64,000 nucleotides of DNA from Candidatus Poribacteria bacterium (lineage in GTDB: Bacteria; Poribacteria; WGA-4E; PCPOR2b). How positions within the stretch are numbered: the stretch's first letter is position 1; the number at the start of each line of letters is the position of its first letter. Of the stretch, positions 1 to 64,000 are shown one piece after another. The notes beneath the pieces were generated by a model, which did no database searches, was not told the origin of the DNA, and was given only the letters and a program-made list of their open reading frames with translations. Both the position numbers and the translations under genes were made by a program. The stretch covers positions 42,429 through 106,428 of the forward strand of contig OZ244825.1 in the NCBI GenBank assembly GCA_965220385.1. The letters are read 5' to 3'.

Positions 1-161
1 CGACCAAAAGCTTCGCCGATGTCAACGGCGATGGGCATGTCAATATCTTGGATTTAATTCAAGTCGCTAATGGTCTCGGAAAATCCGCTCCAGACCCTAA
101 TGGCGATGGGGTTGTCAACATTCTGGATTTGGTGTTTGTCACCGAGCAGTTCAGTCAGTAA
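1..161 (+). CDS. 3' end of a secreted protein with C-terminal dockerin-like domain (partial; paralog of the next gene)
   Basis: Frame 3 reads TKSFADVNGDGHVNILDLIQVANGLGKSAPDPNGDGVVNILDLVFVTEQFSQ*, nearly identical to the C-terminus of the 170..2788 protein; two DxNGDGxVNILDL Ca-binding motifs. Confidence 0.9.
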   Translation, partial: TKSFADVNGDGHVNILDLIQVANGLGKSAPDPNGDGVVNILDLVFVTEQFSQ

Positions 162-169
162 GTAAGGGA

Positions 170-2788
170 GTGATTATGAAATCCCCACGCCCATTGCGTT
201 TCACGTTTCACTTTTTACACCATTTTCTCGTCTTCACGGTCGTGACAGCACTTTTCATTCCCCAGATCCACGCCCAACTGGTGGAGATTCCCGACCCTAA
301 CCTTGAGAGAGTCATCCAAGAAGAACTCAATCTCCCCGCCGAATCTGCCCTCACTCAGCAGGAGATGTTGCGACTAGAGAAGTTGTATGCTGGGAATAGC
401 GAGATAACCGATCTCACCGGATTAGAATATGCCACCTCTTTGAAAGATCTCCGTGTCTGCAAAAATCAGATACACGACCTGCGTCCACTTTCCGGACTAA
501 TTCAGTTGGGGCATTTATCACTTTGTGCGAACCAAATTTCGGATATCTCGCCACTGGAGAATCTCACCAACCTGAAAAAACTTGACCTTGGCGCAAATAA
601 CATTTCGGACATTACCGCGCTCGGAAACCTTACCCAATTAACATTGATTTTCTTGCGCGACAATTCGGTTGAAGACATCTCAATACTTGCGAATTTAACA
701 CAACTTACTGTTTTGCAGTTAGACAAGAATCAGATCCACGACATTAGCCCCCTTGCCAACCTCACTCTCTTGGAAGAGTTGTGGCTTAATAAGAATGCGA
801 TTACGGATATAAGCCCACTCATTGACTTAAAAAATCTCAAGAAACTTTACCTTGCTGATAACCCTTTCCACGACTTTAGCCCGCTTCTTGAACTTGAAGG
901 GGTGGAATTGGATATTGAAATAAGTGAGGGGCTCAACGTCGTAGTAGAAATCCCTGATCCGAACTTAAAACAGTTGATTCGAGAGACGCTGTCTCTCCCT
1001 GAAGCGGTGCCTCTCACACAAGGACAGATGCAGCGATTAACGACACTGAACGCAGGCGGAAACCGTGGAATCACCAACCTAACAGGGCTGAAATACGCAA
1101 CCAATATAAGATCTCTCCTCTTATATCGCAATCCAATCGTAGATATTAGTCCCTTAGTCTATCTTACAAACCTAGAAGGACTTAATCTCACGGAGTGCAG
1201 CATTGTTGATTTGAGTCCACTTGGCAACTTAAAAAATGTGAGAAGCCTCTTCCTCGGATACAACAGAATATCGGATATTAGTCCATTGGGTGAATTAACC
1301 AATCTGACTTATTTGCATCTTCAATCAAATCAAGTTGTTGATTTCAGCCCTATTGCAAACCTTGTCAACCTTCAGGAACTCTGGATAAACCACAATTTCG
1401 GGGTCGATATCAGTCCACTACAGGGGCTCCACCTTACCGATTTTCGTTATGATGAAGTTTGTAATATTGAACCACTTTTGCCCCCAGTCAGAGAGCGGAT
1501 AGAGGGTCGGAGTTTTCCTTCTATATTCCAAGCGTGGAATGACGTTGTAGGTCTCGATCACCTCACCTGGGAACAGCGCAATGTCCTGCATGACCTTCAT
1601 TGGCATGCACACTTCGGCTTGAATTGGGATACCACCTTAGCTGAACCAACTTATGGGTTAGCCACCCAGCGTGCAGGTCACTTGGAAGGTGCACGTGAAA
1701 CAAGACAGCGGCGACTTGCTCAAAATCCGAATATGGTATTTTTGCGTGACGTCCGAATCTTCAACCATCAAAGTCTTGAAGCCTTCCCGCCAAACTCTGA
1801 CTTTTGGCTCAGAGATGCTCAAGGTCAGATAGTTAGAAATAGTCTCAATGAATATTTCTTTAATTTTTTCAAACCTGAAGTTCAAGACCTGCTTATAAAG
1901 CGTATTATTGCTATTGCACGGTGTGGTCTCTATGATGGAGTTGTGTTAGATAGTTTTAATCGCCACGGAACTAGACCCGCAAGGGAGCGTTTTTATCCTA
2001 TTACCGATGAAGAGATGATCCAAGCGCATCTTAACATGTTCCGCGCCGTCCGTTCACAAGTACGTGATGACTTTCTGATAGTAATCAATACAAATAGATC
2101 CAAGGCGCCACGCTATGCCGAGTACGTCAACGGCACCTTTATGGAAACTGGTAAAGATTACGCTGGCGGATACACTCACGACGGACTTGCCGAAATTGAG
2201 AGTACCCTACTTTGGGCAGAGGAAAATCTGAGGGAACCGCAGATAAATTGTTTGGAAGGTTGGGGTGTTTTCACTGAATTGCCGGACAGCCTCAGAAACC
2301 ACAAGTGGATGCGAGTATTTACAACGATGAGTCTGACCCATTCCGATGGCTATGTGCTTTATAACATCGGTGATTCACATCGCCATTATTGGTACGATTT
2401 CTGGGATGCCAACCTTGGTCGTCCAGTTGGGCCCAAAGCTCAACAGTATCAGAACATCGAAGGCTTATTTATCCGTGAGTTTACCAACGGCTGGGCAGTC
2501 TATAACCGCAGTGGGGCATCCCAAACAATCACGCTGCCCGCATCTGCCACTCCGGTCTCCGATAGGGGAAACAACGCTGCGTCCCAAACCCACATTCTTC
2601 CCGACCTCGACGGCGAGATCTATCTCACGACCAAAAGCTTCGCCGATGTCAACGGCGATGGGCATGTCAATATATTGGACTTGATTCAAGTTACCAACGG
2701 TCTCGGTACATCAACCCCGGACCCCAACGGCGACGGCGTGGTTAACATTCTGGATCTGGTTTTTGTTACCCAGCAGTTTAGTCAGTAA
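170..2788 (+). CDS. Secreted LRR (internalin-like) protein with putative glycoside-hydrolase-like TIM-barrel domain and C-terminal dockerin
   Basis: Signal peptide ending IHA-Q; two IPDPNL-capped blocks of 22-aa LRRs (LxxLxLxxNxIxDISPLxxLxx); central domain with YDGVVLD and VNGTFMET motifs typical of GH114/GHL15-like barrels; DVNGDG dockerin repeats. Confidence 0.8.
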   Translation: MIMKSPRPLRFTFHFLHHFLVFTVVTALFIPQIHAQLVEIPDPNLERVIQEELNLPAESALTQQEMLRLEKLYAGNSEITDLTGLEYATSLKDLRVCKNQIHDLRPLSGLIQLGHLSLCANQISDISPLENLTNLKKLDLGANNISDITALGNLTQLTLIFLRDNSVEDISILANLTQLTVLQLDKNQIHDISPLANLTLLEELWLNKNAITDISPLIDLKNLKKLYLADNPFHDFSPLLELEGVELDIEISEGLNVVVEIPDPNLKQLIRETLSLPEAVPLTQGQMQRLTTLNAGGNRGITNLTGLKYATNIRSLLLYRNPIVDISPLVYLTNLEGLNLTECSIVDLSPLGNLKNVRSLFLGYNRISDISPLGELTNLTYLHLQSNQVVDFSPIANLVNLQELWINHNFGVDISPLQGLHLTDFRYDEVCNIEPLLPPVRERIEGRSFPSIFQAWNDVVGLDHLTWEQRNVLHDLHWHAHFGLNWDTTLAEPTYGLATQRAGHLEGARETRQRRLAQNPNMVFLRDVRIFNHQSLEAFPPNSDFWLRDAQGQIVRNSLNEYFFNFFKPEVQDLLIKRIIAIARCGLYDGVVLDSFNRHGTRPARERFYPITDEEMIQAHLNMFRAVRSQVRDDFLIVINTNRSKAPRYAEYVNGTFMETGKDYAGGYTHDGLAEIESTLLWAEENLREPQINCLEGWGVFTELPDSLRNHKWMRVFTTMSLTHSDGYVLYNIGDSHRHYWYDFWDANLGRPVGPKAQQYQNIEGLFIREFTNGWAVYNRSGASQTITLPASATPVSDRGNNAASQTHILPDLDGEIYLTTKSFADVNGDGHVNILDLIQVTNGLGTSTPDPNGDGVVNILDLVFVTQQFSQ

Positions 2789-2943
2789 ATATACCGTTCC
2801 TGCCTCTTAAGTCCTATCTCCATGAACAATTTCCGGCATTTTCTCCTTACTGTCTGATATAATGAACTTATTGAGATTCACTGGTTCAGAAGTCCAGAAA
2901 GTCATTTATGGTGAATTAGAAAAATAAGTAGACATTTTCCAAG

Positions 2944-3177
2944 TTGCAAAACGCCGAGCGCATCTTTGAAGAAATGAAGCATAAGCGGATGCTTCCGTTC
3001 AATCAGATGTTTGAAGATGTGGTACGTCAGGAATTAGATCAGCGGCTCTTATCGGAAGTGCTTGGCATATCTGAGGAGGCCCAGCCGGATGTTCATGCGG
3101 GTTTGGGTCGTCTCCGTGAGCGGTTGTGTGAAGAGCCGAGCATCCACGGCGGGAAGTGGTCGCGGGTTATATTATAG
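2944..3177 (+). pseudogene. Orphan C-terminal gene fragment, resembling the end of a type IIG restriction-modification/N6-methylase protein
   Basis: 77-aa ORF with TTG start and no convincing RBS; ends RQELDQRLLSEVLG...LRERLCEEPSIHGGK, which I recall as a C-terminus of such enzymes (not searched). Confidence 0.4.
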
Positions 3178-3295
3178 CTATAATTATTGTCTGAATCAGG
3201 ATATTCGGGATTTAAGGATTTACAGGATAGAACACGGAACGTGAAATCCCGCAGGGCGAGGATCTTCAATGTATCGGGATGCGAAGCGGTGCGTT

Positions 3296-3323
3296 GTAGG
3301 GAACAACGATCGTTGTCCCTTAC
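3296..3323 (+). repeat. GTAG-type REP-like palindrome
   Basis: GTAGGGAACAACGATCGTTGTCCCTTAC: GTAG plus an imperfect hairpin, intergenic. Confidence 0.55.
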
Positions 3324-3379
3324 CTTGTATCAGGTCCGATCAACCCTTGTCATAGCATAGATTAGGAAATCTGGGCCTC

Positions 3380-3580
3380 TTATTTCTTCTTGCTAAAAGG
3401 ACTTGGAATACCCAAGTCATTACATATATCTATAACTAGACCTTTACCTATCTCTTTATGCCTCGGTACAGCAGTAGATTGACCAGATTCTAAATGCCTC
3501 CAAATAGAATGATTGCCACCTTCCCTATAAAGAACACAATCATTCTCACGTAAATGCTTCTTGAGTTTCCGTAGATTCAT
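3380..3580 (-). CDS. hicA: HicA family mRNA interferase toxin
   Basis: 66 aa basic protein MNLRKLKKHLRENDCVLYREGGNHSIW...VPRHKEI with the GxxH and VPRH HicA motifs. Confidence 0.88.
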   Translation of the reverse strand: MNLRKLKKHLRENDCVLYREGGNHSIWRHLESGQSTAVPRHKEIGKGLVIDICNDLGIPSPFSKKK

Positions 3581-3821
3581 GTAAGTCAATAGTGACTGGG
3601 ACCGGTTCAAATCCGGGACGAACATCACGATAGCGTGGAGTCTTATTTAATTCCAACATTATAGGGAGCACCTCCCTTATCGAGTCGAGCAGTTCTGCCC
3701 TTGTCCTCTCTTGACAATTAACACCGCGGACCCCCTGGACCCAACCGACCCACCAGCCATCCTCCTGTCCAACATAAGCCGTAAAAGACTTTTTGTAATT
3801 TCTATTTGATACGTTTGCCAT
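3546..3821 (-). CDS. hicB: HicB family antitoxin (short form)
   Basis: FTAYVGQEDGWWVGWVQGVRGVNCQERTRAELLDSIRE: HicB partial RNase H fold; overlaps the hicA start. Confidence 0.82.
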   Translation of the reverse strand: MANVSNRNYKKSFTAYVGQEDGWWVGWVQGVRGVNCQERTRAELLDSIREVLPIMLELNKTPRYRDVRPGFEPVPVTIDLHESTETQEAFT

Positions 3822-4175
3822 CATTACTTTCCTTTCCTGGGGGGAGTAACATTATTTTATCAAATTCGCTACCTTTCGTCAAGATCTTTGCTGATCTTGA
3901 GGGGTGCTCGTAAGTCGTTTTCGATGTGGCAGATAGTACCAAGACTTGACACTCACCATCCTCGGTATTGTAGCGCGAATGTGCCACGCCTAAATCCAGT
4001 GATGACGCGTATTGAGCAAGGAACACGCCTTACTTTTAGGATCGAATTTGTGGTTGTAATTTGTCAGGGGGATGTCAGAGAAAAAAGTTTTAACAAATAA
4101 ATAGAACCATTGTGTGGTGAACAGATAGCGGATATGATATAATAACTCGATATTAAAAAAATAAGGAGAACCGAT

Positions 4176-5003
4176 ATGCCCCAAAAAATACCCTTCATGA
4201 AACTGAGTGGTGCAGGCAACGACTTTGTTATCATTGATAACCGCGAAGGCGTTGTCCAATACGAAAATACCGATTTTGTCGAAAAGGTGTGCCAACGCCG
4301 AATGTCTGCCGGCGCAGATGGCGTGCTGCTCGTCGAAAAGACGGAGAAAGCGGATTTCCGGATGCGCTATTTCAATGCGGACGGTGGTGAGGCAGAGACC
4401 TGTGGAAACGGCGCACGTTGTATCTCAAGGTTCGCCTACATTAACGGCATCGTTTCGGAGCGGATGTCCTTTGAGACGCAAGCCGGGATCTACGAATCAG
4501 AGATTGTTGGGACCGATGTCAAGGTCCGGATGAGCGATCCAACGGATCTTCGATTGAACTTCCCACTTCAGTTGGAAGATGGTGTCCATAACATCTCTTT
4601 CGCTAACAGCGGCGTTCCGCACGTCCTCTTCTTTGCTGAAGATTTGGAGGGAACCGATGTGTTCGATCTCGGCAGGCAGACTCGCTACCACGACGACTTC
4701 AAACCGGCCGGAACAAACGCCAACTTTGTCCGGGTCAAAGATGCTCAAGCGATCGACATCCGTACCTATGAGCGCGGCGTCGAAGATGAGACCCTCGCTT
4801 GTGGTACAGGCTCGATTGCAGCCGCGGTTGTCTCTGCTGCGTTAGGGAAAGTCCAGTCCCCGGTCGCAGTGAAGACAGCCAGCGGTTCGGTGTTGACCAT
4901 CCATTTTGACTTGGTTAACGGTCAACCGGAAAACGTCTATCTGGAAGGCGATGCCCGAATTATCTATTCGGGTGAACTCACAGAGGATGCTTGGGCGTAT
5001 TAA
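4176..5003 (+). CDS. dapF: Diaminopimelate epimerase
   Basis: GAGNDF, NADGGEAETCGNGARC and ERGVEDETLACGTG motifs with both catalytic Cys; RBS AAGGAG. Confidence 0.97.
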   Translation: MPQKIPFMKLSGAGNDFVIIDNREGVVQYENTDFVEKVCQRRMSAGADGVLLVEKTEKADFRMRYFNADGGEAETCGNGARCISRFAYINGIVSERMSFETQAGIYESEIVGTDVKVRMSDPTDLRLNFPLQLEDGVHNISFANSGVPHVLFFAEDLEGTDVFDLGRQTRYHDDFKPAGTNANFVRVKDAQAIDIRTYERGVEDETLACGTGSIAAAVVSAALGKVQSPVAVKTASGSVLTIHFDLVNGQPENVYLEGDARIIYSGELTEDAWAY

Positions 5004-5042
5004 CCCAAATTGCTTGGGTATTGAGAATCTATTAGTTTTCCC

Positions 5043-5065
5043 GTAGGGGCGGGGTTTCCCCGCCC
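5043..5065 (+). repeat. GTAG-type REP-like palindrome
   Basis: GTAG-GGGCGGGG-TTT-CCCCGCCC perfect hairpin between dapF and the next gene. Confidence 0.65.
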
Positions 5066-5097
5066 GTCAAGCGTTGTAGTCTTTTGGTGGAGGACAA

Positions 5098-6759
5098 ATG
5101 AAGAAAGTTTTATTGATTATCAATGGCCCGCATCCCCCATTTAGTGAGTTTGCGGAGATGTTCAAGCCGTTAGTTGAAGATGCCGGTCAGTTTGCAGTGG
5201 AGGTGAGCGATGATCGCAACCGATTGACGGATCCCTCCGCGTTCGATGTGGTCGCGCTATACATCGGGGGCGGCGAAATTACGCCCGAGGTTGAGCGTGG
5301 GTTGACCGAGTATGTCAGAGGTGGGGGCGGATTGCTTGCAGTGCACGGTGCCAACGCCGGAACCGGGCAGTATGATGACTACATCGAGCTCATCGGCACG
5401 GAATTTATCGAACACGACCCATTAGCGCCGTTTGAAGTGACGATAGAAGATGGGATTGACGATATCCTCCCGCGCCTCAATAAGCAGTTCCGCATCGTAG
5501 ATGAGTGTTACCAGATGAAGGTTCGCACAGACGCGCCCTTGCGTTATTTCCAATACGGTGCGTGGCGGCTCCAAAAATATCCGCTCGGCTATGTGCGTGA
5601 CTACGGTGCTGGGAAGGTATTTTATACCGCGCTTGGACACGACAACCGTGCTTTCGGCAATACAGATTTCCAAGATCAACTGCTCAAAGGGCTCCGCTAT
5701 GTGACCAACTTGAAGGACAATCCAGCGGTCCGCATTGGCTTGGTGGGCTACGGTCCCCTGTTCAATATGGGCAGCCATCACGCCGGTATGATTGCGGAGA
5801 CCCACGGATTTGAGTTAGCCGCAGTCTGCGACAGAGATCCCGAACGCCTCCGCGCTGCGAAAGAGGAACAGGGAGACGGGATTACCACCTTCACCGATGC
5901 AAAAGAGATGGCAGAGAGCGGGCAGATTGATCTGGCTATTGTGATTGTGCCGCATGTCTATCACGCGCCGGTTGCGAAGATCATGTTAGAGGCGGGGTTA
6001 CATACCATCACCGAAAAACCGTTTGTCGTCCACGTCTCCGAAGCGGATGAACTGATAGCACTCGCACGTGAAAAAGGGGTCATGCTCTCGGTCTACCACA
6101 ACCGTCACTGGGATCCAGATATCCTCACGCTCCGTGATGCTGTGGAATCGGGTATCATTGGAGAGGTGTACTCGATTGAGTGTAACATGGTCGGCTACGG
6201 CCCACCCGGACAGATGTGGCGAGACCATAAGGAGATTTCCGGCGGGTTGTTGTACGATATGGGGGCACATCAGTTTGAGAAGATTCTGCAACTGGTCCCC
6301 CAGCATGACCGAAACGGGAACCGCATCAATAAACATGCGACGCTGTACGGCAATTTCCTCAAACGACATTGGCAAGCCAGTTCGGTTGAAGATTTCTGCA
6401 GGGCGTATGTGCGATTCGACAGCGGCTTAGAAGCCCAACTCATCCAGTCGAACCTACACGCAGCTGAAAAACCGCTCTGGACAGTGGTCGGCACACACGG
6501 CTCTATTGTGGTGGGGAACTTCCAAGGCGAAACAACCGTCACCTCCATTATGGACGACGGACGCAAAATGGTTTCCGATTATCCAACGGTGACCAACCGC
6601 GGTTGGGGAGCATACTACAAGAACGTCTCAGACCATCTGCTCTCCGGGACGCCCTTGCTGATTACAGCGGAGTGGGCGAAGGGAACCATCCAATGTATTG
6701 AGGGATGTGAAACCGCCGCACGTGAGAACCGGTTGGTAGAGATTGAGTTCGACTTTTAG
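5098..6759 (+). CDS. ThuA-like domain / Gfo-Idh-MocA oxidoreductase fusion
   Basis: N-terminal ThuA (GGGLLAVH, YGAGKVFYTALGH); C-terminal Rossmann fold IGLVGYG, EKP, GGLLYDMGAH. Confidence 0.88.
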   Translation: MKKVLLIINGPHPPFSEFAEMFKPLVEDAGQFAVEVSDDRNRLTDPSAFDVVALYIGGGEITPEVERGLTEYVRGGGGLLAVHGANAGTGQYDDYIELIGTEFIEHDPLAPFEVTIEDGIDDILPRLNKQFRIVDECYQMKVRTDAPLRYFQYGAWRLQKYPLGYVRDYGAGKVFYTALGHDNRAFGNTDFQDQLLKGLRYVTNLKDNPAVRIGLVGYGPLFNMGSHHAGMIAETHGFELAAVCDRDPERLRAAKEEQGDGITTFTDAKEMAESGQIDLAIVIVPHVYHAPVAKIMLEAGLHTITEKPFVVHVSEADELIALAREKGVMLSVYHNRHWDPDILTLRDAVESGIIGEVYSIECNMVGYGPPGQMWRDHKEISGGLLYDMGAHQFEKILQLVPQHDRNGNRINKHATLYGNFLKRHWQASSVEDFCRAYVRFDSGLEAQLIQSNLHAAEKPLWTVVGTHGSIVVGNFQGETTVTSIMDDGRKMVSDYPTVTNRGWGAYYKNVSDHLLSGTPLLITAEWAKGTIQCIEGCETAARENRLVEIEFDF

Positions 6760-6840
6760 TCCATTTGCTTCATCCTAAAAACCTCAGAGGCGAAGCTACT
6801 TGTGATAAGACCACCTCTGAATCCTGATAGGGATTTTATT

Positions 6841-7662
6841 ATGCAATATCGAACATTAGGTCGCACCCAGCTGCGCGTTTCAGAGATCGGATACGGCGGC
6901 GGACGGGTGCGTGCCGATCAAGATGAAGGAGCACTCATTCAGATGCTCCACCGTGCCTTCGAGGTGGGACTCAACTACATCGACACAGCGCCTACCTATG
7001 GGGGCGGTCTCAGCGAAACCGTTATCGGAAAGGCAATTCAGGGACGGCGGGATGGGTTGGTTCTGGCTACCAAAACGGAAGCCTTCGACCCGCAGGGCAT
7101 CCTCGCCGACGTAGAAGGAAGCTTGACCCGGCTGGGGACTGATGTGATTGATGTCTTGCAGTTTCACGGGGGCTGGCATCAGGGGGACGATGCCGATCAA
7201 ATCTTGGATCAAGGTGGGTTGGAGACGTACCAGAAATTGAGGGACCAAGGAAAAATCCGCTTTATTGGGTTCTCAGCAGATGGTCCTTCAGCCGGCGTTG
7301 AGCGGATGATCGCGTCCGGCGAGTTCGACATGATTCAGGTTCACTACAACCTGATGTACCAGAGCACCTGCGATATCTTCGGCAATCGTGGGACAATACC
7401 GGAGGCTGCCGCCCAAGATATGGGGGTTGTGCTGATGCGTTCGACGACGAGTAACGCCTTCCAAAACCTGATGCAGCAATGCTTCCCGACAGAGATGAAA
7501 GGGGTTGATCTGGACAGTTTCCTGCTAAATTACGTCCTCTCCAACCCACTCGTCAATGTTGCGCTGATGAGCCTGCAAAGCCTTGACGATGTGGCGTGGA
7601 CGAACACAGTCTCGGACAGTGTTGACCAACGGTTAGATTTGGGGGCAGTTCACGGCAGGTAG
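6841..7662 (+). CDS. Aldo/keto reductase
   Basis: MQYRTLGRTQLRVSEIGYG, GLNYIDTAPTYG, SLTRLGTDVIDVLQFH, GKIRFIGFS. Confidence 0.93.
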   Translation: MQYRTLGRTQLRVSEIGYGGGRVRADQDEGALIQMLHRAFEVGLNYIDTAPTYGGGLSETVIGKAIQGRRDGLVLATKTEAFDPQGILADVEGSLTRLGTDVIDVLQFHGGWHQGDDADQILDQGGLETYQKLRDQGKIRFIGFSADGPSAGVERMIASGEFDMIQVHYNLMYQSTCDIFGNRGTIPEAAAQDMGVVLMRSTTSNAFQNLMQQCFPTEMKGVDLDSFLLNYVLSNPLVNVALMSLQSLDDVAWTNTVSDSVDQRLDLGAVHGR

Positions 7663-7684
7663 GGAACGGGGTTCTCCGTTCCCT
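7659..7684 (+). repeat. GTAG-type REP-like palindrome / bidirectional terminator candidate
   Basis: GTAGGGAACGGGGTTCTCCGTTCCCT overlapping the TAG stop, between convergent genes. Confidence 0.55.
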
Positions 7685-7692
7685 GCTTACAT

Positions 7693-8370
7693 TCAATCCA
7701 ACCCTGATACCCATTCGTTGATAACCCGTGCCATTTCAACGAACACATCCTCGTCCGTGTTGCGAGAGCGCTTCAAGATCTTAAATCCGTGATCCGCGGT
7801 ATCCAAGAGATGCAGCGTTGCCTTGTCGGCAACCCCTTCGCAGGTGGATTGTAGTAGATCCAGTTCACCCAACTTGTCCCGTGTACCGGACAGGAAGAGC
7901 ATCGGTACTGTAACATCGCTCAGGTGGTCTGCGCGGTCCGTCGAAGGCTTCCCAGACGGATGCAGGGGGAAGGCGAAAAACACCAAGCCACGCGCATGCT
8001 CGATCGGTGCCTCCGCCGCAGCCATTGATGACATTCGCCCGCTGAAGGAGTGCCCACCGACAAGAATCGACAGATCGCTCGCCGCTGTCTGTGCTGCTTC
8101 CACCGCCGAACGAACGGTCTCCTGGCAAACAGCGTTTGAGTTTCGACCACGCCCCTGTTCCGCATAAGGGAAGTTGTAACGGAATGTAGCGATCCCGACA
8201 TCTGCTAACCGTTCTGCGATGGTCTGAAGGGTTGCGTGCCGCATATTTGTGCTAGCGCCATGTCCTAACACCAACAGCCATTTTGCATCGTCAGGTCGAA
8301 TCAGTAACGCCGACACCTCGCCCTGCTCTTCCGTCGCAAGAAACTTGGATTCAACGGCTTCATAGCTCAT
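7693..8370 (-). CDS. Alpha/beta hydrolase (dienelactone hydrolase / KANL3-Tex30-like)
   Basis: LGHGA oxyanion region, GGHSFSGR nucleophile elbow, GTRD and ADH triad residues. Confidence 0.88.
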   Translation of the reverse strand: MSYEAVESKFLATEEQGEVSALLIRPDDAKWLLVLGHGASTNMRHATLQTIAERLADVGIATFRYNFPYAEQGRGRNSNAVCQETVRSAVEAAQTAASDLSILVGGHSFSGRMSSMAAAEAPIEHARGLVFFAFPLHPSGKPSTDRADHLSDVTVPMLFLSGTRDKLGELDLLQSTCEGVADKATLHLLDTADHGFKILKRSRNTDEDVFVEMARVINEWVSGLD

Positions 8371-8372
8371 TG

Positions 8373-9662
8373 TTATGCCTCCTCCCAACGACCCCGTACC
8401 GGATGCTGCTGCGCCCGTTCAAACAGATCTTGCCACGCTTCGGATCCATCGTCCGGTTGCGCCTCTAAGCGTACGCCCTCTACATACGCAGGTCCATGTC
8501 CCGCGTTAAAGTAGCCATATCCTTGGCTGCTGAAGCCCATGTGAATGCAGCTGCCGTCGGGATAGACGATACTGTTGATGATGCGCGGTTTCGGTCTGTC
8601 GTAAGTTTCACCACGTTCCCTTAATTCTGCGAGTGTATCTTCGGAGACGCGAAACTTTTCGACTGCCTCTTCATCGACCTCAACACCCAACCCAGGACCG
8701 TCCGGCACCTTGTGATACCCACCGACAACCTCGATCTCCTTTGTCAACAGCTGATGGCTATAGAGGTTTATGCAGGTAATCGCGGGCCAAGTGGCGTGGG
8801 TCAATACTGAACCGAGATGGGCAGCCCAAGTCGTGGTCAACCCATTGCCCACCAACTGCAGCCAGAACGGCATCTGTGCCTCGGCACTTAAGGTCCCCTG
8901 TGTCATAACGCCCGATTTCCCGGTGCAGATAACGTATCCATCACAGACCCCTTCGCGAATATTCGTAATATAGGGCGGTGATCCGAAGTGCATCGCGATT
9001 GGTCGGTTAATCGCCTGACGGATCTGCATGTTCCCAAGTACATCGTCTTGCGGGATGGGGGTTTCAAACATTGCCACATTGCCGTATTTTTCCAGTTTCT
9101 TGATGACAGGAATTGCCGCCGCCGCGTTCTGCCAAGTACCGTTGGCATCGAGATCCAACTTAAAGTGCGGTGGCACAACCTGAGCGATCGCATCGACCTG
9201 TGCCACGATATCCCACCAAGGTCGGGGCTTGAGTTTGATGCTAGTGTAACCGTTTGCCACAGCATCTGCAGCCTCGGCAGCCCAGTCTTCAGGAGAAGCA
9301 TCAATACACCACCAAGAGATCGGAACCCAGTCGCGCACCTGTTGCCCCATCAGTTCGTAGGCCGGCACCTCAAGGACCTTACCTACCACATCGAATAACG
9401 CCATCTGCAAGCCCGCTCCCAGAGAATCGTCGTTCATCACTTTTGCGGGACTCTGCCCTTTCACCCGTTCAACTGCAGCGTCCGTCACCCGTGCCCAGGT
9501 GTAGTGAATCACGGTTTCGCCCCAACCGATGTGTCCGGTATCTGTAGTTACCTTGCACAGTTCCAGAACCGCCCAGTTGTACACCTCCCGCGCCGTGATC
9601 TTTTGCTGCCGTGGCGTAAATGGGACATCAACGATTATACGTTCTACATCTACAACTTTCAT
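8373..9662 (-). CDS. Mandelate racemase/muconate lactonizing enzyme family (enolase superfamily)
   Basis: GWGET, MALFDVVGK, KLK motif, LDAN, FETP, PDGPGLGVEVD. Confidence 0.9.
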   Translation of the reverse strand: MKVVDVERIIVDVPFTPRQQKITAREVYNWAVLELCKVTTDTGHIGWGETVIHYTWARVTDAAVERVKGQSPAKVMNDDSLGAGLQMALFDVVGKVLEVPAYELMGQQVRDWVPISWWCIDASPEDWAAEAADAVANGYTSIKLKPRPWWDIVAQVDAIAQVVPPHFKLDLDANGTWQNAAAAIPVIKKLEKYGNVAMFETPIPQDDVLGNMQIRQAINRPIAMHFGSPPYITNIREGVCDGYVICTGKSGVMTQGTLSAEAQMPFWLQLVGNGLTTTWAAHLGSVLTHATWPAITCINLYSHQLLTKEIEVVGGYHKVPDGPGLGVEVDEEAVEKFRVSEDTLAELRERGETYDRPKPRIINSIVYPDGSCIHMGFSSQGYGYFNAGHGPAYVEGVRLEAQPDDGSEAWQDLFERAQQHPVRGRWEEA

Positions 9663-9956
9663 TCAATTATCCTTTCGAGCAAGTGAGCAAAGGTGTTGAG
9701 ACCGCTTTATATCAAAACTGTCTGCCTCTTTTGTAAAGTCCTATCTTTATTTCTTTATTCCCTCGGCTTTCCTTGGTGTGGTAAAATTAGGGTAGGTCCT
9801 TTGTACACCTAACCCCAATTGCCGATGGGATTCGCGGTTCTTCCTGCTAACATTGAAGCCAGCCAATTGGTTTTGAAGCTTGATGCTATTATAGAGATTT
9901 TCAAATCGTCGTCAACTACAAAATATAACATGCCCCTATGGAGAGAGGAATCACCC

Positions 9957-11081
9957 ATGCGAATAGATCGTATCAATGTTTATTACGTCAGTCTGCCCCT
10001 GATTTATCCTTGGCGCACCGCTTACGGCGAAGATCACGCGGTCGATTCGGTCTTGGTCCGGTTGGAATCGGGCGGGTGTGAAGGTTGGGGCGAGACGACG
10101 CCACTGAAAGCGCCCGCCTACTCGCCTGAATCCACAATGTCGGCATATCACACAATAACCGAGTTTATCGCACCGCTGTTGGTGGGGAAAACGTTTGATA
10201 CGGCAGATGAGCTACTTGCTTCGTGCAAGTGGATCAAAGGAAACCCATTTGCTAAAGCAGGTTCCGAGGTTGCTTGGTGGGTACTCAAAGCAAATGTGGA
10301 AGGTGTGCCGCTACACCAATTGCTGGGCGGCAGCTTTAGGAAGGTAGATGCCGGCGCTGATTTTGGGGTGCAGGATTCGATAGATATGCTATTGGAGAAG
10401 ATTCAGGGTGCCGTTGACGACGGCTTCAAGCGGGTGAAGCTGAAGGTGCGACCCGGATGGGATCTGGAGATGTTGCAAGCGGTCCGTGCAGCTTTCCCGG
10501 ATCAGACGTTCCACATCGACTGTAATTCAGGATATACGCTGGACGATCTCGATTTCTTTAAGAAGATTGATCAGCTGGGATTAGCGATGATTGAGCAGCC
10601 ACTGTACCACTACGACCTATTAGAACACGCCGAATTGCAGCGGCAGATCGAGACACCGGTCTGTCTGGATGAGTCGATTACATCTGTACACGCCTTTGAA
10701 TGGGCGTTAAAGCTGAAATCGTGTCAGATCCTTAATCTCAAAACAGGACGTGTCGGAGGACTTTCCGTCGCAGTAAAGCTACACAACATGGCACGCGATG
10801 CCGGTATCCCGTGCTGGGTCGGTAGCATGTTAGAGAGCGGCATCGGGGCCGGTGTCCTGGTTGAGCTCGCAACTTTGGACAACTTCACCTATCCGGGCGA
10901 TCTGTTCCCCAGTAATTTCTTTTATCGACAAGATCTAACGGAAACGGAATTGGTTCTGAACGATGATTGCACATTCACGCCGTCGCAGTCCGCTGGAACA
11001 GGATATCAGCCGGTTTTGGAACGCGTTGAAGAGGCTGCGCGATTTAGTCAGACATTTTTGCCGGAATCGTGCCGTTCATGA
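9957..11081 (+). CDS. menC: o-succinylbenzoate synthase / N-acylamino acid racemase subfamily enzyme
   Basis: RVKLKV, IDCN, IEQP, CLDES, WVGSMLESGIG, FTYPGD: Firmicutes/Amycolatopsis-type OSBS/NAAAR signature; RBS GAGAGG before ATG 9957. Confidence 0.75.
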   Translation: MRIDRINVYYVSLPLIYPWRTAYGEDHAVDSVLVRLESGGCEGWGETTPLKAPAYSPESTMSAYHTITEFIAPLLVGKTFDTADELLASCKWIKGNPFAKAGSEVAWWVLKANVEGVPLHQLLGGSFRKVDAGADFGVQDSIDMLLEKIQGAVDDGFKRVKLKVRPGWDLEMLQAVRAAFPDQTFHIDCNSGYTLDDLDFFKKIDQLGLAMIEQPLYHYDLLEHAELQRQIETPVCLDESITSVHAFEWALKLKSCQILNLKTGRVGGLSVAVKLHNMARDAGIPCWVGSMLESGIGAGVLVELATLDNFTYPGDLFPSNFFYRQDLTETELVLNDDCTFTPSQSAGTGYQPVLERVEEAARFSQTFLPESCRS

Positions 11082-11188
11082 AATGATGGTATTCCAGCCG
11101 AAAACCGATTCCAAATGATTGTACACGGACGCACTGATGTCGCTGGCTGCTCTGATCGCTAAGCGATGGTTCGGGGCGGAAATTTCGC

Positions 11189-11217
11189 TTGACAACCCCC
11201 TATCAGATGGGTATAAT
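11189..11217 (+). promoter_or_regulatory. Consensus sigma70 promoter of tRNA-Leu
   Basis: TTGACA (11189-11194), 17-bp spacer, TATAAT (11212-11217), 14 nt upstream of the tRNA. Confidence 0.9.
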
Positions 11218-11231
11218 TAGGTTGTTTAGTC

Positions 11232-11314
11232 GCCCCTGTGGTGGAATTGGTATACACGGCAGGTTGAGGGCCTGTGCCTTAATTGGCATGCTGGTTCGAG
11301 TCCAGTCGGGGGCA
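11232..11314 (+). tRNA. tRNA-Leu (anticodon GAG)
   Basis: Acceptor GCCCCTG/CGGGGGC, D arm TGGTGGAATTGGTATACAC, anticodon arm GCAGG-TTGAGGG-CCTGT, long variable arm, T loop GGTTCGAGTCC, discriminator A; CCA not encoded (TCA follows). Confidence 0.95.
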
Positions 11315-11356
11315 TCACGAATTCGGGTAGTAGTGGTAACTGCTATGATAGGATGT

Positions 11357-11399
11357 AAGGGGTAGGGATGGTGCTGTAGCCGTTCCCACCCCTTTTTTC
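11357..11399 (+). terminator. Rho-independent terminator after tRNA-Leu
   Basis: Stem GGGGTAGGGATGG / CCGTTCCCACCCC followed by a T6 tract. Confidence 0.7.
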
Positions 11400-11621
11400 T
11401 GTCTGGAATCGACAAACAATCTGTGAAAACAGTGTCAAGTCGATTGCTCTCGAATCTGCTTGGTTCTAACTACATCAGGACTTAAGGATTTCTATAATCG
11501 GAACCTTGAAAGCCTATTAAAGCCGATCCTCCCGGTTTTGAAGGTTCTAAAAAATGAAGTTGCAAAACCGGTCTTAATTGAGTATTATACTTACTGCTTT
11601 ACTTTGAATTAACTATATACA

Positions 11622-11786
11622 AACCTAAGTTGCTAGTTATGGAAAATATTGTAAAACGGGAGAATGGGAACTAAATAAAGCCCATTACCCGCTCGCAGTG
11701 GATTGACAAATCCACTGCCCGCCTACAAAGATGGCTTGGATATGTCTATCCAAGCCGAGCAAGTTGGACAACTAGCAACTTGCGTT
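11622..11786. mobile_element. MITE copy 1 (165 bp, 17-bp terminal inverted repeats)
   Basis: Left AACCTAAGTTGCTAGTT, right AACTAGCAACTTGCGTT; TA-rich flanks; internal hairpins; close second copy at 39660-39866. Confidence 0.85.
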
Positions 11787-11809
11787 ATATACAAACAGGA
11801 GAGATTTCC

Positions 11810-13786
11810 ATGATTGTTTTTCTACGGGAGAAATTTATCGCGCAGATTTTCTTGATTGTTGTTGGTATCGCTTTTCTGGTCGGTTCGTTTCTACTATTCG
11901 ATATTGTTGGTGGGGGCGGTGCATTGGGCGGAGGTAGAGAGGACCCGGTCGCTTTTGAGATCAACGGCGTCAAAATATACCAACGCGAATTTGAAAACCT
12001 TGTCTCCGGCGAAATGACCCGGCAACAGCAACAGAGTCAAAGCCGTTCTCAGATCGAGCGCGAGGAGATTGAGCAACAGATGCTTGACCTGCTCGTGAGT
12101 CGTCAGGTCCTGCTCGGCAGCGTCCAGATTAGTAATGCAGAGGTCGAGCAATATATCCGTAGCGATGACGACCTACTCACTAACTATAATACGATTCAGC
12201 AGAGCGGCAATGGGGATGGTTTTCGTGAATATGTCCGTTCCCTCTTGGTTAATCAGGTTCTACTAAACCAGATCCAGGGACTTGAATTGGTCACAGATAC
12301 AGAGGTAGAAAATGAATACCGTCGCCAAAACACAAAAGCCAAACTGAAGTACATTGAATTTCGGCACTTTGGGTACAGTGGAGCAGCAACCGTGGACGAC
12401 GCGGAAGCGCAAGCTTATTTTGATGCGAACAGAGAGAAGTATGAAAAAGGCGAAGCGATCGATCTAAGGTTCATCAAGCTCGATCCGAAAAGTTTCATTA
12501 CAGGCGAGGACCTGCAAGCCTACTATAATGAACATAAGCATGAGTTCAAGACGCCAGAAGTGGTAAAAGCGCGCCACATCTTGAAGAGGTTTCCGGATAA
12601 CGCAACCGACGAGCAGAAGGCAGAGGTCAAGGCGGAAGCGGAGAAATTGCTTGAGACGGTCAAGGCTGCGATTGCCGAGGGAGAGGATTTTGCTGAGCTT
12701 GCGAAGCAACATTCGGAGGATACCGGTTCAGCGCCACGAGGCGGGGCATTGCGCGGAAACAATCCAGACCTGCCGGAGGGAGACTATTTCGCACGCGGTG
12801 ACATGGTCCAACCTTTCGAGAAAGCGGCATTTGATGAGCTTGCCCCCGGTGAGGTGAGCGATCTGGTTGAATCCAGATTCGGATATCACATCGTCAAGTT
12901 GGAAGAGAAGCGACCCGAAGAAGTTCAGCCCTTTGCCCAAGCAAGAAGCGACATCAACGATAAGTTAACTCAGATTGTGGGTGCAGAACAGGCGAAGGAA
13001 GTTGCGGAGAATCTCCTATTTGATGTTGAGATCCACGATTATGAAGAAGCAATCCAACTGGACAGATATAAAGATCTATTGCTTGCAGTTCAGGACACAG
13101 GATTCTTTACGATAGACGACAATAACATCCCCGAAATTGGAAGAAAATGGACATACCAAGATGTAATTGATCAAGCCTTCGACATGGAAGTGAATGTCAG
13201 TGCGATCACTCCAAATAAGAACTCGAATGGCGATATTGACGCCTATTTTGTGGTGAAAGTTCTTGAGAAAAAACACGCCACAGTCCCTGAATTTGAAACG
13301 GTCAAGGCGCAAGTGGTTGAAGATGTTAAAGCGGAAAAAGCAAAGCAACTTGCCTTAGAAGATGCCCAGAAACTGACAGCATTGCGGTCCGCTGATGAAT
13401 CGCTTGAGGATCTGGTGAACAGGTATGAGGCGCCTGAGGGAGTTACCAATAAAGAGCTGGAAGTTAAGGACAGTCAACTATTTGCACTCTCTCCGACTGG
13501 CGGATTTATCCCAGGGGTAGGGACGTCCCGAGATGCCATGTTTGCCACTTTTGGATTGGAGTTAAATGAGGTGGCAGGTGCGCTCCAGGGGGACAATGCC
13601 GCTTATATCATCCAGTTGATTGAGCGCGAAGAACCAGATATGGAGAAGTTTAAGAATGACCCGGCAGAGCGTGCCAAGGTTCATAAAACGCTACTACAGG
13701 CGAAACAGAGTGATATTTACAGAAATTGGTTGGCTACCTTGAAGAAGGGTGCCCAGATTGTAGATAAACGTTCTGGGAGCAGTTAG
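11810..13786 (+). CDS. PpiD/SurA-type parvulin peptidyl-prolyl isomerase (membrane-anchored foldase)
   Basis: N-terminal TM helix, SurA_N-like domain, parvulin motifs VKARHIL, FAELAKQHSED, MVQPFEKAAF, ESRFGYHIVK. Confidence 0.88.
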   Translation: MIVFLREKFIAQIFLIVVGIAFLVGSFLLFDIVGGGGALGGGREDPVAFEINGVKIYQREFENLVSGEMTRQQQQSQSRSQIEREEIEQQMLDLLVSRQVLLGSVQISNAEVEQYIRSDDDLLTNYNTIQQSGNGDGFREYVRSLLVNQVLLNQIQGLELVTDTEVENEYRRQNTKAKLKYIEFRHFGYSGAATVDDAEAQAYFDANREKYEKGEAIDLRFIKLDPKSFITGEDLQAYYNEHKHEFKTPEVVKARHILKRFPDNATDEQKAEVKAEAEKLLETVKAAIAEGEDFAELAKQHSEDTGSAPRGGALRGNNPDLPEGDYFARGDMVQPFEKAAFDELAPGEVSDLVESRFGYHIVKLEEKRPEEVQPFAQARSDINDKLTQIVGAEQAKEVAENLLFDVEIHDYEEAIQLDRYKDLLLAVQDTGFFTIDDNNIPEIGRKWTYQDVIDQAFDMEVNVSAITPNKNSNGDIDAYFVVKVLEKKHATVPEFETVKAQVVEDVKAEKAKQLALEDAQKLTALRSADESLEDLVNRYEAPEGVTNKELEVKDSQLFALSPTGGFIPGVGTSRDAMFATFGLELNEVAGALQGDNAAYIIQLIEREEPDMEKFKNDPAERAKVHKTLLQAKQSDIYRNWLATLKKGAQIVDKRSGSS

Positions 13787-13911
13787 AAGGGAACGGATAG
13801 ACACAGAGAGTCACATCCTTGAGTCAAAGCGACTTAAAGTACGGGTAGGACTTAAGAAGATAGCGTGGAAGTGTTAACCTCCTCGCATACCTCCTTAGTC
13901 CCTTAACTGTT

Positions 13912-15276
13912 TCAGTCCAACAGGCCGTCTGCCTTCATCCAGCCAATCGTCTGATCGAACGCCGCAATTGTCTGTTGCACATCTGCATCGCTATGTGCTA
14001 CCGTTGTCATCCCGCCATTTCCAGCGATGTCGATGCCGTTTAACATCATGCCACAACGCAGGTTCATTGTAAGTTCTGAGTTGCTGCCGCCTTTCAGTTG
14101 ACGATAGTCCCAATTGTAAGGATCGAAATCAGCCGCACGCACGCCCTCAATCCCGTGCCCGATAAGAAACTTTACCGCAGAAAACTCGCCGTAGACCGCC
14201 CAATCGAGCTTGTGTTGATCGATTACATCAACCAGTCCTTCCCGCAACATTTTCGCACTACGGTTGACCTTTTCATGCGGAATACCTGTCTTGACCTGCT
14301 TCAGCATTGCAATTCCAGCCGCAGCCGATAACGGATTGGCATTAAAGGTTCCGGGATGCGGCATCTTTTTCCCGCGTGAAGTCGATTTTGCGGCTTTAAT
14401 CGAGATGAAATCCAGCAAATCTTCTCTACCAGCAACCGCTCCGCCCGGCAGACCGCCGGCTAAGATCTTGGCGAGCGTCGTAAGGTCGGGCGTGATATCG
14501 TAATATACTTGGGCGCCGCCCGGAGAAACGCGAAAACCGGAGATCACCTCGTCGAAGATTAACAGGACGCCGTAATCTTGTGTGATCTGCCGTAACTGTC
14601 GGAGGAACTCGCCATTTGTTGGGATAGTGCCGAAGGCGCCGCCTGTCGGTTCCAAGATAACGCAGGCGATGTCCGGGTCGGATTTCAGATGTTCCTCAAC
14701 CGCGCCAATATCGTTAGGAGGGCAGATAATCGTTGTGTCAATTGTGCCTTCTGGTATACCCGGTACCGGCGTTTCGAAGGGTGGATTCACCCCTAAAATA
14801 ACGGAATCGTGCCAGCCGTGGAAGTGTCCTGCAAATTTCAGAAATTTATTTTTTTCCGTGTACATCCGTGACAGCCGAATCGCCATCAAGGTCGCTTCTG
14901 TGCCGGAATTGACGAATCGTATCCGTTCTGTGGAAGGGATCAGCTCCTTCACGAGGCTGCCCCACTCCACTTCAAGTGCATGACAGGCACCATAGTGTGT
15001 CCCAAGCGGCATCTGCTGCGTAACAGCTTCGACGATTTCAGGGGGGCTATGACCGAGTAGCAACGCTCCATGTCCTGACCAGTAATCGATCAACTGTATC
15101 CCGTCAATTGTCCACTTTTTTGATCCTTGTGCACGATCGATATAAATCGGAAACGGTTCTGTGTGCCGGTTATCATGCGTCACACCATCGGGAAAGACAT
15201 CGTTCGCAGGTTGCGCGAATTCTCTGTTCTTTGAAAAGGTTTTATGATATTTTTCTAAGATTGTGTTGGTTGACAC
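13912..15276 (-). CDS. Class III aminotransferase, glutamate-1-semialdehyde aminomutase-like
   Basis: RFVNSGTEAT, FAGHFHG, LLIFDEVISGFR, AKILAGGLPGG, GTFNANPLS. Confidence 0.88.
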   Translation of the reverse strand: MSTNTILEKYHKTFSKNREFAQPANDVFPDGVTHDNRHTEPFPIYIDRAQGSKKWTIDGIQLIDYWSGHGALLLGHSPPEIVEAVTQQMPLGTHYGACHALEVEWGSLVKELIPSTERIRFVNSGTEATLMAIRLSRMYTEKNKFLKFAGHFHGWHDSVILGVNPPFETPVPGIPEGTIDTTIICPPNDIGAVEEHLKSDPDIACVILEPTGGAFGTIPTNGEFLRQLRQITQDYGVLLIFDEVISGFRVSPGGAQVYYDITPDLTTLAKILAGGLPGGAVAGREDLLDFISIKAAKSTSRGKKMPHPGTFNANPLSAAAGIAMLKQVKTGIPHEKVNRSAKMLREGLVDVIDQHKLDWAVYGEFSAVKFLIGHGIEGVRAADFDPYNWDYRQLKGGSNSELTMNLRCGMMLNGIDIAGNGGMTTVAHSDADVQQTIAAFDQTIGWMKADGLLD

Positions 15277-15344
15277 CGTTTTTCTCCTTGTGGCTAATGG
15301 GAGGTGCCCTATATCCGTTCGGTGATAGGGCGTTCTATCTTTTG

Positions 15345-15827
15345 TTAATCTGTTTTAGGGTGAAGGAAGTCGTCTAAAATATGATAGTCGTGATCAAATG
15401 CCAATTCGGGCAGTGCGTCGAGGGCAAAGAGGCGCGCATCTAACGCCTCAGCACGACCCGCTGGAGTTCCCCCGATGACTCGTCCAATATAGATAATAAG
15501 AACAACCGTCCGACTCTCGTTGGAGTAGACCCCTAACAGTTTATCCAGTTCGACATTAACATCTGCCTCTTCTTTTGCCTCTCGCACGGCCGTCTCCGCT
15601 GGGGTGTCCCCAATGTCGACATACCCTGTCGGAAAGCTCCATAACCCCAATTTTGGCTCATTCCCTCGTTGTATCAACAACAATTTTTCATCCTTGAATG
15701 CGAGTACACCGGCGACAGGCTTTGGATCGCGATAAAAAACGAAATCGCACACCGTGCACGCCTGACGCACTTTTCCCTCAAGAATTCGCTCTTCGAGGGA
15801 ATTTGTGCATTTGGGGCAGAATTTCAT
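15345..15827 (-). CDS. Nudix hydrolase with N-terminal zinc ribbon
   Basis: MKFCPKC...CTVC zinc ribbon; Nudix box GYVDIGDTPAETAVREAKEEAD. Confidence 0.9.
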   Translation of the reverse strand: MKFCPKCTNSLEERILEGKVRQACTVCDFVFYRDPKPVAGVLAFKDEKLLLIQRGNEPKLGLWSFPTGYVDIGDTPAETAVREAKEEADVNVELDKLLGVYSNESRTVVLIIYIGRVIGGTPAGRAEALDARLFALDALPELAFDHDYHILDDFLHPKTD

Positions 15828-16519
15828 CCCTGATTTCGTCTGATTGGTCGTTTGGGATGCGTTTGTGGTGGTAGCGCTCACGGTTCGGCACGACTCCGAG
15901 CAGCCTGTTGGCCAAAAAAATAAAAAAGAACCTTGTGGCAATGGGCTAATGATACAATAAATGGATGGAGATGTCAATTATTGATTGTGGGAATCGTGTA
16001 TCCCTTGTCTAGGTTAACTTCTATGCCATAGTAGTCTCATTCCCAAAAAAGCTGAGTAGATTAACAAATGGATGTTACCCCATTGGGAAGACTAGAGCGT
16101 ATAGGTAGATATTCGTGGTCGGCGCAGGACGCTACGTTAATAAAATTTGCATTCGAAATGAGGAAAAAAATCAAATAGACTATTGATTTTTCGGGGTTGG
16201 AGTGAATGTCTTGAAACGCTTTTTACATAAGTTTCGTTGAACCTATCGTAGGGTAGTGGCTGTTAATTGCATTGATGGAGCAGAACTCATCACGATGAGT
16301 TTCGAATTTTTAGCCCTGTGGGCTCTAAAATAAACGATTTGTGCCATAATCCAGAAAATAACTTAAGAAAAAGACGAAAAAATATGGAATAATACGCTTG
16401 CGTTACTTTGCTATCTGTGCTATACTACCGCCATTCATACTATATGTAGTGCAATCATACTTCTATATTGTATATTGCAATCATACTTCGAATTCCGCAT
16501 GATATAAAGGGAGGATTCA

Positions 16520-17482
16520 TTGAAAGACACGTATACAATTTTGCTTATGTCATCTGGCCAAGACTCGGTACGTCAACTCTCGATTAGACGCTGGCTTGCA
16601 CTGTCCTTAGGTCTCTTTCTATGCTTGACGTTTGCTTTGATAATCAATTTTGCTGTTTCAGGGATGAAGCACAGCATCCGTTACAGAGCTGAATTACAAG
16701 GTGAAGTTGCAAGTAGAGAGGAACTTGAAAACGCAGTTAAACAGTATGAAGCAGAGAAGCAGAAGATTGAAAAAGATCTCCAAGATGTCCATAGAATGAG
16801 CGAGATGGTCCGTCGCGTTTTAGGTATTAGAGGACAAGGGCTTCTCGGACAAGGTGGTGGCGGTTTCAGTACTGAAGAAGAAAGTGAGCATGAATCAGCT
16901 GGTTCGGTGCTTGAAATGCAACCAACTCCAGCACCAATCCCCACTGATTTAGTAGGTTCCCTAGTAGATCAGGTTATACAGGTGAAAAGGGAGATTATAC
17001 CGATCTACGAACATGTAAAAGACAACAAGGATCTGGAACTTGCAAAGCCTTGGATTTTGCCACTTCTGGTGCCAACAGACGATGAAATCCCATCTTATTG
17101 GTTCTCTTCTGAGTTTGGGTACCGCTCACACCCGCTGACAGGAAAACCTCACTTTCATAACGGATTGGATATAGCAGCGCCTTGGGGGACACCAGTGATT
17201 GCTGCCGCTGAGGGCGTTATCACTGAAGTGACAAAAGATCCGTTTTTTGGCAATATGGTTGTAATAGAACATAGCGCCTCACAGATGAAGACGTTATACG
17301 GACATCTGAAAAATCACGCTGAGGGACTCCAGGTCGGCCAAGAGGTTAAGCGCGATGATATTATCGGTTATGTGGGAAATAGCGGTAGAAGCACTGGCAC
17401 CCATTTGCACTATGGTGTCTACTCCGAGGGTAAATGGCAAAATCCCAAAAACTACATTATTCTTAGTAATCCTCCGAACTAA
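16520..17482 (+). CDS. M23 family metallopeptidase (peptidoglycan endopeptidase) with TM anchor and coiled coil
   Basis: HNGLD (HxxxD), YGHL, STGTHLHY (HxH); TTG start with GGAGG RBS. Confidence 0.92.
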   Translation: MKDTYTILLMSSGQDSVRQLSIRRWLALSLGLFLCLTFALIINFAVSGMKHSIRYRAELQGEVASREELENAVKQYEAEKQKIEKDLQDVHRMSEMVRRVLGIRGQGLLGQGGGGFSTEEESEHESAGSVLEMQPTPAPIPTDLVGSLVDQVIQVKREIIPIYEHVKDNKDLELAKPWILPLLVPTDDEIPSYWFSSEFGYRSHPLTGKPHFHNGLDIAAPWGTPVIAAAEGVITEVTKDPFFGNMVVIEHSASQMKTLYGHLKNHAEGLQVGQEVKRDDIIGYVGNSGRSTGTHLHYGVYSEGKWQNPKNYIILSNPPN

Positions 17483-17720
17483 GCGCGCACGACTACTAAA
17501 CACCCAGCTATGACGGTAAGTGAGAGATTTGCTTAATTCACCAATCTGACAGATTTACGAATCAGGCGAATTGCCACACTCACTCTCACACTCCCCCCTC
17601 TCTATACTTCGACATTAGTCCCCAATTCATAACATTGATACCCCCCCAATTATGTGTAGATACTGAAGGAAAGTCGCTGGATTTACACTTTTTCTTCAAA
17701 TAGCGAGAAGGATAGGAAGA

Positions 17721-19130
17721 ATGAAAGAATGGAAAGGGGAGCAGAAGTATTGTCTCCTCATTTTCTCTTTTCTCCTTATGGCTCTGTGCTTCCACCGTCT
17801 CCCTGCCGAATGGATAGAAGATACTAGTCAAAATCTACCAGTTTGCACTGTGACGGAGGATCAACATTTTCCTGATCTAATTTCTGACAATCATGGCGGC
17901 GTCATTGTCGCATGGCGCGATGTTAGGAACGGCAATCGGGATGTGTTCGCACAACGGATCAGCACAAATGGCGAGATCCTGTGGGAAAACAGTGGCATTC
18001 CGATCTGCGTACAGCCCAGCGCGCAAAGCTGGCCCCTGCTCGTTCCCGATGCGGAGGAAGGGGTAATCCTTGTTTTTGGAGATTCTCGCCACCGTAACAG
18101 GGACATCTATGCCCAACGCATTGACGGAAATGGCAAGTTGCTTTGGGATGAGGATGGCGTTCCTGTCAGCATCGCTCCCTTCCTGAAAGAGGATGTCAAA
18201 GCGATTTCTGACGGTAAGGGTGGCGCGATTATTGTGTGGGAAGATTCCCGGCACGGCAATTTGGATATCTATGCGCAACGGATTGATGGCGATGGCAAAC
18301 CGGTTTGGCAACTTAACGGTGTGCCTGTCTATAAAGGAGAGGGCGATCAGTATGATCCGTTTTTGACGACAGACGATGCCGGCGGCGCAATCATCGCATG
18401 GTGGGATATCAGCACGCCGGACTGGAATGTTTTTGCACAACGGATGGGTGCTACGGGTGAACCAGTTTGGGAAGATGGGGGTGTTCCGGTATGCATAGCC
18501 CCCGGCAATCAGGGCGGTCCATTTGTTGTCGCCGATGGTTCGGGTGGTGCATTTATTGTCTGGTCAGACTACCGCAACGACCCGAATATTTTCAGCAGCG
18601 CAGATATCTACGCCCAACGTATTGATGCAAACGGACAGGCGCTCTGGGAAAAGGATGGGGTCAATTTCTGTAATGACCCGTCAAATCAACAGCAACCTGA
18701 AGGAATCAGCGATGGTGTAGGTGGACTGATTGTTACTTGGTGGGATGACCGTGACATTTTCGCCGACATCTACGCACAGCGAATCGCGCCCGATGGGGTG
18801 CCGATGTGGCAGGAGAACGGGACTCCTATCTGTGTGGCAGCGGGGGTGCAACGTGAACCGCACCTCGTTTCTGACGGCTCACAAGGTGCAATTATCTACT
18901 GGAAAGATTTTCGGGAGGACTATGGGAACGTTACCGCCGATGCAATCTATGCCCAACGGATTGATGGGAACGGAAAATCTATCTGGACATTCAACGGGCG
19001 GCCGGTATCTACAGCCGACGGTGATCAGATTGCGCCGCGTGCAATCCCGAACGGCAAGGGCGGGGCGTTTATAGTCTGGAGTGATTACCGGGGCAAAGAC
19101 GCTGATATATACATCCATCAAATTCCTTAA
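17721..19130 (+). CDS. Secreted beta-propeller-like repeat protein
   Basis: About 7 repeats of DGxGGAIIVWxDxR...DIYAQRIDxxGxxxWxxxGVPVC; hydrophobic N-terminus. Confidence 0.8.
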   Translation: MKEWKGEQKYCLLIFSFLLMALCFHRLPAEWIEDTSQNLPVCTVTEDQHFPDLISDNHGGVIVAWRDVRNGNRDVFAQRISTNGEILWENSGIPICVQPSAQSWPLLVPDAEEGVILVFGDSRHRNRDIYAQRIDGNGKLLWDEDGVPVSIAPFLKEDVKAISDGKGGAIIVWEDSRHGNLDIYAQRIDGDGKPVWQLNGVPVYKGEGDQYDPFLTTDDAGGAIIAWWDISTPDWNVFAQRMGATGEPVWEDGGVPVCIAPGNQGGPFVVADGSGGAFIVWSDYRNDPNIFSSADIYAQRIDANGQALWEKDGVNFCNDPSNQQQPEGISDGVGGLIVTWWDDRDIFADIYAQRIAPDGVPMWQENGTPICVAAGVQREPHLVSDGSQGAIIYWKDFREDYGNVTADAIYAQRIDGNGKSIWTFNGRPVSTADGDQIAPRAIPNGKGGAFIVWSDYRGKDADIYIHQIP

Positions 19131-19585
19131 GTACCCGCTTCGGATTTCGCCAACTGCTCAACCTCGCTGAAGAATTTGCCGATCATCATCTTAGATGCAC
19201 TTCCCATGACCCGCTGCCCCACGCGAGCAAGTCTTCCACCAACCGTTAAGTCTCCAACCAAACTGACCGATGTCTGATTCTCGCCGGCTTCTTCCAGCGT
19301 GAAGTCACACGTCCCGTTGACAAATCCAATCTTGCTTTCACCTTGGACACCTAAGCGGTAAGCCGAAGGGGGTTCTTTATTCTCTATCTGGACTGAGCCT
19401 TGATATACCCCTTTAATCATAGCAACGCCTACCTTGATTGTTGCCTCGAATTTATCGTCGCCAAGGGGCTTCAACGCTTCGCAGCCGGGGATACATTGCT
19501 GCAAAAGCTCAGGAGTCGTGAAATATTCCCAGACCCTTTCACGCGGGGCGGGAACTGTGTAATCGCCTTTGATTTGCACTGTCAA
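19127..19585 (-). CDS. CoxG-like SRPBCC protein (carbon monoxide dehydrogenase subunit G family)
   Basis: VPAPRERVW, PELLQQCIPGCE, VGGRLARVGQR motifs. Confidence 0.85.
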   Translation of the reverse strand: MTVQIKGDYTVPAPRERVWEYFTTPELLQQCIPGCEALKPLGDDKFEATIKVGVAMIKGVYQGSVQIENKEPPSAYRLGVQGESKIGFVNGTCDFTLEEAGENQTSVSLVGDLTVGGRLARVGQRVMGSASKMMIGKFFSEVEQLAKSEAGT

Positions 19586-19664
19586 AATTCCTTATGTTGT
19601 TATGTTAAGCCAAGTGTTCTTCAAATATAGCACCCGTGCTATCATCATAAATCTGTCTTTGCTG

Positions 19665-20975
19665 CTAGTCCTGTTGGGAGTCAACAGCATCCGATCTGGA
19701 TGTGCTTTTGGTGATCGTTCCGAACAGATGCCCTCCGTATCTGCCGCCGCTCCAAGTGCCGGCGTATTGTCCGCGATAGATTATCACCCTCGCGGTGTAG
19801 GTTCCCAAGTTTGGAAGCTCCAGGTCGGTCAATGTGATGATAGGGGTGTCATCTGCCCATTTGACCTCAAGTTTTAATGGAACAGTTACGTCTCTGCCAC
19901 CGTACTGGACGCGTGTAAAGAAGAGCCAGTAATCGCCGCTCAATTTACTAACTTTTGCAATGGTATACTTCTCTTCTCTTAGATTGCCTGAATCTTCTTC
20001 CCCTGTGATGGTGAAGTGACCGACGAGCGTTACGCCTGAAAGCATCTCTTGAAATCGCTGTTCATTGGGGGTGAGGGCGCTTGGGACCGGTGATGGAGGG
20101 GATTGCTCTGCCTGCTCACGCTCGGTTGCGTCCGGCTGCATCGGTTGCTCAGCGGGGAGTTGACCAATGATATGGGTAACGAGCGCTGCGGAATTGCGGG
20201 CAGCGATTTTATAGTACTTCTTAAAATCGTCGGAAGCATTTGCATTGGCATTATCGCTAAGGCTGCGCACGACCAAGCAGGGGACATTCTGTTGCCAGCA
20301 GATTTGGGCGACCGCTGCACCTTCCATCTCTACCGCATCTGCACCGAAATTTTCGTGCAAGGCGCTTCTTTTGGCATCAAGAGCGACAAACACATCTCCA
20401 GTTACGACTGTTCCTTTGACGATTCGAGGTAGCCGTTCGCCTTGAGCGGTTTGAAATGGGTTGAGTTCAAGATGCTCCGTGGCGGCTTCTGCTGTCTGTA
20501 AGAGCTCAGGATCGGCGGGAAAGAAGACAGGATTTCGTCTTCCATTGATAGGATTCCTGACACCCATGTTTTCGATCTCGGCTGATTCTAATCTGCCCAA
20601 ATCGTGTTGCGCTGTCTTTTCTGCGATAACAATATCGCCGAGCTGCAAATCTGGGTTCAATCCGCCGGCTACTCCTGTGAAGATAGCTCGACTGGGACGA
20701 AAATGCTCAATGATCAACGTGGCTGTCATCGCTGCGTTGACTTTAGCAACTCCTGTCCTTGCGATAACGACGTTCCGTTGGTTGAGCGTGCCAGTGAGGA
20801 ACTGTATCCCCTCGATAATGTGTGCCTTCGGATTTGCGAGTTTTGCCTCAAGAATTGCGACTTCCTCATCAAATGCACCGAGTATTGCAACAGGTGATGC
20901 GTGTACACCAGTTCCCGAAATAAGCAGAAGCAGAGTTGCACCCCAGATCAGTGCGATGCGTAAAGTTGTTTTCAT
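19665..20975 (-). CDS. mtnN: Secreted 5'-methylthioadenosine/S-adenosylhomocysteine nucleosidase with extra C-terminal domain
   Basis: Signal peptide MKTTLRIALIWGATLLLLISGTGVHA; AILGAFDEE, GVAKVNAA, TGVAGG, VEMEGAAVAQ, RSLSD motifs; Pro/Gln linker then a ~125-aa unknown domain. Confidence 0.8.
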   Translation of the reverse strand: MKTTLRIALIWGATLLLLISGTGVHASPVAILGAFDEEVAILEAKLANPKAHIIEGIQFLTGTLNQRNVVIARTGVAKVNAAMTATLIIEHFRPSRAIFTGVAGGLNPDLQLGDIVIAEKTAQHDLGRLESAEIENMGVRNPINGRRNPVFFPADPELLQTAEAATEHLELNPFQTAQGERLPRIVKGTVVTGDVFVALDAKRSALHENFGADAVEMEGAAVAQICWQQNVPCLVVRSLSDNANANASDDFKKYYKIAARNSAALVTHIIGQLPAEQPMQPDATEREQAEQSPPSPVPSALTPNEQRFQEMLSGVTLVGHFTITGEEDSGNLREEKYTIAKVSKLSGDYWLFFTRVQYGGRDVTVPLKLEVKWADDTPIITLTDLELPNLGTYTARVIIYRGQYAGTWSGGRYGGHLFGTITKSTSRSDAVDSQQD

Positions 20976-21030
20976 AGTAGTATTTCCAGAATCTGAAGCA
21001 AGTTGATTGTAGAGAGATATTTTCCACAGG

Positions 21031-22515
21031 TTAAGCCTGTTGGAATTCAGCATCTGTGTCTAGTGGATAAATAGGACGGCGTACTTTCTGGTAGTCGTAA
21101 CTGAAGAGATCTGCGCTATGCACGCCGGGGGTGTCTGCCTCCAAGATCTCATGGGCGATGGGTGTATAGTCCGCGCGAAAATGAACTGCTGATTTGAGCG
21201 CAATGATTTTCCTGTCTCTCGGTTCAATGCCGACGCTACGAAGCACCTCGGCATCAAGGGGTTGGAAACGCCGTTCCGTCAGGATGATTTCCACACCGCC
21301 GACTCGGATGACAGCCGTCCGCCCCAAACTGCTCCTGACACCGCGCGCCATCGGACCCTTGTGAACAAAGTTTCCGTCGGAAATTGTCTTTACATAGCCT
21401 GTCAGTGGGACCGGATCGCCGTGCAGCGGAATCGTCTTTCCGCCGACATTGAGCCCTACCGTATTGCCAACACCTGCTTCGATGGCAAGTGATACGGACT
21501 CCGGATCAGCAATTATAGCAATAACCGCATCTTGTACATCAGCTTCAATGAATTTCCGAAGAATAATTGTTCCATCGCAGGGACCGCCACCACCGGGATT
21601 GTCCGAACCCTCTGCAAGGACGATAGGCTGTCCATCAGTGCCATTCGCGATCTCAATTGCCTCCTCAACGGAAACAAGATTTAGATTAAATGCTTCTCGC
21701 ATGTCCCAGATATATTTGGCAAACCTGTCTGTATGTTGTTCGGCGAGTTGTTGGTCGTCGTTAGTCGTTACGAGCACAGTAACACCAGCATCGCGTATAT
21801 CAGCAAAAGGAAAACCCATGGCTAACGTTGCTGTTACTACGCCCGGCTTCGTTTCAAGCGCGTGCAGCTGTTCCACTACCCCGCTCATCAGCGGTTTCAT
21901 CGTGCACTGTGCTGGCGGTGAAGTTAGCAGCGGTAGTTGGCGGAACGCCATTGTCGGTCGGACATTTCCCTGAACTATATCAAATATCACCTGTCCTGCT
22001 TCAACACCCCGATCATAGCAATCGACATGCGGATAGGTGTCGAACCCGATAATCGTGTCGCTGTACTCCGCCATCTCGGCGGTAATGTTTGCGTGGAGAT
22101 CCAGCGTCACAACAATTGGGAGGGAGCCGACAATCTCACGCACAGATTGGATCAGGTCGCCTTCAGCATCTTCAATCTCTTCCGTTGCCATTGCTCCATG
22201 CAAATCGAGGAGGACACCGTCAAGTTCTCCGGCGTTTCGCAAGAGGTCAAGGAATTCTCCTTTAAGTGTATCATATGCCGCTTGCTCGATCTTACCAGAG
22301 GGTGTTGCGAATGTCCATAGAAGGGGAACAATCTGAATGCCCAACTTCTCCGAACTCTCGATAAACCCACCGGTGATGGTGCTCGTCTGTCTGAAGGTCG
22401 AGATTATTTCATCGCCGACGTGGTAGCTTCTCTGAAGTTTAAAGTCATCAAGTGAAGTGGGTATAGATGAAAATGTGTTTGTTTCATGACCGATGCAACC
22501 GGTTGCAATACGCAT
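21031..22515 (-). CDS. M81 family metallopeptidase (MlrC-like)
   Basis: HETNTF, LDLHGAM, LDLHAN, YPHVD, DNPGGG, KSAVHFRA motifs. Confidence 0.93.
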   Translation of the reverse strand: MRIATGCIGHETNTFSSIPTSLDDFKLQRSYHVGDEIISTFRQTSTITGGFIESSEKLGIQIVPLLWTFATPSGKIEQAAYDTLKGEFLDLLRNAGELDGVLLDLHGAMATEEIEDAEGDLIQSVREIVGSLPIVVTLDLHANITAEMAEYSDTIIGFDTYPHVDCYDRGVEAGQVIFDIVQGNVRPTMAFRQLPLLTSPPAQCTMKPLMSGVVEQLHALETKPGVVTATLAMGFPFADIRDAGVTVLVTTNDDQQLAEQHTDRFAKYIWDMREAFNLNLVSVEEAIEIANGTDGQPIVLAEGSDNPGGGGPCDGTIILRKFIEADVQDAVIAIIADPESVSLAIEAGVGNTVGLNVGGKTIPLHGDPVPLTGYVKTISDGNFVHKGPMARGVRSSLGRTAVIRVGGVEIILTERRFQPLDAEVLRSVGIEPRDRKIIALKSAVHFRADYTPIAHEILEADTPGVHSADLFSYDYQKVRRPIYPLDTDAEFQQA

Positions 22516-22613
22516 AAGTGTATCTCCGTTCATATAGCGTGCTGCGTGAGATGATTTCTTTTGGTATATTCCGCGCATAATATCACAAAAACCGAGAAAT
22601 TGAAAGGAAAATT

Positions 22614-23558
22614 ATGATGGCAGAAATTCAATGGCAGTCAAGCCAGATTGAAGCAGCTGAAGACGCAGATCTCATCGAGCTCTGTTACCAAAATGGGTGG
22701 ACTGACGGCTTGCCGGTTGTTCCGCCGACGCCGGATCGGGTAGAAAAAATGTTAGCCGGTACAGACAGACAGCCGGACGAATTGCTCGCAGCAATCCCGC
22801 CCAAGTGGGGGCACGCAACAATTGAACGCATCGCTATTAACGCAGTAATGGCTGGTTGCAAGCCGGAATATATGCCGGTCGTCATTGCAGCCCTTGAGGC
22901 GGTTACCGAAGAAGCATTCAATCTACACGGCGTTCAAGTAACGACCGCCGACTCCACACCGTTGTTGATCATCAATGGTCCCATCCGGAAGCAGTTGGAT
23001 GTCAACGACAGTTTTAACGTTTTTGGACAGGGCTGGCGTGCCAACGCGACGATCGGACGGACAATCCGCCTAATCGGCACAAATATCGGGGGTGCATTGC
23101 CCGGCGAACTGGACCGCTCAACTTTGGGGCACGCCGGCAAATACACCTTCTGTATCGCTGAACGGGAGGAAGAGAGTCTGTGGCAACCGCTGCACGTTGA
23201 ACGTGGATTCCAACTTTCTGACAGTACGGTGACAGTCCACGCCGGTTCCTCTCCATATCACATCGGTTCCAGCGGAAGCGCAGCGGAAAGTATCTTGGAT
23301 ACAATCTGCGAGGGAATTTCGGCGCTGGGACCGCCATCCTCTGAAATTGTTCTTGTGTTTAGCCTTGAACACATGAAGACAATCGCCAGAGATAATTTTA
23401 GTAGGGAGGACATACAGGCGTATATACAAGAACAGACAGGACGGCTGCCTGAAGATGTCATTATTGTCGTCGCCGGAGGTCCCGCGGGGCAATGGACGGT
23501 TGCGATTCCAAGATGGGGCGGTCCCACCCATTCGGTAACGAAACGCATTGAAGTATAA
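22614..23558 (+). CDS. Conserved hypothetical protein (GWTDGLPVVPPT family; homologues often linked to thioredoxin-like domains)
   Basis: GWTDGLPVVPPT, AINAVMAGCKPEY, RANATIGR, WQPLHVERGF motifs of a widespread uncharacterised family; RBS AAAGGA. Confidence 0.7.
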   Translation: MMAEIQWQSSQIEAAEDADLIELCYQNGWTDGLPVVPPTPDRVEKMLAGTDRQPDELLAAIPPKWGHATIERIAINAVMAGCKPEYMPVVIAALEAVTEEAFNLHGVQVTTADSTPLLIINGPIRKQLDVNDSFNVFGQGWRANATIGRTIRLIGTNIGGALPGELDRSTLGHAGKYTFCIAEREEESLWQPLHVERGFQLSDSTVTVHAGSSPYHIGSSGSAAESILDTICEGISALGPPSSEIVLVFSLEHMKTIARDNFSREDIQAYIQEQTGRLPEDVIIVVAGGPAGQWTVAIPRWGGPTHSVTKRIEV

Positions 23559-23813
23559 AACAGAAAGACAACGTTTGCCCCAAAAGGGACAAAGAGTATC
23601 AGCTTTATGAACAGGAGCGTTCAATATATGAACAACATATAGCTCCCATTCCGCCATAAATGGCGAGAAATTCGCCTATAGACGCCAAATCCAACCTTTA
23701 TTAGGTTTGGCATAGTATGTGCATCTTCCTCTGGGATCTCACACCGCATAGCTTTAGGACTGAACAACTTCGCGATCTCAATTTATACCAGAGAAATAAA
23801 GGAGGGTGCACTT

Positions 23814-26357
23814 ATGAACGGGCGATTTGTATTCTCTCTATGTCTCACATTGCTCGCCTCCGCCACAGTTGGTGCGGTCGAACCAATCGGTTCGCTGGGA
23901 GAAGGATTTCTTCACCAAGCCCACTTCCTGCCGGATGGTACGATTCTCCGGGTGATGAGAGACCGTCTCGAAATCGTCGATCCGGATACGAATGCAATCA
24001 TTGATAGGTTTGCCGAGGGGTTAAACTGGGGGAGAGTAACCCTAAGTCCAGATGGCGCATGGCTGGCAATCACTACCTATCTGGACGGCACAAGGAAGCC
24101 TCTCATTGAAATATGGGAAATAGAGACGCGCAAACTGATTCGCCGATTAGAACCAAGATTGGATTCGGTACGTATGGTAGCATTCAGCAGTGCTGCGCGT
24201 CTGCTTGCCGTAACTTCTGATGACCAAATCCATTTGTGGAATTGGGATCACAACGATTATCTCGGCGAGATGACAGGGGAACGCCGACCCGCGAAGAATT
24301 GTTATAGCTATAGTGATTCTGGGGGCTATGGACAGAGCTGCTTGTCACCGCCGGGCGTTCGTTCGGTGGTTTTCAGTCCGGATGGTAATTCTCTTGTCGT
24401 CGGATCTCAACGTCCTGACGCAGAAATCTGGGAGGTATCCACGCGCAAACTGGTCGGACATCTCGAAGGACACATTGATTGGGTTACCCACGTCTCCTAT
24501 AGTCCTGATGGTCGCTATATCGCAACAGCAAGACCGCGCTCCACGCGAGTATATCTTTGGGACGCCCAAACGTGGCAATTAATACGGAATTGGAGGAATG
24601 GCGATAAAGGTGAAATCCAGAAATTGCTTTTTAGCTCAGACAGCCAAAGGCTATATGTCGCGGCACAGACATGGAATTGGGCTGTAGCCTCTCATGAACG
24701 AAACGACCACGTTCGTGTTTTCGATGTGCATACCGGTGCACAACTCAACGAGTTTGGGGATAACCTTTTCATCTTGGAGGATTTCTCTCTGTCACCCGAT
24801 GAAAAGGTTGCCCTTTTCCAGTACTATATTAACGAAGTTGTGCTCTGGGATACTGAACATAACCGCCGTTTGGCATTTTGGGCGGATTATCTGTCGGGAT
24901 ATGAGTGGGCATTGAGCCCGGATGGGCACTCCCTAGTAATGGTGAATGCCGCGATGATGAAGATTTGGGATGTCCCCTCCCGTTCCCTCCGAAAAGTTAT
25001 CGTCCCGCACAACGAAACGTTTCGTGAGTTTGCCATTTCTCCGGATAGCCGAACCATTGCTATTGGACAAGATCCATGGATTGAACTACGGGACATTTAC
25101 ACAGGTGAAGTCACCGGGCAGTTTCGCTACTCTGGGCATAGCACTATTGCTTTCAGTCAAACCGGACAGCGCATTGCTACTGAGCGTTTCCTCCTTGACA
25201 TCAATGATCCCGAAAATCGAGAAGTGTTGGAGAGCCGAGGATACTCTTCCACCGTCTTCAGTGCTGGGGATATCTACTTGGCCGCCAGGGATAGGGAGGA
25301 CCTTATCCATCTGTGGGAACAACAAGATGGCAAATATGTCTATCGTTATGCGTTGCACTCACCGGTGGAGGGTGTACCGACATTTATACCCTCACTTGAT
25401 GGTGTACCTCTTCTTGCTGTTGTCAACTCTAAGCGAGTGGCGGTATGGGAACTTCGAGAACAGCCGCAGCGTCTACTAATACTTGATATAGATGCAAGAT
25501 GGCCCATCCACTTTAGCGGCGATGGGCGATACCTCTTCGCTGACAGCGAGGATGGGCTGCAGATATGGGATTGGCGCGAACAAAAGCGAATTCAACACCC
25601 TCCCCTCCCTGAATATCTTGCCGTCAGTCGAGATAGTTCAGTGCTCCTTACCCTGAATTATGAAACGGGCCAAATGCTGATATGGGATGGCAGGGCTCTG
25701 CTTCCTCCTGAACCGGCTGTGTCTTATGACATCAATCGTGATGGAGCAATCAATATCCTGGATTTGGTAGAGGCTGCTTCTCAATTCGGGCAGATTAGCA
25801 CAAATCTCAGGGGAGATGTCAACGGCGACGGTAAGGTAGATGTGGCGGACTTGGAACTCATCGGCTCACGTTTGGGTGAAAATGCAGCTGCGCCGTCGTT
25901 GCATTTTAATTCTTCACTCCCGATTATTAGTTATCAGGCATCAAGCGTCCAGCGCCAATTCCAAGCCCTCGCAGCGTTAGAATCGGTGACCTCTTCCTCA
26001 CATGGTGCACACATTGCCCACAACCTGCTCAAAGCGTGGTTCTCTCGCCTCGAATTGCCGGTTACAGAAACAAAGTTGCTGCCCAATTACCCCAACCCTT
26101 TCAACCCTGAAACGTGGATACCCTACCAACTATCAGAGGCTGCCCATGTGCAGATTCGTATTTATGATGTCGCTGGACACCTGGTGCGGACATTGGATCT
26201 GGACACCAAACCTGCGGGCAGTTACCTTTCGCGAGAGGGGGCCGCGTATTGGGATGGACGGAATGATGCCGGAGAAACGGTGTCCAGTGGCATTTACTGG
26301 TACGAACTCGACACCGGCAGTTTTAGCGCAACCCGGAAGATGGTTGTCCAAAAGTAG
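23814..26357 (+). CDS. Secreted WD40-repeat protein with dockerin and C-terminal FlgD/T9SS-A-like domain
   Basis: Signal peptide; FSPDG...WD repeats; DINRDGAINILDL / DVNGDGKVD dockerin; LLPNYPNPFNPETWIPYQL...YWDGRN tail. Confidence 0.88.
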   Translation: MNGRFVFSLCLTLLASATVGAVEPIGSLGEGFLHQAHFLPDGTILRVMRDRLEIVDPDTNAIIDRFAEGLNWGRVTLSPDGAWLAITTYLDGTRKPLIEIWEIETRKLIRRLEPRLDSVRMVAFSSAARLLAVTSDDQIHLWNWDHNDYLGEMTGERRPAKNCYSYSDSGGYGQSCLSPPGVRSVVFSPDGNSLVVGSQRPDAEIWEVSTRKLVGHLEGHIDWVTHVSYSPDGRYIATARPRSTRVYLWDAQTWQLIRNWRNGDKGEIQKLLFSSDSQRLYVAAQTWNWAVASHERNDHVRVFDVHTGAQLNEFGDNLFILEDFSLSPDEKVALFQYYINEVVLWDTEHNRRLAFWADYLSGYEWALSPDGHSLVMVNAAMMKIWDVPSRSLRKVIVPHNETFREFAISPDSRTIAIGQDPWIELRDIYTGEVTGQFRYSGHSTIAFSQTGQRIATERFLLDINDPENREVLESRGYSSTVFSAGDIYLAARDREDLIHLWEQQDGKYVYRYALHSPVEGVPTFIPSLDGVPLLAVVNSKRVAVWELREQPQRLLILDIDARWPIHFSGDGRYLFADSEDGLQIWDWREQKRIQHPPLPEYLAVSRDSSVLLTLNYETGQMLIWDGRALLPPEPAVSYDINRDGAINILDLVEAASQFGQISTNLRGDVNGDGKVDVADLELIGSRLGENAAAPSLHFNSSLPIISYQASSVQRQFQALAALESVTSSSHGAHIAHNLLKAWFSRLELPVTETKLLPNYPNPFNPETWIPYQLSEAAHVQIRIYDVAGHLVRTLDLDTKPAGSYLSREGAAYWDGRNDAGETVSSGIYWYELDTGSFSATRKMVVQK

Positions 26358-26407
26358 GTTTTGTTGGACTGGGTTACTGCGCCAGATGGTCCGAAAGGAG
26401 TGAGACA

Positions 26408-28429
26408 ATGAAACAAGAAAGGATACAGACTAACTGGAGTGCCGCTTATATCCGATGGTTCGGTTTTATGATCTCGCTCATGCTGTTGTTCGATTACACA
26501 ACCGCAGAAGCAGACAAGCTATATTGGACGGACAACAAAGGGATTCACCGCGTGGACCTTGACGGTGGGAATATGGAAACCCCTGTTCCGGTTCTGCTGA
26601 AATCTCCTATCGGCATCGCTGTCGATGAAAAGAACCAAAAAATTTACTGGGCGGACAGTAGAACCAAAAAGGTTCAACGAGCAAACCTTGATGGGACAAA
26701 CGTAGAAGATATCATCACAGCGAAATCGGGTTTGCCCTATTATGTTGCTGTGGATACAAGTGGAGGCAAACTATATTGGACAGACACACATATCATCCAA
26801 CGCTCAAATCTCGATGGCACGGAGGTTGAAGAAATTGTCACGTGGCAGGACAGAGTACAGTGGCCGCGAGGCATCGCTGTAGACTCAAACGGTAGAAAAA
26901 TCTATTGGGCGGATTCTGATACACGAAAGATTCAGCGTTCAAACCTCGACGGCACAGAGATTGAAGATCTCGTCACAGAGGGATTGCGGAACCCACTGAA
27001 GGTAGCAGTCGATCCAATTACGGGAAAAATCTACTGGACTGATATAGGAACTATTTTTCGGGCAGATCTTGATGGGAAAAATGCAGAAGAAACAGTGGTA
27101 GGTTTGGACTTTCCATCAGCCATAGTTGTTGATTCAGTGGCAGGAAAACTATACTGGACAGAGTGGAAGACAGGAAAAATCCATCGGTCAGATCTTGATG
27201 GTGCAAATATCGAAGACGTCTTCACAACGGGAGTGAAAAGGATACTTGGGATGGCCGTAGGTGCAGATGGTCGAAAGCTATATTGGACAGACTATAAATT
27301 TCCACCCAAAATCCAACGTTCGAACCTTGACGGGACAAACATCGAAATGGTTATAACAACGGAATTGAGTCCAAGCGGCATCGCTCTGGATACAGATGAG
27401 CAAAAAATATACTGGACGAATTCCGAAGCAGGGAAAATCCAGCGATCGAACTTCGATGGCACCAATACTGAAAATCTCGTCATTGATGGACTGTGTTGGC
27501 CCGCCGGTGTTGCCTTGGACACGAATGGGGGAAAGATGTACTGGGCGGATGGGTGTGCGGGCATTCAGCGATCCAACCTCAATGGTACAGATATTGAAAC
27601 GTTGATTGCCAGAGAAGTTGCCCGGCCGGCCGATGTCGCTATGGATATAAATAACGGCAAGATATACTGGACGAATTCCGAAGCAGGGAAAATCCAGCGA
27701 GCCAACCTTGACGGGACAGACATTGAAGATGTCGTCGAGTCGCGCAGGGTGCCACAAGGTATCGCTTTGGATGTTAAAAGGGGTAAAATCTACTCAACAG
27801 AGATAAACTTTACTACGGGCGCGGGAATAATCCGCCGTCTGAACTTTGATGGCACAGAACCCCAAACTGTGCTAAAGCCAGCAAATATAGATCTTGGAAA
27901 GACAAGATTGAATTATCCATGGGGTATTGCGGTCGATCCATACAGGGGAAAGATATACTGGATAGACTTAGATCCGGGCAGGATCCACTGTGCTAATCTT
28001 AACGGGACAGACGCTGAAGATTTCGTCACTGGTATCAATTGGGGGCGTTTTATCGCCCTTGACCTAACACAGACTATTGATGCTTTGAGTGTAGTGAATC
28101 ATCAGGATAAGCAACCGACTCTATGGGGACGGATACGAGGTAATGCGCTCTTACCGAATTTTCCCAACCCCTTCAACCCCGAAACGTGGGTTCCCTACCA
28201 ACTTGCGGAGGCTGCCCATGTACGGATTCGTATTTATGATGTAGTTGGGCATTTGGTGCGGGAGTTGGATCTTGGCGAACAACCGGCAGGGAACTATCTC
28301 TCCCGGCAGCGTGCGGCGTATTGGGATGGCCGGAATGATATGGGAGAGGTGGTCAGTAGTGGAGTGTATTTCTACACACTGGAGGCGGGAGATTATCGAA
28401 GAACACGCCGGATGACCGTTGTCCGATAG
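26408..28429 (+). CDS. Secreted LDL-receptor class B (YWTD) repeat protein with FlgD/T9SS-A-like tail
   Basis: About 12 KIYWTD...IQRSNLDGT repeats; PNFPNPFNPETW tail. Confidence 0.9.
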   Translation: MKQERIQTNWSAAYIRWFGFMISLMLLFDYTTAEADKLYWTDNKGIHRVDLDGGNMETPVPVLLKSPIGIAVDEKNQKIYWADSRTKKVQRANLDGTNVEDIITAKSGLPYYVAVDTSGGKLYWTDTHIIQRSNLDGTEVEEIVTWQDRVQWPRGIAVDSNGRKIYWADSDTRKIQRSNLDGTEIEDLVTEGLRNPLKVAVDPITGKIYWTDIGTIFRADLDGKNAEETVVGLDFPSAIVVDSVAGKLYWTEWKTGKIHRSDLDGANIEDVFTTGVKRILGMAVGADGRKLYWTDYKFPPKIQRSNLDGTNIEMVITTELSPSGIALDTDEQKIYWTNSEAGKIQRSNFDGTNTENLVIDGLCWPAGVALDTNGGKMYWADGCAGIQRSNLNGTDIETLIAREVARPADVAMDINNGKIYWTNSEAGKIQRANLDGTDIEDVVESRRVPQGIALDVKRGKIYSTEINFTTGAGIIRRLNFDGTEPQTVLKPANIDLGKTRLNYPWGIAVDPYRGKIYWIDLDPGRIHCANLNGTDAEDFVTGINWGRFIALDLTQTIDALSVVNHQDKQPTLWGRIRGNALLPNFPNPFNPETWVPYQLAEAAHVRIRIYDVVGHLVRELDLGEQPAGNYLSRQRAAYWDGRNDMGEVVSSGVYFYTLEAGDYRRTRRMTVVR

Positions 28430-28440
28430 AAAATGGAAGA

Positions 28441-30573
28441 ATGATGAAAAAGCGTTGGATAATAAGCACAACACTAGTTTTCGTTCTACTCTGCTTATGG
28501 GCAAACTGGGTGTTAGGACAGACTTTTCCTGAAGAACCAGCAATGCAACTTGGTAAGGGAACAATTACTGACATTGCCTACTCACCCGACGGCAAACTCT
28601 TGGCAGTTTCAAGCAGTCTTGGTGTCTGGCTATATGAAACTACGAACTTAACAGAAATTGGGCTACTGAGGGGACATAAATCCTTGGTTTATGGAATCAC
28701 TTTTAGTCCGGATGGAAAAACCCTCGCTTCATTGGGTATCAGCGATATTTTTCTATGGGATATCGAAAAGCGAAAGCAGAAAGTACACATAGAGGGAGAA
28801 TTCACTGTTGCCTTTAGTGTCGATGGAAAGTTATTGGCTTCAGGCAGCAGCATCTTGGGAAAAACGGAGAAAATTTTTCTGTGGGACGTGCAAACTGGCG
28901 ACCAGGTCGGTGTGTTGAAGGGACATACGGATAGAGTGCACTCAGTAGCTTTTAGCCCGGACGGTAAAACCCTTGCCTCCGGCAGTGAGGATAAAACGGT
29001 GCGGTTGTGGGATTTACAGACCCAAAGACAGATTGGTGTATTGAACCAACACGCAGACTGGGTGTATTTTGTCACCTTCAGTCCCAACGCAAATTTACTT
29101 GCCTCAATAGATAACCGAGACCGGGCAGTACACCTGTGGGATGTTCAACGGCGAGAGTTGGTAAGCAAATTACCAAACCAAGGTTCAAGGACAAAAATAG
29201 CGTTCAGTCCCGATGGAAAACTGGTTGCGCTGGAAGGCGAGTTGGACGCCATCAGTCTCTGGGATGTGCAGAGACAAGGGCAAGTGGCCACAATACCATT
29301 AGGTGAAGATCACGGTTCTTTGCGAAAACTAATTTTCAATCCAGATGGCAAAACTTTTGCTTCGTGGGGACAAGACCGGATCGTTCGGATTTGGGACGTG
29401 GACACACATAAGCAGGTGGGGCTCATAGATGGATACACAGCGGGAATCGACCATGTATTTCTTAACCCGGAAGGAACGAGGGTGTTTGCAGAAAATCAGG
29501 TTTGGGATGTGGGAATCCAAAAGCCCATCGGATCGGTTCCGGGAGTCGTAAAAGCGCTAAGCCCGGATGGAAGTCTGCTCGTCTTGAATATCCTCCGGGT
29601 CTGGGATGTACAAGCACAGAGAGAAACAGTAGACTTTAGGAGCGATAGTAAAGCCGCGGTTTTTAGTCCTGACTCCAAACTCCTCGCTGCCGGAGGCGAT
29701 AATAAAATTGTTCTAATCTGGGATGTCGAGCAAAAAAAATTGGTCGCGAGGTTAAGAGGGCATACACAGACCGTACGGGCACTCGCCTTCAGTCCTGACG
29801 GCACACTTCTGGCCTCAGGGGCGGGCGACGCGATTCGTCTATGGAATATCCCAGATCAGAAACAAGTCGCTGCACTGGAGAAGGAAGGCGGTGCGGTAGC
29901 CTTCAGTCCCGACGGGACACTCCTTGCCTCGGTTAGAAGGGATGAGATCAATTTATGGGATGTACACACCAAGGAGCAGGTAGGAACATTGAGATTTCCT
30001 ATTTCATCCCCTCTGAACACTTGTATCGCTTTCAGTCCAGATGGTAATTGGCTCGCTGCTGCAGGGGATGGAGTTCAACTTTGGAGCGTAGCGAAGCAGG
30101 AAAAAGTAGCGACGTTAGGGGGCCATACGGGATGGATTCGTTCCGTTTCCTTCAGCCAAAACGGGAAATGGCTGGCTTCGGGGAGTCGAGACGGTACGGT
30201 GCTACTCTGGGAAGTTAATCTGCCTGGTGCACTCTCTGTCGAACCTTCGGGGAAACGGATTATTGCTTTGGGTGGGTTGAAGCGGGCAATGCTATACCAA
30301 AACTTCCCCAACCCCCTCAACCCTGAAACGTGGATTCCCTACCAACTGACGGAGACTGCTCATGTGCAGATTCGTATTTACGATGTCGCTGGACATCTGG
30401 TGCGGGAGTTGGATCTGGGTACAAAATTTGCGGATAGTTATCTATCACGGGAGCAGGCAGCGTACTGGGATGGACGGAATGATATGGGAGAGTCTGTGAG
30501 TAGTGGAGTGTATTTCTACACACTGGAGGCGGGAGATTATCGAAGAACACGCCGGATGATTGTTGTGCGATGA
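28441..30573 (+). CDS. Secreted WD40-repeat protein with FlgD/T9SS-A-like tail
   Basis: GH...VAFSPDGKTLASGSEDKTVRLWD repeats; QNFPNPLNPETWIPYQL tail. Confidence 0.9.
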   Translation: MMKKRWIISTTLVFVLLCLWANWVLGQTFPEEPAMQLGKGTITDIAYSPDGKLLAVSSSLGVWLYETTNLTEIGLLRGHKSLVYGITFSPDGKTLASLGISDIFLWDIEKRKQKVHIEGEFTVAFSVDGKLLASGSSILGKTEKIFLWDVQTGDQVGVLKGHTDRVHSVAFSPDGKTLASGSEDKTVRLWDLQTQRQIGVLNQHADWVYFVTFSPNANLLASIDNRDRAVHLWDVQRRELVSKLPNQGSRTKIAFSPDGKLVALEGELDAISLWDVQRQGQVATIPLGEDHGSLRKLIFNPDGKTFASWGQDRIVRIWDVDTHKQVGLIDGYTAGIDHVFLNPEGTRVFAENQVWDVGIQKPIGSVPGVVKALSPDGSLLVLNILRVWDVQAQRETVDFRSDSKAAVFSPDSKLLAAGGDNKIVLIWDVEQKKLVARLRGHTQTVRALAFSPDGTLLASGAGDAIRLWNIPDQKQVAALEKEGGAVAFSPDGTLLASVRRDEINLWDVHTKEQVGTLRFPISSPLNTCIAFSPDGNWLAAAGDGVQLWSVAKQEKVATLGGHTGWIRSVSFSQNGKWLASGSRDGTVLLWEVNLPGALSVEPSGKRIIALGGLKRAMLYQNFPNPLNPETWIPYQLTETAHVQIRIYDVAGHLVRELDLGTKFADSYLSREQAAYWDGRNDMGESVSSGVYFYTLEAGDYRRTRRMIVVR

Positions 30574-30638
30574 AAGTATTTTCCAAATTGTCATTTCCAA
30601 ACGTATTGAATACTAGTATAATAGAAGGAGGGCACATC

Positions 30639-31151
30639 ATGTTCCAACAACTTTGGAAACTGGCCTTTTTGACCTATGTATTTGTAGGTTGTACGATGTT
30701 CAGCAATTCACAGCCCACCGGCGACTATGTCCCGATTAATGGGTTAATCTGTAGTTCCCCGGAGATGGTGGACGGGGACCTGAAAACCAGCGACCTCGTT
30801 TATATTGGAGGGGATATGAGCGTCGGAAAAAGCAATAAAGGAATCAGCGCAATGCAATTGAATTCGCCGGTAGCACATCTGGTCGCGCCAACGACTGTCC
30901 AATTGCCCAAGCGGTCCGAAGTGGGGATGGTTGTCTTTTACGCAGAAGATTTGGTGGACTTCGTTGTTTTGGCAAAGGTTGGTGAGGAGTGGAAGGAATT
31001 ACAGCGATTCCGAAACAACCGCCGGAGACGTATCGTAGTGACTACATCGGTTGTAACCGACGTGATACGTGTCATTGCGATTAGAGGACATATCGGTTCC
31101 AAAAACCCACGCCCAAGCATCCAAGAAATTCAGATCTATACAAAGCCCTGA
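30639..31151 (+). CDS. Hypothetical lipoprotein (possible galactose-binding/discoidin-like fold)
   Basis: GGAGG RBS; lipobox VFVGC; ends IQEIQIY, reminiscent of jelly-roll domains. Confidence 0.6.
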   Translation: MFQQLWKLAFLTYVFVGCTMFSNSQPTGDYVPINGLICSSPEMVDGDLKTSDLVYIGGDMSVGKSNKGISAMQLNSPVAHLVAPTTVQLPKRSEVGMVVFYAEDLVDFVVLAKVGEEWKELQRFRNNRRRRIVVTTSVVTDVIRVIAIRGHIGSKNPRPSIQEIQIYTKP

Positions 31152-31492
31152 ATCCCTTTGAGAATTGTTCACTAACACTCAATTCCCGCTGAATTACTGC
31201 TTTTCAAACAACAATCTGGAAATTAACGGGTATCATTGAGAGCGGATTGGTATATTTTTATTTAGTAACTGTTACCTTCACTTCAATTTGCACGTTGAAA
31301 TAGTTGGGACTTCTTTTATAAAACCTGTGTGATTTAAGCCGCATGTGTAATCCAAGCAGCATGAATGAGAATTTGTTCAAGCACATATAGAGCCATCTTA
31401 AACGGGATGGTACATCGAACGTCCTAATATGATACTACTTTGGATTCAGGCAGGAACGCTGGCAGGATAATTGCAACCGTAGGAGGTATCAG

Positions 31493-32110
31493 ATGAAATT
31501 GTTACCCCGACTTCTTACCTTGATCTCCCTGTTTACTCTATTTTTGGGTGCGCCGGTCTACGCGGACACTGTTAAGATCGATAAGGAAGTCCCCAATTTC
31601 ACGCTCAAAGATGCAACGGACAAAAAGCATTCGCTCAAGGACCTGAGCCGCGACAAAAAAGCGACTGTTATAATGTTCATTTCGACCGAATGTCCTGTTT
31701 CTAATGACTACAACGAACGAATTGTTGCACTACATAACGACTACAAGGAGCAGGGCGTGCAGTTCATCGGGATCAACTCCAACAAGAATGAGTCCGTCAA
31801 AGAGATGGCTGAACATAACAAGACAAACAAATTCGATTTTTTGGTCCTGAAAGATCTAAAGAATGAGATTGCGGATAAATTTAGGGCGAGGCGTACACCT
31901 GAGGTCTACCTCTTGGACGAAGAACGGATACTTCGGTATCGCGGTGCTATTGATAATAGCCATCAGAATCCCGAAACGCACTATTTGCGCCAAGTACTGG
32001 ATCTCGTAGTTGATGGGAAAGAAATTCCCAAAGACCTCAAAACGACAAAGGCGTTCGGTTGCACTATCAAGCGGGTTAGGAGAGAACAGCGTCGGGATCG
32101 TACGCCGTAA
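31493..32110 (+). CDS. Secreted thioredoxin-fold (AhpC/TSA redoxin) protein
   Basis: Signal peptide; PNFTLKD, ECPVS, FIGINSN, RTPEVYL, YRGAID, GCTIK. Confidence 0.88.
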   Translation: MKLLPRLLTLISLFTLFLGAPVYADTVKIDKEVPNFTLKDATDKKHSLKDLSRDKKATVIMFISTECPVSNDYNERIVALHNDYKEQGVQFIGINSNKNESVKEMAEHNKTNKFDFLVLKDLKNEIADKFRARRTPEVYLLDEERILRYRGAIDNSHQNPETHYLRQVLDLVVDGKEIPKDLKTTKAFGCTIKRVRREQRRDRTP

Positions 32111-32173
32111 GCACTAATCTCTGAACTTTTCAGAGAAATCGATAAAATTAAGATATGGACTGAGGCAAATTAG

Positions 32174-34627
32174 ATGATTAAGAAAATTCTTCGAAGTATG
32201 CTCGCACTGTTTCTCATTGGTGTTATCTGTATGATGATGCTGGTCTTTGTTGGTGTTGGATTTGTTGGGGGTGTTGTCATCAAATCATGGGATTCCATTG
32301 ATCATATTGACTTGGGCCAACTGGAATACCGTGAGGCTGACACGTGGAAACAACACCTCGAAGTCTATTCCTCTCTTTGTACAGTCCAAGCGGGAGATTC
32401 CGTTGATTTCCTGATGGATAAATTGAAACGGTTGGAGTATCGAGAAAGTGAAGAGTTCATCAAACCGAGCATCGTCGGACAATATTCAATTGGGCGTGAT
32501 GAACAGGGGCAACCCGAACGGTTATGGATTTATCTCCAAGGCTTCCATTTTCCACGTGAAGATCGAGAACCGTATCAGGTCGAACTTTCTGTGGTTAATG
32601 GAAAAATTGAGACAATCCAAAATGATGATGGCGAAAAAATAGAGAGTTTTGACCTTCGGCCAGAGCTGCTCAACGCGCTTTATGATAGAAAAGGCGAAGC
32701 CGAAGCGCGCGAGATTGTGAAGCTTGTGCAGATGCCGGACAGCCTGCTTCAAGCATTCCTCGCAGTTGAAGATCAGCGATTCTATCGCCACTGGGGTGTC
32801 GACTTCTTTGGGATTCTCCGCGCGTCCATTCATAATACTCAGTTGTTTTTGGGACAGGTAGAGGGAACGCTTCAGGGGGCAAGCACCGTTACCCAGCAGC
32901 TTACGCGGAACATTTATCTGACCCGTGAGAGACGGCTCCTGCGAAAGGTGAAGGAGGCGCTGCTCGCTGTCCGTATTGAACGTCAATTTTCTAAGGACGA
33001 AATCCTCGAAAGATATCTGAACCTCATTAACTTGGGACGATACGGTTCGCAGGAGGTGCTCGGCGTCCAAGAGGCAGCCCAAAACTATTTTGGAAAGAAT
33101 GTGTGGGAATTAGAAATTCACGAGTGTGCCACACTGGCAGGTATTCCGAAATCACCGACGCGCTATTCGCCGATACGCCATCCCGATCGTTCAAAAGAAC
33201 GACGTGATTTAGTACTCGGATTGATGCTAAAAGCGGATTTCATTAATGTAGAAGAATATGAAGCAAATATAGCGAAACCTATTGTCATTGAGGTGCCCAA
33301 AACTGCCCAGGGCAAAGGTGGTTCGCATTTCTTGGAATATATTCATGAACAACTGATAGAAACGCCTGAGTTAGAAGGACATTTGTACAACCAAGGGCTA
33401 AGGGTGTACACAACAATCGATCTGTCCATGCAAGAGATTGCGGAAAGGTCCGTTGCTGAGCACTTACGGGAATTGGATACAAAGTTGAGAGCTAGCTATC
33501 GGAAATACAGAAGTCTGCCCGATTACGACGAAAACAAAAACAATCCAAACGGCATTAACCCGATTACCAATTACTTGCAAGCAGGGTTGATCGCACTGGA
33601 ACCACAAACGGGACACATCAAGGCGATGGTTGGAGGACGGGATTTTTATATCACGCAGCAGAAAATTAACTTTTTTAATCGATCTGTCCATGCGTATCGC
33701 CAACCCGGCTCGTCCTTCAAGCCAATCGTATTTGCAGCGCTCTTGGATCTTCCGCCTTTGATAACACCTGCAACAATTATCCGTGATGAAGCGTGGTCTA
33801 TCGACGTTGGCACAAGGAGAAGATGGAGGCCGCGGAATTACGGACGGCGCTACTACGGAGACATTACAGCGCGGACGGTGCTGGAGAGATCTATCAACAT
33901 TGCGACGGCAAGGATGATGTGGGAGACACCGATAGAGGACGAAAAACCTGCCGGACTGAATCGAACGCTCGCGATCGCCAAACGTCTGGGTATCGACGCC
34001 AATTTGCCCGCAGTTCCATCGGTCGCATTAGGCGCAGGTGGGTTGCCGCTACTCCAAATGACCGGTGCTTACTCTGTTTTTGCTAATGGTGGGGTACGTA
34101 GGAAGCCAATAGGCATTCATTATGTTGAAGATCAGTATGGGGACATCTTGATTGAAAATCAATCGCTACCGCAACAGGTGCTTGACGAAGGGGTCGCTTA
34201 TATCATGACACATCTCCTAAAAGGCGTGATTGATGGTCCCAACGGCACCGGTAGGCGAGCACGTGTAATGGGATTAGAACGCCCCGCAGCCGGGAAAACG
34301 GGCACAACAGACAATTATACAGACGCGTGGTTTGTTGGCTACATTCAGAATCTTGCTGCTGGAGTTTGGGTTGGATTTAACGACCCAAAGCAGAAGACAA
34401 CGTTCCCCGGATCTCGGGGTGCTCTACCTATTTGGGCTCGGTTTATGGTTGAGGCAGCCCGCGGTCCCACCAAAGATTTTGAGAAACCAGCCAACGTTGT
34501 ATTTCGATCAGTTGATAGAAATACCGGGCTGCTGAAATATGAAGGAAAATGTCCGGAGGAGGATGTTATTAAGGAAGCATTTCTCGCTGGATATGAACCG
34601 AAGCTGCTGTGTAATGCACATCAGTAA
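32174..34627 (+). CDS. Class A penicillin-binding protein (PBP1B-like, with UB2H-like domain)
   Basis: TM anchor; GT51 motifs EDQRFYRHWGVD and GASTVTQQL; transpeptidase SSFK, SIN, KTG. Confidence 0.92.
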   Translation: MIKKILRSMLALFLIGVICMMMLVFVGVGFVGGVVIKSWDSIDHIDLGQLEYREADTWKQHLEVYSSLCTVQAGDSVDFLMDKLKRLEYRESEEFIKPSIVGQYSIGRDEQGQPERLWIYLQGFHFPREDREPYQVELSVVNGKIETIQNDDGEKIESFDLRPELLNALYDRKGEAEAREIVKLVQMPDSLLQAFLAVEDQRFYRHWGVDFFGILRASIHNTQLFLGQVEGTLQGASTVTQQLTRNIYLTRERRLLRKVKEALLAVRIERQFSKDEILERYLNLINLGRYGSQEVLGVQEAAQNYFGKNVWELEIHECATLAGIPKSPTRYSPIRHPDRSKERRDLVLGLMLKADFINVEEYEANIAKPIVIEVPKTAQGKGGSHFLEYIHEQLIETPELEGHLYNQGLRVYTTIDLSMQEIAERSVAEHLRELDTKLRASYRKYRSLPDYDENKNNPNGINPITNYLQAGLIALEPQTGHIKAMVGGRDFYITQQKINFFNRSVHAYRQPGSSFKPIVFAALLDLPPLITPATIIRDEAWSIDVGTRRRWRPRNYGRRYYGDITARTVLERSINIATARMMWETPIEDEKPAGLNRTLAIAKRLGIDANLPAVPSVALGAGGLPLLQMTGAYSVFANGGVRRKPIGIHYVEDQYGDILIENQSLPQQVLDEGVAYIMTHLLKGVIDGPNGTGRRARVMGLERPAAGKTGTTDNYTDAWFVGYIQNLAAGVWVGFNDPKQKTTFPGSRGALPIWARFMVEAARGPTKDFEKPANVVFRSVDRNTGLLKYEGKCPEEDVIKEAFLAGYEPKLLCNAHQ

Positions 34628-34743
34628 AGCGTGAAGCCTAAACATGAAGTGTGAAGAAAGAGATGGACATGGGGTTTTATGGAGAAATAACACCCGTTAG
34701 TCCCTACGATCGTGCTTGGTGCTGCTTATAGGAAGCAATAAAT

Positions 34744-36723
34744 ATGGAAAAGTTTGAGTTGATTTCGGACTATACGCCGCAAGGAGATCAGCCGGAAGCC
34801 ATTCAGATGCTTACGGACGGTTTTCTGCGAAACGAGAACGACCTTCAAACGTTGTTGGGTGTTACGGGTTCGGGAAAAACCTTCACGATGGCGCACGTCG
34901 TCGCAAATTTGCAGCGTCCTACGCTAGTCATTTCGCACAATAAAACCCTCGCCGCACAATTATATAGTGAGTTCCGGGATTTTTTCCCTAACAACGCTGT
35001 CCACTATTTTGTCAGCTACTACGATTACTATCAACCTGAAGCATATCTGCCGACTACAGACACCTACATTGAAAAAGATATACAGATTAACGAGGAAATC
35101 GACCGACTACGTCTCGCCTCAACGACCTCCCTGCTCACACAACGTGACGCTATCATCGTCGCGAGTGTTTCCTGCATCTACGGTCTCGGATCGCCTGAGG
35201 AGTACGATAGCCAACGAGTTGAGGTGAACCGTGGGGATATCATCAAAAGGAACGAGCTTCTACGCGCGTTTGTGGATATCCGATATGAGCGGAACGACAT
35301 CGATTTTTCGCGTGGGAGTTTCCGCGCACGTGGCGACGTAATCGAGGTTTTTCCCGCGTATGCAGATACTGCCCACCGGATTGAACTTTTCGGCGACGAA
35401 GTCGAGCGGATTACTGAGATTGATACACTGACAGGCGAGATTCTGGCGGAACATGAGACGATCACGCTCTTCCCTGCAAGGCACTTCATGACAGATGCGG
35501 AGCGGCTTGAACAGGCACTGTTGGACATTGAAACAGAGCTGCAGGATCAGATTGACTACTTCATTGCCAACAACAAATTGTTAGAAGCCCAAAGGATTGA
35601 ACAGCGGACCCGGTTCGATCTTGAAATGATGCGGGAAGTTGGCTACTGTCAGGGCATCGAAAACTATTCTCGCCATTTCTCAGGGCTAGCCCCCGGCGAA
35701 CCACCTCACTGTCTACTCAACTATTTTCCTGACGACTATCTCATAATTGTTGACGAATCTCATGTAACCTTGCCCCAAATTCGTGGGATGTATCGAGGGG
35801 ACCGCGCTCGCAAGCAGACATTGGTGGACTACGGTTTCCGCCTGCCATCGGCTTTGGATAATCGTCCGCTCCAGTTTGAAGAGTTTGAATCGTATCTTCA
35901 AGGAGCGGTGTTTGTTTCCGCGACGCCGGGACCTTACGAACTGGATCGCAGCACACAGGTAGTAGAACAGATTATCCGTCCTACCGGCTTAATTGATCCA
36001 AAGATCTCTGTCTACCCGGTCGATGGTCAGATCGATCATCTGATCGGTGTTATCAATGAGCGTGTTGCGCAAAGACAGCGTGTCCTTGTTACAACCCTCA
36101 CCAAACGCATGGCTGAAGATTTGACCGATTATTTTACTGAGGCGGGTATCAAAGCCGAATATCTCCATTCGGATATCGATACCTTAGATCGAGCGCGAAT
36201 CTTAAAAGAGCTCCGTCAGGGGAGTTTTGATGTCTTGGTGGGGATTAACCTGCTCCGTGAAGGTTTAGATTTGCCAGAGGTGTCCCTGGTTGCCATTCTT
36301 GATGCGGACCGGGCAGGTTTTCTCCGATCCGAAACCTCGTTAATCCAGACCGCAGGGCGCGCTGCTCGAAATCTTGATGGCGAAGTTATTTTGTATGCCG
36401 ATGCGATTACTGATGCGATCCAGAGTGCGACCGACGAAACGGAGCGACGCCGCAAAATCCAGATGGCTTATAACGAAGAAAACGGCATCACGCCAGCGAC
36501 GATTGACAAGGAAATTCGCGATCTTATCAGCGCGCTTGTCGACGATGATGAGAAAGCGGAGGATCCGCTGGCGATGGAAATCTCCGAAGCAACGTCCGAG
36601 GAAGAAGTCCATGCCTTGATTGCTGATCTTACAAAGCAGATGCAAGAAGCAGCAGCGAATCTGGAGTTTGAAAAAGCGGCTACTTTGCGAGATGGGATTG
36701 AGGAACTGAAACGGGAACTTTGA
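34744..36723 (+). CDS. uvrB: Excinuclease ABC subunit B
   Basis: [39 protein letters not shown]-terminal UVR domain. Confidence 0.99.
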
Positions 36724-36870
36724 AGGGTATTTAGGGGCTGTTGAGTAGGTGAAGATATCAGTCGATACTAAATGCTTGATTCCGGTTTGGTTATCTCCAT
36801 GTGCGATCAAAAACTTAACGCACTTCTAAGCGTAAGTACTCAGAAGTACGTCAAGCCTGTGGGAACGACA

Positions 36871-37188
36871 CTATGGCCATTCATCATCGGGGGGCCAGAT
36901 GTTATAACTTCCTCCTCCTGCGCCTTTGGGACCTTCAGCGAACCAGTCCTTTACTGTATCCCGCCATTTTATGAAGTGAGGGGCTTGTAGATGGGCTTGG
37001 AAAGCTGCCTCGTCTACATAAATCTCGTAGAGCCAGATCCGGTTGGGATCGTCACCGTCCTGAATTACATCAAATCTTAGACAGCCGGGCTCATCCTTCA
37101 CGGAGCCTTTCGCGTCGTCGAGCATAGCCTCGATAAATGCCTCCCTATGCCCTTCCTTAATCTGGATTGGTGCGACAATGACGTACAT
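36871..37188 (-). CDS. Antibiotic biosynthesis monooxygenase (ABM/LsrG-like)
   Basis: EPGCLRFDV, LYEIYVDEAAFQAHLQAPHF. Confidence 0.88.
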   Translation of the reverse strand: MYVIVAPIQIKEGHREAFIEAMLDDAKGSVKDEPGCLRFDVIQDGDDPNRIWLYEIYVDEAAFQAHLQAPHFIKWRDTVKDWFAEGPKGAGGGSYNIWPPDDEWP

Positions 37189-37218
37189 ATTTTCTTCTCC
37201 TTGTATGGCTAAACCATT

Positions 37219-38130
37219 TTAATTTGCATAACCATCACGATTATCTTGGCGCCAATCTGGCAGGTATCCCCCGCCTACCCCAAATCCGTAGGATGGTCCA
37301 ATTTGGTTTTCGGTTCTCCAGGGCCAGCCCTGTCCGCCGATTACCCGAAATTCATCACCTTTTCCGCATAGCCAAAAAAACATATGAGCAACGTATCTGG
37401 CAACACGATGACCGCCGTAATAGGCTCGATGAAAATCAAATTCCGGTTCCATAATCCAATCTCTCTCTGGCGACGCTGTACGCCAGTAGTTGTATTTCAG
37501 CATGTGGCGCAGCCCTTTCCCACTGGATTCTCCTCTGCGATGTAGGATGCTCTGAGAGTGGAGGGCAAACGATCCAGCAGGACCACCGGTCGGCACCCCT
37601 TCGTGCTCTGCGTCACGTGGAGCGGGTCCAATATGCGTTCCGGGCACAATCTCGGTGGGGCCCATATCCAGCGGTGTGTCTTGTGGAAAATAAAAGACCT
37701 CAATAAAATTAACCTCAGGCCCAAAAATATGATCGGCATCCTGATGCCACCCTTGTGCGGGTGCGGGACATTCGGTACTGTGATCGCTCACCAGCACAGG
37801 TAGTCCCACATTCGTGCCGAGCAGCGACCGCAGCGCACCAGCGAGTTGTCTATTGAGAAGCACATGTTCAATAAACCAATCCTCAAGCAGGATTGTGCTC
37901 GGTTCATGGGACTTGCGAATCCGTTCTAAGTCCGCTTCAGTAAGTCCTTCGGGAACAAAACAGGGGCTGGCCGGTGTTTTCCCTCTCAAATAATCGCATG
38001 CGCGTTGGTTGATTTCATCAGGAACAACGCCTTCCAAGGTGAGAAAACCATCTCGACAAAATTCCAGTACCTGCGTGTCGGTGAGAGTGGGTTCACAGTC
38101 AAAGGTCCAATTTGCTGCATCGTAGTTCAT
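37219..38130 (-). CDS. Phytanoyl-CoA dioxygenase (PhyH) family Fe(II)/2OG oxygenase
   Basis: FCRDGF, WHQD (HxD), GPTEIVPGTH, distal LHRR. Confidence 0.85.
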   Translation of the reverse strand: MNYDAANWTFDCEPTLTDTQVLEFCRDGFLTLEGVVPDEINQRACDYLRGKTPASPCFVPEGLTEADLERIRKSHEPSTILLEDWFIEHVLLNRQLAGALRSLLGTNVGLPVLVSDHSTECPAPAQGWHQDADHIFGPEVNFIEVFYFPQDTPLDMGPTEIVPGTHIGPAPRDAEHEGVPTGGPAGSFALHSQSILHRRGESSGKGLRHMLKYNYWRTASPERDWIMEPEFDFHRAYYGGHRVARYVAHMFFWLCGKGDEFRVIGGQGWPWRTENQIGPSYGFGVGGGYLPDWRQDNRDGYAN

Positions 38131-38406
38131 GGTGAATCACCTCAATCTTTCTGATACAAATCTTCGAGCATTATATCAGGGGTTATCAACAAGAATAACT
38201 GTAGCTGTCACTATAAAGCTATTTTTAGTAACATCTGCTATGATATTTTAACTTTATTTTCGCAAAACTTTGCTTAAACGTCAAGAGAAGAATAGTTTCC
38301 TTCCAACTTTCTAATGACATAGCAGCCTTAAGGTGCTATGCTGTCATGTAACCATTCAAGATCCGTCATCTGAGAGTAAGACGTGCTGCCCTGAAAGGAG
38401 AGCGTT

Positions 38407-39648
38407 ATGAAAGTCACCGAAATCGAAGTGCATCAGATTACCCCTGAATACGAGGATTGGATCGCCTACCAACTGAACCACTACTCAGGTCCCGCGAATC
38501 GCACTGTGTATGTAGTGCATACAGACGACGGACGGGTAGGGCTTGGGGAGGGTGGCAGACCCGAACCACAGGAGGTGATCGATCAGTACATCGGCACCAA
38601 TCCCTTCAAATGGGTTGGAGACGAAACCTCGTTGGCTTTGGGCACAGCTATGTACGATTTAATGGGGCAAGCAGCCGGTGTGCCGGTCTATCAGCTTTTT
38701 GGTCAGAAAACCCGCTCATGGGTGCCGGTCAGCAGTTGGACGGTATCGACGCACCCCCAGCGTATGGCAGAGGCTGTCGAGCGATACGCAGCACAGGGCT
38801 ACACTTGGATGAAATTCCATCTTTCGCCCTTTGAGAATGTTTTTGACCAGACCGATGCTATGGAGGCGGTGGCACCCAAAGGTTTCAGGATCCACTACGA
38901 CTTTACCGGGGGCGGAACGGACGACTACATGCCAGAACTCTTGGGCAAATTAGCGCAGTCTCCCATTGCGGGCTGTTTTGAGGATTGCATTGATGCTGGG
39001 GATACACTGGCTTCAATCGATCTGTGCCGACGGATACCGTTGCCCATCGTGCGCCACCAAGCACCACTGGAAGCTACCTACGAAGTGCTGATGGGCGCTG
39101 GAGATGTGTATATGCGCGGTCACCAGAAAATTGGTGCAGCCATACGCTGCGCTGGACTCTTCGCTGCGGGCAATATCCCCTTCATGCTGCAGAACGTTGG
39201 TAGCACTATCACCCGCGCTATGACGGCGCACATGATGTCGGTTTTTCCTACCGCTACCTTCCACTTTGTTACTACCACGGAGATTTATAAGAGTGATGTT
39301 GTGAAGGAAAGGTTGGATCCAGTCAACGGATTTGTACGAGTACCAGAAGCACCCGGACTGGGACTCACACTGGATCGGGACGCGCTGGAACGGCTAAAGC
39401 ATCTGGAGTTGCCGGCGCAGGCGCCGTGGATTATCAAATCTCGTTTTGCTAACGGTTCAATGATGTATAATCGCTACGATCCAGCCAACACTCGGCACTT
39501 CTTGATAAGACCAGATTGGCGAGGCGGGCTAGTTCCAATGAGTTACGATGCCCCCATTGAGACTGAGTATTGGGACGACGATGGCACTCCGGCGTTTAGG
39601 GAAATGTTTGAGCGGATTGAGCGGGAAGGGATGGTGCTAGAGAGGTAG
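38407..39648 (+). CDS. Mandelate racemase/muconate lactonizing enzyme family (enolase superfamily)
   Basis: GLGEG, AMYDLMGQAAGVPVYQL, KFH, FED, PEAPGLG; paralog of 8373..9662. Confidence 0.85.
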   Translation: MKVTEIEVHQITPEYEDWIAYQLNHYSGPANRTVYVVHTDDGRVGLGEGGRPEPQEVIDQYIGTNPFKWVGDETSLALGTAMYDLMGQAAGVPVYQLFGQKTRSWVPVSSWTVSTHPQRMAEAVERYAAQGYTWMKFHLSPFENVFDQTDAMEAVAPKGFRIHYDFTGGGTDDYMPELLGKLAQSPIAGCFEDCIDAGDTLASIDLCRRIPLPIVRHQAPLEATYEVLMGAGDVYMRGHQKIGAAIRCAGLFAAGNIPFMLQNVGSTITRAMTAHMMSVFPTATFHFVTTTEIYKSDVVKERLDPVNGFVRVPEAPGLGLTLDRDALERLKHLELPAQAPWIIKSRFANGSMMYNRYDPANTRHFLIRPDWRGGLVPMSYDAPIETEYWDDDGTPAFREMFERIEREGMVLER

Positions 39649-39659
39649 GATAATCTTAT

Positions 39660-39866
39660 AACCTAAGTTGCTAGTTATGGAAGATGTTGTAAAACGGGAG
39701 AATGGGAACTGAATAAAGCCCATTACCTGCTCGCGGTGGATTGACAAATCCACTGCACACGTACAAAGATGGCTCCGTTCCGCCTGTCCCGATCTTATCG
39801 GGGAGAGTCCGAGACTTGGATATGGCTATCCAAGCCGAGCGGGTTGGCCGACTAGCAACTTGCGTT
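39660..39866. mobile_element. MITE copy 2 (207 bp) carrying a nested 42-bp insertion
   Basis: Same TIRs and body as 11622-11786, plus an insert at 39775-39816; lies between convergent genes. Confidence 0.85.
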
Positions 39867-39874
39867 CTTATAGG

Positions 39875-41035
39875 CTAATTTTTGAATGCAGGCATGACCT
39901 CTTTGGCGAACCGGTCTAACTGCTCCAAAATCACATGCTCTGGTGTGCCCACCGCGTTGTTGACGGTAACCTGATTAAGCCCAGGGTAGCGTTCCTGAAC
40001 ATCCATCAGTTTTTCAATAATTAGCTCCGGTGGCCCGCACAACCACGCACCCGCTTCCACGGCATCTTGGAGCGTTGGTAAGTTGGCGGTGCGTGCTTTT
40101 TGCGGATCTGCGGTCGCCGCAATCTGCTCGTCCGTCAGACCGCGCACAAACCCCAAGGGTGCGAACATTTTCATGTGTTCTTCGAAGTAGCCATTTGCCT
40201 CCTCGATCGCCTGTGCTTCCGTGTCCGCAATATGGTAGGAGAAGCCGATAATAAGGTCACCACCAAGTTCCATTTCCCTGCCGTGGTTGGCTTGTACCTG
40301 CTGCCAAGCGCGTATCACTTTCTCTGCAGCACCACCGGCCGCGGCACCACCGCCGATCATACCCTTGATGCCGTGCTTCGCCATAAGGTTCAGCCCACGC
40401 TCACTTGCACTGACAATAGGCTGCCAACACTCAACAGGTAGGTTGAGTGGACGCGGCACTAAAGTAACCTCCTCCAATTCATAACCACGATACGGAACTT
40501 TGGGCGGGATGTCATAATACTTGCCGTGATGGGAGAAGGAGGACTCATTGAACGACTTGAAGATGATCTCAATCTGTTCCTCGAACATCTCGCGATTGGC
40601 GTCTCCATCAAGCAGAGGCGCACCAAAGACCTCGACTTCGCGCGTATGATAGCCTCGGCCCACGCCAAAGACGATCCGTCCGCCTGTGAGGAGATCCGCG
40701 GTTGCGTAATCCTCTGCCAACCGCAGCGGGTGCCACATCGGTGTAACGTTGAAAGCACAGCCGATCTTGAGGGTCTGTGTTAGATGTGCGAGATGAACAC
40801 CGAGCATCAGGATGTTGGGTATGCACTCGTATCCCTCACGCTGAAAGTGGTGTTCAGCCAGCCAGAGGGTCTCGTAGCCGGCGCTATCCATCAGTTGAGC
40901 AATGGCTTGGGTCTTATCGAATACGGTTGCTATATGTTCGTCGGAGAGCCAGCGCTCGTTCACAGGGGGACCGTCAAGTCCTACATCGTCCAGATCAACA
41001 TGTCCTGCGAATAGTGAACCAAATTTCGTAATCAT
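39875..41035 (-). CDS. Luciferase-like monooxygenase (LLM class flavin-dependent oxidoreductase)
   Basis: WLAEHHF, WHPLRLAEDYATADLLTGGRIVFGVGRGY, FAKEVMP. Confidence 0.92.
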   Translation of the reverse strand: MITKFGSLFAGHVDLDDVGLDGPPVNERWLSDEHIATVFDKTQAIAQLMDSAGYETLWLAEHHFQREGYECIPNILMLGVHLAHLTQTLKIGCAFNVTPMWHPLRLAEDYATADLLTGGRIVFGVGRGYHTREVEVFGAPLLDGDANREMFEEQIEIIFKSFNESSFSHHGKYYDIPPKVPYRGYELEEVTLVPRPLNLPVECWQPIVSASERGLNLMAKHGIKGMIGGGAAAGGAAEKVIRAWQQVQANHGREMELGGDLIIGFSYHIADTEAQAIEEANGYFEEHMKMFAPLGFVRGLTDEQIAATADPQKARTANLPTLQDAVEAGAWLCGPPELIIEKLMDVQERYPGLNQVTVNNAVGTPEHVILEQLDRFAKEVMPAFKN

Positions 41036-41174
41036 CTTTTCTCGTCCGGCTGATCTTGCCCAAACACTGGTTAATCGCCTCTGGGATCTGATATCTACCA
41101 ACAGAAATGCGTTTGTTCCTTGCGAAAGTTTAGAACTTCCGCAAGGTCAACTCCAGGTAAAGCCTACGACACCT

Positions 41175-42221
41175 CTATACTTCTGGTGCAGAAACGCCAT
41201 GGGACGCAGCTGCTTCGACCAATCGATCCCACGTCTTATCTTCGATTGGAATACCGTCTCTCATCCGTTGTTCACGGCTCTGTTCCTCAAACTCGCCGGG
41301 AGCGAATACCTCATCAACGCCGGGTAGTTTTTCAGAGGACTTGATCCATTCTGTAAGATGCTCGATCTCTTCTTGATACACATCAAGATCGATGAAATCC
41401 TGAATTTTGATAGCGATCATCACAATTCCACTTGCACCGCGGGTGGGTTCCTGACGGCTACAGCCCGCCCACGAAAGCCCGCCGGCGATAGCGTCAATCA
41501 TAAACCCTAAGCCGAAACCCTTGTGTCCGAACTGAAAGCCGCCTACCGGCATCACCGCTGTATCGTCATGGCGATCTATGAAAGCGTTCGGATCAGTGAC
41601 CGTCTTGCCTTCCGAATCGATCATCCATCCTTCCGGCATCTCTTCGTCGCGAGCGCGTTTGACTAATATCTTCCCGCCTGCAACAACGCTCAGTGTCATG
41701 TCGAGCATCAACGGTTCCCCATGTTTGCGTGGGACTGCGATTGCAATCGGGTTGGGTGGAAGCCTTCGGGATGTACCGCCAAAGGGGTGCATAAACCGTC
41801 CTCCACCATTCAGGAAGACAAGCCCGATCATACCCTCTTTTGCGGCAATTGTGGGATAAGTTCCCATCCGTCCAGCGTGGCCACAACGGTGGAGTCCAAC
41901 CCCGCCAAATGTGTGGTTTTTCGCTTTTTGGACTGCCATCTCCATCGCCTTCTGAGCGATCACCATGCCGAGTCCGCCGTTAGCGTTTATCACTGCCGTT
42001 GCAGGCGTCTCGCGGACAATTTCCATCTTATCCGTCGATGCACCGCCGCTCATACCGCCTGCGTAGTTGGGTGCGTTAATCACGCCGTGCGAATCGTGCC
42101 CCATCAAATTGGAATCTACTACATGATTGCTGACTATACGGGCATCTTCCTCGACACCGCCGGCGCCGATATACATATCATAAACAAATTTCCTTAAAAC
42201 CTCATGATTAACTGTAGGCAT
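41175..42221 (-). CDS. Ldh_2 family (malate/L-lactate/sulfolactate-type) oxidoreductase
   Basis: GHDSHG, HAGRMG, PNPIAIAVP, GHKGFGL, PGEFE. Confidence 0.9.
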   Translation of the reverse strand: MPTVNHEVLRKFVYDMYIGAGGVEEDARIVSNHVVDSNLMGHDSHGVINAPNYAGGMSGGASTDKMEIVRETPATAVINANGGLGMVIAQKAMEMAVQKAKNHTFGGVGLHRCGHAGRMGTYPTIAAKEGMIGLVFLNGGGRFMHPFGGTSRRLPPNPIAIAVPRKHGEPLMLDMTLSVVAGGKILVKRARDEEMPEGWMIDSEGKTVTDPNAFIDRHDDTAVMPVGGFQFGHKGFGLGFMIDAIAGGLSWAGCSRQEPTRGASGIVMIAIKIQDFIDLDVYQEEIEHLTEWIKSSEKLPGVDEVFAPGEFEEQSREQRMRDGIPIEDKTWDRLVEAAASHGVSAPEV

Positions 42222-42376
42222 AAAAGCCCTCCCTATTCATACTTTTTATGATTTTCCCAGTAATCGCAACTGTCTCGTCATTATAGCACTGCACCATGGC
42301 AAACTCAAGGACATTATCCTGTTGATCGAGGGTAATTCATCGAGGCATATACACAATTTAGGCAAATCCTCTCTCT

Positions 42377-43456
42377 CTATTGGAACCTCGGTTGCCTCGG
42401 TGCACGATCTCTCTCTAACCGCAGTTTGGAACCCTTTAATGGTAACTGAACCCTTGCCCCATTCTGCAAGTGGGACTCCATAAACGCAAAGATCAGTTCT
42501 GTGCTGGCATGTGCCACGCGGACACCGCATCGTGACGGTTCACCGGTATCGAGTGAATGAACCAAATCTTTGATGAGGTTCGCCGTGCTGCTACTGCGCT
42601 CAAATTCCGGGAAAGTCTCCGGTACAAGGCAACCTCGCCAGCCCGGAACATCAGCTTGCCGTCGGATATGCCACTGCCAACCGTTATTCCAGCACGTCAC
42701 CGTTCCACTATCACAAATTGCCTCCCACTCGCTGCCGCGCGGAGAAAGCAGCGCATGCGCCGTGACACCATTTTCAAATTGAATCATGCCCTGACCGTTC
42801 GGATCTTCCCGAACGATGTCACCATCGAAGATACTGTCGTCGTTGGTGATATGTGCGGATGCCCACAGGGCACGGCGGTCACTGTTTAGACGTAGGATTA
42901 GATCGAACTGATGACTCGAACCGTTAAAGAGCGAATGGTTGCCGTAGATGATTAGCGTTTTGAGTGCTCCCAGTTCACCACTATCGATAACCTCCTTCAT
43001 CTTGTCGAAGCCGCTATGCCAGCGACGATTCGTTCCCAAGTTGAAGAAAGCGTCGTTACGCTCCACCGCTTCCACCATGGCGTCCGCCTCGTCCATAGAA
43101 GCCGCCATCGCCTTTTCTGCGTAAATTGCCTTGACCCCGTGTTCTACAGCGTGGATGACCACTTCGGCGCGGTGCTCCGGCTGGGTTGCGACACTCACGA
43201 TATCTAAGTTCTCTTTGTCAATAAGTTCTTGATAGTCAGTGTATTGTTGCTCTTTTGGCACATCGTACCTTTCTCCGAAAACCTCCATTACATCTGGGCG
43301 CAGATCCGAGCAAGCGACAAGGTCTACCCGTTCTTCCTCATAAAAGCCCGCTGCGTGTGAGTATGGCAACCGAATCGCCTGATAATCCGGAACTTCATTG
43401 TCAATAAATGCGCCCATTCGGCTACAACCGATCACAGCAGCACGATAAGTTTTCAT
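42377..43456 (-). CDS. Gfo/Idh/MocA family oxidoreductase
   Basis: AAVIGC, DIVSVAT, AEKAMA, NRRW. Confidence 0.88.
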   Translation of the reverse strand: MKTYRAAVIGCSRMGAFIDNEVPDYQAIRLPYSHAAGFYEEERVDLVACSDLRPDVMEVFGERYDVPKEQQYTDYQELIDKENLDIVSVATQPEHRAEVVIHAVEHGVKAIYAEKAMAASMDEADAMVEAVERNDAFFNLGTNRRWHSGFDKMKEVIDSGELGALKTLIIYGNHSLFNGSSHQFDLILRLNSDRRALWASAHITNDDSIFDGDIVREDPNGQGMIQFENGVTAHALLSPRGSEWEAICDSGTVTCWNNGWQWHIRRQADVPGWRGCLVPETFPEFERSSSTANLIKDLVHSLDTGEPSRCGVRVAHASTELIFAFMESHLQNGARVQLPLKGSKLRLERDRAPRQPRFQ

Positions 43457-43523
43457 TTTTTCCCTCCATTGTTAAGATGCAAAACCTATTCTCTCGCGAC
43501 GGATCTCATCAAAGTGTGGCGGT

Positions 43524-44972
43524 TCACTCAATCCCATACTCCTTCCACCGCTTTTCTACCAGATCGATGATTTCCTGAGACATCGTAATCTCATCGGGCC
43601 ATTCACGCTGATAGCCCTCTTCGCTCCATTTGGTCGTGGCATCAATCCCCATCTTTGACCCCGCTCCCATTAACGGTGCAGCGTGATCAAGTACATCGAC
43701 GGGTCCCTCAACGATTGTTACGTCTCGCTTGGGGTCAACATTGCTGCCAACGCGGAAAAGCACTTCATCGACATTTTGTACATCAACATCTTTGTCGACA
43801 ACGATGATAATCTTGCTAAACATCAGTTGGCCAAGCCCCCATAGGCTGTGCATAATCTTCTTTGCATGGTAGGGGTAGCGTTTGTCGATAGAGATCAGAG
43901 CAAAGTTGTGGAATACGCCGAAAAGCGGCAGGTTCATATCGACCAATTCCGGCAGCTGTGTCTTAATCAATGGCATGAAGATTCGCTCTGTTGCCTTACC
44001 CATGTAGCAGTCCTCCATCGGCGGTTTGCCGACAATAATTGTCTGATAGATGGGACGTTTACGGTGTGTGATAGCGGTGATGTGAAAGACAGGATATTCG
44101 TCTGCAAGGGAGTAGTAGCCGGTGTGATCGCCGAAGGGACCCTCAATACAGATCTCGTCCGGTTCGATGTATCCCTCAATCACGATGTCGGCATCTGCGG
44201 GGACCGACATATCGATTGTTTTACACGGGACCATCGGTACATTGTCTTTACGAAGAAACCCTGCAAACAGGAGTTCATCAATACCACTTGGAAGCGGCGC
44301 AGTCCCGATATAGGACATAACCGGATCGCCACCGATAGCGACAGCAACCGGCATCCGTTCTCCCGCCTCGCGGTATTCGCGGTGATGTCCGGCACCATCA
44401 TGGTGAATCTGCCAGTGCATTGCCAACGTGCGTTCATCCAGTTTTTGTAGCCGGTACGTGCCAACATTGCGTTGACCGGTTTTCAGGCTATGCGTGAAAA
44501 CCTGCGGCAGGGTAATATATCTGTCCGCATCGAGGGGCCAACATTTGATGAGCGGGATGCGATCTAATGAAATATCTTCGTCAGTCCAAACTACCTCCTG
44601 ACATGCACCGCGTTTGACCGTTTTCGGGGGAAATTTCGTGAGTTTGCTCAGAATGCCGAGGAGTTTCACCTTGTCGAGCAGCGATTCTGGCGGACCGAGT
44701 TGAATCATACCTTCAATTTCATCGGCGATTTCGTTCATGTTTTCAACGCCGAGTGCCATCGCCATCCGCTTATAGGAACCAAACGCGTTGATCAGCAGCG
44801 GCATGTCGCTGCCCTCGACTTTTTCGAACAGTAGTGCCGGGCCTTCGGCTTTACTCACCCGATCGGTGATCTGTGTAATCTCAAGATCTGGTGAGACTTC
44901 GGCTTTGATTCGCTTTAGTTCGCCCGCTTTGTCTAACGCCTTTACAAAATCTGTCAGACTGGAATATGCCAT
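43524..44972 (-). CDS. UbiD family prFMN-dependent decarboxylase (menaquinone biosynthesis decarboxylase type)
   Basis: NVGTYRLQ, MHWQIHH, EGPFGDHTGYY, GKPPMED, GSKMGIDAT. Confidence 0.92.
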   Translation of the reverse strand: MAYSSLTDFVKALDKAGELKRIKAEVSPDLEITQITDRVSKAEGPALLFEKVEGSDMPLLINAFGSYKRMAMALGVENMNEIADEIEGMIQLGPPESLLDKVKLLGILSKLTKFPPKTVKRGACQEVVWTDEDISLDRIPLIKCWPLDADRYITLPQVFTHSLKTGQRNVGTYRLQKLDERTLAMHWQIHHDGAGHHREYREAGERMPVAVAIGGDPVMSYIGTAPLPSGIDELLFAGFLRKDNVPMVPCKTIDMSVPADADIVIEGYIEPDEICIEGPFGDHTGYYSLADEYPVFHITAITHRKRPIYQTIIVGKPPMEDCYMGKATERIFMPLIKTQLPELVDMNLPLFGVFHNFALISIDKRYPYHAKKIMHSLWGLGQLMFSKIIIVVDKDVDVQNVDEVLFRVGSNVDPKRDVTIVEGPVDVLDHAAPLMGAGSKMGIDATTKWSEEGYQREWPDEITMSQEIIDLVEKRWKEYGIE

Positions 44973-45056
44973 TTTTCACCTTGCGTAATGAACGTTGGGG
45001 TGGGAAGGTTTTTCCTATTTTTCCCAGCTGATTTCGGGATGTATGGATGAAGATCG

Positions 45057-46205
45057 TTATCTCTTGCGACCTTGACGATATACCCGCCCGCCTTTTACAA
45101 CGGTAACCGGTACAAAGTTATGTCTGCCGATACGGGTTTCACCACGTGAATCCGCCAATTGGAATTCGCCTTCTCGCAATTCGGAGATGACCGCGTCTCC
45201 CCAAGCGCCGGGTGCCAATGTGCCGATTCTGTCGGACATCAGGATTACCTCTGCCGGAACCGAGGTAACTTTTGCGATGGCATCGTCAAGCGGCATACCG
45301 AGATTGAGGAATTTCGTCACAACATTCGCCAAGTCATAGACGGGTCCGTTAACGTTGTAAATGTGCAGATCTGATGAGATCGTTTGTGGCGCAACACCTT
45401 GATTCATCGCGGTTTCAACGGTATCCCACGAGAACGACCCCGCACCATGCCCCACATCAAAGACAACGCCACGTTCCATTGCCTCATGCACCGACTTACG
45501 CACCTTCCCGTCGTCGTCCAAGATACCACATTTACTCCCGTGAAAGCAGTGAGTCAGGATATCCCGCTCACCCATAACTGCCAAGATATCATCTATCGAA
45601 TCACACCAAGCATCTTGTGGGTGTACCATGATGGGCAGACCAGCTGCATCCGCCGCTTCACGTGCATGATGCAGCGGAATCATCCCCGATCGTTCACTAA
45701 CGATACTGTGCTTTGTTAATCGTACCTTCACTCCCAGAATAATATCACAATGTTTTTCAATCATTGCACAAGCTTTATCCACATCGGCATACTCAGGAAT
45801 CTCGAACTCACCAATTTCTTGGGTCAGCATCCCTTGAGACGATATGTTGATTTGCGCCAAGATGCGCGTTTCGCTCACATCGATCACATACTTCCGAAAT
45901 CCGGGAAAAATATCGGCACCTGCTGAACCCGCATCAACAACCGTCGTTGCTCCTTTTGCCAAGCAGGTCGGGTCTGGTTCTATACCAAAATGACTGACCC
46001 CATAGAACACATGAACGTGCAAATCAATCATGCCCGGTGTTACGAGGCAGCCACTAGCATCCAATACCTCAAGTGCGTCCGTCTTTGAGAGGTCGTCCCC
46101 AACCTCGGTAACAACGCCATTTGAAAAGGCGACATCTTTATTTGCGTGAATATTCTGTGCAGGATCAATCAGTGTCCCGCCTTTGATTAGCAGATCGTGA
46201 GCCAT
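45057..46205 (-). CDS. Amidohydrolase (dihydroorotase-like/deacetylase family)
   Basis: PGMIDLHVH, DAGSAG, GVKVR, LTHCFH, FDVGHG, ISSDLH. Confidence 0.9.
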   Translation of the reverse strand: MAHDLLIKGGTLIDPAQNIHANKDVAFSNGVVTEVGDDLSKTDALEVLDASGCLVTPGMIDLHVHVFYGVSHFGIEPDPTCLAKGATTVVDAGSAGADIFPGFRKYVIDVSETRILAQINISSQGMLTQEIGEFEIPEYADVDKACAMIEKHCDIILGVKVRLTKHSIVSERSGMIPLHHAREAADAAGLPIMVHPQDAWCDSIDDILAVMGERDILTHCFHGSKCGILDDDGKVRKSVHEAMERGVVFDVGHGAGSFSWDTVETAMNQGVAPQTISSDLHIYNVNGPVYDLANVVTKFLNLGMPLDDAIAKVTSVPAEVILMSDRIGTLAPGAWGDAVISELREGEFQLADSRGETRIGRHNFVPVTVVKGGRVYRQGRKR

Positions 46206-46250
46206 ATTGTAACCTCCGAACTATTTTCAGTCGTTTAGTATCACGTTAGG

Positions 46251-47390
46251 TTAATCCATAAAAAGATGGATCCCCCGTGCTCTTAGTACATGAATATGAT
46301 ATTTGATAGAGTCTTCGTTCAAGGGGTTGGAGGCCAAGGAAACAATATCACCTTGTCCAAGCCCCGGGTTATTGACCAAAGGAAGAATATCGTGAATTTG
46401 ATTTCCACTCAGGTGGAGTTCATATAAACCTACCAGTTTTGTGAGTGGGCTTACATTGTTAATCCGATTTTTTGCGATATAAAACCATTTCAGATTTTTT
46501 AGTCCAGCGAGAGGGGTTATATCGTGGATTTGGTTTTCCGTTAGCTCAAGCCGTTCGAGGTTTGCCAATTCTGCAAGTGGACGAATGTCGTCGATCTGAT
46601 TTTTATTCAGATTAAGCCGAAACAGCTTTTTCAGTCCGGCAAGCGGACTCACATCGCGAATTTGATTTCCTTCTAGGTACAGTCTCTCTAAAATTTCTAA
46701 CTTTACAATGGGACTTATGTCGCGGATCTGATTCTCATCCAGATAAAGCCATTTGAGGTTTTCTAACCCTCCTAATGGCCGAATATCGCGAATCTGATTC
46801 TTCGGTAGATCCAGACTCTGCAAGTTGGTCAACCTTGCCAGCGGACGTATATCGCGAATCTGGTTATTATTCAGATAAAGTCGTTCCAGATTTATCAATC
46901 CAGCGAGCGCCTGAATATCACGGAGTTGGTTATTGTTCAAGTCGAGTCGTTCCAGACTTACCAATCCAGCAAGCGCCTGAATATTACGAATCTGATTATT
47001 GTTCAAGTCGAGCCATCGCAGGTTCTTTAGCTTTGCGAGTGGACTAATATCACTGACTTGATTGTTGCCAAGATCAAGCCACTGCAGGTTCGTTAACTTT
47101 GTGACTGGGCGAATATCTGTGACCTTTATGCCAATCAGGCTAAGATGCACCAGATCTTTACAATGCTCCAATCCAGACAGATTGGTGATTTCTGTGTGTA
47201 TCGCTGAGAGATGTGTAAGTGTCGCTAAGTCGGTATCAGTAAGTGGATCGGAAGGAATACCTAACTTGGTTCGAAGCACATCTTCCAGGTTTGCATCGGG
47301 GATATTCACTGCTACACTGACTGCACTGGGACTCAAAGCCGCTTGTGAGCCAAATATAAAAATCAATAAGAATACACGGAATACAGACAT
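46251..47390 (-). CDS. Secreted internalin-like LRR protein
   Basis: Signal peptide, IPDANL cap, about 13 22-aa LRRs (LxxLxLxxNQIRDIxPLAxL), LVNNPGLGQGD C-cap. Confidence 0.88.
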   Translation of the reverse strand: MSVFRVFLLIFIFGSQAALSPSAVSVAVNIPDANLEDVLRTKLGIPSDPLTDTDLATLTHLSAIHTEITNLSGLEHCKDLVHLSLIGIKVTDIRPVTKLTNLQWLDLGNNQVSDISPLAKLKNLRWLDLNNNQIRNIQALAGLVSLERLDLNNNQLRDIQALAGLINLERLYLNNNQIRDIRPLARLTNLQSLDLPKNQIRDIRPLGGLENLKWLYLDENQIRDISPIVKLEILERLYLEGNQIRDVSPLAGLKKLFRLNLNKNQIDDIRPLAELANLERLELTENQIHDITPLAGLKNLKWFYIAKNRINNVSPLTKLVGLYELHLSGNQIHDILPLVNNPGLGQGDIVSLASNPLNEDSIKYHIHVLRARGIHLFMD

Positions 47391-47459
47391 TTCATCTGGA
47401 TTATTTCGGAAGTAGAAACGATATGCAACCACAAGCAACATGTTAAGCAGATAAGATAT

Positions 47460-47691
47460 TATACCCCAACTCAGGTTTGAAAACAAACCTTTGGATTTAG
47501 ACGTGGGGTCATTTAATTTTACTGTAGGAGGGATCTCCGAATCTCCCGATTCTCGGGATTCTCGCCTGTCCCGATGTATCGGGGGAACGGAACCGACATC
47601 TCACTGTAGGCGTGATCTCCCGGTTGCGCCTTTTCAAACAAAATGGGTAATAAGCCGAAAACTGAATAACCCTAATTTAGACGTGGGGTAT
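47460..47691. repeat. Composite REP/MITE-like repeat cluster
   Basis: ATACCCCA...TGGGGTAT inverted ends; 15-bp direct repeat ATTTAGACGTGGGGT at 47495 and 47675; two CTGTAGG-led hairpins; nested CTGTCCCGATGTATCGGG. Confidence 0.6.
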
Positions 47692-48018
47692 TGGTTAGAT
47701 GAGAAATCATAATTGACCATTTTTCCGTTGCAAGGTTATGTGATGTGTGCTATAATGGGCAAAGCATCGGTTTTTCAAAACACAGTTGCTTGAATTGTCT
47801 TGATATAAACACTACCGCATTCCCAGGATTGAATTAATGAATTACACTACAATTTGTCCTGTTCTATAGACGGTGAGGGTAGGATCGTTCATTCCTGTCC
47901 TCTGAGTTATGGAGGGCCTGTATTACCTCCTTTGAATTTCTGGTCTTAAGGTTAGCGGATGCCGTTAACCACTCCCCATTTTTACTTGTGGGGATACGCT
48001 CAAAGGAAGGGAACAAGA

Positions 48019-48666
48019 ATGAACTTGCGGGATATTTCTCTGGGACGCCATGCACCCTCAATTATCAATGTTGTTATTGAGGCACCAAAGGGGAGTAGGA
48101 AGAAGTATAGATACCACGCAAAAAGCCGAAAATTTCGATTAGCATACGAATTTAGCATGCCAGTACCAACAGAATACGGTTGGATTCCACAAACAGTTGC
48201 TGAAGATGGGCACTTCTTGAATGCAATGGTAATTGCTACTAACGCGAGCCACCCCGGCTACATCTGCGAAGCGCGACCCATCGGTGTACTAAAACGTAAA
48301 GACAGAGACCATCACGTGATCTGTGTGATGTTGGGCGATGAACGTTACACTTCGGTCAAGGACATTTCTGATTTAGATGTTAACTTACTAAAAAAAATCG
48401 TCCAGTTTTTTGAACCCTATTTTGAACTATCCGGTTGGTTAAATAATGCCGAGACAGTCGAAGTAATCAAAAAAGCACACGAAGTATACATGGCGGACCC
48501 GAAGTCCCGAAACCCCGAAGCGGAAACAGACAGCGATTCTGGAGACGCAGAAGAAACCGAAGGCTTCGACACAGACTTTGAGGAAACGAACGTGCCAGAA
48601 GAGGACACTGAACAGGCAGACCGTGACGACCAAGGAGAGGCGGGAGATGCCAATTCCGACAATTGA
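48019..48666 (+). CDS. Family I inorganic pyrophosphatase homologue with degenerate active site and acidic tail
   Basis: VVIEAPKGSRKKY, YGWIPQT, ARPIGVL, VKDISDL, FFEPY align with Ppa, but DGDPxD reads DGHFLN; Asp/Glu-rich C-terminal ~50 aa. Confidence 0.75.
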   Translation: MNLRDISLGRHAPSIINVVIEAPKGSRKKYRYHAKSRKFRLAYEFSMPVPTEYGWIPQTVAEDGHFLNAMVIATNASHPGYICEARPIGVLKRKDRDHHVICVMLGDERYTSVKDISDLDVNLLKKIVQFFEPYFELSGWLNNAETVEVIKKAHEVYMADPKSRNPEAETDSDSGDAEETEGFDTDFEETNVPEEDTEQADRDDQGEAGDANSDN

Positions 48667-49684
48667 ATGGGTTGATGGTAGAGTCCACTTGATCGATCAA
48701 ACCCTGCTCCCGAACGAATTCAAGCAAATTTATTGTGACGATGTCGAAAGTGTTTGGGAGGCGATTAAATCTCTCCGAGTTCGTGGGGCACCTGCCATTG
48801 GGATTGCGGGCGCGTTGGGGGCAGTGCTTGGGATCTGGAAGTCGAAGGCGGTCAGCTACCCCGATTTTGCGGTCGAGCTCAAAACGATAACGGATTATCT
48901 AGCAACCTCACGCCCAACAGCAGTGAATCTCTTTTGGGCGCTGGAGCGCATTGAGCAAACAGCAGAAAAGCACAAAGACCTTGAGATTTCGCAGCTCAAA
49001 GGTGTTCTGCTTGATGAGGCACAGCGCATTATTGAGGAAGATCGCGAAAAATGTCGGGCTATCGGTCAGCACGGATTAGACCTCATCCGTAACGGTGACA
49101 GTATCTTGACGCATTGTAATGCAGGGGGACTTGCAACCTCTGATTACGGCACGGCACTCGCAGTTATGTTCTCCGCACACGAGTCAGGTAAGAACATCAC
49201 GGTTTTCGCCGATGAGACCCGTCCACTGCTGCAAGGCGCGCGATTGACAGCGTGGGAACTCATGCAAGCAGGGATTGATGTGACCCTGATTTGTGACAAC
49301 ATGGCAGCGCAGGTCATGAAGGAAGGAAAGATCCAGTGCGTCATTGTTGGGGCCGATCGCATTGCTGCAAACGGCGACACCGCCAATAAGATTGGAACAT
49401 ACAACGTTGCGATATTGGCAAAAGCACACGACATCCCTTTCTATGTTGCCGCGCCAACTTCGACCCTTGACCTCTCCCTAAGAACAGGCGATCTAATTCC
49501 GATTGAGCAGCGCGCCGCCGAAGAAGTAACGGAAGGCTTCGGTAACAGAACCGCACCCGAAGGGGTCAAGGTCTACAGCCCCGCGTTTGATGTCACCCCC
49601 GCCCACCTCATCACCGCAATCATCACAGAAAAAGGCATCGCCCACCCTCCCTTTGAGGAGAGTCTTTCCGGCCAAACTGATTAG
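48647..49684 (+). CDS. mtnA: Methylthioribose-1-phosphate isomerase
   Basis: IDQTLLP, VRGAPAIG, SRPTAVNL, LTHCNAGGLAT, DETRPLLQGARLTAWEL, GADRIAANGDTANKIGT. Confidence 0.97.
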   Translation: MPIPTIEWVDGRVHLIDQTLLPNEFKQIYCDDVESVWEAIKSLRVRGAPAIGIAGALGAVLGIWKSKAVSYPDFAVELKTITDYLATSRPTAVNLFWALERIEQTAEKHKDLEISQLKGVLLDEAQRIIEEDREKCRAIGQHGLDLIRNGDSILTHCNAGGLATSDYGTALAVMFSAHESGKNITVFADETRPLLQGARLTAWELMQAGIDVTLICDNMAAQVMKEGKIQCVIVGADRIAANGDTANKIGTYNVAILAKAHDIPFYVAAPTSTLDLSLRTGDLIPIEQRAAEEVTEGFGNRTAPEGVKVYSPAFDVTPAHLITAIITEKGIAHPPFEESLSGQTD

Positions 49685-49702
49685 CGAAACCGCACCCCGT
49701 AG

Positions 49703-50983
49703 CTATCCATCTACCCTATGGAGTAACTGAATTGCCGTTGCTGCAATTCGATCCCCGGCATCTGGACACAGCTTGCTAGACCGTGCAGTTCTCGGTTCGT
49801 AGCCCCCACCGACAAATGCCTGTGGCGTCGGAACGTACCCGACACAGCCGTTAGCAAGGGAGACGACAAACGTCGGATCAAAGGGGGAACACTCCTGAAT
49901 ATCCAACCCGTACTGACAGAAGTATTCCGCAGGCACAGCAATCAGTCCGGTTGTCCCGATTCGTATCATCTGAACCTCAGCCGTGACGCTCGGTTCAATT
50001 TTCTTGATTTCTTTGAGCAATTCAAGTTCTCTTGCCCAGACCGCTTGATCTCCCCAAGATTGTGCTTGGTTGAGCGACGCATTGTCGAGGTCGCGTAAGC
50101 GAAGCTCAACTGTTTCAGTCGCACACGCCAACGTAACGTCATCAGTATAATCCATTCGCGCCAATACCTTGATGACTTCGGCACCGATCGTCGTGCCGAC
50201 ATGCCAACCCCAGCACTCACCCGACTGCTTCCCTCGATCTCTGAGGTTATCGACTTGTGTCACATCGCCTGATGCTCCGTTCCCGAAAACAATGATCGCA
50301 TGGTCGGCTTTCATTGCCTGCTGAACGGTTTTTCTCAGGTAGTAGATGTAGTCAGCAGAAAAGCCACCCCCGCCGACACCCAGGGTGGCATGACAACAGT
50401 AGTTGATCCAGCATCCAAGGAATCTGCACGATTGATTTATCGCACCAATAACGCCGACCATTGGATCGATAGGTCCCGCGACTTGGACGATATCGGGATT
50501 GCCCACGCCCGGATGTGTCCGCTCCGAGCCATCTTTCATACGAAAGCGTCGATTGAAAGCAACACTTCCCTCATGACCCGCGCCGATAACCAATGTGGCG
50601 GGTTCACGTTTCTCATACGCCTCGATAGCTGCCTGTGCAATTTGTGCAGCAACGAAGTTACAGTAAGTCGCATCCGATTCGCTCATAAAGACATCGGCGA
50701 CGGGACCACCGTTATGTGTGTGGCTCGCCGCAATCAGCACGTTGTCAGCAGGGATAGCGGTAATATCTGCGATTTGTCCCCGCGCGCTCAAGGTTGTCGA
50801 GCGTTTAATTGATAGGCCATCAAGTCCTGCGAGGACAACCTGTGTGTTGCCATCGTCCAGTACCATCGCATTTACAAGAAGATCATCATGCACATTCTGT
50901 GAAAAACGTTTGCTAATACTTCCGGGCATTTCTGCACCAATTTCTGGTGTAATTACACGTTGACCAAATCCTACTTGAATCAT
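49703..50983 (-). CDS. Neutral/alkaline ceramidase-like metallohydrolase
   Basis: HDDL, ASHTHNG, FNRR, NYCCHAT, GASGD, PAEYF, ANGCVGYVPT, GGYE. Confidence 0.8.
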   Translation of the reverse strand: MIQVGFGQRVITPEIGAEMPGSISKRFSQNVHDDLLVNAMVLDDGNTQVVLAGLDGLSIKRSTTLSARGQIADITAIPADNVLIAASHTHNGGPVADVFMSESDATYCNFVAAQIAQAAIEAYEKREPATLVIGAGHEGSVAFNRRFRMKDGSERTHPGVGNPDIVQVAGPIDPMVGVIGAINQSCRFLGCWINYCCHATLGVGGGGFSADYIYYLRKTVQQAMKADHAIIVFGNGASGDVTQVDNLRDRGKQSGECWGWHVGTTIGAEVIKVLARMDYTDDVTLACATETVELRLRDLDNASLNQAQSWGDQAVWARELELLKEIKKIEPSVTAEVQMIRIGTTGLIAVPAEYFCQYGLDIQECSPFDPTFVVSLANGCVGYVPTPQAFVGGGYEPRTARSSKLCPDAGDRIAATAIQLLHRVDG

Positions 50984-51307
50984 TCTGAACTTTCCTCTGA
51001 TTTTAACGTCAATAACTTAAGCATTTACGTTTTGTGAATTGAGTGAAAGCCGGCGTGATGATTATCTGTGGCTTAAAATATGTTGAAGATACCAGGCACA
51101 GCGGGGTTTCATCCGGAAAATCACCGATAGATTGTATAAGGGCGATTGTGCTCCGCTTGAAGGCTTTATATGCTTGTGGTATAATTCCGAGATCGGTAGA
51201 CATTGGACCATTTTATCATGAATCTGAACGTATTTGGAGTGTTATTGAATAGATTTGACCAAAATCGGGAAGAACGTGTCCAGTCGTGGGAGCGTAGGCG
51301 CCGAATA

Positions 51308-54300
51308 ATGACATTCGGCTGGTGGTGGTTTATTGTTATTCTATCATTCCCTATTGGCTGCATGTTTATCATACCTGACGAGACTCCGGAAGCGAACGAT
51401 CCAGCTGCGCCTTGGAAGTCAACTGAACTTTTGAGCGATCAGGTCAACGCTATCGCAGCAGATGCCCAACATATCTGGGTCGCAACCGATAAAGGGATCA
51501 ACCGTTTCAACAAGCGCGAAAATTTGTGGATAAGTTACACAGTCGAAGATGGGCTGGCGAATAACAAAGTCTCTAGCGTGGCAGTTGATGGCAACACCAT
51601 CTGGTTTGGAACGGAATCCGGCGTTTCAAAATATCAACCCAGAATCGATAAATGGACAACCTACACCCGCGACGATGGTCTGCCGAGTAATCGTGTCATG
51701 GCTATCGGTGTAGATGGGAACTACATCTGGTTCGGCACAGATAAAGGTTTGAGCCGATATAATAAAGCGATCGATGTTTGGGCACTTCGCACCACCGACG
51801 ACGGTGGTCTGACCAGTAATGAGATTTCCGCTATCGCTGTCGAGGCTGAGTATGTTTGGTTCGCTACCGACAAAGGCGTATCCAGATACGATAAGAAAAT
51901 CGATTCATGGACACAGCTGACCAAAAGCGCCGGTTTAGCAGATGATAACGTCACAACTATCGCTATTGATGAGGATTTTATCTGGTTCGGTACGCAGAAC
52001 GCCGGCGTGAGTTTATACAGCACTACTGAGCAAACATTTGTAAAAACCTACACACGCACCGATCTGCTCGAAACGGATAAGATTAACTACGTCTTGGTTG
52101 ATGGTTTGTATGTCTGGATTGGTACCGCAAATGAAGGTGTTCAAAGATATATCAAACCGGTTGATACGTGGGTCCACTACAGGATAGAAGATGGGCTTCC
52201 ATCGTCAAATATCACAGCGATGGTAGTTGATGGTCAGTATGTCTGGTTCGGTACTTATGAAGACGGGTTAGCACGGTTTGATAAAATTCACGGTCTTTGG
52301 AATATCGTCAAGAAGGCGGAAGGATTAGTGAGCGACAACATCAGATCGATTGTCGAACAGGACGGTGTCCTTTGGGTTGGCACGGCGATGGGGCTCAGTC
52401 GATTTGACTTGCAATCCGGAGAATGGAGAACCTACACCAAAGCGCAGGGCTTGACGACCAATTATATCACCCGAGTTATCGCTGATGGTGATACCATCTG
52501 GGTTGGCACGTCAAAGGGCGTAGGACGATATCAGAGCGATCAGTGGAAATTCTGGAACCGTCAACACGGGCTGCCCAGCGATTTTGTCCTCGATATAGCG
52601 GTGGTTGATCAGATGGTTTGGGTCGGTACGCGCGCTGGGCTTTGGCAGTATAACCGGGAGAGTGATAAATGGCGGATCGCTGAACACCTAAAAGGAATGC
52701 GGATAAATGCTATCGCCATTGATACTAACTCGCTTTGGTTCGGAACTGATCGAGGCCTAATCCAATTCATCGATGGACATTTCACCTTTCACACCTCACA
52801 CCTTTCTCTTCACATCAACACCATAGCAAATGAAAAGAACATACTCTGGATTGGGACACGCAATGGGCTTTCCATGTTCGATAAACGGGAGAGAAGATGG
52901 CATCATTTCACAACAGAGGATGGGCTGCCGAATAACAACGTAAGAACACTCGCTATCACCGAAGATGCGCTGTGGGTGGGCACGCCGAGTGGCTTGGGTG
53001 TACTCCCTCGCAACCGATGGAGCCCCTCCACCATAAAATCGGAGGACTGGCGACAGTTCGACTTAACCCAGCCGGGGGTGGTGATGGGACATGAAAATGT
53101 CCGAGATATTTGTGTTATGGATAATCAAGTTTGGCTGGGAACGATCGGCGGCTTGGGTGTATATTCTCAGCAGGATAACGCTTGGCGATCGATTCGTGCA
53201 AAAGAACGGACGGTTGTCCTGCGTCACCGCGGCATACAACATACAGAGCTGGATGGCGATTGGGTGTGGTTTTTGGCGTGGGAAAATACATCCAACGGGG
53301 AAATCATTCGGTATGACAAGCGGACAAGAACTTGGACGCACTACATGAAAGAAGATGTGACAGAAAATCACCGAGAGGATTCGCACCAGCCAGTCCGAGA
53401 TTCAAGGCATGTTGGTAAAAGGAATCTACACCCGTCCACTCCGAATGAAGAAACTCCATACATCGCTCAAATTGATTGGATGGACGTAACTAATGACAGT
53501 GTATGGTTCGCCACGGACGGCGGAGTGCTCGCTTATTATAAAGAATCGGATACATGGCGACATTACACCACTAAGGATGGACTGGCTGCGAATAAAACAA
53601 CAACATTGATGGTTGACGGAAATGACGTATGGGTCGTTTTGAGGGATAATCGCATCTGTCGCTATCGACGGGATACTGATGGCTGGGAGACCCATCAAGT
53701 GGTTTTTAAGGAAATCTCTCCTGATATGGAATCATACCGCACGCGTCTTGCAGCAGACAGACGCTATGTCTGGGTACCAGCACAGAGGGAGGGCGTGGCA
53801 CGCTACGATAAACAGAATGAAACGTGGAAGCGCTACACTTCAGCAGATGGTTTGCAGGATGATAGCGTCGGCTTTGTTGTTGTGGATAACAATGATGTGT
53901 GGGCTTACGGCGGCTGGGGTGGAGGCTTGAGCAAGTACGACGCGAACACAGATAGCTGGGTCATTATTAATTCCAGTAAAGGGTTAGTTGCCGACCAGAT
54001 CCGGGAAGTAATCTCCGGGGTAGACTATATGTGGGTGTTGTATAACCAAAGTTGGTGGGAAGGAGACGACACCGTCCCTGCCAGCGGATTTCACAGAGCC
54101 AATCACACTTGGCAGGTGTTCCGAGGGCATCCAGAGAGTGTGGGAAACAATTTCAGAGATGTTCAAGAAACGACTGAATTCGTCTGGTTCGGAAGCGAAG
54201 AACACGGAATCAGTCGATACGATAAGGCCTCCTCATCTTGGACGGTTTTTACGAAAGAGGATGGACTACTGGATAATCGCATCAACTATCCAACTTTGAA

Positions 54301-55339
54301 AGCCGATAGCAACTTCATCTGGATGGGCAGCCGCAGCGGTCTCAGTCGTTATGACATGCGTAAAGATAGCTGGACGGTATATACGGGGAGGCGCGCCCTG
54401 CCCGCAGAAGTGGTACATGCGGTCGCTGTTGATTCGCGCTATGTTTATTGTGGAACAGAGCGGGGTGCAAGGCGCTACGATAAGCAGAATGACTTTTGGC
54501 TACAGAAGCGCATCGTAGAGGAGCCCGTGAACGATCTTGCTGTTGATGATAAATACTTGTGGATAGCAACCTCCAAAGGCGTTACCCGGTTCGATAAATC
54601 CGCGCATTGGGCAGACCTGCACGAGGCTGAAAACGGCTTGGCTGATACATTCGTCAAAGTTGCTGATGTAGAGGGACGCACCTTATGGGTCGGTACGGAT
54701 AAGGGGGTGAGCAGATACAATACGCTTTCGGACGACCCGAATGCTTGGGATAGCTTTAGGCGCGCTGACGATGTGGACACTATGTTATTGTCTCAAGAAT
54801 ACGCCAATAGCCTCATAGATAACCGAGTGACCAGTATAGCGGCAGGAAATCGTTACGTCTGGGTGGGGACGGAGAGAGGTATCAGTCGTTATGACATGAA
54901 GAAAGAGGTCTGGGTGACCTACGCACGGCAGGAGGGATTGCACCACGATAAAGTAAGTAGTATCTGCATTGACGGCGATTGGGTTTGGTTCGGTACGGAG
55001 GCAGGTGTCAGCAAGCTAAACACAAAAACGGAAGAATGGAGTGTCTTCACATCGTCTGACGGTTTAGCCAGCGATCAGATCACCAGTATCATTGCAAATG
55101 GTAACTTCGTGTGGTTTGGTAGTTTCGATGCTGGCGTGTCACGCTACAATAAGATGACGATGAAGTGGCAACACTTTACCCAAAAAGATGGACTTAGCCA
55201 TAATCGGGTGTTTGCGCTTGCCGTAGATGGTGATTTCCTTTGGGTGGGGACGGAACGTGGGCTGAGTCGGCATGACACAGTGACAGATACGTGGACAATC
55301 TTTACTCCACATTTCGATGAAGAAGAAGACCGAAGATGA
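51308..55339 (+). CDS. Giant multi-beta-propeller lipoprotein 1 (two-component regulator propeller-type repeats)
   Basis: Lipobox FPIGC; about 28 repeats of YTxxDGLxxNxVxxIAVDxxxVWFGTxxGVSRYDKxxxxW; no kinase domain. Confidence 0.85.
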   Translation: MTFGWWWFIVILSFPIGCMFIIPDETPEANDPAAPWKSTELLSDQVNAIAADAQHIWVATDKGINRFNKRENLWISYTVEDGLANNKVSSVAVDGNTIWFGTESGVSKYQPRIDKWTTYTRDDGLPSNRVMAIGVDGNYIWFGTDKGLSRYNKAIDVWALRTTDDGGLTSNEISAIAVEAEYVWFATDKGVSRYDKKIDSWTQLTKSAGLADDNVTTIAIDEDFIWFGTQNAGVSLYSTTEQTFVKTYTRTDLLETDKINYVLVDGLYVWIGTANEGVQRYIKPVDTWVHYRIEDGLPSSNITAMVVDGQYVWFGTYEDGLARFDKIHGLWNIVKKAEGLVSDNIRSIVEQDGVLWVGTAMGLSRFDLQSGEWRTYTKAQGLTTNYITRVIADGDTIWVGTSKGVGRYQSDQWKFWNRQHGLPSDFVLDIAVVDQMVWVGTRAGLWQYNRESDKWRIAEHLKGMRINAIAIDTNSLWFGTDRGLIQFIDGHFTFHTSHLSLHINTIANEKNILWIGTRNGLSMFDKRERRWHHFTTEDGLPNNNVRTLAITEDALWVGTPSGLGVLPRNRWSPSTIKSEDWRQFDLTQPGVVMGHENVRDICVMDNQVWLGTIGGLGVYSQQDNAWRSIRAKERTVVLRHRGIQHTELDGDWVWFLAWENTSNGEIIRYDKRTRTWTHYMKEDVTENHREDSHQPVRDSRHVGKRNLHPSTPNEETPYIAQIDWMDVTNDSVWFATDGGVLAYYKESDTWRHYTTKDGLAANKTTTLMVDGNDVWVVLRDNRICRYRRDTDGWETHQVVFKEISPDMESYRTRLAADRRYVWVPAQREGVARYDKQNETWKRYTSADGLQDDSVGFVVVDNNDVWAYGGWGGGLSKYDANTDSWVIINSSKGLVADQIREVISGVDYMWVLYNQSWWEGDDTVPASGFHRANHTWQVFRGHPESVGNNFRDVQETTEFVWFGSEEHGISRYDKASSSWTVFTKEDGLLDNRINYPTLKADSNFIWMGSRSGLSRYDMRKDSWTVYTGRRALPAEVVHAVAVDSRYVYCGTERGARRYDKQNDFWLQKRIVEEPVNDLAVDDKYLWIATSKGVTRFDKSAHWADLHEAENGLADTFVKVADVEGRTLWVGTDKGVSRYNTLSDDPNAWDSFRRADDVDTMLLSQEYANSLIDNRVTSIAAGNRYVWVGTERGISRYDMKKEVWVTYARQEGLHHDKVSSICIDGDWVWFGTEAGVSKLNTKTEEWSVFTSSDGLASDQITSIIANGNFVWFGSFDAGVSRYNKMTMKWQHFTQKDGLSHNRVFALAVDGDFLWVGTERGLSRHDTVTDTWTIFTPHFDEEEDRR

Positions 55340-55499
55340 TTTTAAAATAGAACGTTAGAAGGTTGGACTTTAAAGGGATTCTTCTCGCGGCGGGATCTGA
55401 GTCAAGACATAGCAGAAGAAACACACTATTTCACGGTTTTGGAAAAGCGTCTTGAGTAAAGGACAGCAACCGCTGTTTCTTACAGAAAGGCACAAAAGG

Positions 55500-58400
55500 A
55501 TGCGTCAAGTTCATATAATCTTAGGTTTCATGATACTCCTGTTTTTGGCGAATTGCGCCACACATGACCCACAACAGGTGCATCCTGATCTTTTCGTCGA
55601 TGAAGACGGCAGCATAATCAGCCAACTCCTCAGCGACCGCGTCCTATCCTTAGCTGTTGATTCACGCTATTTGTGGGTTGGGACCGACCGTGGGTTGAGT
55701 CGATACGATAAGATGCAAGGTCGGTGGCGTAATTTCACTGTAAGAGACGGTTTGGCTCACAACCACATTTTGTCCATCGCTTTGGACGACCTTCAGGTCT
55801 GGATCGGCACACGCGACGGCGTGAGTCATTACGCGATGGACACTGATAGATGGAAGCGCTACATGCCCCGTGATGGCTTGGCGGGTCGTGAGGTCTCCTG
55901 CATCGCTGTTGATTCGAGATTTATCTGGTTCGGCACGCCAAATGGACTCTCTCGGTATGATAAAGAGACGGACAGTTGGGCGCAGAAGCGCGAGAGTGAT
56001 GGACTTGCGGGTGACTTTGTTACGCAGATCGTGATAGATGACGATTACATCTGGGTCGGTACCGAGAACGGAGTTTCCAGATATGACAAACTTACCGATT
56101 CATGGAACAACTATGACAAGGAAAGTGGACTTATTGATAATAGCGTGACTGCAATCGCCGCCGATGAAGATTCCGTCTGGTTTGGTACGGAGAATAAGGG
56201 GCTCAGTCGCTACGACCAACGGAATTCGGAATTCGTCAGAGCGTACACAAAAAGGGATCGATTGACGAGTGATCAGATAAACGCGCTGGCAGTCGATGGA
56301 ACGTCACTATGGTTAGGGACTGCCGATAGTGGTGCGCAGCGCTACATTTTATCTGTCAATACGTGGCGAGAGTACGCAACAGAAGTGGGGTTACCTTCCA
56401 ATCATATTACGGCAATTGCTGCCGATGGCAACGTGGTCTGGTTCGGCACGTACGAGCATGGACTGGTACGATATGATTTACGTCGTGAACAATGGAGGAT
56501 TTATGGCGAAGTTAAAGCGTTGAGCGACAATGATGTAAAGGACATTTTAGTGACGGATGAGTCCGTTTGGGTGGCAACACGATCCGGCTTAAACCAGGCA
56601 ATCTACCTCGAAAATTCGAACTTTTCAGCGGGGCTTAATTGGAGGACGTTGAGCAAGGCAGAAGGTTTGGCGGATAACTACATTACCGCTGTGGTGGAAG
56701 TGGGAAAAGATTTGTGGGTTGGCACACCTCGCGGTTTGGGAGTGCGACGCGAGGGCGAGGACAAGTGGATATTTTTTACAGAGAAAGACGGATTGCCGCA
56801 CGACTTCGTGACCTGCGTTGCGTGGGAAACGGTGAATAGAGGTGTGGAGAGGACATCTTTACGTCTATGGATTGGGACAAAGGCAGGGCTTTCGACCTAC
56901 GATCCTCAAAGCCGAAAATGGAATACACCTCCCTCCGAATTGCAAACCTCCGGTTGGATCAACGATATCAAATTAGAGGAGAACTTTGTCTGGGTTGGTA
57001 CGACAGAGGGACTCGTCTACTATGATCGGTCTACCCGCACTTCGGGTACACTGACTGAAGCGGATGGGCTACCCTCAGATGTGATTAACACTGTTGCAAT
57101 AAAGGATAATTCTATCTGGATCGGCACAATATCCGGTTTAGTACAGATAGACAGGTCGATAATCACACCTTCCGTCCAAGGATCCACGTCCCGCTCCGCC
57201 TGTCCCGATTCCATCGGGGAGGATTCCGATGGAACTGGAGCAAGCGGGATTTCACGTTTCACGCCTCATGCCAACGTCAGGGCAATTACTGTTGATGACG
57301 ATACCATCTGGATAGGTGGGCCGTCGGGATTGGCAAAGTACGATACTGCAAAAGATCTGTGGACACATTACACCCGCGAGAATACCAACGGGGGACTCAT
57401 CTCCGATAATGTTAAGGTCATTTCAGAAGGCAGCGGTAAGCTTTGGGCGGGTACAATCGCTGGGGTCAGTTGTCTGGACAAAGAGACAGGCAGCTGGTCG
57501 AAACACGTTGCAGCGATGACAACAGAGGTGCTGCACTCGAATTGGGTCAGCAAGTTGGCGGAGGATGGGAGCGGACTCTGGTTTGGCAATTGGAAGGATT
57601 CCACAGAAGGCGCAATTGTAAGGTATGATAGACAGACAGACACGTTCCGCTTCTTTAGCAAAGATGACCTTCCATTGAAATCTATTGAGAGACCGATCAC
57701 GCGCATACACGCGGTGACTGTGGATGAAAGTGAAGTATGGGTCGGCACCAATGGTGGGCTATTACGCTACGATAAAGAAACGGATACGTGGCGTCATTAT
57801 ACTATTGAAGACGGTCTGCCAAACAATGAAGTTTGGACGATTGTTCTTGATAGTCAATATCTCTGGACAGCGCATATTGGTGGTGTAGTAAGTCGTTATT
57901 CACTTGAGACGGATACATGGAAAACCTATGAAATTGTGCCGAGCGTAGAATGGAGTAACATTGGGACCATCGCTATTGATCCTCAATATGTCTGGGTGAC
58001 AACGGTTTGGGAGGGAATTAAGCGATATGATAAATCAACGGATCGGTGGAGCAGTATTACGGAAGCACACGGTTTGGGGAACAATGAAGCCAATGACTTG
58101 CTCGTTGATGGCGATTATATCTGGGTCACGGGTTGGGGGGATGCTAGCCGTTATGATCGGCGAACCAAAGAATGGGAGATATTCTCAAGTCAGCATGTAC
58201 TCTCAGATGTGAATTTCGGGATCGATAAGGGACAGGATGGTGTTTGGCTTACATACTCGGGGTGGAGCGGCGCGCTTGCGTCGAAGTATAACAATAAGAC
58301 CGATTCGTGGACAACATTAAACCTCCCGGAGATTGAAGGGCTTGATTTTGGACGTACAAAACAGGTTGTTGAGACCACGGATACTGTTTGGTTTGCGGCA

Positions 58401-59576
58401 GATCGTCAGGGGTTGGCTCGGTATAACAAAGCTGCAAAGGATTGGGCATTCTTCGGTGAGGAGAACGGACTGCCAAGCAGTGACATCATCGAACATTCTT
58501 TGGTGGTAGACGATGATTATGTTTGGGTGGGGACCGCTGGGGGATTGAGTCGATACGATCCTAAAGAAGAGGTCTGGACCACTTTCACGCAGTCTCCATT
58601 GGCACGAACGCTCCGCGAATCAAAAGTGTACGCAATCGCCGCCGAAGCGCGTTATGTATGGTTGGGGACAACCAACGGCTTACATCGCTACGACAAACAG
58701 ACAGATCGTTGGTTTGCTCCTCGTCTGAAGGGGCTGAAAGATATGGAGGACGACACACCAAGTGTCACCTGCCTAACGATTGACGAGAAATATGCGTGGC
58801 TCGGTACTAACACTGGTGTCCTGCGCTACGATAAAGCCGGTGATCGTTGGGAAAAGTACACCGTTGAAAACGGTTTGCCTTCCAATACCATCCGAGATCT
58901 GGATGTAAAAGGCTACGACTTATGGGTCTCTACAGACCGCGGCGTTGCGACGTTCAACCGTCTGTCTGATGATCCGAATGCTTGGGAGTCGCACACACAG
59001 GCACTGGAGGTCGAAGGTATGGGAGCCGATAAGAAATATGCCCAAACACTTCTGAGCGATGATGTCCGTTGCGTTGCGATCGGTGAGAAGTTGATCTGGT
59101 TCGGCACAGACAAAGGGGCTTGCCGATATGATAAAGATAAGAAGACATGGGAAACTCTTGCTAAAAATGTTCCCGCCCTTGATAAGGTGGAAAGCCAGAA
59201 CGATCTCACAGACACTAGCGTCATTGTCATTGATGAAGGGGACATCTGGTTCGGTACGGGTAAGGGAGCGACAAAATACAGCGTCGAATCTGGGGATTTC
59301 GTTATCTACACTCAATCGGACGGTTTAGCAAGCGATATTGTCACCTGTATCGCTTTGAATGGGGAGGACATCTGGTTCGGTTCGGCGGATGCAGGCGTCA
59401 CACGGCTGGATAGAAACACGGGTGACTGGCGTGTCTTTAATATAGACGACGGCTTGTCCCATAATCGAGTTGAAGCAATCGCAGTTGACGGTGATCAGCT
59501 CTGGTTTGGGACAGAGCGGGGCTTGTGTCGGTACAATCAGAAAACTGGGACATGGACAAGCTATGCTGAAGATTAA
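55500..59576 (+). CDS. Giant multi-beta-propeller lipoprotein 2
   Basis: Lipobox FLANC; same repeat and collinear landmarks as 51308..55339. Confidence 0.85.
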   Translation: MRQVHIILGFMILLFLANCATHDPQQVHPDLFVDEDGSIISQLLSDRVLSLAVDSRYLWVGTDRGLSRYDKMQGRWRNFTVRDGLAHNHILSIALDDLQVWIGTRDGVSHYAMDTDRWKRYMPRDGLAGREVSCIAVDSRFIWFGTPNGLSRYDKETDSWAQKRESDGLAGDFVTQIVIDDDYIWVGTENGVSRYDKLTDSWNNYDKESGLIDNSVTAIAADEDSVWFGTENKGLSRYDQRNSEFVRAYTKRDRLTSDQINALAVDGTSLWLGTADSGAQRYILSVNTWREYATEVGLPSNHITAIAADGNVVWFGTYEHGLVRYDLRREQWRIYGEVKALSDNDVKDILVTDESVWVATRSGLNQAIYLENSNFSAGLNWRTLSKAEGLADNYITAVVEVGKDLWVGTPRGLGVRREGEDKWIFFTEKDGLPHDFVTCVAWETVNRGVERTSLRLWIGTKAGLSTYDPQSRKWNTPPSELQTSGWINDIKLEENFVWVGTTEGLVYYDRSTRTSGTLTEADGLPSDVINTVAIKDNSIWIGTISGLVQIDRSIITPSVQGSTSRSACPDSIGEDSDGTGASGISRFTPHANVRAITVDDDTIWIGGPSGLAKYDTAKDLWTHYTRENTNGGLISDNVKVISEGSGKLWAGTIAGVSCLDKETGSWSKHVAAMTTEVLHSNWVSKLAEDGSGLWFGNWKDSTEGAIVRYDRQTDTFRFFSKDDLPLKSIERPITRIHAVTVDESEVWVGTNGGLLRYDKETDTWRHYTIEDGLPNNEVWTIVLDSQYLWTAHIGGVVSRYSLETDTWKTYEIVPSVEWSNIGTIAIDPQYVWVTTVWEGIKRYDKSTDRWSSITEAHGLGNNEANDLLVDGDYIWVTGWGDASRYDRRTKEWEIFSSQHVLSDVNFGIDKGQDGVWLTYSGWSGALASKYNNKTDSWTTLNLPEIEGLDFGRTKQVVETTDTVWFAADRQGLARYNKAAKDWAFFGEENGLPSSDIIEHSLVVDDDYVWVGTAGGLSRYDPKEEVWTTFTQSPLARTLRESKVYAIAAEARYVWLGTTNGLHRYDKQTDRWFAPRLKGLKDMEDDTPSVTCLTIDEKYAWLGTNTGVLRYDKAGDRWEKYTVENGLPSNTIRDLDVKGYDLWVSTDRGVATFNRLSDDPNAWESHTQALEVEGMGADKKYAQTLLSDDVRCVAIGEKLIWFGTDKGACRYDKDKKTWETLAKNVPALDKVESQNDLTDTSVIVIDEGDIWFGTGKGATKYSVESGDFVIYTQSDGLASDIVTCIALNGEDIWFGSADAGVTRLDRNTGDWRVFNIDDGLSHNRVEAIAVDGDQLWFGTERGLCRYNQKTGTWTSYAED

Positions 59577-62500
59577 TAAGAGCACGAAAGTTCAGATAAA
59601 TCGAGAATCCTCGCATAGCAGGACGGAAAGACGACTGTTGTCTCGTTATTTCGTTGTTTTTCTATTTTATTTTCAGGTTTTCGCCCTACTCTTTCACTTT
59701 GGGTGTGGTTTCACCCAAATTGATTCGCGTGACGAACAATCGGCGGCGCTGGAAGAAGCAGCGATTACCCAAACAGCGACGAAACAAGCGTTAGTCAGCG
59801 ATAATGTCCGTTGTATATCAACCTCCGCTAACCAGGTTTGGGTAGGGACAGATCGGGGTGTCAGCATCTATCATAAAGTGGATAACCGTTGGACAAAGTT
59901 AGACCGGTCCGATGGGCTGCTCTCTGATGACATTACTGCCATCGCCGTCGACGGGGAATCTGTCTGGATAGGTACGACACTCGGTGTCAGTCTTTATGAT
60001 CCCAATGCAGCGGAACGTTGGACAAAGTTCCAACAACGGGACGGCATAGCAAGCAATAGAGTCACTGCCATCGCTGTGGATGGGAATCATATCTGGGTGG
60101 GGACCGAAGCGGGTATCTCGCGTTATGATAAGACGACAGGGGCGTGGGCGTTACAGCAAGAGAAGGATAAAGATTCATTTAACGTAGTCACGGCAATTGC
60201 TGTCGAATCCGAGTATGTTTGGTTCGGTACAGAAGACGGTCTCCGTCGATACGACAAATCCAAGGACGCGTGGAACACTTATACAAAAGAGGAAGGGTTG
60301 GTAGAAAACCATATCCGCTGGATCGCTTTAAGTCCTGACGCTGCTTGGGTGGGTACGGAGAAGTCAGGTGTAAGCAAGTTCAGTACAATCAACCAGACCT
60401 TTACTGAAAGCCATACCCGAACGGATCTTATAGAGAGCGATTTCATTAGAGCGATTGCGGTTGATGGCGACAACGTCTGGTTTGGTTCGGCAGACCGCGG
60501 AATTCGACGATACATTACAACGGTGGATACTTGGCTTAAGTACACGACAGCACAAGGTTTGGTCAGTGACCACATTACCGCGTTGGTTGTTGATGGTAGG
60601 AATATTTGGATTGGCACATACGAGCACGGTCTGGGCCAATACGATAAGGTGACAGATGGATGGACATGGTATGCCAGGCGCGACACGCTGGTATCGAATC
60701 AGATTCAATCACTGGTTGTAGCTGAGAATGCACTCTGGGCAGGTACAAATAAAGGTCTGAGTCGCTACGCGCTTTACGAAAAAACGTGGAGAACCTACAC
60801 CAAAGCAGATGGCTTAACAACCAACTATATTACCGCTTTGGCAGGGGGCGACGACGGGGCACTCTGGGTTGGAACGGCCTTGGGATTAGGAACACTCGAA
60901 GGAGAACGGTGGCGTTTCTACACCGAGCGGAATGGATTGGCAGACAATTTTGTTACCTGTATTGACCTTTCCGATAAGATCTGGGTCGGGACGAAAGGTG
61001 GATTAAGTGCCTTAATACAAGAACCCCTAACCTCTTCGTCACAATCGGGGAAGGTCGAGCAAATTCCGACAAGGCGAGGATCCTCGCAGAGCGGGACAAG
61101 AAGTCTTCACGAATCTACGCACATCACCGCGAATCAAATAAGTGTAGATGATTCACGAGGCTCGGCGAATGGCTCTCGCGTTTCACGTTTCACGTTTCAC
61201 GTTTTGCGCCAACCCTATCTCACCGGCAAGTGGGTAACAGCAGTGCTGGCAATTGGTGAGGAGGTTTGGGTGGGAACGACAGAAGGGTTATATCGGAGAG
61301 GTGCTACGAGGGATAAATTTGAACCGTTTCCCCCGATAACGGGTTATGTCAATACACTTACGTTCAACCCGGATGGAAGATTGCTAGTCGGTACTCGGAA
61401 TGGGTTATGGATTATTCGCCCCCCCTTTTATCGCCCCGATAGCGGGGGGATAAGGGGCGTAACCCACATTACCGATGGTCTGCCAAACCTGAATGTCCGG
61501 GCTATTGCAGTAGACAAAGAAACCGTCTGGATCGGGACACCGGCTGGAATTGCACGCTCCGATGGAGCCAGAATTCAACAGGTGTTTACGATGCAGCCAG
61601 AGGGTTTGCTGCACAATAATGTTCAGGGTATCGCTGTTGTGGGTAAGCAGGTCTTTTTCGGTACGGTTGCAGGCGTTGCTGTCTATGACGTAGAGAAAAA
61701 TTTGTGGGATAAGCATACCCCATATCGTGATACAGAAATTCTGAGAGAAGATCAAGCGCGTTGGATGGAGTTAGATGGGCACTATCTGTGGGTGCTTAAC
61801 TGGGCGGCTTCCCCGAATGGCGCGATTTTAAAATTCGATCGCCGTACCGATACGTGGATAGAGTACACAAAGGACGCGCTACCCATCTCATCCGAAGTCC
61901 CATTTATCACCGCAATTCGACGGTTAGCGGTGGGGACAGAAGACGTCTGGTGTGCGACGGGGGATGGCGGCGTGCTGCGATACAACAAAGCCTCTGATAC
62001 ATGGACGCACTTCACAAGATCATCGGGCCTGCCGGGACATCATGCTACACTCATTGAACTTGATGAACCAAATGGCGTTTGGGTTGCCTTCCAAGGCGGC
62101 GTAGCAGCGCACTATGATACGCGGACAGAGAAGTGGCAATCGGTGAAGGTGACGGAAGCAGGTCCCGGTAGGTACATCGAAGATATTGCCTGTACGAAAG
62201 ATTATGTCTGGTTTTCCACAAATGGCGTTGGGGTCAAGAGATATGAGCGGACGACGAAAACTTGGCGCTCATACACGGAAGCGCAAGGTATGGCTTCTCG
62301 CTCCGGTGAGTGGATTGCCGCGGACGGAGAGGGAGTGTGGACCAGCGGCGGAAGTTCTTATTCGTGGGTCAGTGACCGGGGAATGAGCGGTGTGAGTTAC
62401 TATTCGCTTATCGACGATACTTGGACAATCTATGATAGGCGCAAGGGGCTGCGGGTTAATTGGACGGGGTCCGGACAGGTCAGCGAGAACTACGTCTGGT

Positions 62501-63858
62501 GCTTCGGTTGGAGTGGTATCAACAGGTACGATAAAACGGGCAGGTCGTGGACTTCCTTCACGCGAAGCGATGGACTGCCTGAATCATCGGTTGAGGCTAT
62601 TTCGGAGGATAGCGATGGCTTCTGGGTCGGCACGGGCGATGCGGGTGTGCTAAAATACTCACAAGCGTCTGGGGCATGGACAGCCTTCACGGTCGAGGAT
62701 GGACTCGTTCACGATAGCGTCTGGAGATACCAGCTTAAAGTCGATTCAAAATACGTCTGGGTCGGCACATCGAAAGGCGTGAGTCGCTATGATAAAGAAA
62801 AAGAAACATGGATATCCTTCACCAAACCAACCACCTTAGCGGACCGACGATCGGTTGCTGTTGCTACCGATTCCCGGCACGTCTGGGTTGGTACGCATCG
62901 AGGCTTGAGTCGATACGACAAACGGTACGACAGATGGAAACACTTTGAAAAACCGGACGAAAGATCAGAAAGAGATCAGGACGAGGATGGAGATGAAGAG
63001 GACGATGAGGAAGAACAGGAGCCAGAGACAACAGATGAACTGGTAGATAACAATGTCATTGACTTGTCCGTTGGGAAGCGGTATATTTGGATTGCGACCG
63101 AAGGTGGGGTTGGTCGGTACGATAAAATCGCGGATCGGTTTGAATCGTACACTAAAGAAAATCAACTGCCCAGTGTTGATATTCGAGCGGTTGTCGAAAA
63201 TCGAAGCGATGTGTGGATTGGAACAAAAAACGGTATTAGTAAGCACAGTATTCTCTCCGATGATCGGAACGCTTGGGAAACATATAACGCCGCTATTGAA
63301 ATCCTGCCAACAGTGGAGGGAAAATACGCCAAGAGCCTCGAAAATGATGATGTACGATGTCTTGCGGTAGACGATAACCGCGTTTGGGCTGGAACAAAAA
63401 CAGGGGTCTCGCTTTATGCAATCAAACAGGGGACGTGGACTACTTTTACTCAAGAGGATGGGTTAGCGAGTGATGAGATTAGTTGTATTGCCATTGACAA
63501 CGGGCAGGTCTGGTTCGGTAGTGGACGTGGTGTGGCAGTGCACGACACGGTAAATGGAACGTGGAAAGCAATTACAGAAGCGGATGGCTTGAACTCAAAT
63601 CTTATTACATCAATGGCAATTCGCGGGAATCAGATCTGGTTCGGTACGTTCGACAAGGGAGTCACCATGTTGGATAAAATCACAGGGGAGTTTACAAACT
63701 TCACCAGAGCGGACGGGCTGCCGCATAATGGCATTCTATCGATTGCAACCGATGGTGACTACCTCTGGTTCGGTACGCATGGCGGGTTGACCCGTTATGA
63801 TTCTCTGACAGGCACATGGACGGTTTATACCGAGCGGTTTGATCATGATGGCATTTGA
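59563..63858 (+). CDS. Giant multi-beta-propeller lipoprotein 3
   Basis: Hydrophobic segment then HFGC; same repeat; ATG overlaps the end of gene 2 (true start may be the TTG near 59638); acidic loop near 62956-63030. Confidence 0.83.
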   Translation: MLKINKSTKVQINRESSHSRTERRLLSRYFVVFLFYFQVFALLFHFGCGFTQIDSRDEQSAALEEAAITQTATKQALVSDNVRCISTSANQVWVGTDRGVSIYHKVDNRWTKLDRSDGLLSDDITAIAVDGESVWIGTTLGVSLYDPNAAERWTKFQQRDGIASNRVTAIAVDGNHIWVGTEAGISRYDKTTGAWALQQEKDKDSFNVVTAIAVESEYVWFGTEDGLRRYDKSKDAWNTYTKEEGLVENHIRWIALSPDAAWVGTEKSGVSKFSTINQTFTESHTRTDLIESDFIRAIAVDGDNVWFGSADRGIRRYITTVDTWLKYTTAQGLVSDHITALVVDGRNIWIGTYEHGLGQYDKVTDGWTWYARRDTLVSNQIQSLVVAENALWAGTNKGLSRYALYEKTWRTYTKADGLTTNYITALAGGDDGALWVGTALGLGTLEGERWRFYTERNGLADNFVTCIDLSDKIWVGTKGGLSALIQEPLTSSSQSGKVEQIPTRRGSSQSGTRSLHESTHITANQISVDDSRGSANGSRVSRFTFHVLRQPYLTGKWVTAVLAIGEEVWVGTTEGLYRRGATRDKFEPFPPITGYVNTLTFNPDGRLLVGTRNGLWIIRPPFYRPDSGGIRGVTHITDGLPNLNVRAIAVDKETVWIGTPAGIARSDGARIQQVFTMQPEGLLHNNVQGIAVVGKQVFFGTVAGVAVYDVEKNLWDKHTPYRDTEILREDQARWMELDGHYLWVLNWAASPNGAILKFDRRTDTWIEYTKDALPISSEVPFITAIRRLAVGTEDVWCATGDGGVLRYNKASDTWTHFTRSSGLPGHHATLIELDEPNGVWVAFQGGVAAHYDTRTEKWQSVKVTEAGPGRYIEDIACTKDYVWFSTNGVGVKRYERTTKTWRSYTEAQGMASRSGEWIAADGEGVWTSGGSSYSWVSDRGMSGVSYYSLIDDTWTIYDRRKGLRVNWTGSGQVSENYVWCFGWSGINRYDKTGRSWTSFTRSDGLPESSVEAISEDSDGFWVGTGDAGVLKYSQASGAWTAFTVEDGLVHDSVWRYQLKVDSKYVWVGTSKGVSRYDKEKETWISFTKPTTLADRRSVAVATDSRHVWVGTHRGLSRYDKRYDRWKHFEKPDERSERDQDEDGDEEDDEEEQEPETTDELVDNNVIDLSVGKRYIWIATEGGVGRYDKIADRFESYTKENQLPSVDIRAVVENRSDVWIGTKNGISKHSILSDDRNAWETYNAAIEILPTVEGKYAKSLENDDVRCLAVDDNRVWAGTKTGVSLYAIKQGTWTTFTQEDGLASDEISCIAIDNGQVWFGSGRGVAVHDTVNGTWKAITEADGLNSNLITSMAIRGNQIWFGTFDKGVTMLDKITGEFTNFTRADGLPHNGILSIATDGDYLWFGTHGGLTRYDSLTGTWTVYTERFDHDGI

Positions 63859-64000
63859 CATACTCCCCGCCCTGAAGGACGGAGATTCTTTTGTCTTTCA
63901 GGTACGCGAATTGTGCTATCAACAAAGTTAGCCATCCGAAGATGGACTTACAACTTCTCCTTCACGGGTTGATGCCCCAACCCTGTAGATGTTAATTGCT
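63855..64000 (-). mobile_element. Right end of an IS200/IS605-family element with reRNA/omegaRNA region (element continues beyond the window)
   Basis: Minus strand ends AGAATCTCCGTCCTTCAGGGCGGGGAGTATGTCAA: subterminal hairpin plus TCAA terminus, downstream of a tnpB 3' end. Confidence 0.85.
63928..63999 (-). CDS. tnpB: C-terminus of TnpB RNA-guided endonuclease (partial)
   Basis: Reads AINIYRVGASTREGEVVSPSSDG*, the typical post-RuvC-III (D)xNAAxNI..VGAST tail; not in the ORF track. Confidence 0.75.
   Translation of the reverse strand, partial: AINIYRVGASTREGEVVSPSSDG

Follow-up and report, generated by a model that had tools for sequence, protein, structure and literature searches.

The genome of this Candidatus Poribacteria bacterium carries 261 full copies of a 20–21-nt unit, here called unit A, which is on balance probably a non-autonomous mini insertion element of the REP/SDR-like kind, moved in trans through a hairpin intermediate. 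Unit A reads CCTG-YCCCGAT-loop-ATCGGGG (in an equivalent register GCCTG...GGG), with the CCTG forming an unpaired tag and the remainder a 5–7-bp hairpin. In the window, the whole stretch of 64,000 nucleotides that was analysed, the core TCCCGAT-N2-4-ATCGGG is found three times where 0.02 occurrences are expected, a number reached in none of 100 shuffles. The reversed pattern of the full unit has no match in the genome. The tag is present in 261 of 261 copies by definition of the search pattern, and GCCTG[TC] is the 5' flank at 290 of the 629 core hairpins in the genome. The copies are mostly extragenic, with 16 of 261 in long open frames, though such frames make up 79% of the genome. As single-stranded DNA, unit A is predicted to fold at −4.5 kcal/mol (z −2.2), and its one-base variant, the C-type CCTG-C-CCCGAT, which contains no TCCCGA, at −7.1 kcal/mol (z −3.7).

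The three window copies and their surroundings comprise the following features:

11622–11786, + strand: MITE copy without the 42-nt composite, with the junction GATGGCT/TGGATATG at 11730–11744
39660–39866, + strand: filled MITE copy, with TIRs at 39660–39675 and 39851–39866 (16-nt arms, 88% complementary)
39775–39816, + strand: 42-nt composite, the ~21-nt unit D carrying unit A, with a CT ambiguity at its ends
39783–39803, + strand: case 1, unit A of the T-type (21 nt, 4-nt loop), CCTG + TCCCGAT-CT-TATCGGGG, in unit D at CGTTCCG^AGAGTCC
47510–47674, + strand: 165-nt composite repeat carrying case 2, with a 15-nt direct duplication ATTTAGACGTGGGGT at 47495–47509 and 47675–47689
47565–47584, + strand: case 2, unit A of the T-type (20 nt), in a D-like sequence of opposite orientation, TCTCG^GAACGG
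57188–57232, + strand: D-like host stretch around case 3, GTCCCGCTCCG ... AGGATTCCGATGG, belonging to a hypervariable hot spot of in-frame insertions
57199–57219, + strand: case 3, unit A of the T-type (21 nt), in frame in the Reg_prop beta-propeller gene 55452–59576, at GCTCCG^AGGATTCC of the D-like stretch
61078–61097, − strand: loose relative of the D-like host, reverse complement GTCCCGCTCTGCGAGGATCC, in the neighbouring paralogous gene 59470–63858

The sequences quoted in the original prediction were all found where it placed them, far above chance. The 42-nt insertion with an apparent CT duplication, deduced there from two MITE copies, is evident as a block in the copy at 39660–39866 that is absent from the one at 11622–11786, with the end ambiguity visible; the family amounts to 139 BLAST pieces genome-wide, and some of the other genomic copies lack query positions 135–174. 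Recurrence of the inner unit at cases 1–3 was likewise borne out, but its proposed size of 18–19 nt is corrected to 20–21 nt by peeling, in which removal of the 261 units uncovers 59 new complete units and then six more. Alternative boundaries uncover no new units for three readings and eight for a fourth. For a unit read as 19 nt, peeling uncovers no nested units, against 59 and then six at 20–21 nt. In an unbiased census of filled and empty sites, 20- and 21-nt units are the top classes. Both peeling and emptied-site matches place the C of the GC dinucleotide inside unit A, which overturns the rule that the unit inserts 3' of a GC. The emptied case-1 site, as an exact 24-mer, recurs 7 or 11 times genome-wide, according to the choice between two equivalent deletion registers, and the emptied case-2 site three times; the sequence of the case-2 site is consistent with the C^G bond of case 1. 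Near ~3245, ~43490 and ~55375, the supposed related fragments are degenerate sequences that only look similar and fit none of the unit patterns.

The ~21-nt host behaves differently from what was proposed. Exact unit D occurs 26 times in the genome (13 empty, 13 filled), and only within one MITE family rather than in MITEs, REPs and genes. Of these 26 copies, 25 have ..GGCT on the left; on the right, the flank starts with TTGGAT in 20 and with CCCGATAA in the other six; given these near-constant MITE flanks, mobility of unit D on its own is not demonstrated. Inner unit and host are not one indivisible repeat, since unit A occurs without unit D at 247 of 261 sites. The hosts of unit A include other small repeats, MITEs, a gene and, in another phylum, a REP. 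Mobility at the MITE level is shown by the 165-nt composite, which is missing from the orthologous site in the genomes G011 and G009; a 99% identical copy with a variant CTTG tag lies at G000:C1:4524678-4524830. The carriers at 39660–39866 and 47510–47674 do look MITE-like, in contrast to unit A, which with at most a 1-nt (G) ambiguity falls outside the classical definition of TIRs and a duplication of at least 2 bp. Of the three hierarchical levels of mobility that had been envisaged, those of MITE and hairpin are supported and that of the ~21-nt host is not demonstrated; nesting itself runs deeper than three levels.

Unit A is inserted whole and exactly, and nothing is duplicated except possibly a single G. 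The genome-wide hairpin search and flank tabulation suggested earlier yields non-random flanks and the target TCCCG^A, which confirms a discrete inner hairpin with target specificity. Among 202 T-type copies the target frequencies are T.90, C.80, C.91, C.85, G.97 ^ A.85, and with one representative per flank class (n = 52) they are.77,.71,.85,.81,.94 ^.73. At least 52 flank classes hold unit A, 36 of them singletons, with the five-to-six-base target as their only common feature. At TCCCG^A a single orientation is seen: tagged hosts show 39 same-orientation nests and no inverse one, and one MITE-end hairpin family is filled 12 times in its 5' half and never in its 3' half, with 66 copies empty. 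The C-type site, TCGGG^GAT, is the right-hand junction left by an earlier insertion, and units C and E, which are also CCTG-tagged, occupy the CCTG^TCCCG joint of unit A. Because the T-type itself carries TCCCG/AT, each insertion removes the old target and brings a new one, so that copies arriving later lie within older ones and a stack expands from its centre, which explains the self-nesting. A host does not serve as template for the copy inside it: the loops of the two are identical in 31 of 125 pairs, where independence predicts 37.6. Neighbouring copies within 150 nt share their orientation in 46 instances and oppose each other in two, with no inverted doublets, and clusters are biased in strand (145 "+", 66 "−", 2 mixed); a clean switch of this bias with GC skew was not found.

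Filled and empty versions of the same site, a polymorphism called for by the original prediction, are abundant, with many pairs within the genome and two at orthologous sites of sister species, one intergenic and one in frame in a gene. Deletion of unit A together with one G restores an exact 12+12 empty site found elsewhere in the genome at 147 of 298 sites. At G000:C1:~414630, an intergenic locus, the sequence reads catcccg[CCTGTCCCGATTCATCGGGG]atttatcggggg and the orthologous G009 sequence catcccgatttatcggggg, with flanks that align over hundreds of bases. In the beta-propeller gene, unit A is present in G000 and G011; a host-like stretch without it is present in G010, where the case-3 site is empty, and in G009, and neither stretch nor unit is found in G004, G005, G007, G008 and G015. 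The sequence at 61078–61097, taken earlier for an empty host, differs by eye from the case-3 host by one indel and two mismatches, and is no true empty allele of case 3. One syntenic 20-kb region contains eight units in G000, four in G009 and none in G011 or G010. Neither an absence of polymorphism elsewhere nor random flanks, either of which would have spoken against mobility, was encountered.

Most public records with unit A are titled Candidatus Poribacteria. The same 20-mer, at 4–15 copies per genome, is present in at least five other lineages (Parapedobacter 4, Phycisphaerae 8, Thermodesulfovibrionia 15, Caldithrix 11, uncultured Bacteroidetes 4); these five genomes were reached via records so titled, the copies lie on different contigs, and the reversed control gives none. 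In the Phycisphaerae genome the 20-mer splits one REP copy, while a sister REP copy is uninterrupted. The flanks of unit A in the other phyla are unrelated and do not follow TCCCG^A.

A rather unlikely alternative is that unit A spreads by copying and not by transposition, with a filled site serving as template for an empty paralogous site through gene conversion or template switching. Conversion might be triggered by a homing-endonuclease-like nuclease that cuts the uninterrupted TCCCG/AT hairpin; with the cut site regenerated by the insert, rounds of conversion could follow one another and so produce nesting. The hosts are indeed mostly repeats with long shared flanks (113 hairpin hosts and 55 junction sites among the 261), for which filled-to-empty recombination at paralogous sites could account. 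The orthologous G000/G009 pair also sits within a repeated unit (CCCCCTGACAAG, n = 112), flanking homology would fix the orientation, and no transposase for unit A emerged from the Y1 searches by adjacency and by co-occurrence. However, the flank classes and their many singletons are alike only in the five-to-six-base target, D-type and other targets show no right-hand homology to the hairpin hosts, and the flanks in other phyla are unrelated. The first insertion in each flank class would moreover need a further mechanism.

Insertion in trans remains the preferred reading. It would involve a sequence-specific enzyme acting on unit A, whose horizontal spread is suggested by the identity of all 20 letters in several phyla. 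Most likely, the reaction would pass through a single-stranded hairpin intermediate, with cutting and rejoining as HUH/Y1 enzymes perform them on the ends of IS200/IS605 elements and on REPs. The HUH/RAYT-like mechanism proposed earlier gained no support from gene adjacency or from Y1 co-occurrence over 41 genomes: no tagged unit lies within 600 nt of any of the nine genomic Y1_Tnp matches, and none of five Y1 subtypes, present in 7, 25, 24, 9 and 11 of the 41 genomes, tracks unit A. One genome of another phylum (G041) bears unit A yet has no Y1 match. Segments bracketed by units as in a full insertion sequence were sought among 57 neighbour pairs 400–5000 nt apart, which gave one similar pair only and no repeated segment. 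Several observations sit uneasily with insertion by such an enzyme. Known HUH transposition involves two different hairpin ends or REP doublets, whereas unit A is one hairpin and forms no doublets; besides the negative Y1 searches, the strand bias lacks a clean GC-skew switch, half-unit differences are common, and the flanks in other phyla depart from TCCCG^A.

An RNA-mediated route, in which a transcript of the hairpin is copied into the target by reverse transcription or acts as guide or bridge for a recombinase, would be compatible with precise, orientation-specific and duplication-free insertion and with the failure to find a DNA transposase. It is nevertheless improbable, as the orientation of unit A bears no relation to that of the flanking genes (co-directional 76, anti-directional 59, divergent 33, convergent 32) and no Rfam family was found at gathering score in the window. 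Still less probable is that stacks are built by local slippage or hairpin-driven duplication with no movement between loci. Half-unit differences of 9 nt (133 indel groups) and 11 nt (107 groups) occur often, and peeling leaves 227 orphan tagged left halves, which indicates that slippage or deletion also shapes the stacks. As the origin of new copies, slippage is largely refuted and valid only as a secondary process: CCTG is present at the filled G000 site but its empty G009 ortholog contains no CCTG that could have been duplicated, the loop of an inner copy is independent of that of its host, and identical units occur across 52 flank classes and in other phyla. Equally remote is a selected functional motif (a protein-binding palindrome or terminator), which the hairpin, the extragenic location and the conservation across phyla might suggest but which is at odds with nested stacks, in-frame genic copies, filled/empty polymorphism and the lack of enrichment between convergent genes or by gene orientation, or an assembly artefact, given that unit A occurs in many independent assemblies and that metagenome contigs from three runs span case 3 with no indel listed there.

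Among known systems, unit A appears to resemble cyanobacterial SDRs and tagged REPs most closely. Elhai and co-workers reportedly described in 2008 the SDR4, SDR5 and SDR6 families of Nostocaceae as 21–27 nt long and nested. To our knowledge, the movement of SDRs and many REPs has been an open question since their first description. SDRs share with unit A a length of ~20–27 nt and the absence of coding capacity and of a known transposase, and they too enter a short target precisely and always at one bond; SDR5, for example, is inserted between the third and fourth base of HIP1 (PMC4390886). The defining feature, a dispersed ~21–27-nt unit inserted precisely in a conserved sequence, is found for unit A in both orthologous and paralogous pairs. 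Unlike SDRs, which were compared by description, unit A belongs to another phylum (its host is no cyanobacterium), has a different sequence with a CCTG tag, contains its own target and is letter-identical in several phyla.

REPs and REPINs are associated with RAYT/TnpA-REP enzymes (Di Nocera et al. 2013, PMC3733652; Bertels and Rainey 2011, PMC3116915; Quentin et al. 2018, PMC6006769), and some REPs lie inside other small palindromes, such as GTAG-23 of T. roseum (PMC3733652). Self-nesting is a feature of unit A of which the relevant passages of these three papers make no mention for REPs. As portrayed there, REPs resemble unit A in forming a 20–40-bp hairpin, one end of which carries an unpaired tag of four bases, and in having many, mostly extragenic copies with occasional genic ones. 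The tags differ (CCTG against GTAG, that is GT[AG]G, or CGTC), the inverted doublets of REPINs and BIMEs have no counterpart in unit A, and, unlike in REP-RAYT systems, no RAYT gene in the genome is flanked by unit A and no Y1 co-distribution is seen.

IS200/IS605 elements, which also have miniature derivatives, are single-strand transposons with two different subterminal hairpin ends and a length of at least ~100 nt. Like unit A, they insert in one orientation 3' of a short (4–5-nt) specific sequence, without target duplication and with seamless empty sites, and in IS200/IS605 the hairpins are recognized. In contrast, unit A has one 5–7-bp hairpin within 20 nt and no clean replichore bias, and no partner TnpA was found, the tnpA-like genes having no tagged unit within 600 nt. 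The GC clusters and double-hairpin elements of fungal mitochondria, which are ~30–80 nt long, GC-rich and inserted into genes and intergenic DNA, are likewise tiny GC-rich hairpins, but they are organellar, larger and unrelated in sequence. We know of no enzyme for them, nor of self-nesting as a defining trait.

It is possible, though tentative, to join these features in a bolder reading. The CCTG-tagged 20-nt hairpin would then be a complete mobility unit, among the smallest known, letter-identical in at least six bacterial lineages through a horizontally spreading sequence-specific DNA transferase or homing nuclease. The base at the hairpin foot would set the target (T for TCCCG^A, C for TCGGG^GA), the self-carried target would allow unlimited nesting, and together with the CCTG-tagged units B, C and E it would form a small ecosystem whose members parasitise each other's junctions. 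The system offers unusually clean material. The 20-nt unit is fixed, its target spans five to six bases and its orientation is strict; variants that differ by one base have different targets; filled and empty sites number in the hundreds, sister species show gains at orthologous sites, and the unit occurs in several phyla. These features make a search for the enzyme by phylogenetic profile feasible, as well as a simple oligonucleotide assay. Should the enzyme prove to be new, a programmable tool for placing 20-nt tags at short targets would have practical appeal. Unit A also rewrites genes, as illustrated by the in-frame copy in the giant beta-propeller protein; in this sponge-symbiont lineage, surface-type proteins gain peptide segments from such units, and in case 3 unit A encodes most of the segment ..ACPDSIG...

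The mini-element is real, robust and wider than first described, and its boundaries need correcting. The sequences quoted in the original prediction are all present in the window, each in its place, and the core pattern occurs three times against 0.02 occurrences expected, with three or more in none of 100 shuffles. The claimed recurrence of the inner hairpin extends to the whole genome (G000; 6.36 Mb in two contigs, C1 and C2; the window corresponds to C1:42429-106428), where a search with tabulated flanks gives 629 sites of the core hairpin CCCGAT-N2-4-ATCGGG, 290 of them with GCCTG[TC] directly 5'. The tagged hairpin, CCTG-YCCCGAT-loop-ATCGGGG, is referred to as unit A; its T-type and C-type (unit B) differ in the base at the hairpin foot.

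Features of the window
39783-39803: copy of unit A (case 1)
47565-47584: recurrence of the inner hairpin (case 2)
57199-57219: recurrence of the inner hairpin (case 3)
39660-39866: filled MITE copy with 16-nt terminal inverted repeats and a 42-nt block at 39775-39816
11622-11786: MITE copy empty for the 42-nt block, with GATGGCT joined to TGGATATG at 11730-11744
47510-47674: 165-nt composite carrying case 2, between the copies of a 15-nt direct duplication, ATTTAGACGTGGGGT (47495-47689)

Other MITE copies in G000 are also devoid of the 42-nt block. At window positions 3245-3285 an untagged hairpin, TCCCG...ATGTATCGGGA, is seemingly broken at the TCCCG^AT bond (^ marks the point of insertion) by an unrelated 17-nt stretch.

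The unit of insertion was delimited in three ways. In a deletion test, candidate units were cut from 298 sites and the joined flanks (12+12 nt) were looked up among all genomic 24-mers. The best solution is the element plus one G, which yields an exact empty site in G000 for 147 of the 298 sites. Exact empty copies in G000 number 7 or 11 for case 1, according to the choice between two equivalent deletion registers, and three for case 2, so that the filled/empty pairs foreseen by the original prediction do exist within the genome. In addition, an unbiased indel census collected any segment of 8-120 nt whose flanks (13+13 nt) are found joined elsewhere in G000. It comprises 4115 groups, or 3364 once groups with more than six equivalent positions are dropped, and its top 20- and 21-nt classes include units A to D. 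The start (G)CCTG is common to units A, B, C and E.

Units recovered in the indel census
Unit A: GCCTGTCCCGATTYATCGGG
Unit B, the C-type: CCTGCCCCGATCYTATCGGGG
Unit C: GCCTGCTCYCGGCTTGTCGGA
Unit D, originally described as the host: AGTCTCGGACTCTCGGAACGG
Unit E, 18 nt: GCCTGCTCYCGCTTCTTA

The boundaries are decided by peeling, the stepwise removal of units. With the boundaries CCTG...GGGG, removal of 261 units exposes 59 new complete units and then 6 more (65 in all), against none for the 19-nt reading and 0, 0 and 8 for three other boundary choices, the last being a reading of 21-22 nt. The unit of 18-19 nt starting after GC, as originally drawn, is therefore too short: the C of this GC belongs to the element, which is 20 nt long with a central loop difference of 3 nt, or 21 nt long with one of four. 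Peeling reduces the tagged left halves from 553 to 227. Indels of 9 and 11 nt, corresponding to the two half units, make up 133 and 107 groups of the census, and their frequency indicates that slippage or deletion also shapes the stacks. The size classes of 51, 66 and 102 nt (133, 189 and 106 groups) are as common as those of 20-21 nt and could correspond to further small mobile units or to tandem repeats. Folded as single-stranded DNA, unit A reaches -4.5 kcal/mol (z -2.2) and unit B -7.1 kcal/mol (z -3.7), while the folds of units C, D and E are no more stable than those of their shuffles.

The flanks of the 202 T-type copies define the target as T (.90), C (.80), C (.91), C (.85), G (.97) ^ A (.85). 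The preference persists (.77,.71,.85,.81,.94 ^.73) with one representative for each of 52 flank classes, defined by the outer flanks only. Since the T-type unit itself holds TCCCG^AT, insertion regenerates the target, leading to stacks such as TCCCG-CCTGTCCCG-CCTGTCCCGATTCATCGGGG-ATTCATCGGGG-ATTTATCGGGG. The C-type copies (n=59) prefer TCGGG^GAT, which is the right junction of an earlier insertion.

Contexts of the 261 copies in G000
Untagged hairpins: 74
Tagged units: 39
Junction TCGGG^GAT: 55
Unit D: 14
Elsewhere: 79

The orientation of insertion is strict. All 39 nests in tagged hosts have the orientation of the host and none is inverse, and in one family of MITE-end hairpins the 5' half is filled in 12 copies and the 3' half in none, with 66 copies empty. 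The 14 copies within unit D lie 12 in one orientation and 2 in the other, both of which fit a single C^G bond. Most of the 43 copies of unit C and the 20 copies of unit E occupy CCTG^TCCCG within unit A. The sequence CCCCCTGACAAG^GGGG occurs 112 times; 53 of these sites are filled by another unit, F (~23 nt, TGGTACA with an untagged hairpin), and 22 are clearly empty. Examples lie at C1:414600-414680 and C1:407580-407680, and the empty form is seen at one orthologous site in the sister genome G009. Nesting thus extends to at least four levels. The loops of inner and host units are identical in 31 of 125 pairs, where 37.6 are expected if they are independent, and the inner copy is thus not templated by its host. 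A Y1 gene whose product has an NHYH motif (C1:3684695-3685345) is closely preceded by three untagged core hairpins (C1:3685430-3685860). Their spacing of 206 nt suggests a tandem repeat of that length.

Three levels of mobility had been proposed, two of which are supported. Empty orthologs speak for the inner hairpin and the MITE, and unit D need not be a level of its own. Exact unit D occurs in 13 empty and 13 filled copies in G000, and these 26 copies are flanked nearly always by the same MITE sequence (..GGCT on the left in 25; on the right a TTGGAT start in 20 and a CCCGATAA start in 6), so that one insertion or deletion within the MITE family suffices. Cases 2 and 3 are situated in diverged D-like stretches. 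The 165-nt composite, in contrast, is missing from the orthologous sites of the relatives G011 and G009, where the 15-nt sequence is single, and has a 99% identical copy at C1:4524678-4524830. As the composite is itself mobile, case 2 came as a passenger. The 15-nt duplication is unusually long for a MITE; that of the copy near C1:~4524678 is seemingly shorter, ~8 nt by eye.

Case 3 lies in frame within a Reg_prop beta-propeller gene (55452-59576, 1374 aa), for which 14 orthologs were aligned.

The case-3 spot in G000 and its relatives
G004, G005, G007, G008, G015: nothing at the spot
G010, G009: D-like stretch without unit A
G000, G011: D-like stretch plus the 21-nt unit, with the tag mutated to CCCG in G011
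G001, G013: another set of small repeats
G002, G012, G014: unrelated insertions

Filled and empty alleles are thus found between sister genomes as well as within one. A second such pair is provided by the site at C1:~414630, where CCTGTCCCGATTCATCGGGG stands between gtggtacatcccg and atttatcggggg in G000, and G009 reads gtggtacatcccgatttatcggggg. With flanks of ~88-92% alignment identity on both sides, exactly one unit has been gained, or seamlessly lost, since the two sister species split. The syntenic 20-kb block of this site carries 8 units in G000, 4 in G009 and none in G011 or G010. The protein loop around case 3 (window 57150-57260; orthologous loci L009-L023) is a hot spot of in-frame insertions, some of them lysine-rich, and 9 extra bases, CCGATTCAT, follow position 57176 in three metagenome runs, G009 and G011. 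Runs that contain the window stretch carry the labels sponge, marine or coral metagenome. Assembled contigs from four of the runs break at MITEs and list no 20-/21-nt alleles for the three window sites; skips of 42 nt and other sizes at MITEs have short sides and high depth, and probably come from other copies.

The location of unit A is extragenic: long open frames hold only 16 of the 261 copies though they cover 79% of G000. Among the G000 copies, no relation between unit and gene orientation and no terminator-like or transcription-linked placement is seen, and a search of the window against Rfam gives no family. On C1, 145 unit clusters are on the '+' strand, 66 on the '-' strand and 2 are mixed. 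The strand shows no clean switch along the cumulative GC skew, and the imbalance of 145 to 66 is explained neither by GC-skew replichores nor by gene orientation. Contig C2 (11,217 nt) has a G+C content of 37%, compared to 50% for the chromosome, and may be plasmid, phage or foreign DNA.

Within a set of 40 relatives, 17 of 19 species of the genus carry unit A, as do 4 of 5 other genera from the family and 1 of 16 genomes that represent three other families of the order; the reversed-pattern control is 0 everywhere. An evenly drawn sample of 150 other genomes of the phylum contains it in 20 of 25 members of family f1, 2 of 10 of f3 (1-2 copies each), 0 of 100 of f2 and 0 of 15 from the remaining families. 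Copy number is highest in G000 (261), followed by 121 and 114. In a public species collection at least 89 stretches hold the unit, against roughly 0.5 chance matches calculated for the whole collection. Among the matches listed most are titled Candidatus Poribacteria; the others include Parapedobacter, Phycisphaerae, Thermodesulfovibrionia, Caldithrix abyssi, Marinilabilia, Flavobacteriaceae, Bacteroidales, Bacteroidia, uncultured Bacteroidetes and Clostridia. Five genomes of other phyla have 4, 8, 15, 11 and 4 copies, spread over different contigs (control 0), in mutually unrelated flanks that do not follow the TCCCG^A rule. In the Parapedobacter-titled genome (loci L118-L121) the four copies occur at one and the same place in four paralogous open frames (404-455 codons), and every one of these frames adjoins another of ~1100-1200 codons. 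In the Phycisphaerae genome a 200-aa Y1 gene is flanked by a REP of which one copy is split by the 20-mer and a sister copy is uninterrupted, so that the unit behaves as a discrete insert in another phylum too. Only one match was found among the viral contigs searched.

No published report of the element was found in the literature, either by its core sequence or for Poribacteria repeats, and it is of clear interest to researchers of bacterial mobile DNA. Closest in behaviour are the small dispersed repeats of Nostocaceae, as portrayed in passages citing them, according to which SDR5 enters HIP1 exactly between its bases 3 and 4 (PMC4390886). Closest in anatomy are tagged REPs, described in excerpts of PMC3733652 as hairpins of 20-40 bp that bear GTAG or CGTC as an unpaired tag, present in eight phyla and sometimes within genes or other palindromes. 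Unit A departs from REP/RAYT systems in three of four membership features, namely the tag, the doublets (no REPIN-like doublets of the unit occur in G000) and the RAYT link.

An exact block of 20-21 nt is inserted with duplication of at most a single G, into a self-regenerating target of five to six bases, in one orientation and with seamless empty alleles. Such a unit would be moved in trans by a sequence-specific enzyme, itself horizontally spread. The main rival is that a filled site is copied into empty paralogous sites, possibly set off by nuclease cleavage of the intact target. Copying requires no transposase and accounts for the nesting equally well, but leaves the first arrival of the unit in 52 flank classes and in unrelated genomes unexplained. 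For movement by an enzyme, hairpin-recognising HUH-type cut-and-join on a single strand would best fit the anatomy, and is a tentative, rather doubtful candidate. The HUH/RAYT partner originally suggested did not emerge from the genomes. The 9 Y1_Tnp matches in G000 belong to at least five subtypes, and no tagged unit lies within 600 nt of any of them. Five Y1 subtypes, present in 7, 25, 24, 9 and 11 of 41 genomes, do not track the element, being missing from several copy-rich genomes and found in element-free ones. The Parapedobacter-titled genome has no Y1 match, and the 200-aa Y1 gene of Phycisphaerae is adjoined by the unit only through interruption of the gene's own, different REP. A full-length element bracketed by units was not found in G000. 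A small Y1 protein with the motif YI[KR]NQETHH is encoded in two intact copies and two fragments at C1:5967264-5969822 and 6012817-6013302, and resembles the non-IS 'subclass 1.2' as outlined in excerpts of Quentin et al. 2018 (PMC6006769).

Follow-up and report, generated by a model that had tools for sequence, protein, structure and literature searches.

Family I pyrophosphatases are seen as uniform housekeeping enzymes whose active site is almost invariant. What, then, does this fold do where the site has been rewired and its gene runs into that of a methionine salvage enzyme? The locus that raises the question lies in a window of 64,000 nt (the whole stretch of DNA analysed) from a Candidatus Poribacteria bacterium, one of the phylum's sponge symbionts (GCA_965220385.1, contig OZ244825.1, positions 42,429-106,428). 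An intact ORF at 48019-48666 on the plus strand starts with ATG; its product, 215 aa long, has the family I pyrophosphatase fold. The Shine-Dalgarno sequence AAGGAAGGG precedes the ORF at 48003-48011. An alternative in-frame ATG at 47959 showed no conservation among relatives, and 48019 was therefore taken as the start. The stop codon (48664-48666) lies beyond the mtnA start at 48647, so that the intact ORF and the 20-nt overlap claimed in an earlier sequence-only reading agree with the coordinates. The downstream gene was identified as mtnA by TIGR00512 (456.6 bits, equivalog cut-off 279) and PF01008 (312 bits). Its Shine-Dalgarno sequence (48632-48640) and its start sit within the last ~13 codons of the upstream reading frame; this purine-rich signal, inside the tail codons for DQGE.ED, is kept across the loci of the window's own family (f1). 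The features of the locus are collected below.

Table 1. Coordinates of the features of the pyrophosphatase-fold/mtnA locus, numbered within the window.
Feature	Position	Strand	Basis
Promoter-like site: TTGCAA, 17-nt spacer, TG-extended TATAAT	47728..47756	+	10/12 consensus matches
Structured, conserved 5' leader of the two-gene operon	47757..48018	+	Column identity, RNAalifold, MFE
Pyrophosphatase-fold domain with rewired cavity, aa 1-160	48019..48498	+	PF00719, PDB pyrophosphatases, AlphaFold2 + Foldseek, dN/dS
R31 codon	48109-48111	+	Site table
Y43 codon	48145-48147	+	Site table
H65 codon (= E. coli D67)	48211-48213	+	Site table
N68 codon (= E. coli D70)	48220-48222	+	Site table
H98/H99 codons (= E. 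coli A103/K104)	48310-48315	+	Site table
F135 codon (= E. coli K142)	48421-48423	+	Site table
Acidic C-terminal tail, aa 161-215, and stop codon	48499..48666	+	pLDDT, charge, dN/dS
mtnA, S-methyl-5-thioribose-1-phosphate isomerase	48647..49684	+	TIGR00512, PF01008

The fold was recognised by sequence and structure searches alike. PF00719 matched with 101.5 bits (cut-off 23.5) over profile positions 1-152 of 153, and phmmer against PDB pyrophosphatases gave a best E of 2e-23, to 1qez. In the AlphaFold2 model, the block of core residues 50-160 had pLDDT values of 74-93; the model was weak (pLDDT <50) at residues 23-30 and 38-48, which contain K29, R31 and Y43. When the model was submitted to Foldseek, the top PDB matches listed were all pyrophosphatases (best E 9.4e-14, target-normalised TM about 0.72, identity 27-36%), and an ESM Atlas search returned pyrophosphatase clusters only. 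Scores for the NCBIfam pyrophosphatase equivalogs were all below cut-off (NF002317 79.8/200, NF002578 70.1/246, NF001886 42.8/247). No nucleic-acid-binding family was matched in the Pfam/NCBIfam profile and ESM Atlas searches, and no fused or longer forms, including a PPase-MtnA fusion, were found among 581 candidates, which is weak evidence against an accessory role.

In order to compare the active sites, the protein was aligned with E. coli Ppa from NC_000913.3 by MAFFT and HMMER. We take the catalytic residues to be 14 in number (E. coli numbering: E20, K29, E31, R43, Y51, Y55, D65, D67, D70, D97, D102, K104, Y141, K142), with D67 presumably the general base, D70 a metal ligand, and R43, K104 and K142 the PPi binders. 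Seven were present, namely E20, K29, Y55, D65, D97, D102 and Y141, exactly those that the sequence-only reading had listed as kept. The other seven were gone: E31>R, D67>H, D70>N, K104>H and K142>F, as had also been claimed, together with R43, which was lost, and Y51, which falls within a 2-residue deletion. The R43>E claimed before had to be corrected, since MAFFT places Tyr at this column (D42>A, R43>Y) and HMMER leaves D42-R43 gapped; either way there is no basic residue. The D-x-D-x-x-D motif is absent (DGDPVD has become DGHFLN), and E. coli A103 is replaced by His. For comparison, the full 14-residue site was found in 66 of 119 single-domain library hits.

The gene was present in 39 of 176 phylum genomes, all Candidatus Poribacteria. 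In all 39 its immediate downstream neighbour was mtnA, in the same orientation, and the stop and start codons overlapped in 35, while every other neighbour varied from lineage to lineage. Within family f1, the H67/N70/H104 set was invariant in 27 of 27 genomes, which argues that the substitutions are more than chance; two f1 genomes, G030 and G032, were without the gene. The dN/dS ratio was 0.049 for the domain (19 full-length genes), 0.30 for the tail and 0.058 for mtnA. The gene is thus under purifying selection and is neither decaying nor strain-specific, and the conservation of the His/Asn set within f1 and of the mtnA linkage, both proposed as checks at the outset, was borne out. A quick tree suggests that the clade has persisted next to mtnA from a time before the class split into its orders.

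Elsewhere in the clade, sister lineages carry E/D/N/K at 67, D/E at 70, G at 65 and K/Q at 104. Of the 13 columns that were once catalytic, F142 alone was invariant in the 38 clade members compared, as were 23 of 147 other domain columns, whereas in eight canonical pyrophosphatases 12 of 13 catalytic columns were invariant versus 21 of 147 others. Catalysis would therefore not be the common constraint of the clade. Invariant throughout were R10, W55, H98, P133, F135 and W140. Within the 27 f1 genomes, 12 of 13 cavity columns were invariant versus 73 of 147 others; that the rewired cavity is there more conserved than the rest counts against an accessory role and would also fit a lineage-specific catalytic site. 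Lineage G017 retains D65/D67/D70/K104 and might still hydrolyse something, which likewise counts against the accessory role.

Outside the phylum set, 18 proteins among 1.84 billion representatives had E values up to 1e-30 in a profile search. Six were single-domain and were counted as clade (P0010, P0053, P0082, P0083 and P0085 by sequence or alignment, and tentatively P0092), six combined several domains and had mostly canonical sites, and the last six were taken as canonical types from score and length, the sequences of P0091 and P0095 having been read. When 185,579 species genomes were scanned with a pattern, 34 loci in Poribacteria and a single canonical gene, from Ilumatobacter, came up. 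A degenerate pyrophosphatase-like protein, P0116 (G65/K67/N70), was set aside, as it lay apart from mtnA in three of three metagenome loci. In the literature, titles and abstract openings mentioned neither this clade nor inactive family I pyrophosphatases, nor any link between PPase and MtnA.

We then asked which enzymes the genome has besides this protein. A search for another PPase, as the sequence-only reading had advised, found a membrane H+-pyrophosphatase at 887 bits in the window's genome (G000), and the same enzyme in 173 of 176 phylum genomes. There was no DHHA2 match, and hence no sign of a family II pyrophosphatase, in genome G000, and the phylum elsewhere held only one full-length PF00719 match, in G037. 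G000 also carries mtnP (316 bits), mtnA and an operon mtnB-mtnD-mtnC, in which MtnC, the phosphatase of the canonical pathway, scored 241 bits; the idea that the protein supplies a missing phosphatase was rejected on this basis. With the H+-pyrophosphatase and all the methionine salvage enzymes present, the genome lacks no step. Furthermore, mtnA occurs in 171 phylum genomes, 132 of them without the pyrophosphatase-fold gene; together with G030 and G032, this indicates that MtnA can do without the upstream protein, a further point against an accessory role. The role in methylthioribose/5-deoxyribose salvage suggested earlier therefore found no support.

The ~50-aa acidic tail described before proved to be 55 aa long (22 D/E, 3 K/R, net charge -19), and its residues 165-215 are predicted to be disordered (pLDDT <50). 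It is missing from lineages L032 and L035, carries almost no net charge in genus g6 and is cut short in 2 of 20 g1 genomes. The clade domain has a net charge of -2 to +9 and a pI of 6.2-10.0, compared with a median pI of 5.2 for 82 canonical-type hits. Segment aa 20-48 is basic in 36 of 36 sequences (net +3 to +8; +7 in the window's protein). Domain and tail charges were anticorrelated (Spearman -0.58, p 0.037) among 13 lineage representatives, without correction for phylogeny.

Upstream, the promoter-like site was kept in 13 of 15 f1 loci of the upstream alignment. The leader had a mean column identity of 82% in 18 genus-g1 leaders; RNAalifold gave 57 pairs, with compensatory changes in only 2, and the MFE structure pairs the Shine-Dalgarno sequence and the AUG (z = -2.42). 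The Shine-Dalgarno and start region has complementary stretches at 47887-47902 and 47926-47935. The genome has one copy of the leader, which outside genus g1 could be traced only in part, in g4, and no Rfam family matched at 47400-49800 with E up to 1. RNA-library contigs from relatives start at 47788 and 47818, downstream of the promoter-like site; those of close relatives span the gene and one bridges the mtnA junction, although these are contigs from libraries that may contain DNA.

How are these results best explained? The fold is kept, half of the catalytic residues are lost, conservation is strong and adjacency to mtnA is constant, which suggests that the protein probably has a new job beside mtnA. 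Our preferred, still tentative, reading is that it has ceased to be a Mg2+-dependent pyrophosphatase and that strong selection maintains it as an accessory of MtnA, co-transcribed and translationally coupled with it, most likely binding something. The fold, the lost residues, the purifying selection, the constant gene pairing and the other enzymes of the genome are direct observations, whereas the loss of PPase activity, a binding role and a functional tie to MtnA are inferred. Under this accessory reading the protein would act by binding instead of hydrolysis. The former metal/PPi cavity has turned from strongly acidic to neutral or basic, and aromatics replace the holders of the leaving-group phosphate (R43>Y, K142>F), leaving a cavity that would suit an anionic ligand, which might be a sugar phosphate such as MTR-1-P or metal-free Pi/PPi. 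Alternatively, the protein may bind the acidic MtnA itself, modulating or buffering the isomerase step. Co-folding with MtnA gave a score of 0.02 (mark 0.32) and is not evidence either way. A Poribacteria-specific pseudo-pyrophosphatase serving as a dedicated binding module, whose metal-free basic aromatic site grips MTR-1-P by its phosphate and methylthioribose parts, or takes up another anionic signal such as PPi, polyP or leader RNA, with the tail as gate, and which feeds or regulates MtnA, would be a rather unlikely arrangement in our estimate.

Other explanations had to be weighed against the accessory reading. The protein might be a neofunctionalised hydrolase, in which the f1 cavity (D63, H65, N68, D95, D97, H99) binds a transition metal and hydrolyses some other phosphate compound of MTA or 5-deoxyribose salvage, be it an ester or an anhydride; candidates would be a sugar 1-phosphate or a by-product. 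The near-invariant f1 cavity, the seven catalytic residues kept and the tight mtnA linkage all fit such an enzyme. However, sister lineages equally paired with mtnA carry G65/K67/N70/Q104 or V20/G29/N67/E70/N97, so that no common catalytic constellation exists, and the canonical pathway already has the MtnC phosphatase and all its other steps; we regard this hydrolase as unlikely. By the same token, the possible His transition-metal site of the sequence-only reading would be confined to f1, where H67/N70/H104 is invariant; since the other lineages differ at 65, 67, 70 and 104, a metal site and chemistry common to the whole clade are unlikely. The broader proposal of a pseudoenzyme or neofunctionalised metalloprotein rather than a PPase thus stands in part: the gene is conserved, mtnA-linked and accompanied by another PPase, but the putative His site is specific to f1.

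A regulatory function was also considered, in which the protein, whose core we take to be an OB-type barrel, would act like SSB: RNA, perhaps that of its own leader, or polyphosphate would bind to the basic and aromatic hairpin at the N-terminus, with the acidic tail as a competitor for this surface, and translation of its own gene and of mtnA would be regulated. The uniformly basic segment aa 20-48, the disordered acidic tail, the charge anticorrelation (phylogeny uncorrected) and a conserved leader that sequesters the Shine-Dalgarno sequence and AUG are consistent with it; the lineages in which the tail is missing, neutral or truncated, the restriction of the leader to g1 and partly g4, and the failure to match any nucleic-acid-binding family make it improbable. 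Could the protein still be a soluble inorganic pyrophosphatase, slow or using another metal, that serves SAM/methionine metabolism, in which SAM synthetase releases PPi? The fold and half of the 14 residues persist, the gene is the sole full-length PF00719 gene in the genomes carrying it, and database sources name the relatives 'inorganic diphosphatase'. However, D67, D70, K104, R43 and K142 are lost together, every NCBIfam equivalog score is under its cut-off, the H+-PPase is nearly universal in the phylum and the gene is absent from 137 of 176 genomes, which makes a retained PPase quite improbable. Finally, a functionless relic whose translation drives mtnA expression would account for the stop/start overlap in 35 of 39 genomes and for an mtnA Shine-Dalgarno sequence inside tail codons, but we find it hardly credible with a domain dN/dS as low as that of mtnA, retention from before the orders diverged, and a Shine-Dalgarno sequence of mtnA's own.

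Collectively, the sequences suggest a variant of a known fold that has now given up its catalytic site across a whole clade of a candidate phylum, and the evolution of this clade is as slow as that of a core metabolic enzyme. The database name 'inorganic diphosphatase' is probably wrong for the clade proteins. Were a role found, it would provide a new regulatory or ligand-handling component for methionine salvage, and an example of a fold freed by the H+-pyrophosphatase and then reused. If the binding-module reading were true, this would be the first family I pyrophosphatase fold to serve as a non-catalytic partner in methionine salvage.

With the family I pyrophosphatases of E. coli, Sulfolobus acidocaldarius (1qez) and Thermococcus thioreducens (3i98) the Poribacteria protein has the fold and seven residues in common. 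It differs from them in a 3-residue deletion ahead of D102, a deleted loop past residue 142, a neutral-to-basic domain, an extra disordered acidic tail, an operon with mtnA and equivalog scores below cut-off. In addition, Q and P stand in place of E. coli H136 and H140, which presumably have a role at the trimer-trimer interface. Bacterial SSB and T7 gp2.5 are OB-fold single-strand-binding proteins with acidic C-terminal tails, and the protein resembles them in joining a small beta-barrel, basic and aromatic at its surface, to a disordered acidic tail; unlike SSB, it matches no SSB family by sequence or profile, its tail is not universal in the clade and binding is only proposed. A further parallel is the trypanosome AdoMetDC prozyme, a dead enzyme paralogue that regulates the active enzyme (PMC5201418). 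Both systems combine an enzyme fold, lost catalytic residues, purifying selection and a genetic tie to an active SAM-related enzyme. In the present case, however, the partner MtnA is not a paralogue, the link to it is genetic only, and the genome retains no active pyrophosphatase of family I.

P0001, the protein encoded directly 5' of mtnA, has a pyrophosphatase fold of non-canonical type, is conserved and under selection, and is tied to mtnA. The observation of the sequence-only reading is confirmed, and its interpretation partly supported. The open reading frame is intact and overlaps the mtnA start as described, its last 20 nt, stop codon included, being shared with mtnA (Table). P0001 matched the inorganic pyrophosphatase family Pfam PF00719 over the entire profile (101.5 bits), and fell far under all three NCBIfam equivalog cut-offs for pyrophosphatase (e.g. 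79.8 vs 200). The closest solved structures, 1qez (E 2e-23) and 3i98 (E 1e-21), belong to family I pyrophosphatases of archaea and bacteria. An AlphaFold2 model, with an alignment of 36 relatives as input, was confident for core residues 50-160 (block pLDDT 74-93), gave low pLDDT for residues 23-30 and 38-48, and predicted the tail, residues 165-215, to be disordered. Foldseek matched this model to pyrophosphatases (target-normalised TM ~0.72, best E 9.4e-14).

Table. Features at and around the pyrophosphatase-fold gene, and the short PF00719-like ORF elsewhere in the genome
Feature	Position	Strand	Remarks
Promoter-like site	47728-47756	+	TTGCAA, 17-nt spacer, TG-extended TATAAT; conserved in family f1
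Invariant leader segments	47887-47902, 47926-47935	+	complementary to Shine-Dalgarno and AUG region
Shine-Dalgarno AAGGAAGGG	48003-48011	+	5' of ORF 48019-48666
Pyrophosphatase-fold gene	48019-48666	+	intact ORF, 215 codons, ATG start
mtnA	48647-49684	+	TIGR00512 456.6 bits vs cut-off 279
426-aa ORF	49703-50983	-	convergent to mtnA; Pfam scan, no match at E up to 0.001
Three consecutive ORFs, ~1,370-1,460 aa	51203-55339, 55452-59576, 59470-63858	+	first two packed with two-component-regulator propeller (Reg_prop) repeats
Short PF00719-like ORF, 127 aa	L002 1420-1803 = G000:C1 ~4093385-4093768	-	28.5 bits

In order to define the distribution of the gene, we searched the 176 genomes of the phylum. 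Of 41 matching genomes, two had weak matches to a different short protein and 39 carry the gene. The window's own family, f1, contributes 27 of its 29 genomes and f8 six of eight; in f5, f6, f7 and f9 every sampled genome has the gene, and in f2, f3, f4, f10 and f11 none does. A word-indexed search with P0001 yielded 78 relatives among 101 candidates, 69 of them 55-95% identical, and every named relative was labelled inorganic diphosphatase of Candidatus Poribacteria. In a quick IQ-TREE analysis, all 18 sampled members of the clade (P0001 and its Poribacteria relatives) fell to one side of a branch with SH-aLRT 93, and the internal branching tracked taxonomy; together with the family distribution, this fits vertical descent in the class with loss in f2-f4. 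Across 19 full-length f1 genes, dN/dS (Nei-Gojobori) was 0.049 for the domain (aa 1-160), 0.30 for the tail (aa 161-208) and 0.058 for mtnA. A gene decaying in a single strain, which would have undone the sequence-only reading, is ruled out by this domain value, well below 1, and by retention in 39 genomes.

The linkage to mtnA held throughout. We found mtnA directly 3' on the same strand at 30/30 loci and in the remaining nine genomes, that is, in 39/39 carriers, including one (G016) where the pyrophosphatase-fold gene is broken across two contig ends. The stop/start overlap occurs in 35/39 genomes, measuring 20 nt in 26, 74-77 nt in 3 and 4-29 nt in six f8 loci; the other 4 have a 28-79 nt gap, two of them being members of the window's genus g1 whose tail is shortened by an earlier stop. 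Other neighbours vary by lineage (IMPDH, HtrA, LysM, bifunctional-nuclease domain, ComB and others), and only the gene and mtnA are conserved as a pair. A PF02577 bifunctional-nuclease-domain gene lies directly 3' of mtnA in 3/3 f8 loci scanned (L038, L039, L041), with none at the equivalent place in the window. Since mtnA is found in 171/176 genomes, 132 have it without the pyrophosphatase-fold gene, and in two loci of such genomes mtnA stands alone.

We then compared the former catalytic site with E. coli Ppa (from NC_000913.3, numbering checked), whose 14 catalytic residues bind the Mg2+ ions and PPi. The alignment bore out retention of E20, K29, Y55, D65, D97, D102 and Y141, and the changes E31>R, D67>H, D70>N, K104>H and K142>F. 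The proposed R43>E failed, as R43 lies opposite Tyr (MAFFT) or a gap (HMMER). In addition, Y51 falls within a two-residue deletion and A103 is replaced by His. Among the 27 f1 genomes, 12/13 former catalytic columns were invariant vs 73/147 other domain columns (Fisher p 0.003, overstated because the genomes are kin). Over 38 clade members the figures were 1/13 (F142 only) vs 23/147, and for eight canonical enzymes 12/13 vs 21/147. Sister lineages carry other residues: D65/E67/D70/K104 at loci L032 and L035; D65/D67/D70/K104 with C55 and F141 at L034; V20/G29/N67/E70/N97/E102 at L036 and L037; and G65/K67/N70/Q104 in f8. Hence the suggested transition-metal site of the new His residues could at most be a property of f1, where H67, N70 and H104 are invariant, because the sister lineages carry other sets of residues at the former catalytic positions. 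What the whole clade shares is His at 103, Phe at 142, an aromatic residue at 43, a Trp following Y55-G and three loop deletions, with R10, W55, H98, P133, F135 and W140 (P0001 numbering) invariant.

The acidic tail of ~50 aa was confirmed as well (aa 161-215, 22 D/E and 3 K/R). In 36 sequences the domain itself is near-neutral to basic (net charge -2 to +9, pI 6.2-10.0), with segment 20-48 at +3 to +8 in all; MtnA is acidic (pI 4.95). The tail is acidic in most lineages, absent in L032 and L035 and near neutral in genus g6, and across 13 lineage representatives domain charge was inversely correlated with tail charge (Spearman -0.58, p 0.037, phylogeny not factored in). It is truncated in 2/20 g1 genomes, L008 (G048, 198 aa) and L024 (G053, 187 aa), so that either it is dispensable or these are assembly errors; short forms also appear as protein clusters, e.g. 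P0047. The conserved tail end DQGE.EDA.SDN is dual-coded, holding the purine-rich Shine-Dalgarno and first codons of mtnA, and its conservation therefore need not mean tail function. An f8-type relative, P0082 (252 aa), has in place of the acidic tail a strongly basic one of about four repeats close to RNRRRNRQPKKPRQK.

Upstream, the 262-nt leader after the promoter-like site is single-copy in the genome, without an Rfam family match, and its alignment columns average 82% identity across 18 g1 genomes. RNAalifold and the minimum-free-energy fold of the single sequence (z = -2.42) both base-pair the Shine-Dalgarno and start codon with conserved upstream segments, a predicted structure that is not proven because compensatory change occurs in only 2/57 pairs. 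Within 47728-48018, this leader may act in translational control or as a riboswitch. Metatranscriptome contigs (four libraries, two studies) from relatives ~94-95% identical cover the gene from 47788 or 47818 onwards, and a single contig (48236-49032) crosses the gene/mtnA junction; this sign of expression is weak, as the data are contigs and such libraries may contain DNA. Many RNA-library contigs terminate inside a dispersed short repeat (47505-47675) between an LRR gene and the promoter. This repeat has 89 blastn-short matches genome-wide, one of them a 153-nt copy 98.7% identical at C1:4524678, and is not at the equivalent place in other g1 genomes.

As to function, we tentatively favour, as the most likely of the readings, that P0001 would assist the MtnA step as an accessory protein, by binding or regulation rather than by catalysis. 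That it is a new hydrolase specific to the lineage seems unlikely. The f1 cavity is nearly invariant (12/13 columns); methionine salvage is complete in the window's genome (6.36 Mb, 98% complete; mtnP 316 bits; an mtnB-mtnD-mtnC operon with aldolase-II domain 124 bits, ARD 114 bits and enolase-phosphatase 241 bits), leaving no vacant step for P0001. A polyanion or RNA binder of SSB type, regulating the operon, is rather improbable; the basic segment 20-48, disordered acidic tail and candidate leader element are to be read beside it.

Residual pyrophosphatase activity is doubtful. P0001 keeps half of the catalytic residues; the further pyrophosphatase asked after exists in its genome as a membrane H+-pyrophosphatase (887.7 bits), an enzyme present in 173/176 genomes of the phylum. 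No family II pyrophosphatase was found in that genome, and its sole other PF00719 match is the 127-aa short form, which spans only the middle of the fold and keeps the DGEELD and DDDDK motifs; comparable short forms of 116-190 aa occur in many f1 genomes, 9/11 f2 genomes and two f8 genomes. A canonical-scoring soluble enzyme appeared once only in the phylum (151 bits, in the 910-contig assembly G037). Least credible, to the point of being very improbable, is a relic gene retained solely for translational coupling, a reading on which both the frequent overlap and the low domain dN/dS bear.

Looking beyond the phylum, we ran a profile against 1.84 billion representative proteins, of which 18 matched with E up to 1e-30. 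Six single-domain proteins were counted as clade, five on inspection of their sequence in full or in alignment (P0010, P0053, P0082, P0083, P0085) and P0092 provisionally; six are multi-domain; the last six were taken as canonical types from score and length, with a sequence basis for P0091 and P0095 only. Five multi-domain proteins (P0084, P0086, P0087, P0088, P0090; 527-649 aa) have three tandem pyrophosphatase domains and look like covalently linked trimers, the middle domain being degenerate in P0088 and P0090; P0089 (398 aa) has two. When 185,579 species genomes were scanned with a sequence pattern, the clade turned up solely in Candidatus Poribacteria (34 loci). Literature listings gave no account of such degenerate pyrophosphatase-like proteins and none of a link between PPase and MtnA. 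Other degenerate proteins resembling family I pyrophosphatases do occur elsewhere, 26/119 single-domain matches being changed at three or more of the 14 sites. One of them, the metagenomic P0116 (L096-L098), does not adjoin mtnA; it shares G65/K67/N70, His103 and the YGW motif with the f8 lineage, but unlike it keeps R43 and K104. Compared with the clade domain, canonical-type matches have a lower pI (median 5.2, n=82) and E. coli Ppa a more negative net charge (-9), and of the 14 catalytic residues of that enzyme P0001 retains seven, E31, R43, Y51, D67, D70, K104 and K142 being changed or deleted.

Follow-up and report, generated by a model that had tools for sequence, protein, structure and literature searches.

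Three adjacent β-propeller genes in the window, the 64,000-nucleotide stretch of contig analyzed here, carry inserts that are probably dispersed short selfish repeats of a REP/RPE-like kind, landed in frame and predicted to be translated as loops. The inserts share DNA identity with dispersed repeat families, are present or absent among orthologs, leave the reading frames open and lie in low-confidence loops of the structure models.

Host genes and their orthologs

The three hosts are tandem neighbors of ~1,400 aa each, paralogous at 39-40% identity, and all contain the repeated PF07494 motifs that form propeller blades, as seen in both the Pfam matches and the propeller models.

51203..55339, + strand: gene 1, Reg_prop β-propeller, 1378 aa, tentative start codon (ORF; Pfam PF07494, E 7e-44)
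55452..59576, + strand: gene 2, Reg_prop β-propeller, 1374 aa (ORF; Pfam PF07494, E 2e-42)
59470..63858, + strand: gene 3, Reg_prop β-propeller, open frame from 59470 with a likely ATG start at 59563 (Pfam E 3e-47)

Gene 1 orthologs are intact in all 16 relatives examined, gene 2 orthologs are 76-91% identical across 15 congeners, and all three genes keep intact frames in 15 of 16 relatives. Each paralog has a hydrophobic N terminus followed by a conserved Cys, the one sequence feature behind the label of putative surface protein that an earlier note on this DNA had given them.

The same note had proposed paralog-specific insertions that leave the frames open. Paralog alignment places extra residues at exactly those positions, and in all 17 genomes every insert is stop-free and a multiple of three in length. 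Together the three paralogs have at least five polymorphic insert sites, clustered in neighboring blades. When the 16 relatives are compared, the gene 2 insert, the gene 3 insert and the gene 3 palindrome are each present or absent, or the site is differently filled.

The gene 2 insert

57175..57249, + strand: 75-nt composite ('type X') within a heptamer array, reading as ..QGSTSRSACPDSIGEDSDGTGASGI (orthologue DNA, pLDDT)
57199..57219, + strand: nested 21-nt hairpin unit, CCTGTCCCGATTCCATCGGGG (orthologue comparison; 12-mer counts up to 245)
57250..57270, + strand: heptamer remnant, (TTTCACG)2 plus CCTCATG, encoding SRFTPH, modeled as a β-strand (E298-301) (k-mers, model)

The insert region of gene 2 measures 177 nt here versus 102-105 nt in five empty orthologs. 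Across the 17 genomes the site holds (CACGTTT)3 alone in five and one of three different inserts in eleven (5, 3 and 3 genomes). The 21-nt unit lies inside the 63-nt type-X composite in this genome and G011 alone, two of the five type-X carriers, and has the appearance of a clean nested gain. The proposal that 57160-57270 combines a nested mini-element with heptamers is borne out by word counts: 12-mers of 57195-57220 reach 245 genomic copies and those of 57250-57266 reach 146, versus a gene median of 2. A 25-mer of the unit has 26 genomic matches at no more than three mismatches.

The gene 3 inserts

61021..61205, + strand: 'ins3a', a lineage-specific stack of ~60 codons with heptamers at its end (orthologue alignment, pLDDT)
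61078..61096, + strand: module GGATCCTCGCAGAGCGGGA within ins3a, a small dispersed family (genome copy count)
61180..61206, + strand: (TTTCACG)3 array, encoding VSRFTFHVL, modeled as a β-strand (E223-226) (TRF score 52; 12-mers up to 146)
61419..61459, + strand: 'ins3b', a nested 40-nt palindrome reading as RPPFYRPDSGGIRG (fold, orthologues, family counts)

For ins3a, the aligned stretch extends past the insert and measures 246 nt in this genome; its two closest relatives have 243 and 213 nt, nine further genomes 171-234 nt, four 102-105 nt and the outgroup 84 nt. The earlier note had described ins3a as a hairpin, an 'empty host repeat', CACGAAT/CGCGAAT-type units and (TTTCACG)3. The heptamers stand, by TRF and k-mers, and so does the 'empty host repeat' GGATCCTCGCAGAGCGGGA, with nine genomic copies versus none in the reversed-sequence control; a CCCGAT-like hairpin stands before each of the other eight copies, in exact form or slightly altered. 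The proposed hairpin ACCTCTTCG..CGGGGAAGGT did not hold up, as its fold of only -1.8 kcal/mol (z = +1.04) is equaled by 174 of 200 shuffles and no second copy was found in the genome. The CACGAAT/CGCGAAT units are weak: their 12-mer count is no more than 8, and three intergenic copies resemble them at 75% identity over 63 nt. Outside its 19-nt module and heptamers, the body of ins3a finds only weak matches elsewhere.

The palindrome proposed at 61417-61459 is borne out: its DNA folds at -17.8 kcal/mol (z = -3.78) and none of 200 shuffles folds as well. Ins3b adds a net 30 nt, replaces ~15 ancestral bases, and is present in nine of the 17 genomes and absent from eight. Its family core occurs at 59 loci in G001, 16 in G012 and three here, with none for the reversed pattern (31 genomes). 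At least 26 exact copies of the 24-nt core are found in G001, and two other copies in this genome (G000) share the whole 40-nt unit. The repeat nature of ins3b is visible only in relatives, apart from these two loci.

The distribution over the locus tree is patchy, the fewest changes being five for ins3b and eight for the gene 2 site, so that recombination or allele sorting could explain it equally well as repeated gain and loss; whether a given change was a gain or a loss is inferred. G017 has an ancestral-looking empty ins3b site, yet its flanks are typical of its own clade. That G017 had taken in a foreign stretch of gene 3, which would account for its empty sites, was considered and rejected, as 240-nt sliding windows are closest to its own clade (0.86-0.97 identity), though short patches may have been imported. 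Some of the events are not clean insertions, as seen in the bases replaced by ins3b and in the altered flanks of an insert in a PFK-family gene described below.

The gene 1 sites

52778..52813, + strand: degenerate heptamer array encoding HFTFHTSHLSLH (TRF period 7 at 52789-52803; orthologue DNA)
53360..53461, + strand: 'ins1' (alignment of 17 orthologous proteins; DNA of 8)

In the orthologue DNA, the array at 52778..52813 stands in place of the canonical blade strand of the outgroup. At this site G001, G013 and G005 have CCCGA-type hairpin stacks inserted after ..TTTCACGT, and the stacks in G013 and G005 comprise 2-4 hairpin units. Ins1 is genus-wide: the orthologue from another genus lacks it, with 48 nt versus 105-270 nt in the seven genus members compared as DNA. 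In other species its position takes further palindromic or purine-rich repeat inserts. The unique insert that had been proposed at 53365-53450 is truly paralog-specific, but its repeat ancestry was not upheld, since no copy was found elsewhere in its own genome and its fold is not significant (z = +0.80).

Dispersed repeat families

Over the three genes, 12-mers have a median genomic count of 2 and a 99th percentile of 7. Four spots in the 12.6 kb of coding sequence contain 12-mers with at least 30 genomic copies, a level reached by 9e-5 of all possible 12-mers, and three of them are 57195-57220, 57250-57266 and 61179-61205. A 14-mer at 62020-62033 (12-mer counts 37-57) was rejected as an insert and is taken as chance or convergent, because no ortholog has an indel there. 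The 143-copy word ATCTACGTGATGGA was likewise set aside, its consensus translation identifying it as an unrelated coding repeat.

Intergenic homologs of the inserts do exist, in families that comprise 200 exact copies of CCGCCTGTCCCGAT (the 14-mer core of the gene 2 hairpin unit), 57 arrays of (TTTCACG)≥2, the GGATCCTCGCAGAGCGGGA module and the palindrome family. In a survey of 18 congeners and 12 genomes from six other genera (reversed control 0), CCGCCTGTCCCGAT occurs 104 and 103 times in the two closest relatives, 0-51 times in other congeners and not at all in the other genera. The heptamer dimer is matched 15-144 times in each of the 19 genomes of the genus and never in the 12 others. Family abundance therefore follows the insert, and the palindrome family shows a similar pattern. 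Only a small part of these copies lies inside ORFs, counted as such when flanked on either side by 100 or more open codons: four of 200 for CCGCCTGTCCCGAT, three of 57 heptamer arrays and nine of ~157 CCCGATn3-4ATCGGG loci, or about 2-6%.

Nine other long ORFs hold such hairpins, all with Pfam domains (GFO_IDH_MocA, ECF sigma, PFK, Lnt, GT1, sulfatase, ABC transporter, POTRA and Ldh_2). One of them, the PFK-family gene, contains a private insert of 51 nt (17 codons), the same composite as in the propellers; its flanks are altered, and none of the 12 orthologs found has it, not even two that are 90% identical.

In genes 1 and 2 the hairpin composites follow directly after the ..CACGT of a heptamer array, and the junction ..CACGT/CCCGA..CGGGA/TTTCAC (slashes mark the joints) is the same in both genes of eleven genomes. 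The joint TCACGT/CCCGA has only two further occurrences in this genome, so heptamer arrays were rejected as a general landing pad here. No consistent target-site duplication was found at the inserts. Of nine genome matches to Y1_Tnp (PF01797), only two, both weak, lie within 700 bp of a CCCGAT hairpin, and none of the nine is a RAYT-like gene flanked on both sides by repeats. A literature search for palindromic, REP, MITE or selfish repeats in Poribacteria returned no report among the matches listed.

Structure models and RNA

A segment each of gene 2 and gene 3 was modeled with AlphaFold2, and both models are propellers of good confidence (the two mean pLDDT values being 80.9 and 82.9, in either order; pTM 0.79 and 0.82). 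The top Foldseek matches are BT4663-type sensor propellers, BT3049, 8-bladed designer propellers and PorZ. Residues below pLDDT 50 are 271-295 (nt 57168-57242) and a short 85-90 in gene 2, and 168-220 (nt 61027-61185, ins3a) and 304-308 (ins3b) in gene 3. All but gene 2 85-90 coincide with inserts, which lie in the sole long stretches of low confidence in the models and, as the earlier note had expected, are predicted to be loops.

In a sponge metatranscriptome library, one 205-nt contig with 12 differences runs ungapped through 57177-57361, at a low depth of 3.6; it comes from a relative and may be DNA carry-over. No contig covers ins3a or ins3b, where the matches are repeat-only pieces at 61179-61209, and no joint showing insert excision was found in any RNA run.

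Proposed origin and alternatives

The inserts are probably copies of the short, dispersed repeats with which the intergenic DNA of this Poribacteria genus is filled, and they would have landed in frame at the outer rim of successive blades in the three paralogs, in the last strand and the loop after it. The repeats are of three kinds: 20-40-nt G+C-rich CCCGAT..ATCGGG hairpin units that lodge inside each other, a nested palindrome of 40 nt (CCCCCC/GGGGGG), and (TTTCACG)n heptamer arrays. Survivors would be limited to frame-keeping, stop-free copies, read through as disordered loops, and the heptamer array itself encodes a strand-like ..SRFTFH.. that replaces the canonical blade strand. The units presumably move, and the loops are probably translated and tolerated rather than useful. 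The earlier inference that intergenic repeats make new peptide loops is borne out at three of the four inserts by polymorphism, homologs and models; the gene 1 insert is the exception.

The inserts might instead have arisen locally, by heptamer slippage and template-switch palindromes in a tolerant loop, with the intergenic resemblance being convergent. The untidy boundaries with their replaced flanking bases would fit, as would the lack of a transposase link, the absence of dispersed homologs for ins1 and most of ins3a, and a 177-nt ins3a allele in which AATGGGG flanks both sides of the ~72 nt that the short allele lacks, as expected of slippage deletion. However, the identical hairpin unit, heptamers and palindrome occur at many unrelated loci, and convergence could not give such identity. 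The near-matches of the gene 2 25-mer and the exact 14-mer copies, the palindrome cores of G001 with the whole unit at two other G000 loci, and the identical composite private to an unrelated PFK-family gene all speak against a local origin, which we consider very unlikely and which could still apply to ins1 and some of ins3a but to no other insert.

Selection for variability, with repeats co-opted to diversify exposed loops of exported propellers toward host, phage or ligand, seems quite unlikely. The polymorphic sites in neighboring blades of all three paralogs, the several unrelated inserts at one site, the N-terminal hydrophobic stretch with its Cys and the frames kept by nearly all relatives are consistent with such a role, but the loops are predicted to be disordered and the same units are found in cytoplasmic housekeeping enzymes (PFK-family and Ldh_2), where it is implausible. 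Removal before or during translation, by RNA excision resembling that of intervening sequences or by translational bypass, would add no peptide at all. The inserts are indeed hairpin-rich, but their stop-free lengths in multiples of three would be needless if they were excised, the one RNA-library contig is ungapped and no RNA run has a joint. Removal is exceedingly improbable.

Comparison with known systems

Dispersed selfish repeats therefore remain our preferred reading, for which the earlier note had drawn on RPEs. As summarized in PMC10969869 from Ogata et al. (2000, Science), RPEs are ~150 bp long and encode a conserved peptide. By analogy, the repeats here appear RPE-like in being dispersed between genes as well as in frame within unrelated ones, with a fold-compatible extra peptide. 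The label fits in that respect but not in length or peptide, since single units measure 20-40 nt and composites reach ~75 nt (~160 nt for the gene 3 stack), versus ~100-150 bp with a conserved peptide for RPEs. Because the elements are 20-75 nt rather than ~150 bp, the link is one of analogy, not membership. The low share of copies deep inside ORFs is a further difference.

REP/BIME palindromes, as excerpted from Di Nocera et al. (2013, PMC3733652) and the REPIN-RAYT literature (PMC3116915), are 20-40 bp, G+C-rich, high in copy number, clustered and mostly intergenic, with a minority wholly within ORFs of known proteins. The CCGCCTGTCCCGAT copies and CCCGATn3-4ATCGGG loci resemble them as 20-40-bp, mainly extragenic palindromes. 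In contrast, no RAYT-like gene flanked by repeats is found here, and the units nest inside one another. As to the GTAG or CGTC tag that REPs have at one end, the consensus of the 200 CCGCCTGTCCCGAT copies has no GTAG, and some neighboring units end in GGGCGTC.

The small dispersed repeats (SDR) of filamentous cyanobacteria, which Elhai et al. reportedly described in 2008, are said to be 21-27 nt long, apparently mobile and able to insert into one another, in genomes rich in tandem heptamers. Going by this description, the 21-nt unit nested in a composite, the 2-4-unit stacks at the gene 1 site of G013 and G005 and the abundant heptamers are similar, whereas the phylum differs and the sequences presumably do too.

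The heptamers GGGAATC and GGGGAYT of Xanthomonas and Nostoc are, in the excerpted account of Rehm et al. (2015, PMC4692102), tandem 7-nt units over-represented outside genes, with few intragenic. The TTTCACG arrays are likewise scattered and seldom intragenic. However, they are not G-rich and have no capacity for G-quadruplexes, and they adjoin hairpin inserts and are predicted to be translated as a β-strand.

Implications

A rather unlikely extension is that the heptamer array and hairpin units act along the rims of successive blades as a cassette system that can be renewed, with the array as replacement strand and docking point. Nesting, loss and short-patch exchange might then yield hypervariable loops of exported symbiont proteins, the selfish repeats being co-opted as a generator of surface diversity.

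On the preferred reading of tolerated selfish repeats, the finding would extend 'selfish DNA translated inside genes' to an uncultured sponge-symbiont phylum, with units (21-40 nt) far below the Rickettsia size. The 17 genomes provide a natural series of alleles (empty, filled and doubly filled) that could help to elucidate the chemistry by which elements this small insert. The repeats would make lineage-specific loops in otherwise conserved proteins, a glycolytic-type kinase included, and annotators and structure predictors should expect such loops. In the models, repeat DNA even appears to become fold, as a 7-base tandem repeat may encode a structural β-strand.

Paralog-specific inserts in three tandem propeller genes

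Three tandem open frames on the forward strand (1378, 1374 and 1462 codons) occupy positions 51203-63858 of the window, which corresponds to C1:42429-106428 in a genome (G000) of 6.36 Mb assembled as two contigs. Their products share pairwise identities of 39-40% in a paralog alignment, and each matches the Pfam Reg_prop family (PF07494) with E-values of 7e-44, 2e-42 and 3e-47 for genes 1, 2 and 3, respectively. All three begin with a hydrophobic stretch followed by a cysteine that is invariant among the paralogs, and this N-terminal arrangement suggests that the products would be exported. The genes are adjacent in 16 relatives, 15 from the same genus and one outgroup from another (G023). The sites discussed below are as follows.

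52778-52813 (+), gene 1: fifth site, in G000 a decayed heptamer array encoding HFTFHTSHLSLH
53360-53461 (+), gene 1: gene 1 insert
57175-57249 (+), gene 2: gene 2 insert
61021-61205 (+), gene 3: gene 3 insert
61419-61459 (+), gene 3: palindrome

The earlier note had proposed that repeats inserted in frame had created new peptide loops in these proteins, and the paralog alignment places extra residues where it had put them: about 30 in gene 2 (57160-57270), about 60 in gene 3 (61021-61205) and about 26 in gene 1 (53365-53450). At 61417-61459, gene 3 is six residues longer than its gene 1 counterpart.

Other irregularities were seen in these genes. Gene 3 carries a paralog-specific, acidic low-complexity insert at 62971-63020 (..DQDEDGDEEDDEEEQEPE..) with a 21-nt periodicity (TRF score 56), which is related to neither the hairpin nor the heptamer family. 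In one congeneric relative (G005), an insertion of ~820 nt without hairpin units (L032:10963-11785) splits gene 3 into frames of 617 and 845 codons, and resembles an insertion sequence read from the other strand. In the outgroup, gene 2 (L036) consists of frames of 1035 and 332 codons with ~1.2 kb between them.

Repeat content of the inserts

We counted all 12-mers of the genome on both strands and mapped the counts along the 12.6 kb of genes 1-3 (median 2, 99th percentile 7). Counts of at least 30 occur at four spots only. A count this high is reached by only 9e-5 of all possible 12-mers, so that chance alone would give roughly one such position in the genes; 27 were seen.

High-copy spots in genes 1-3
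57195-57220: count up to 245; hairpin unit ..CCGCCTGTCCCGATTCCATCGGGGA..
57250-57266: count up to 146; (TTTCACG)n
61179-61205: count up to 146; (TTTCACG)n
62020-62033: 14-mer TCATCGGGCCTGCC, counts 37-57; conserved ..SSGLPG.. motif of gene 3

The hairpin unit of gene 2 has a 14-mer core with 200 genomic copies and belongs to a family with the consensus TCCCGCCTGTCCCGATTyATCGGGGATTTATCGGGG, and (TTTCACG)n forms 57 genomic arrays with at least two exact units. The 14-mer at 62020-62033 shows no indel in any orthologue and probably coincides with a repeat family by chance.

The repeat reported in the gene 3 insert was recovered, as GGATCCTCGCAGAGCGGGA (61078-61096) lies in a module of nine copies against none in the reversed-genome control, and each of the other eight copies is preceded by a CCCGAT-like hairpin, exact or with few changes. 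The rest of this insert gives weak matches only; at best, it shares 75% identity over 63 nt with three intergenic copies containing CACGAATCTACGCGAATC. The hairpin proposed there (ACCTCTTCG..CGGGGAAGGT) does not fold significantly (z = +1.04). The palindrome, also pointed out by the earlier note, folds far better than its shuffles (z = -3.78, with 0 of 200 as good); its two other copies in G000 both contain the whole 40-nt nested unit CCCCCCTT-TATCCCCCCGC..GCGGGGGGATA-AGGGGGG. The gene 1 insert is indeed paralog-specific; it has neither a second genomic copy nor a significant fold.

Allelic variation among orthologues

Presence and absence among orthologues, as expected of mobile inserts, is seen at the gene 2 site, in the gene 3 insert and at the palindrome. 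At the gene 2 site, five genomes lack the composite and contain only ..CACGTTTCACGTTTCACG.., which encodes HVSRFTFH (102-105 nt), whereas 11 are filled by three types of insert: type X, a composite of 57-84 nt (five genomes); type Y, a related composite of 63-66 nt (three genomes); and type Z, an unrelated A-rich hairpin (three genomes). In the outgroup the site holds a longer sequence that differs from these. Among the type X genomes, G000 and G011 carry an extra 21 nt (CC[T/C]GTCCCGATTCCATCGGGG) missing in G017, G010 and G009, a difference that reads as a clean nested gain or a clean loss. The gene 2 allele of G017 and G010 contains TTCCG-AGGA-TTCCG, which may be an excision footprint.

The stretch aligned with the gene 3 insert differs in length among the genomes. 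It measures 102-105 nt (heptamers plus TSQVPNP) in four genomes, 171-189 nt in nine, 213-246 nt in G000, G009, G011 and G010, and 84 nt, free of heptamers, in the outgroup. In G010, an CCCGATCCCAATCGGG hairpin sits at the position of the GGATCCTCGC module of G000. The palindrome is present in nine genomes and absent from eight, the outgroup among the latter; where present, it adds a net 30 nt and replaces ~15 ancestral bases.

The gene 1 insert is found in all 16 members of the genus and is missing in the outgroup. In other species it contains extra in-frame pieces, one of them a 51-nt palindrome and others purine-rich tandem repeats, with a CCCGAT hairpin in two species. At the fifth site of G001, G013 and G005, one to four stacked hairpin units follow ..TTTCACGT directly, at a junction identical to that of gene 2, and the outgroup has canonical blade sequence.

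In a tree computed from the 3,895 alignment columns of the three proteins that are free of gaps, G000 groups with G009, then with G011, G017 and G010 (99% support each). On this tree the insert states are patchy: the palindrome needs at least 5 changes and the gene 2 site at least 8. Repeated gain and loss, recombination over short patches or allele sorting may account for this pattern. Both gene 3 inserts are missing from G017, yet its flanks are closest to its own clade; the empty palindrome site of this genome has the look of an ancestral state and not of an excision.

Repeat copies elsewhere in the genome and genus

Intergenic DNA homologues exist, in keeping with the earlier proposal, and most repeat copies are intergenic. 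Taking at least 100 open codons on both sides as the definition of a position inside a long ORF, we found 4 of the 200 hairpin cores there, along with 3 of the 57 heptamer arrays and 9 of the ~157 CCCGATn3-4ATCGGG loci. Besides genes 2 and 3, nine repeat-bearing ORFs were found, all with Pfam domains (GFO_IDH_MocA, ECF sigma, PFK, Lnt, GT1, sulfatase, ABC transporter, BamA-like POTRA and Ldh_2). The PFK-family gene (G000:C1:5370908-5372248; L039/L046) has a private, in-frame insert of 51 nt (17 codons; GSDLSECSPMESGQAEQ) that consists of the hairpin composite also seen in gene 2. None of the 12 orthologues found has this insert, two of them being 90% identical, and the sequence directly bordering it is altered too. 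In the other eight ORFs (L037, L038, L040-L045), CCCGAT-type hairpins or heptamers lie deep within the frames.

The hairpin 14-mer occurs 200 times in G000. Its two closest relatives have 104 and 103 copies and the two after them 47 and 35; the remaining congeners have 0-51, and 12 genomes from six other genera have none. The heptamer dimer gives 15-144 matches in each of 19 genus genomes and 0 in 12 others, so that TTTCACG arrays are confined to the genus among the 31 genomes searched. Thus, the contents of the inserts track the expansion of each family. The palindrome core occupies 59 loci in G001 (at least 26 exact), 16 in G012, 10 in G004 and 9 in G003, and is missing from four congeners and from the 12 genomes of other genera; the reversed pattern gave no match in any of the 31 genomes.

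CATCACG is frequently the alternating unit in intergenic TTTCACG arrays, and start codons follow shortly downstream of several of these arrays. Repeats are dense in one region of G000 (C1, ~5.967-6.013 Mb), where several heptamer arrays lie together with three of the nine Y1-transposase matches and an element with CACGAATCTACGCGAATCTACACGAAT in three copies.

Structure and transcription

The low-confidence loops anticipated by the earlier note appear in the models of both proteins. An AlphaFold2 model of a 388-residue segment of gene 3, built with 20 orthologue or paralog rows, has a mean pLDDT of 80.9 and a pTM of 0.79, with pLDDT below 50 only at residues 168-220 (nt 61027-61185) and 304-308 (nt 61435-61449). 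In the 374-residue gene 2 segment (mean pLDDT 82.9, pTM 0.82), it falls below 50 at residues 271-295 (nt 57168-57242) and in a short stretch at 85-90. The heptamer-coded residues just after the loop form a β-strand in both models (E223-226 in gene 3, E298-301 in gene 2). Foldseek relates the gene 2 model to BT4663- and BT3049-type sensor propellers, eight-bladed designer propellers (TM 0.68) and PorZ.

A 205-nt contig from a sponge metatranscriptome (depth 3.6) spans 57177-57361 ungapped with 12 differences, and therefore derives from a relative. No excision joint was found in any RNA run, the RNA coverage being of the gene 2 insert only. This is a weak hint against removal of that insert at the RNA level; DNA carry-over may be the source of the gapless contig.

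Proposed mechanism and relation to known repeats

The data fit selfish repeats of small size, similar in kind to REPs or SDRs, that would now and then land in genes. Copies would persist only at places where an open frame is preserved by their length and content and a loop is tolerated by the fold. By inspection of the sequence, the 26-nt hairpin unit is stop-free in all six frames. The heptamer array encodes an identical peptide in every frame of the TTTCACG strand, and its opposite strand has TGA. None of the nine Y1-transposase (PF01797) matches in the genome is flanked by the hairpins, and templated repair copying would also fit the untidy junctions of some events.

Very small nesting repeats in cyanobacteria were reportedly described by Elhai in 2008. 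Rickettsia palindromic elements of ~150 bp are established in-frame selfish repeats (PMC10969869), REPs within genes are reported in several species (PMC3733652) and the genomes of Xanthomonas and Nostoc contain dispersed heptamers (PMC4692102); among the matches listed, none describes such repeats in Poribacteria. Two features are unusual: a tandem heptamer is predicted to be translated as a blade strand, and at least five polymorphic insert sites are clustered in three paralogs.
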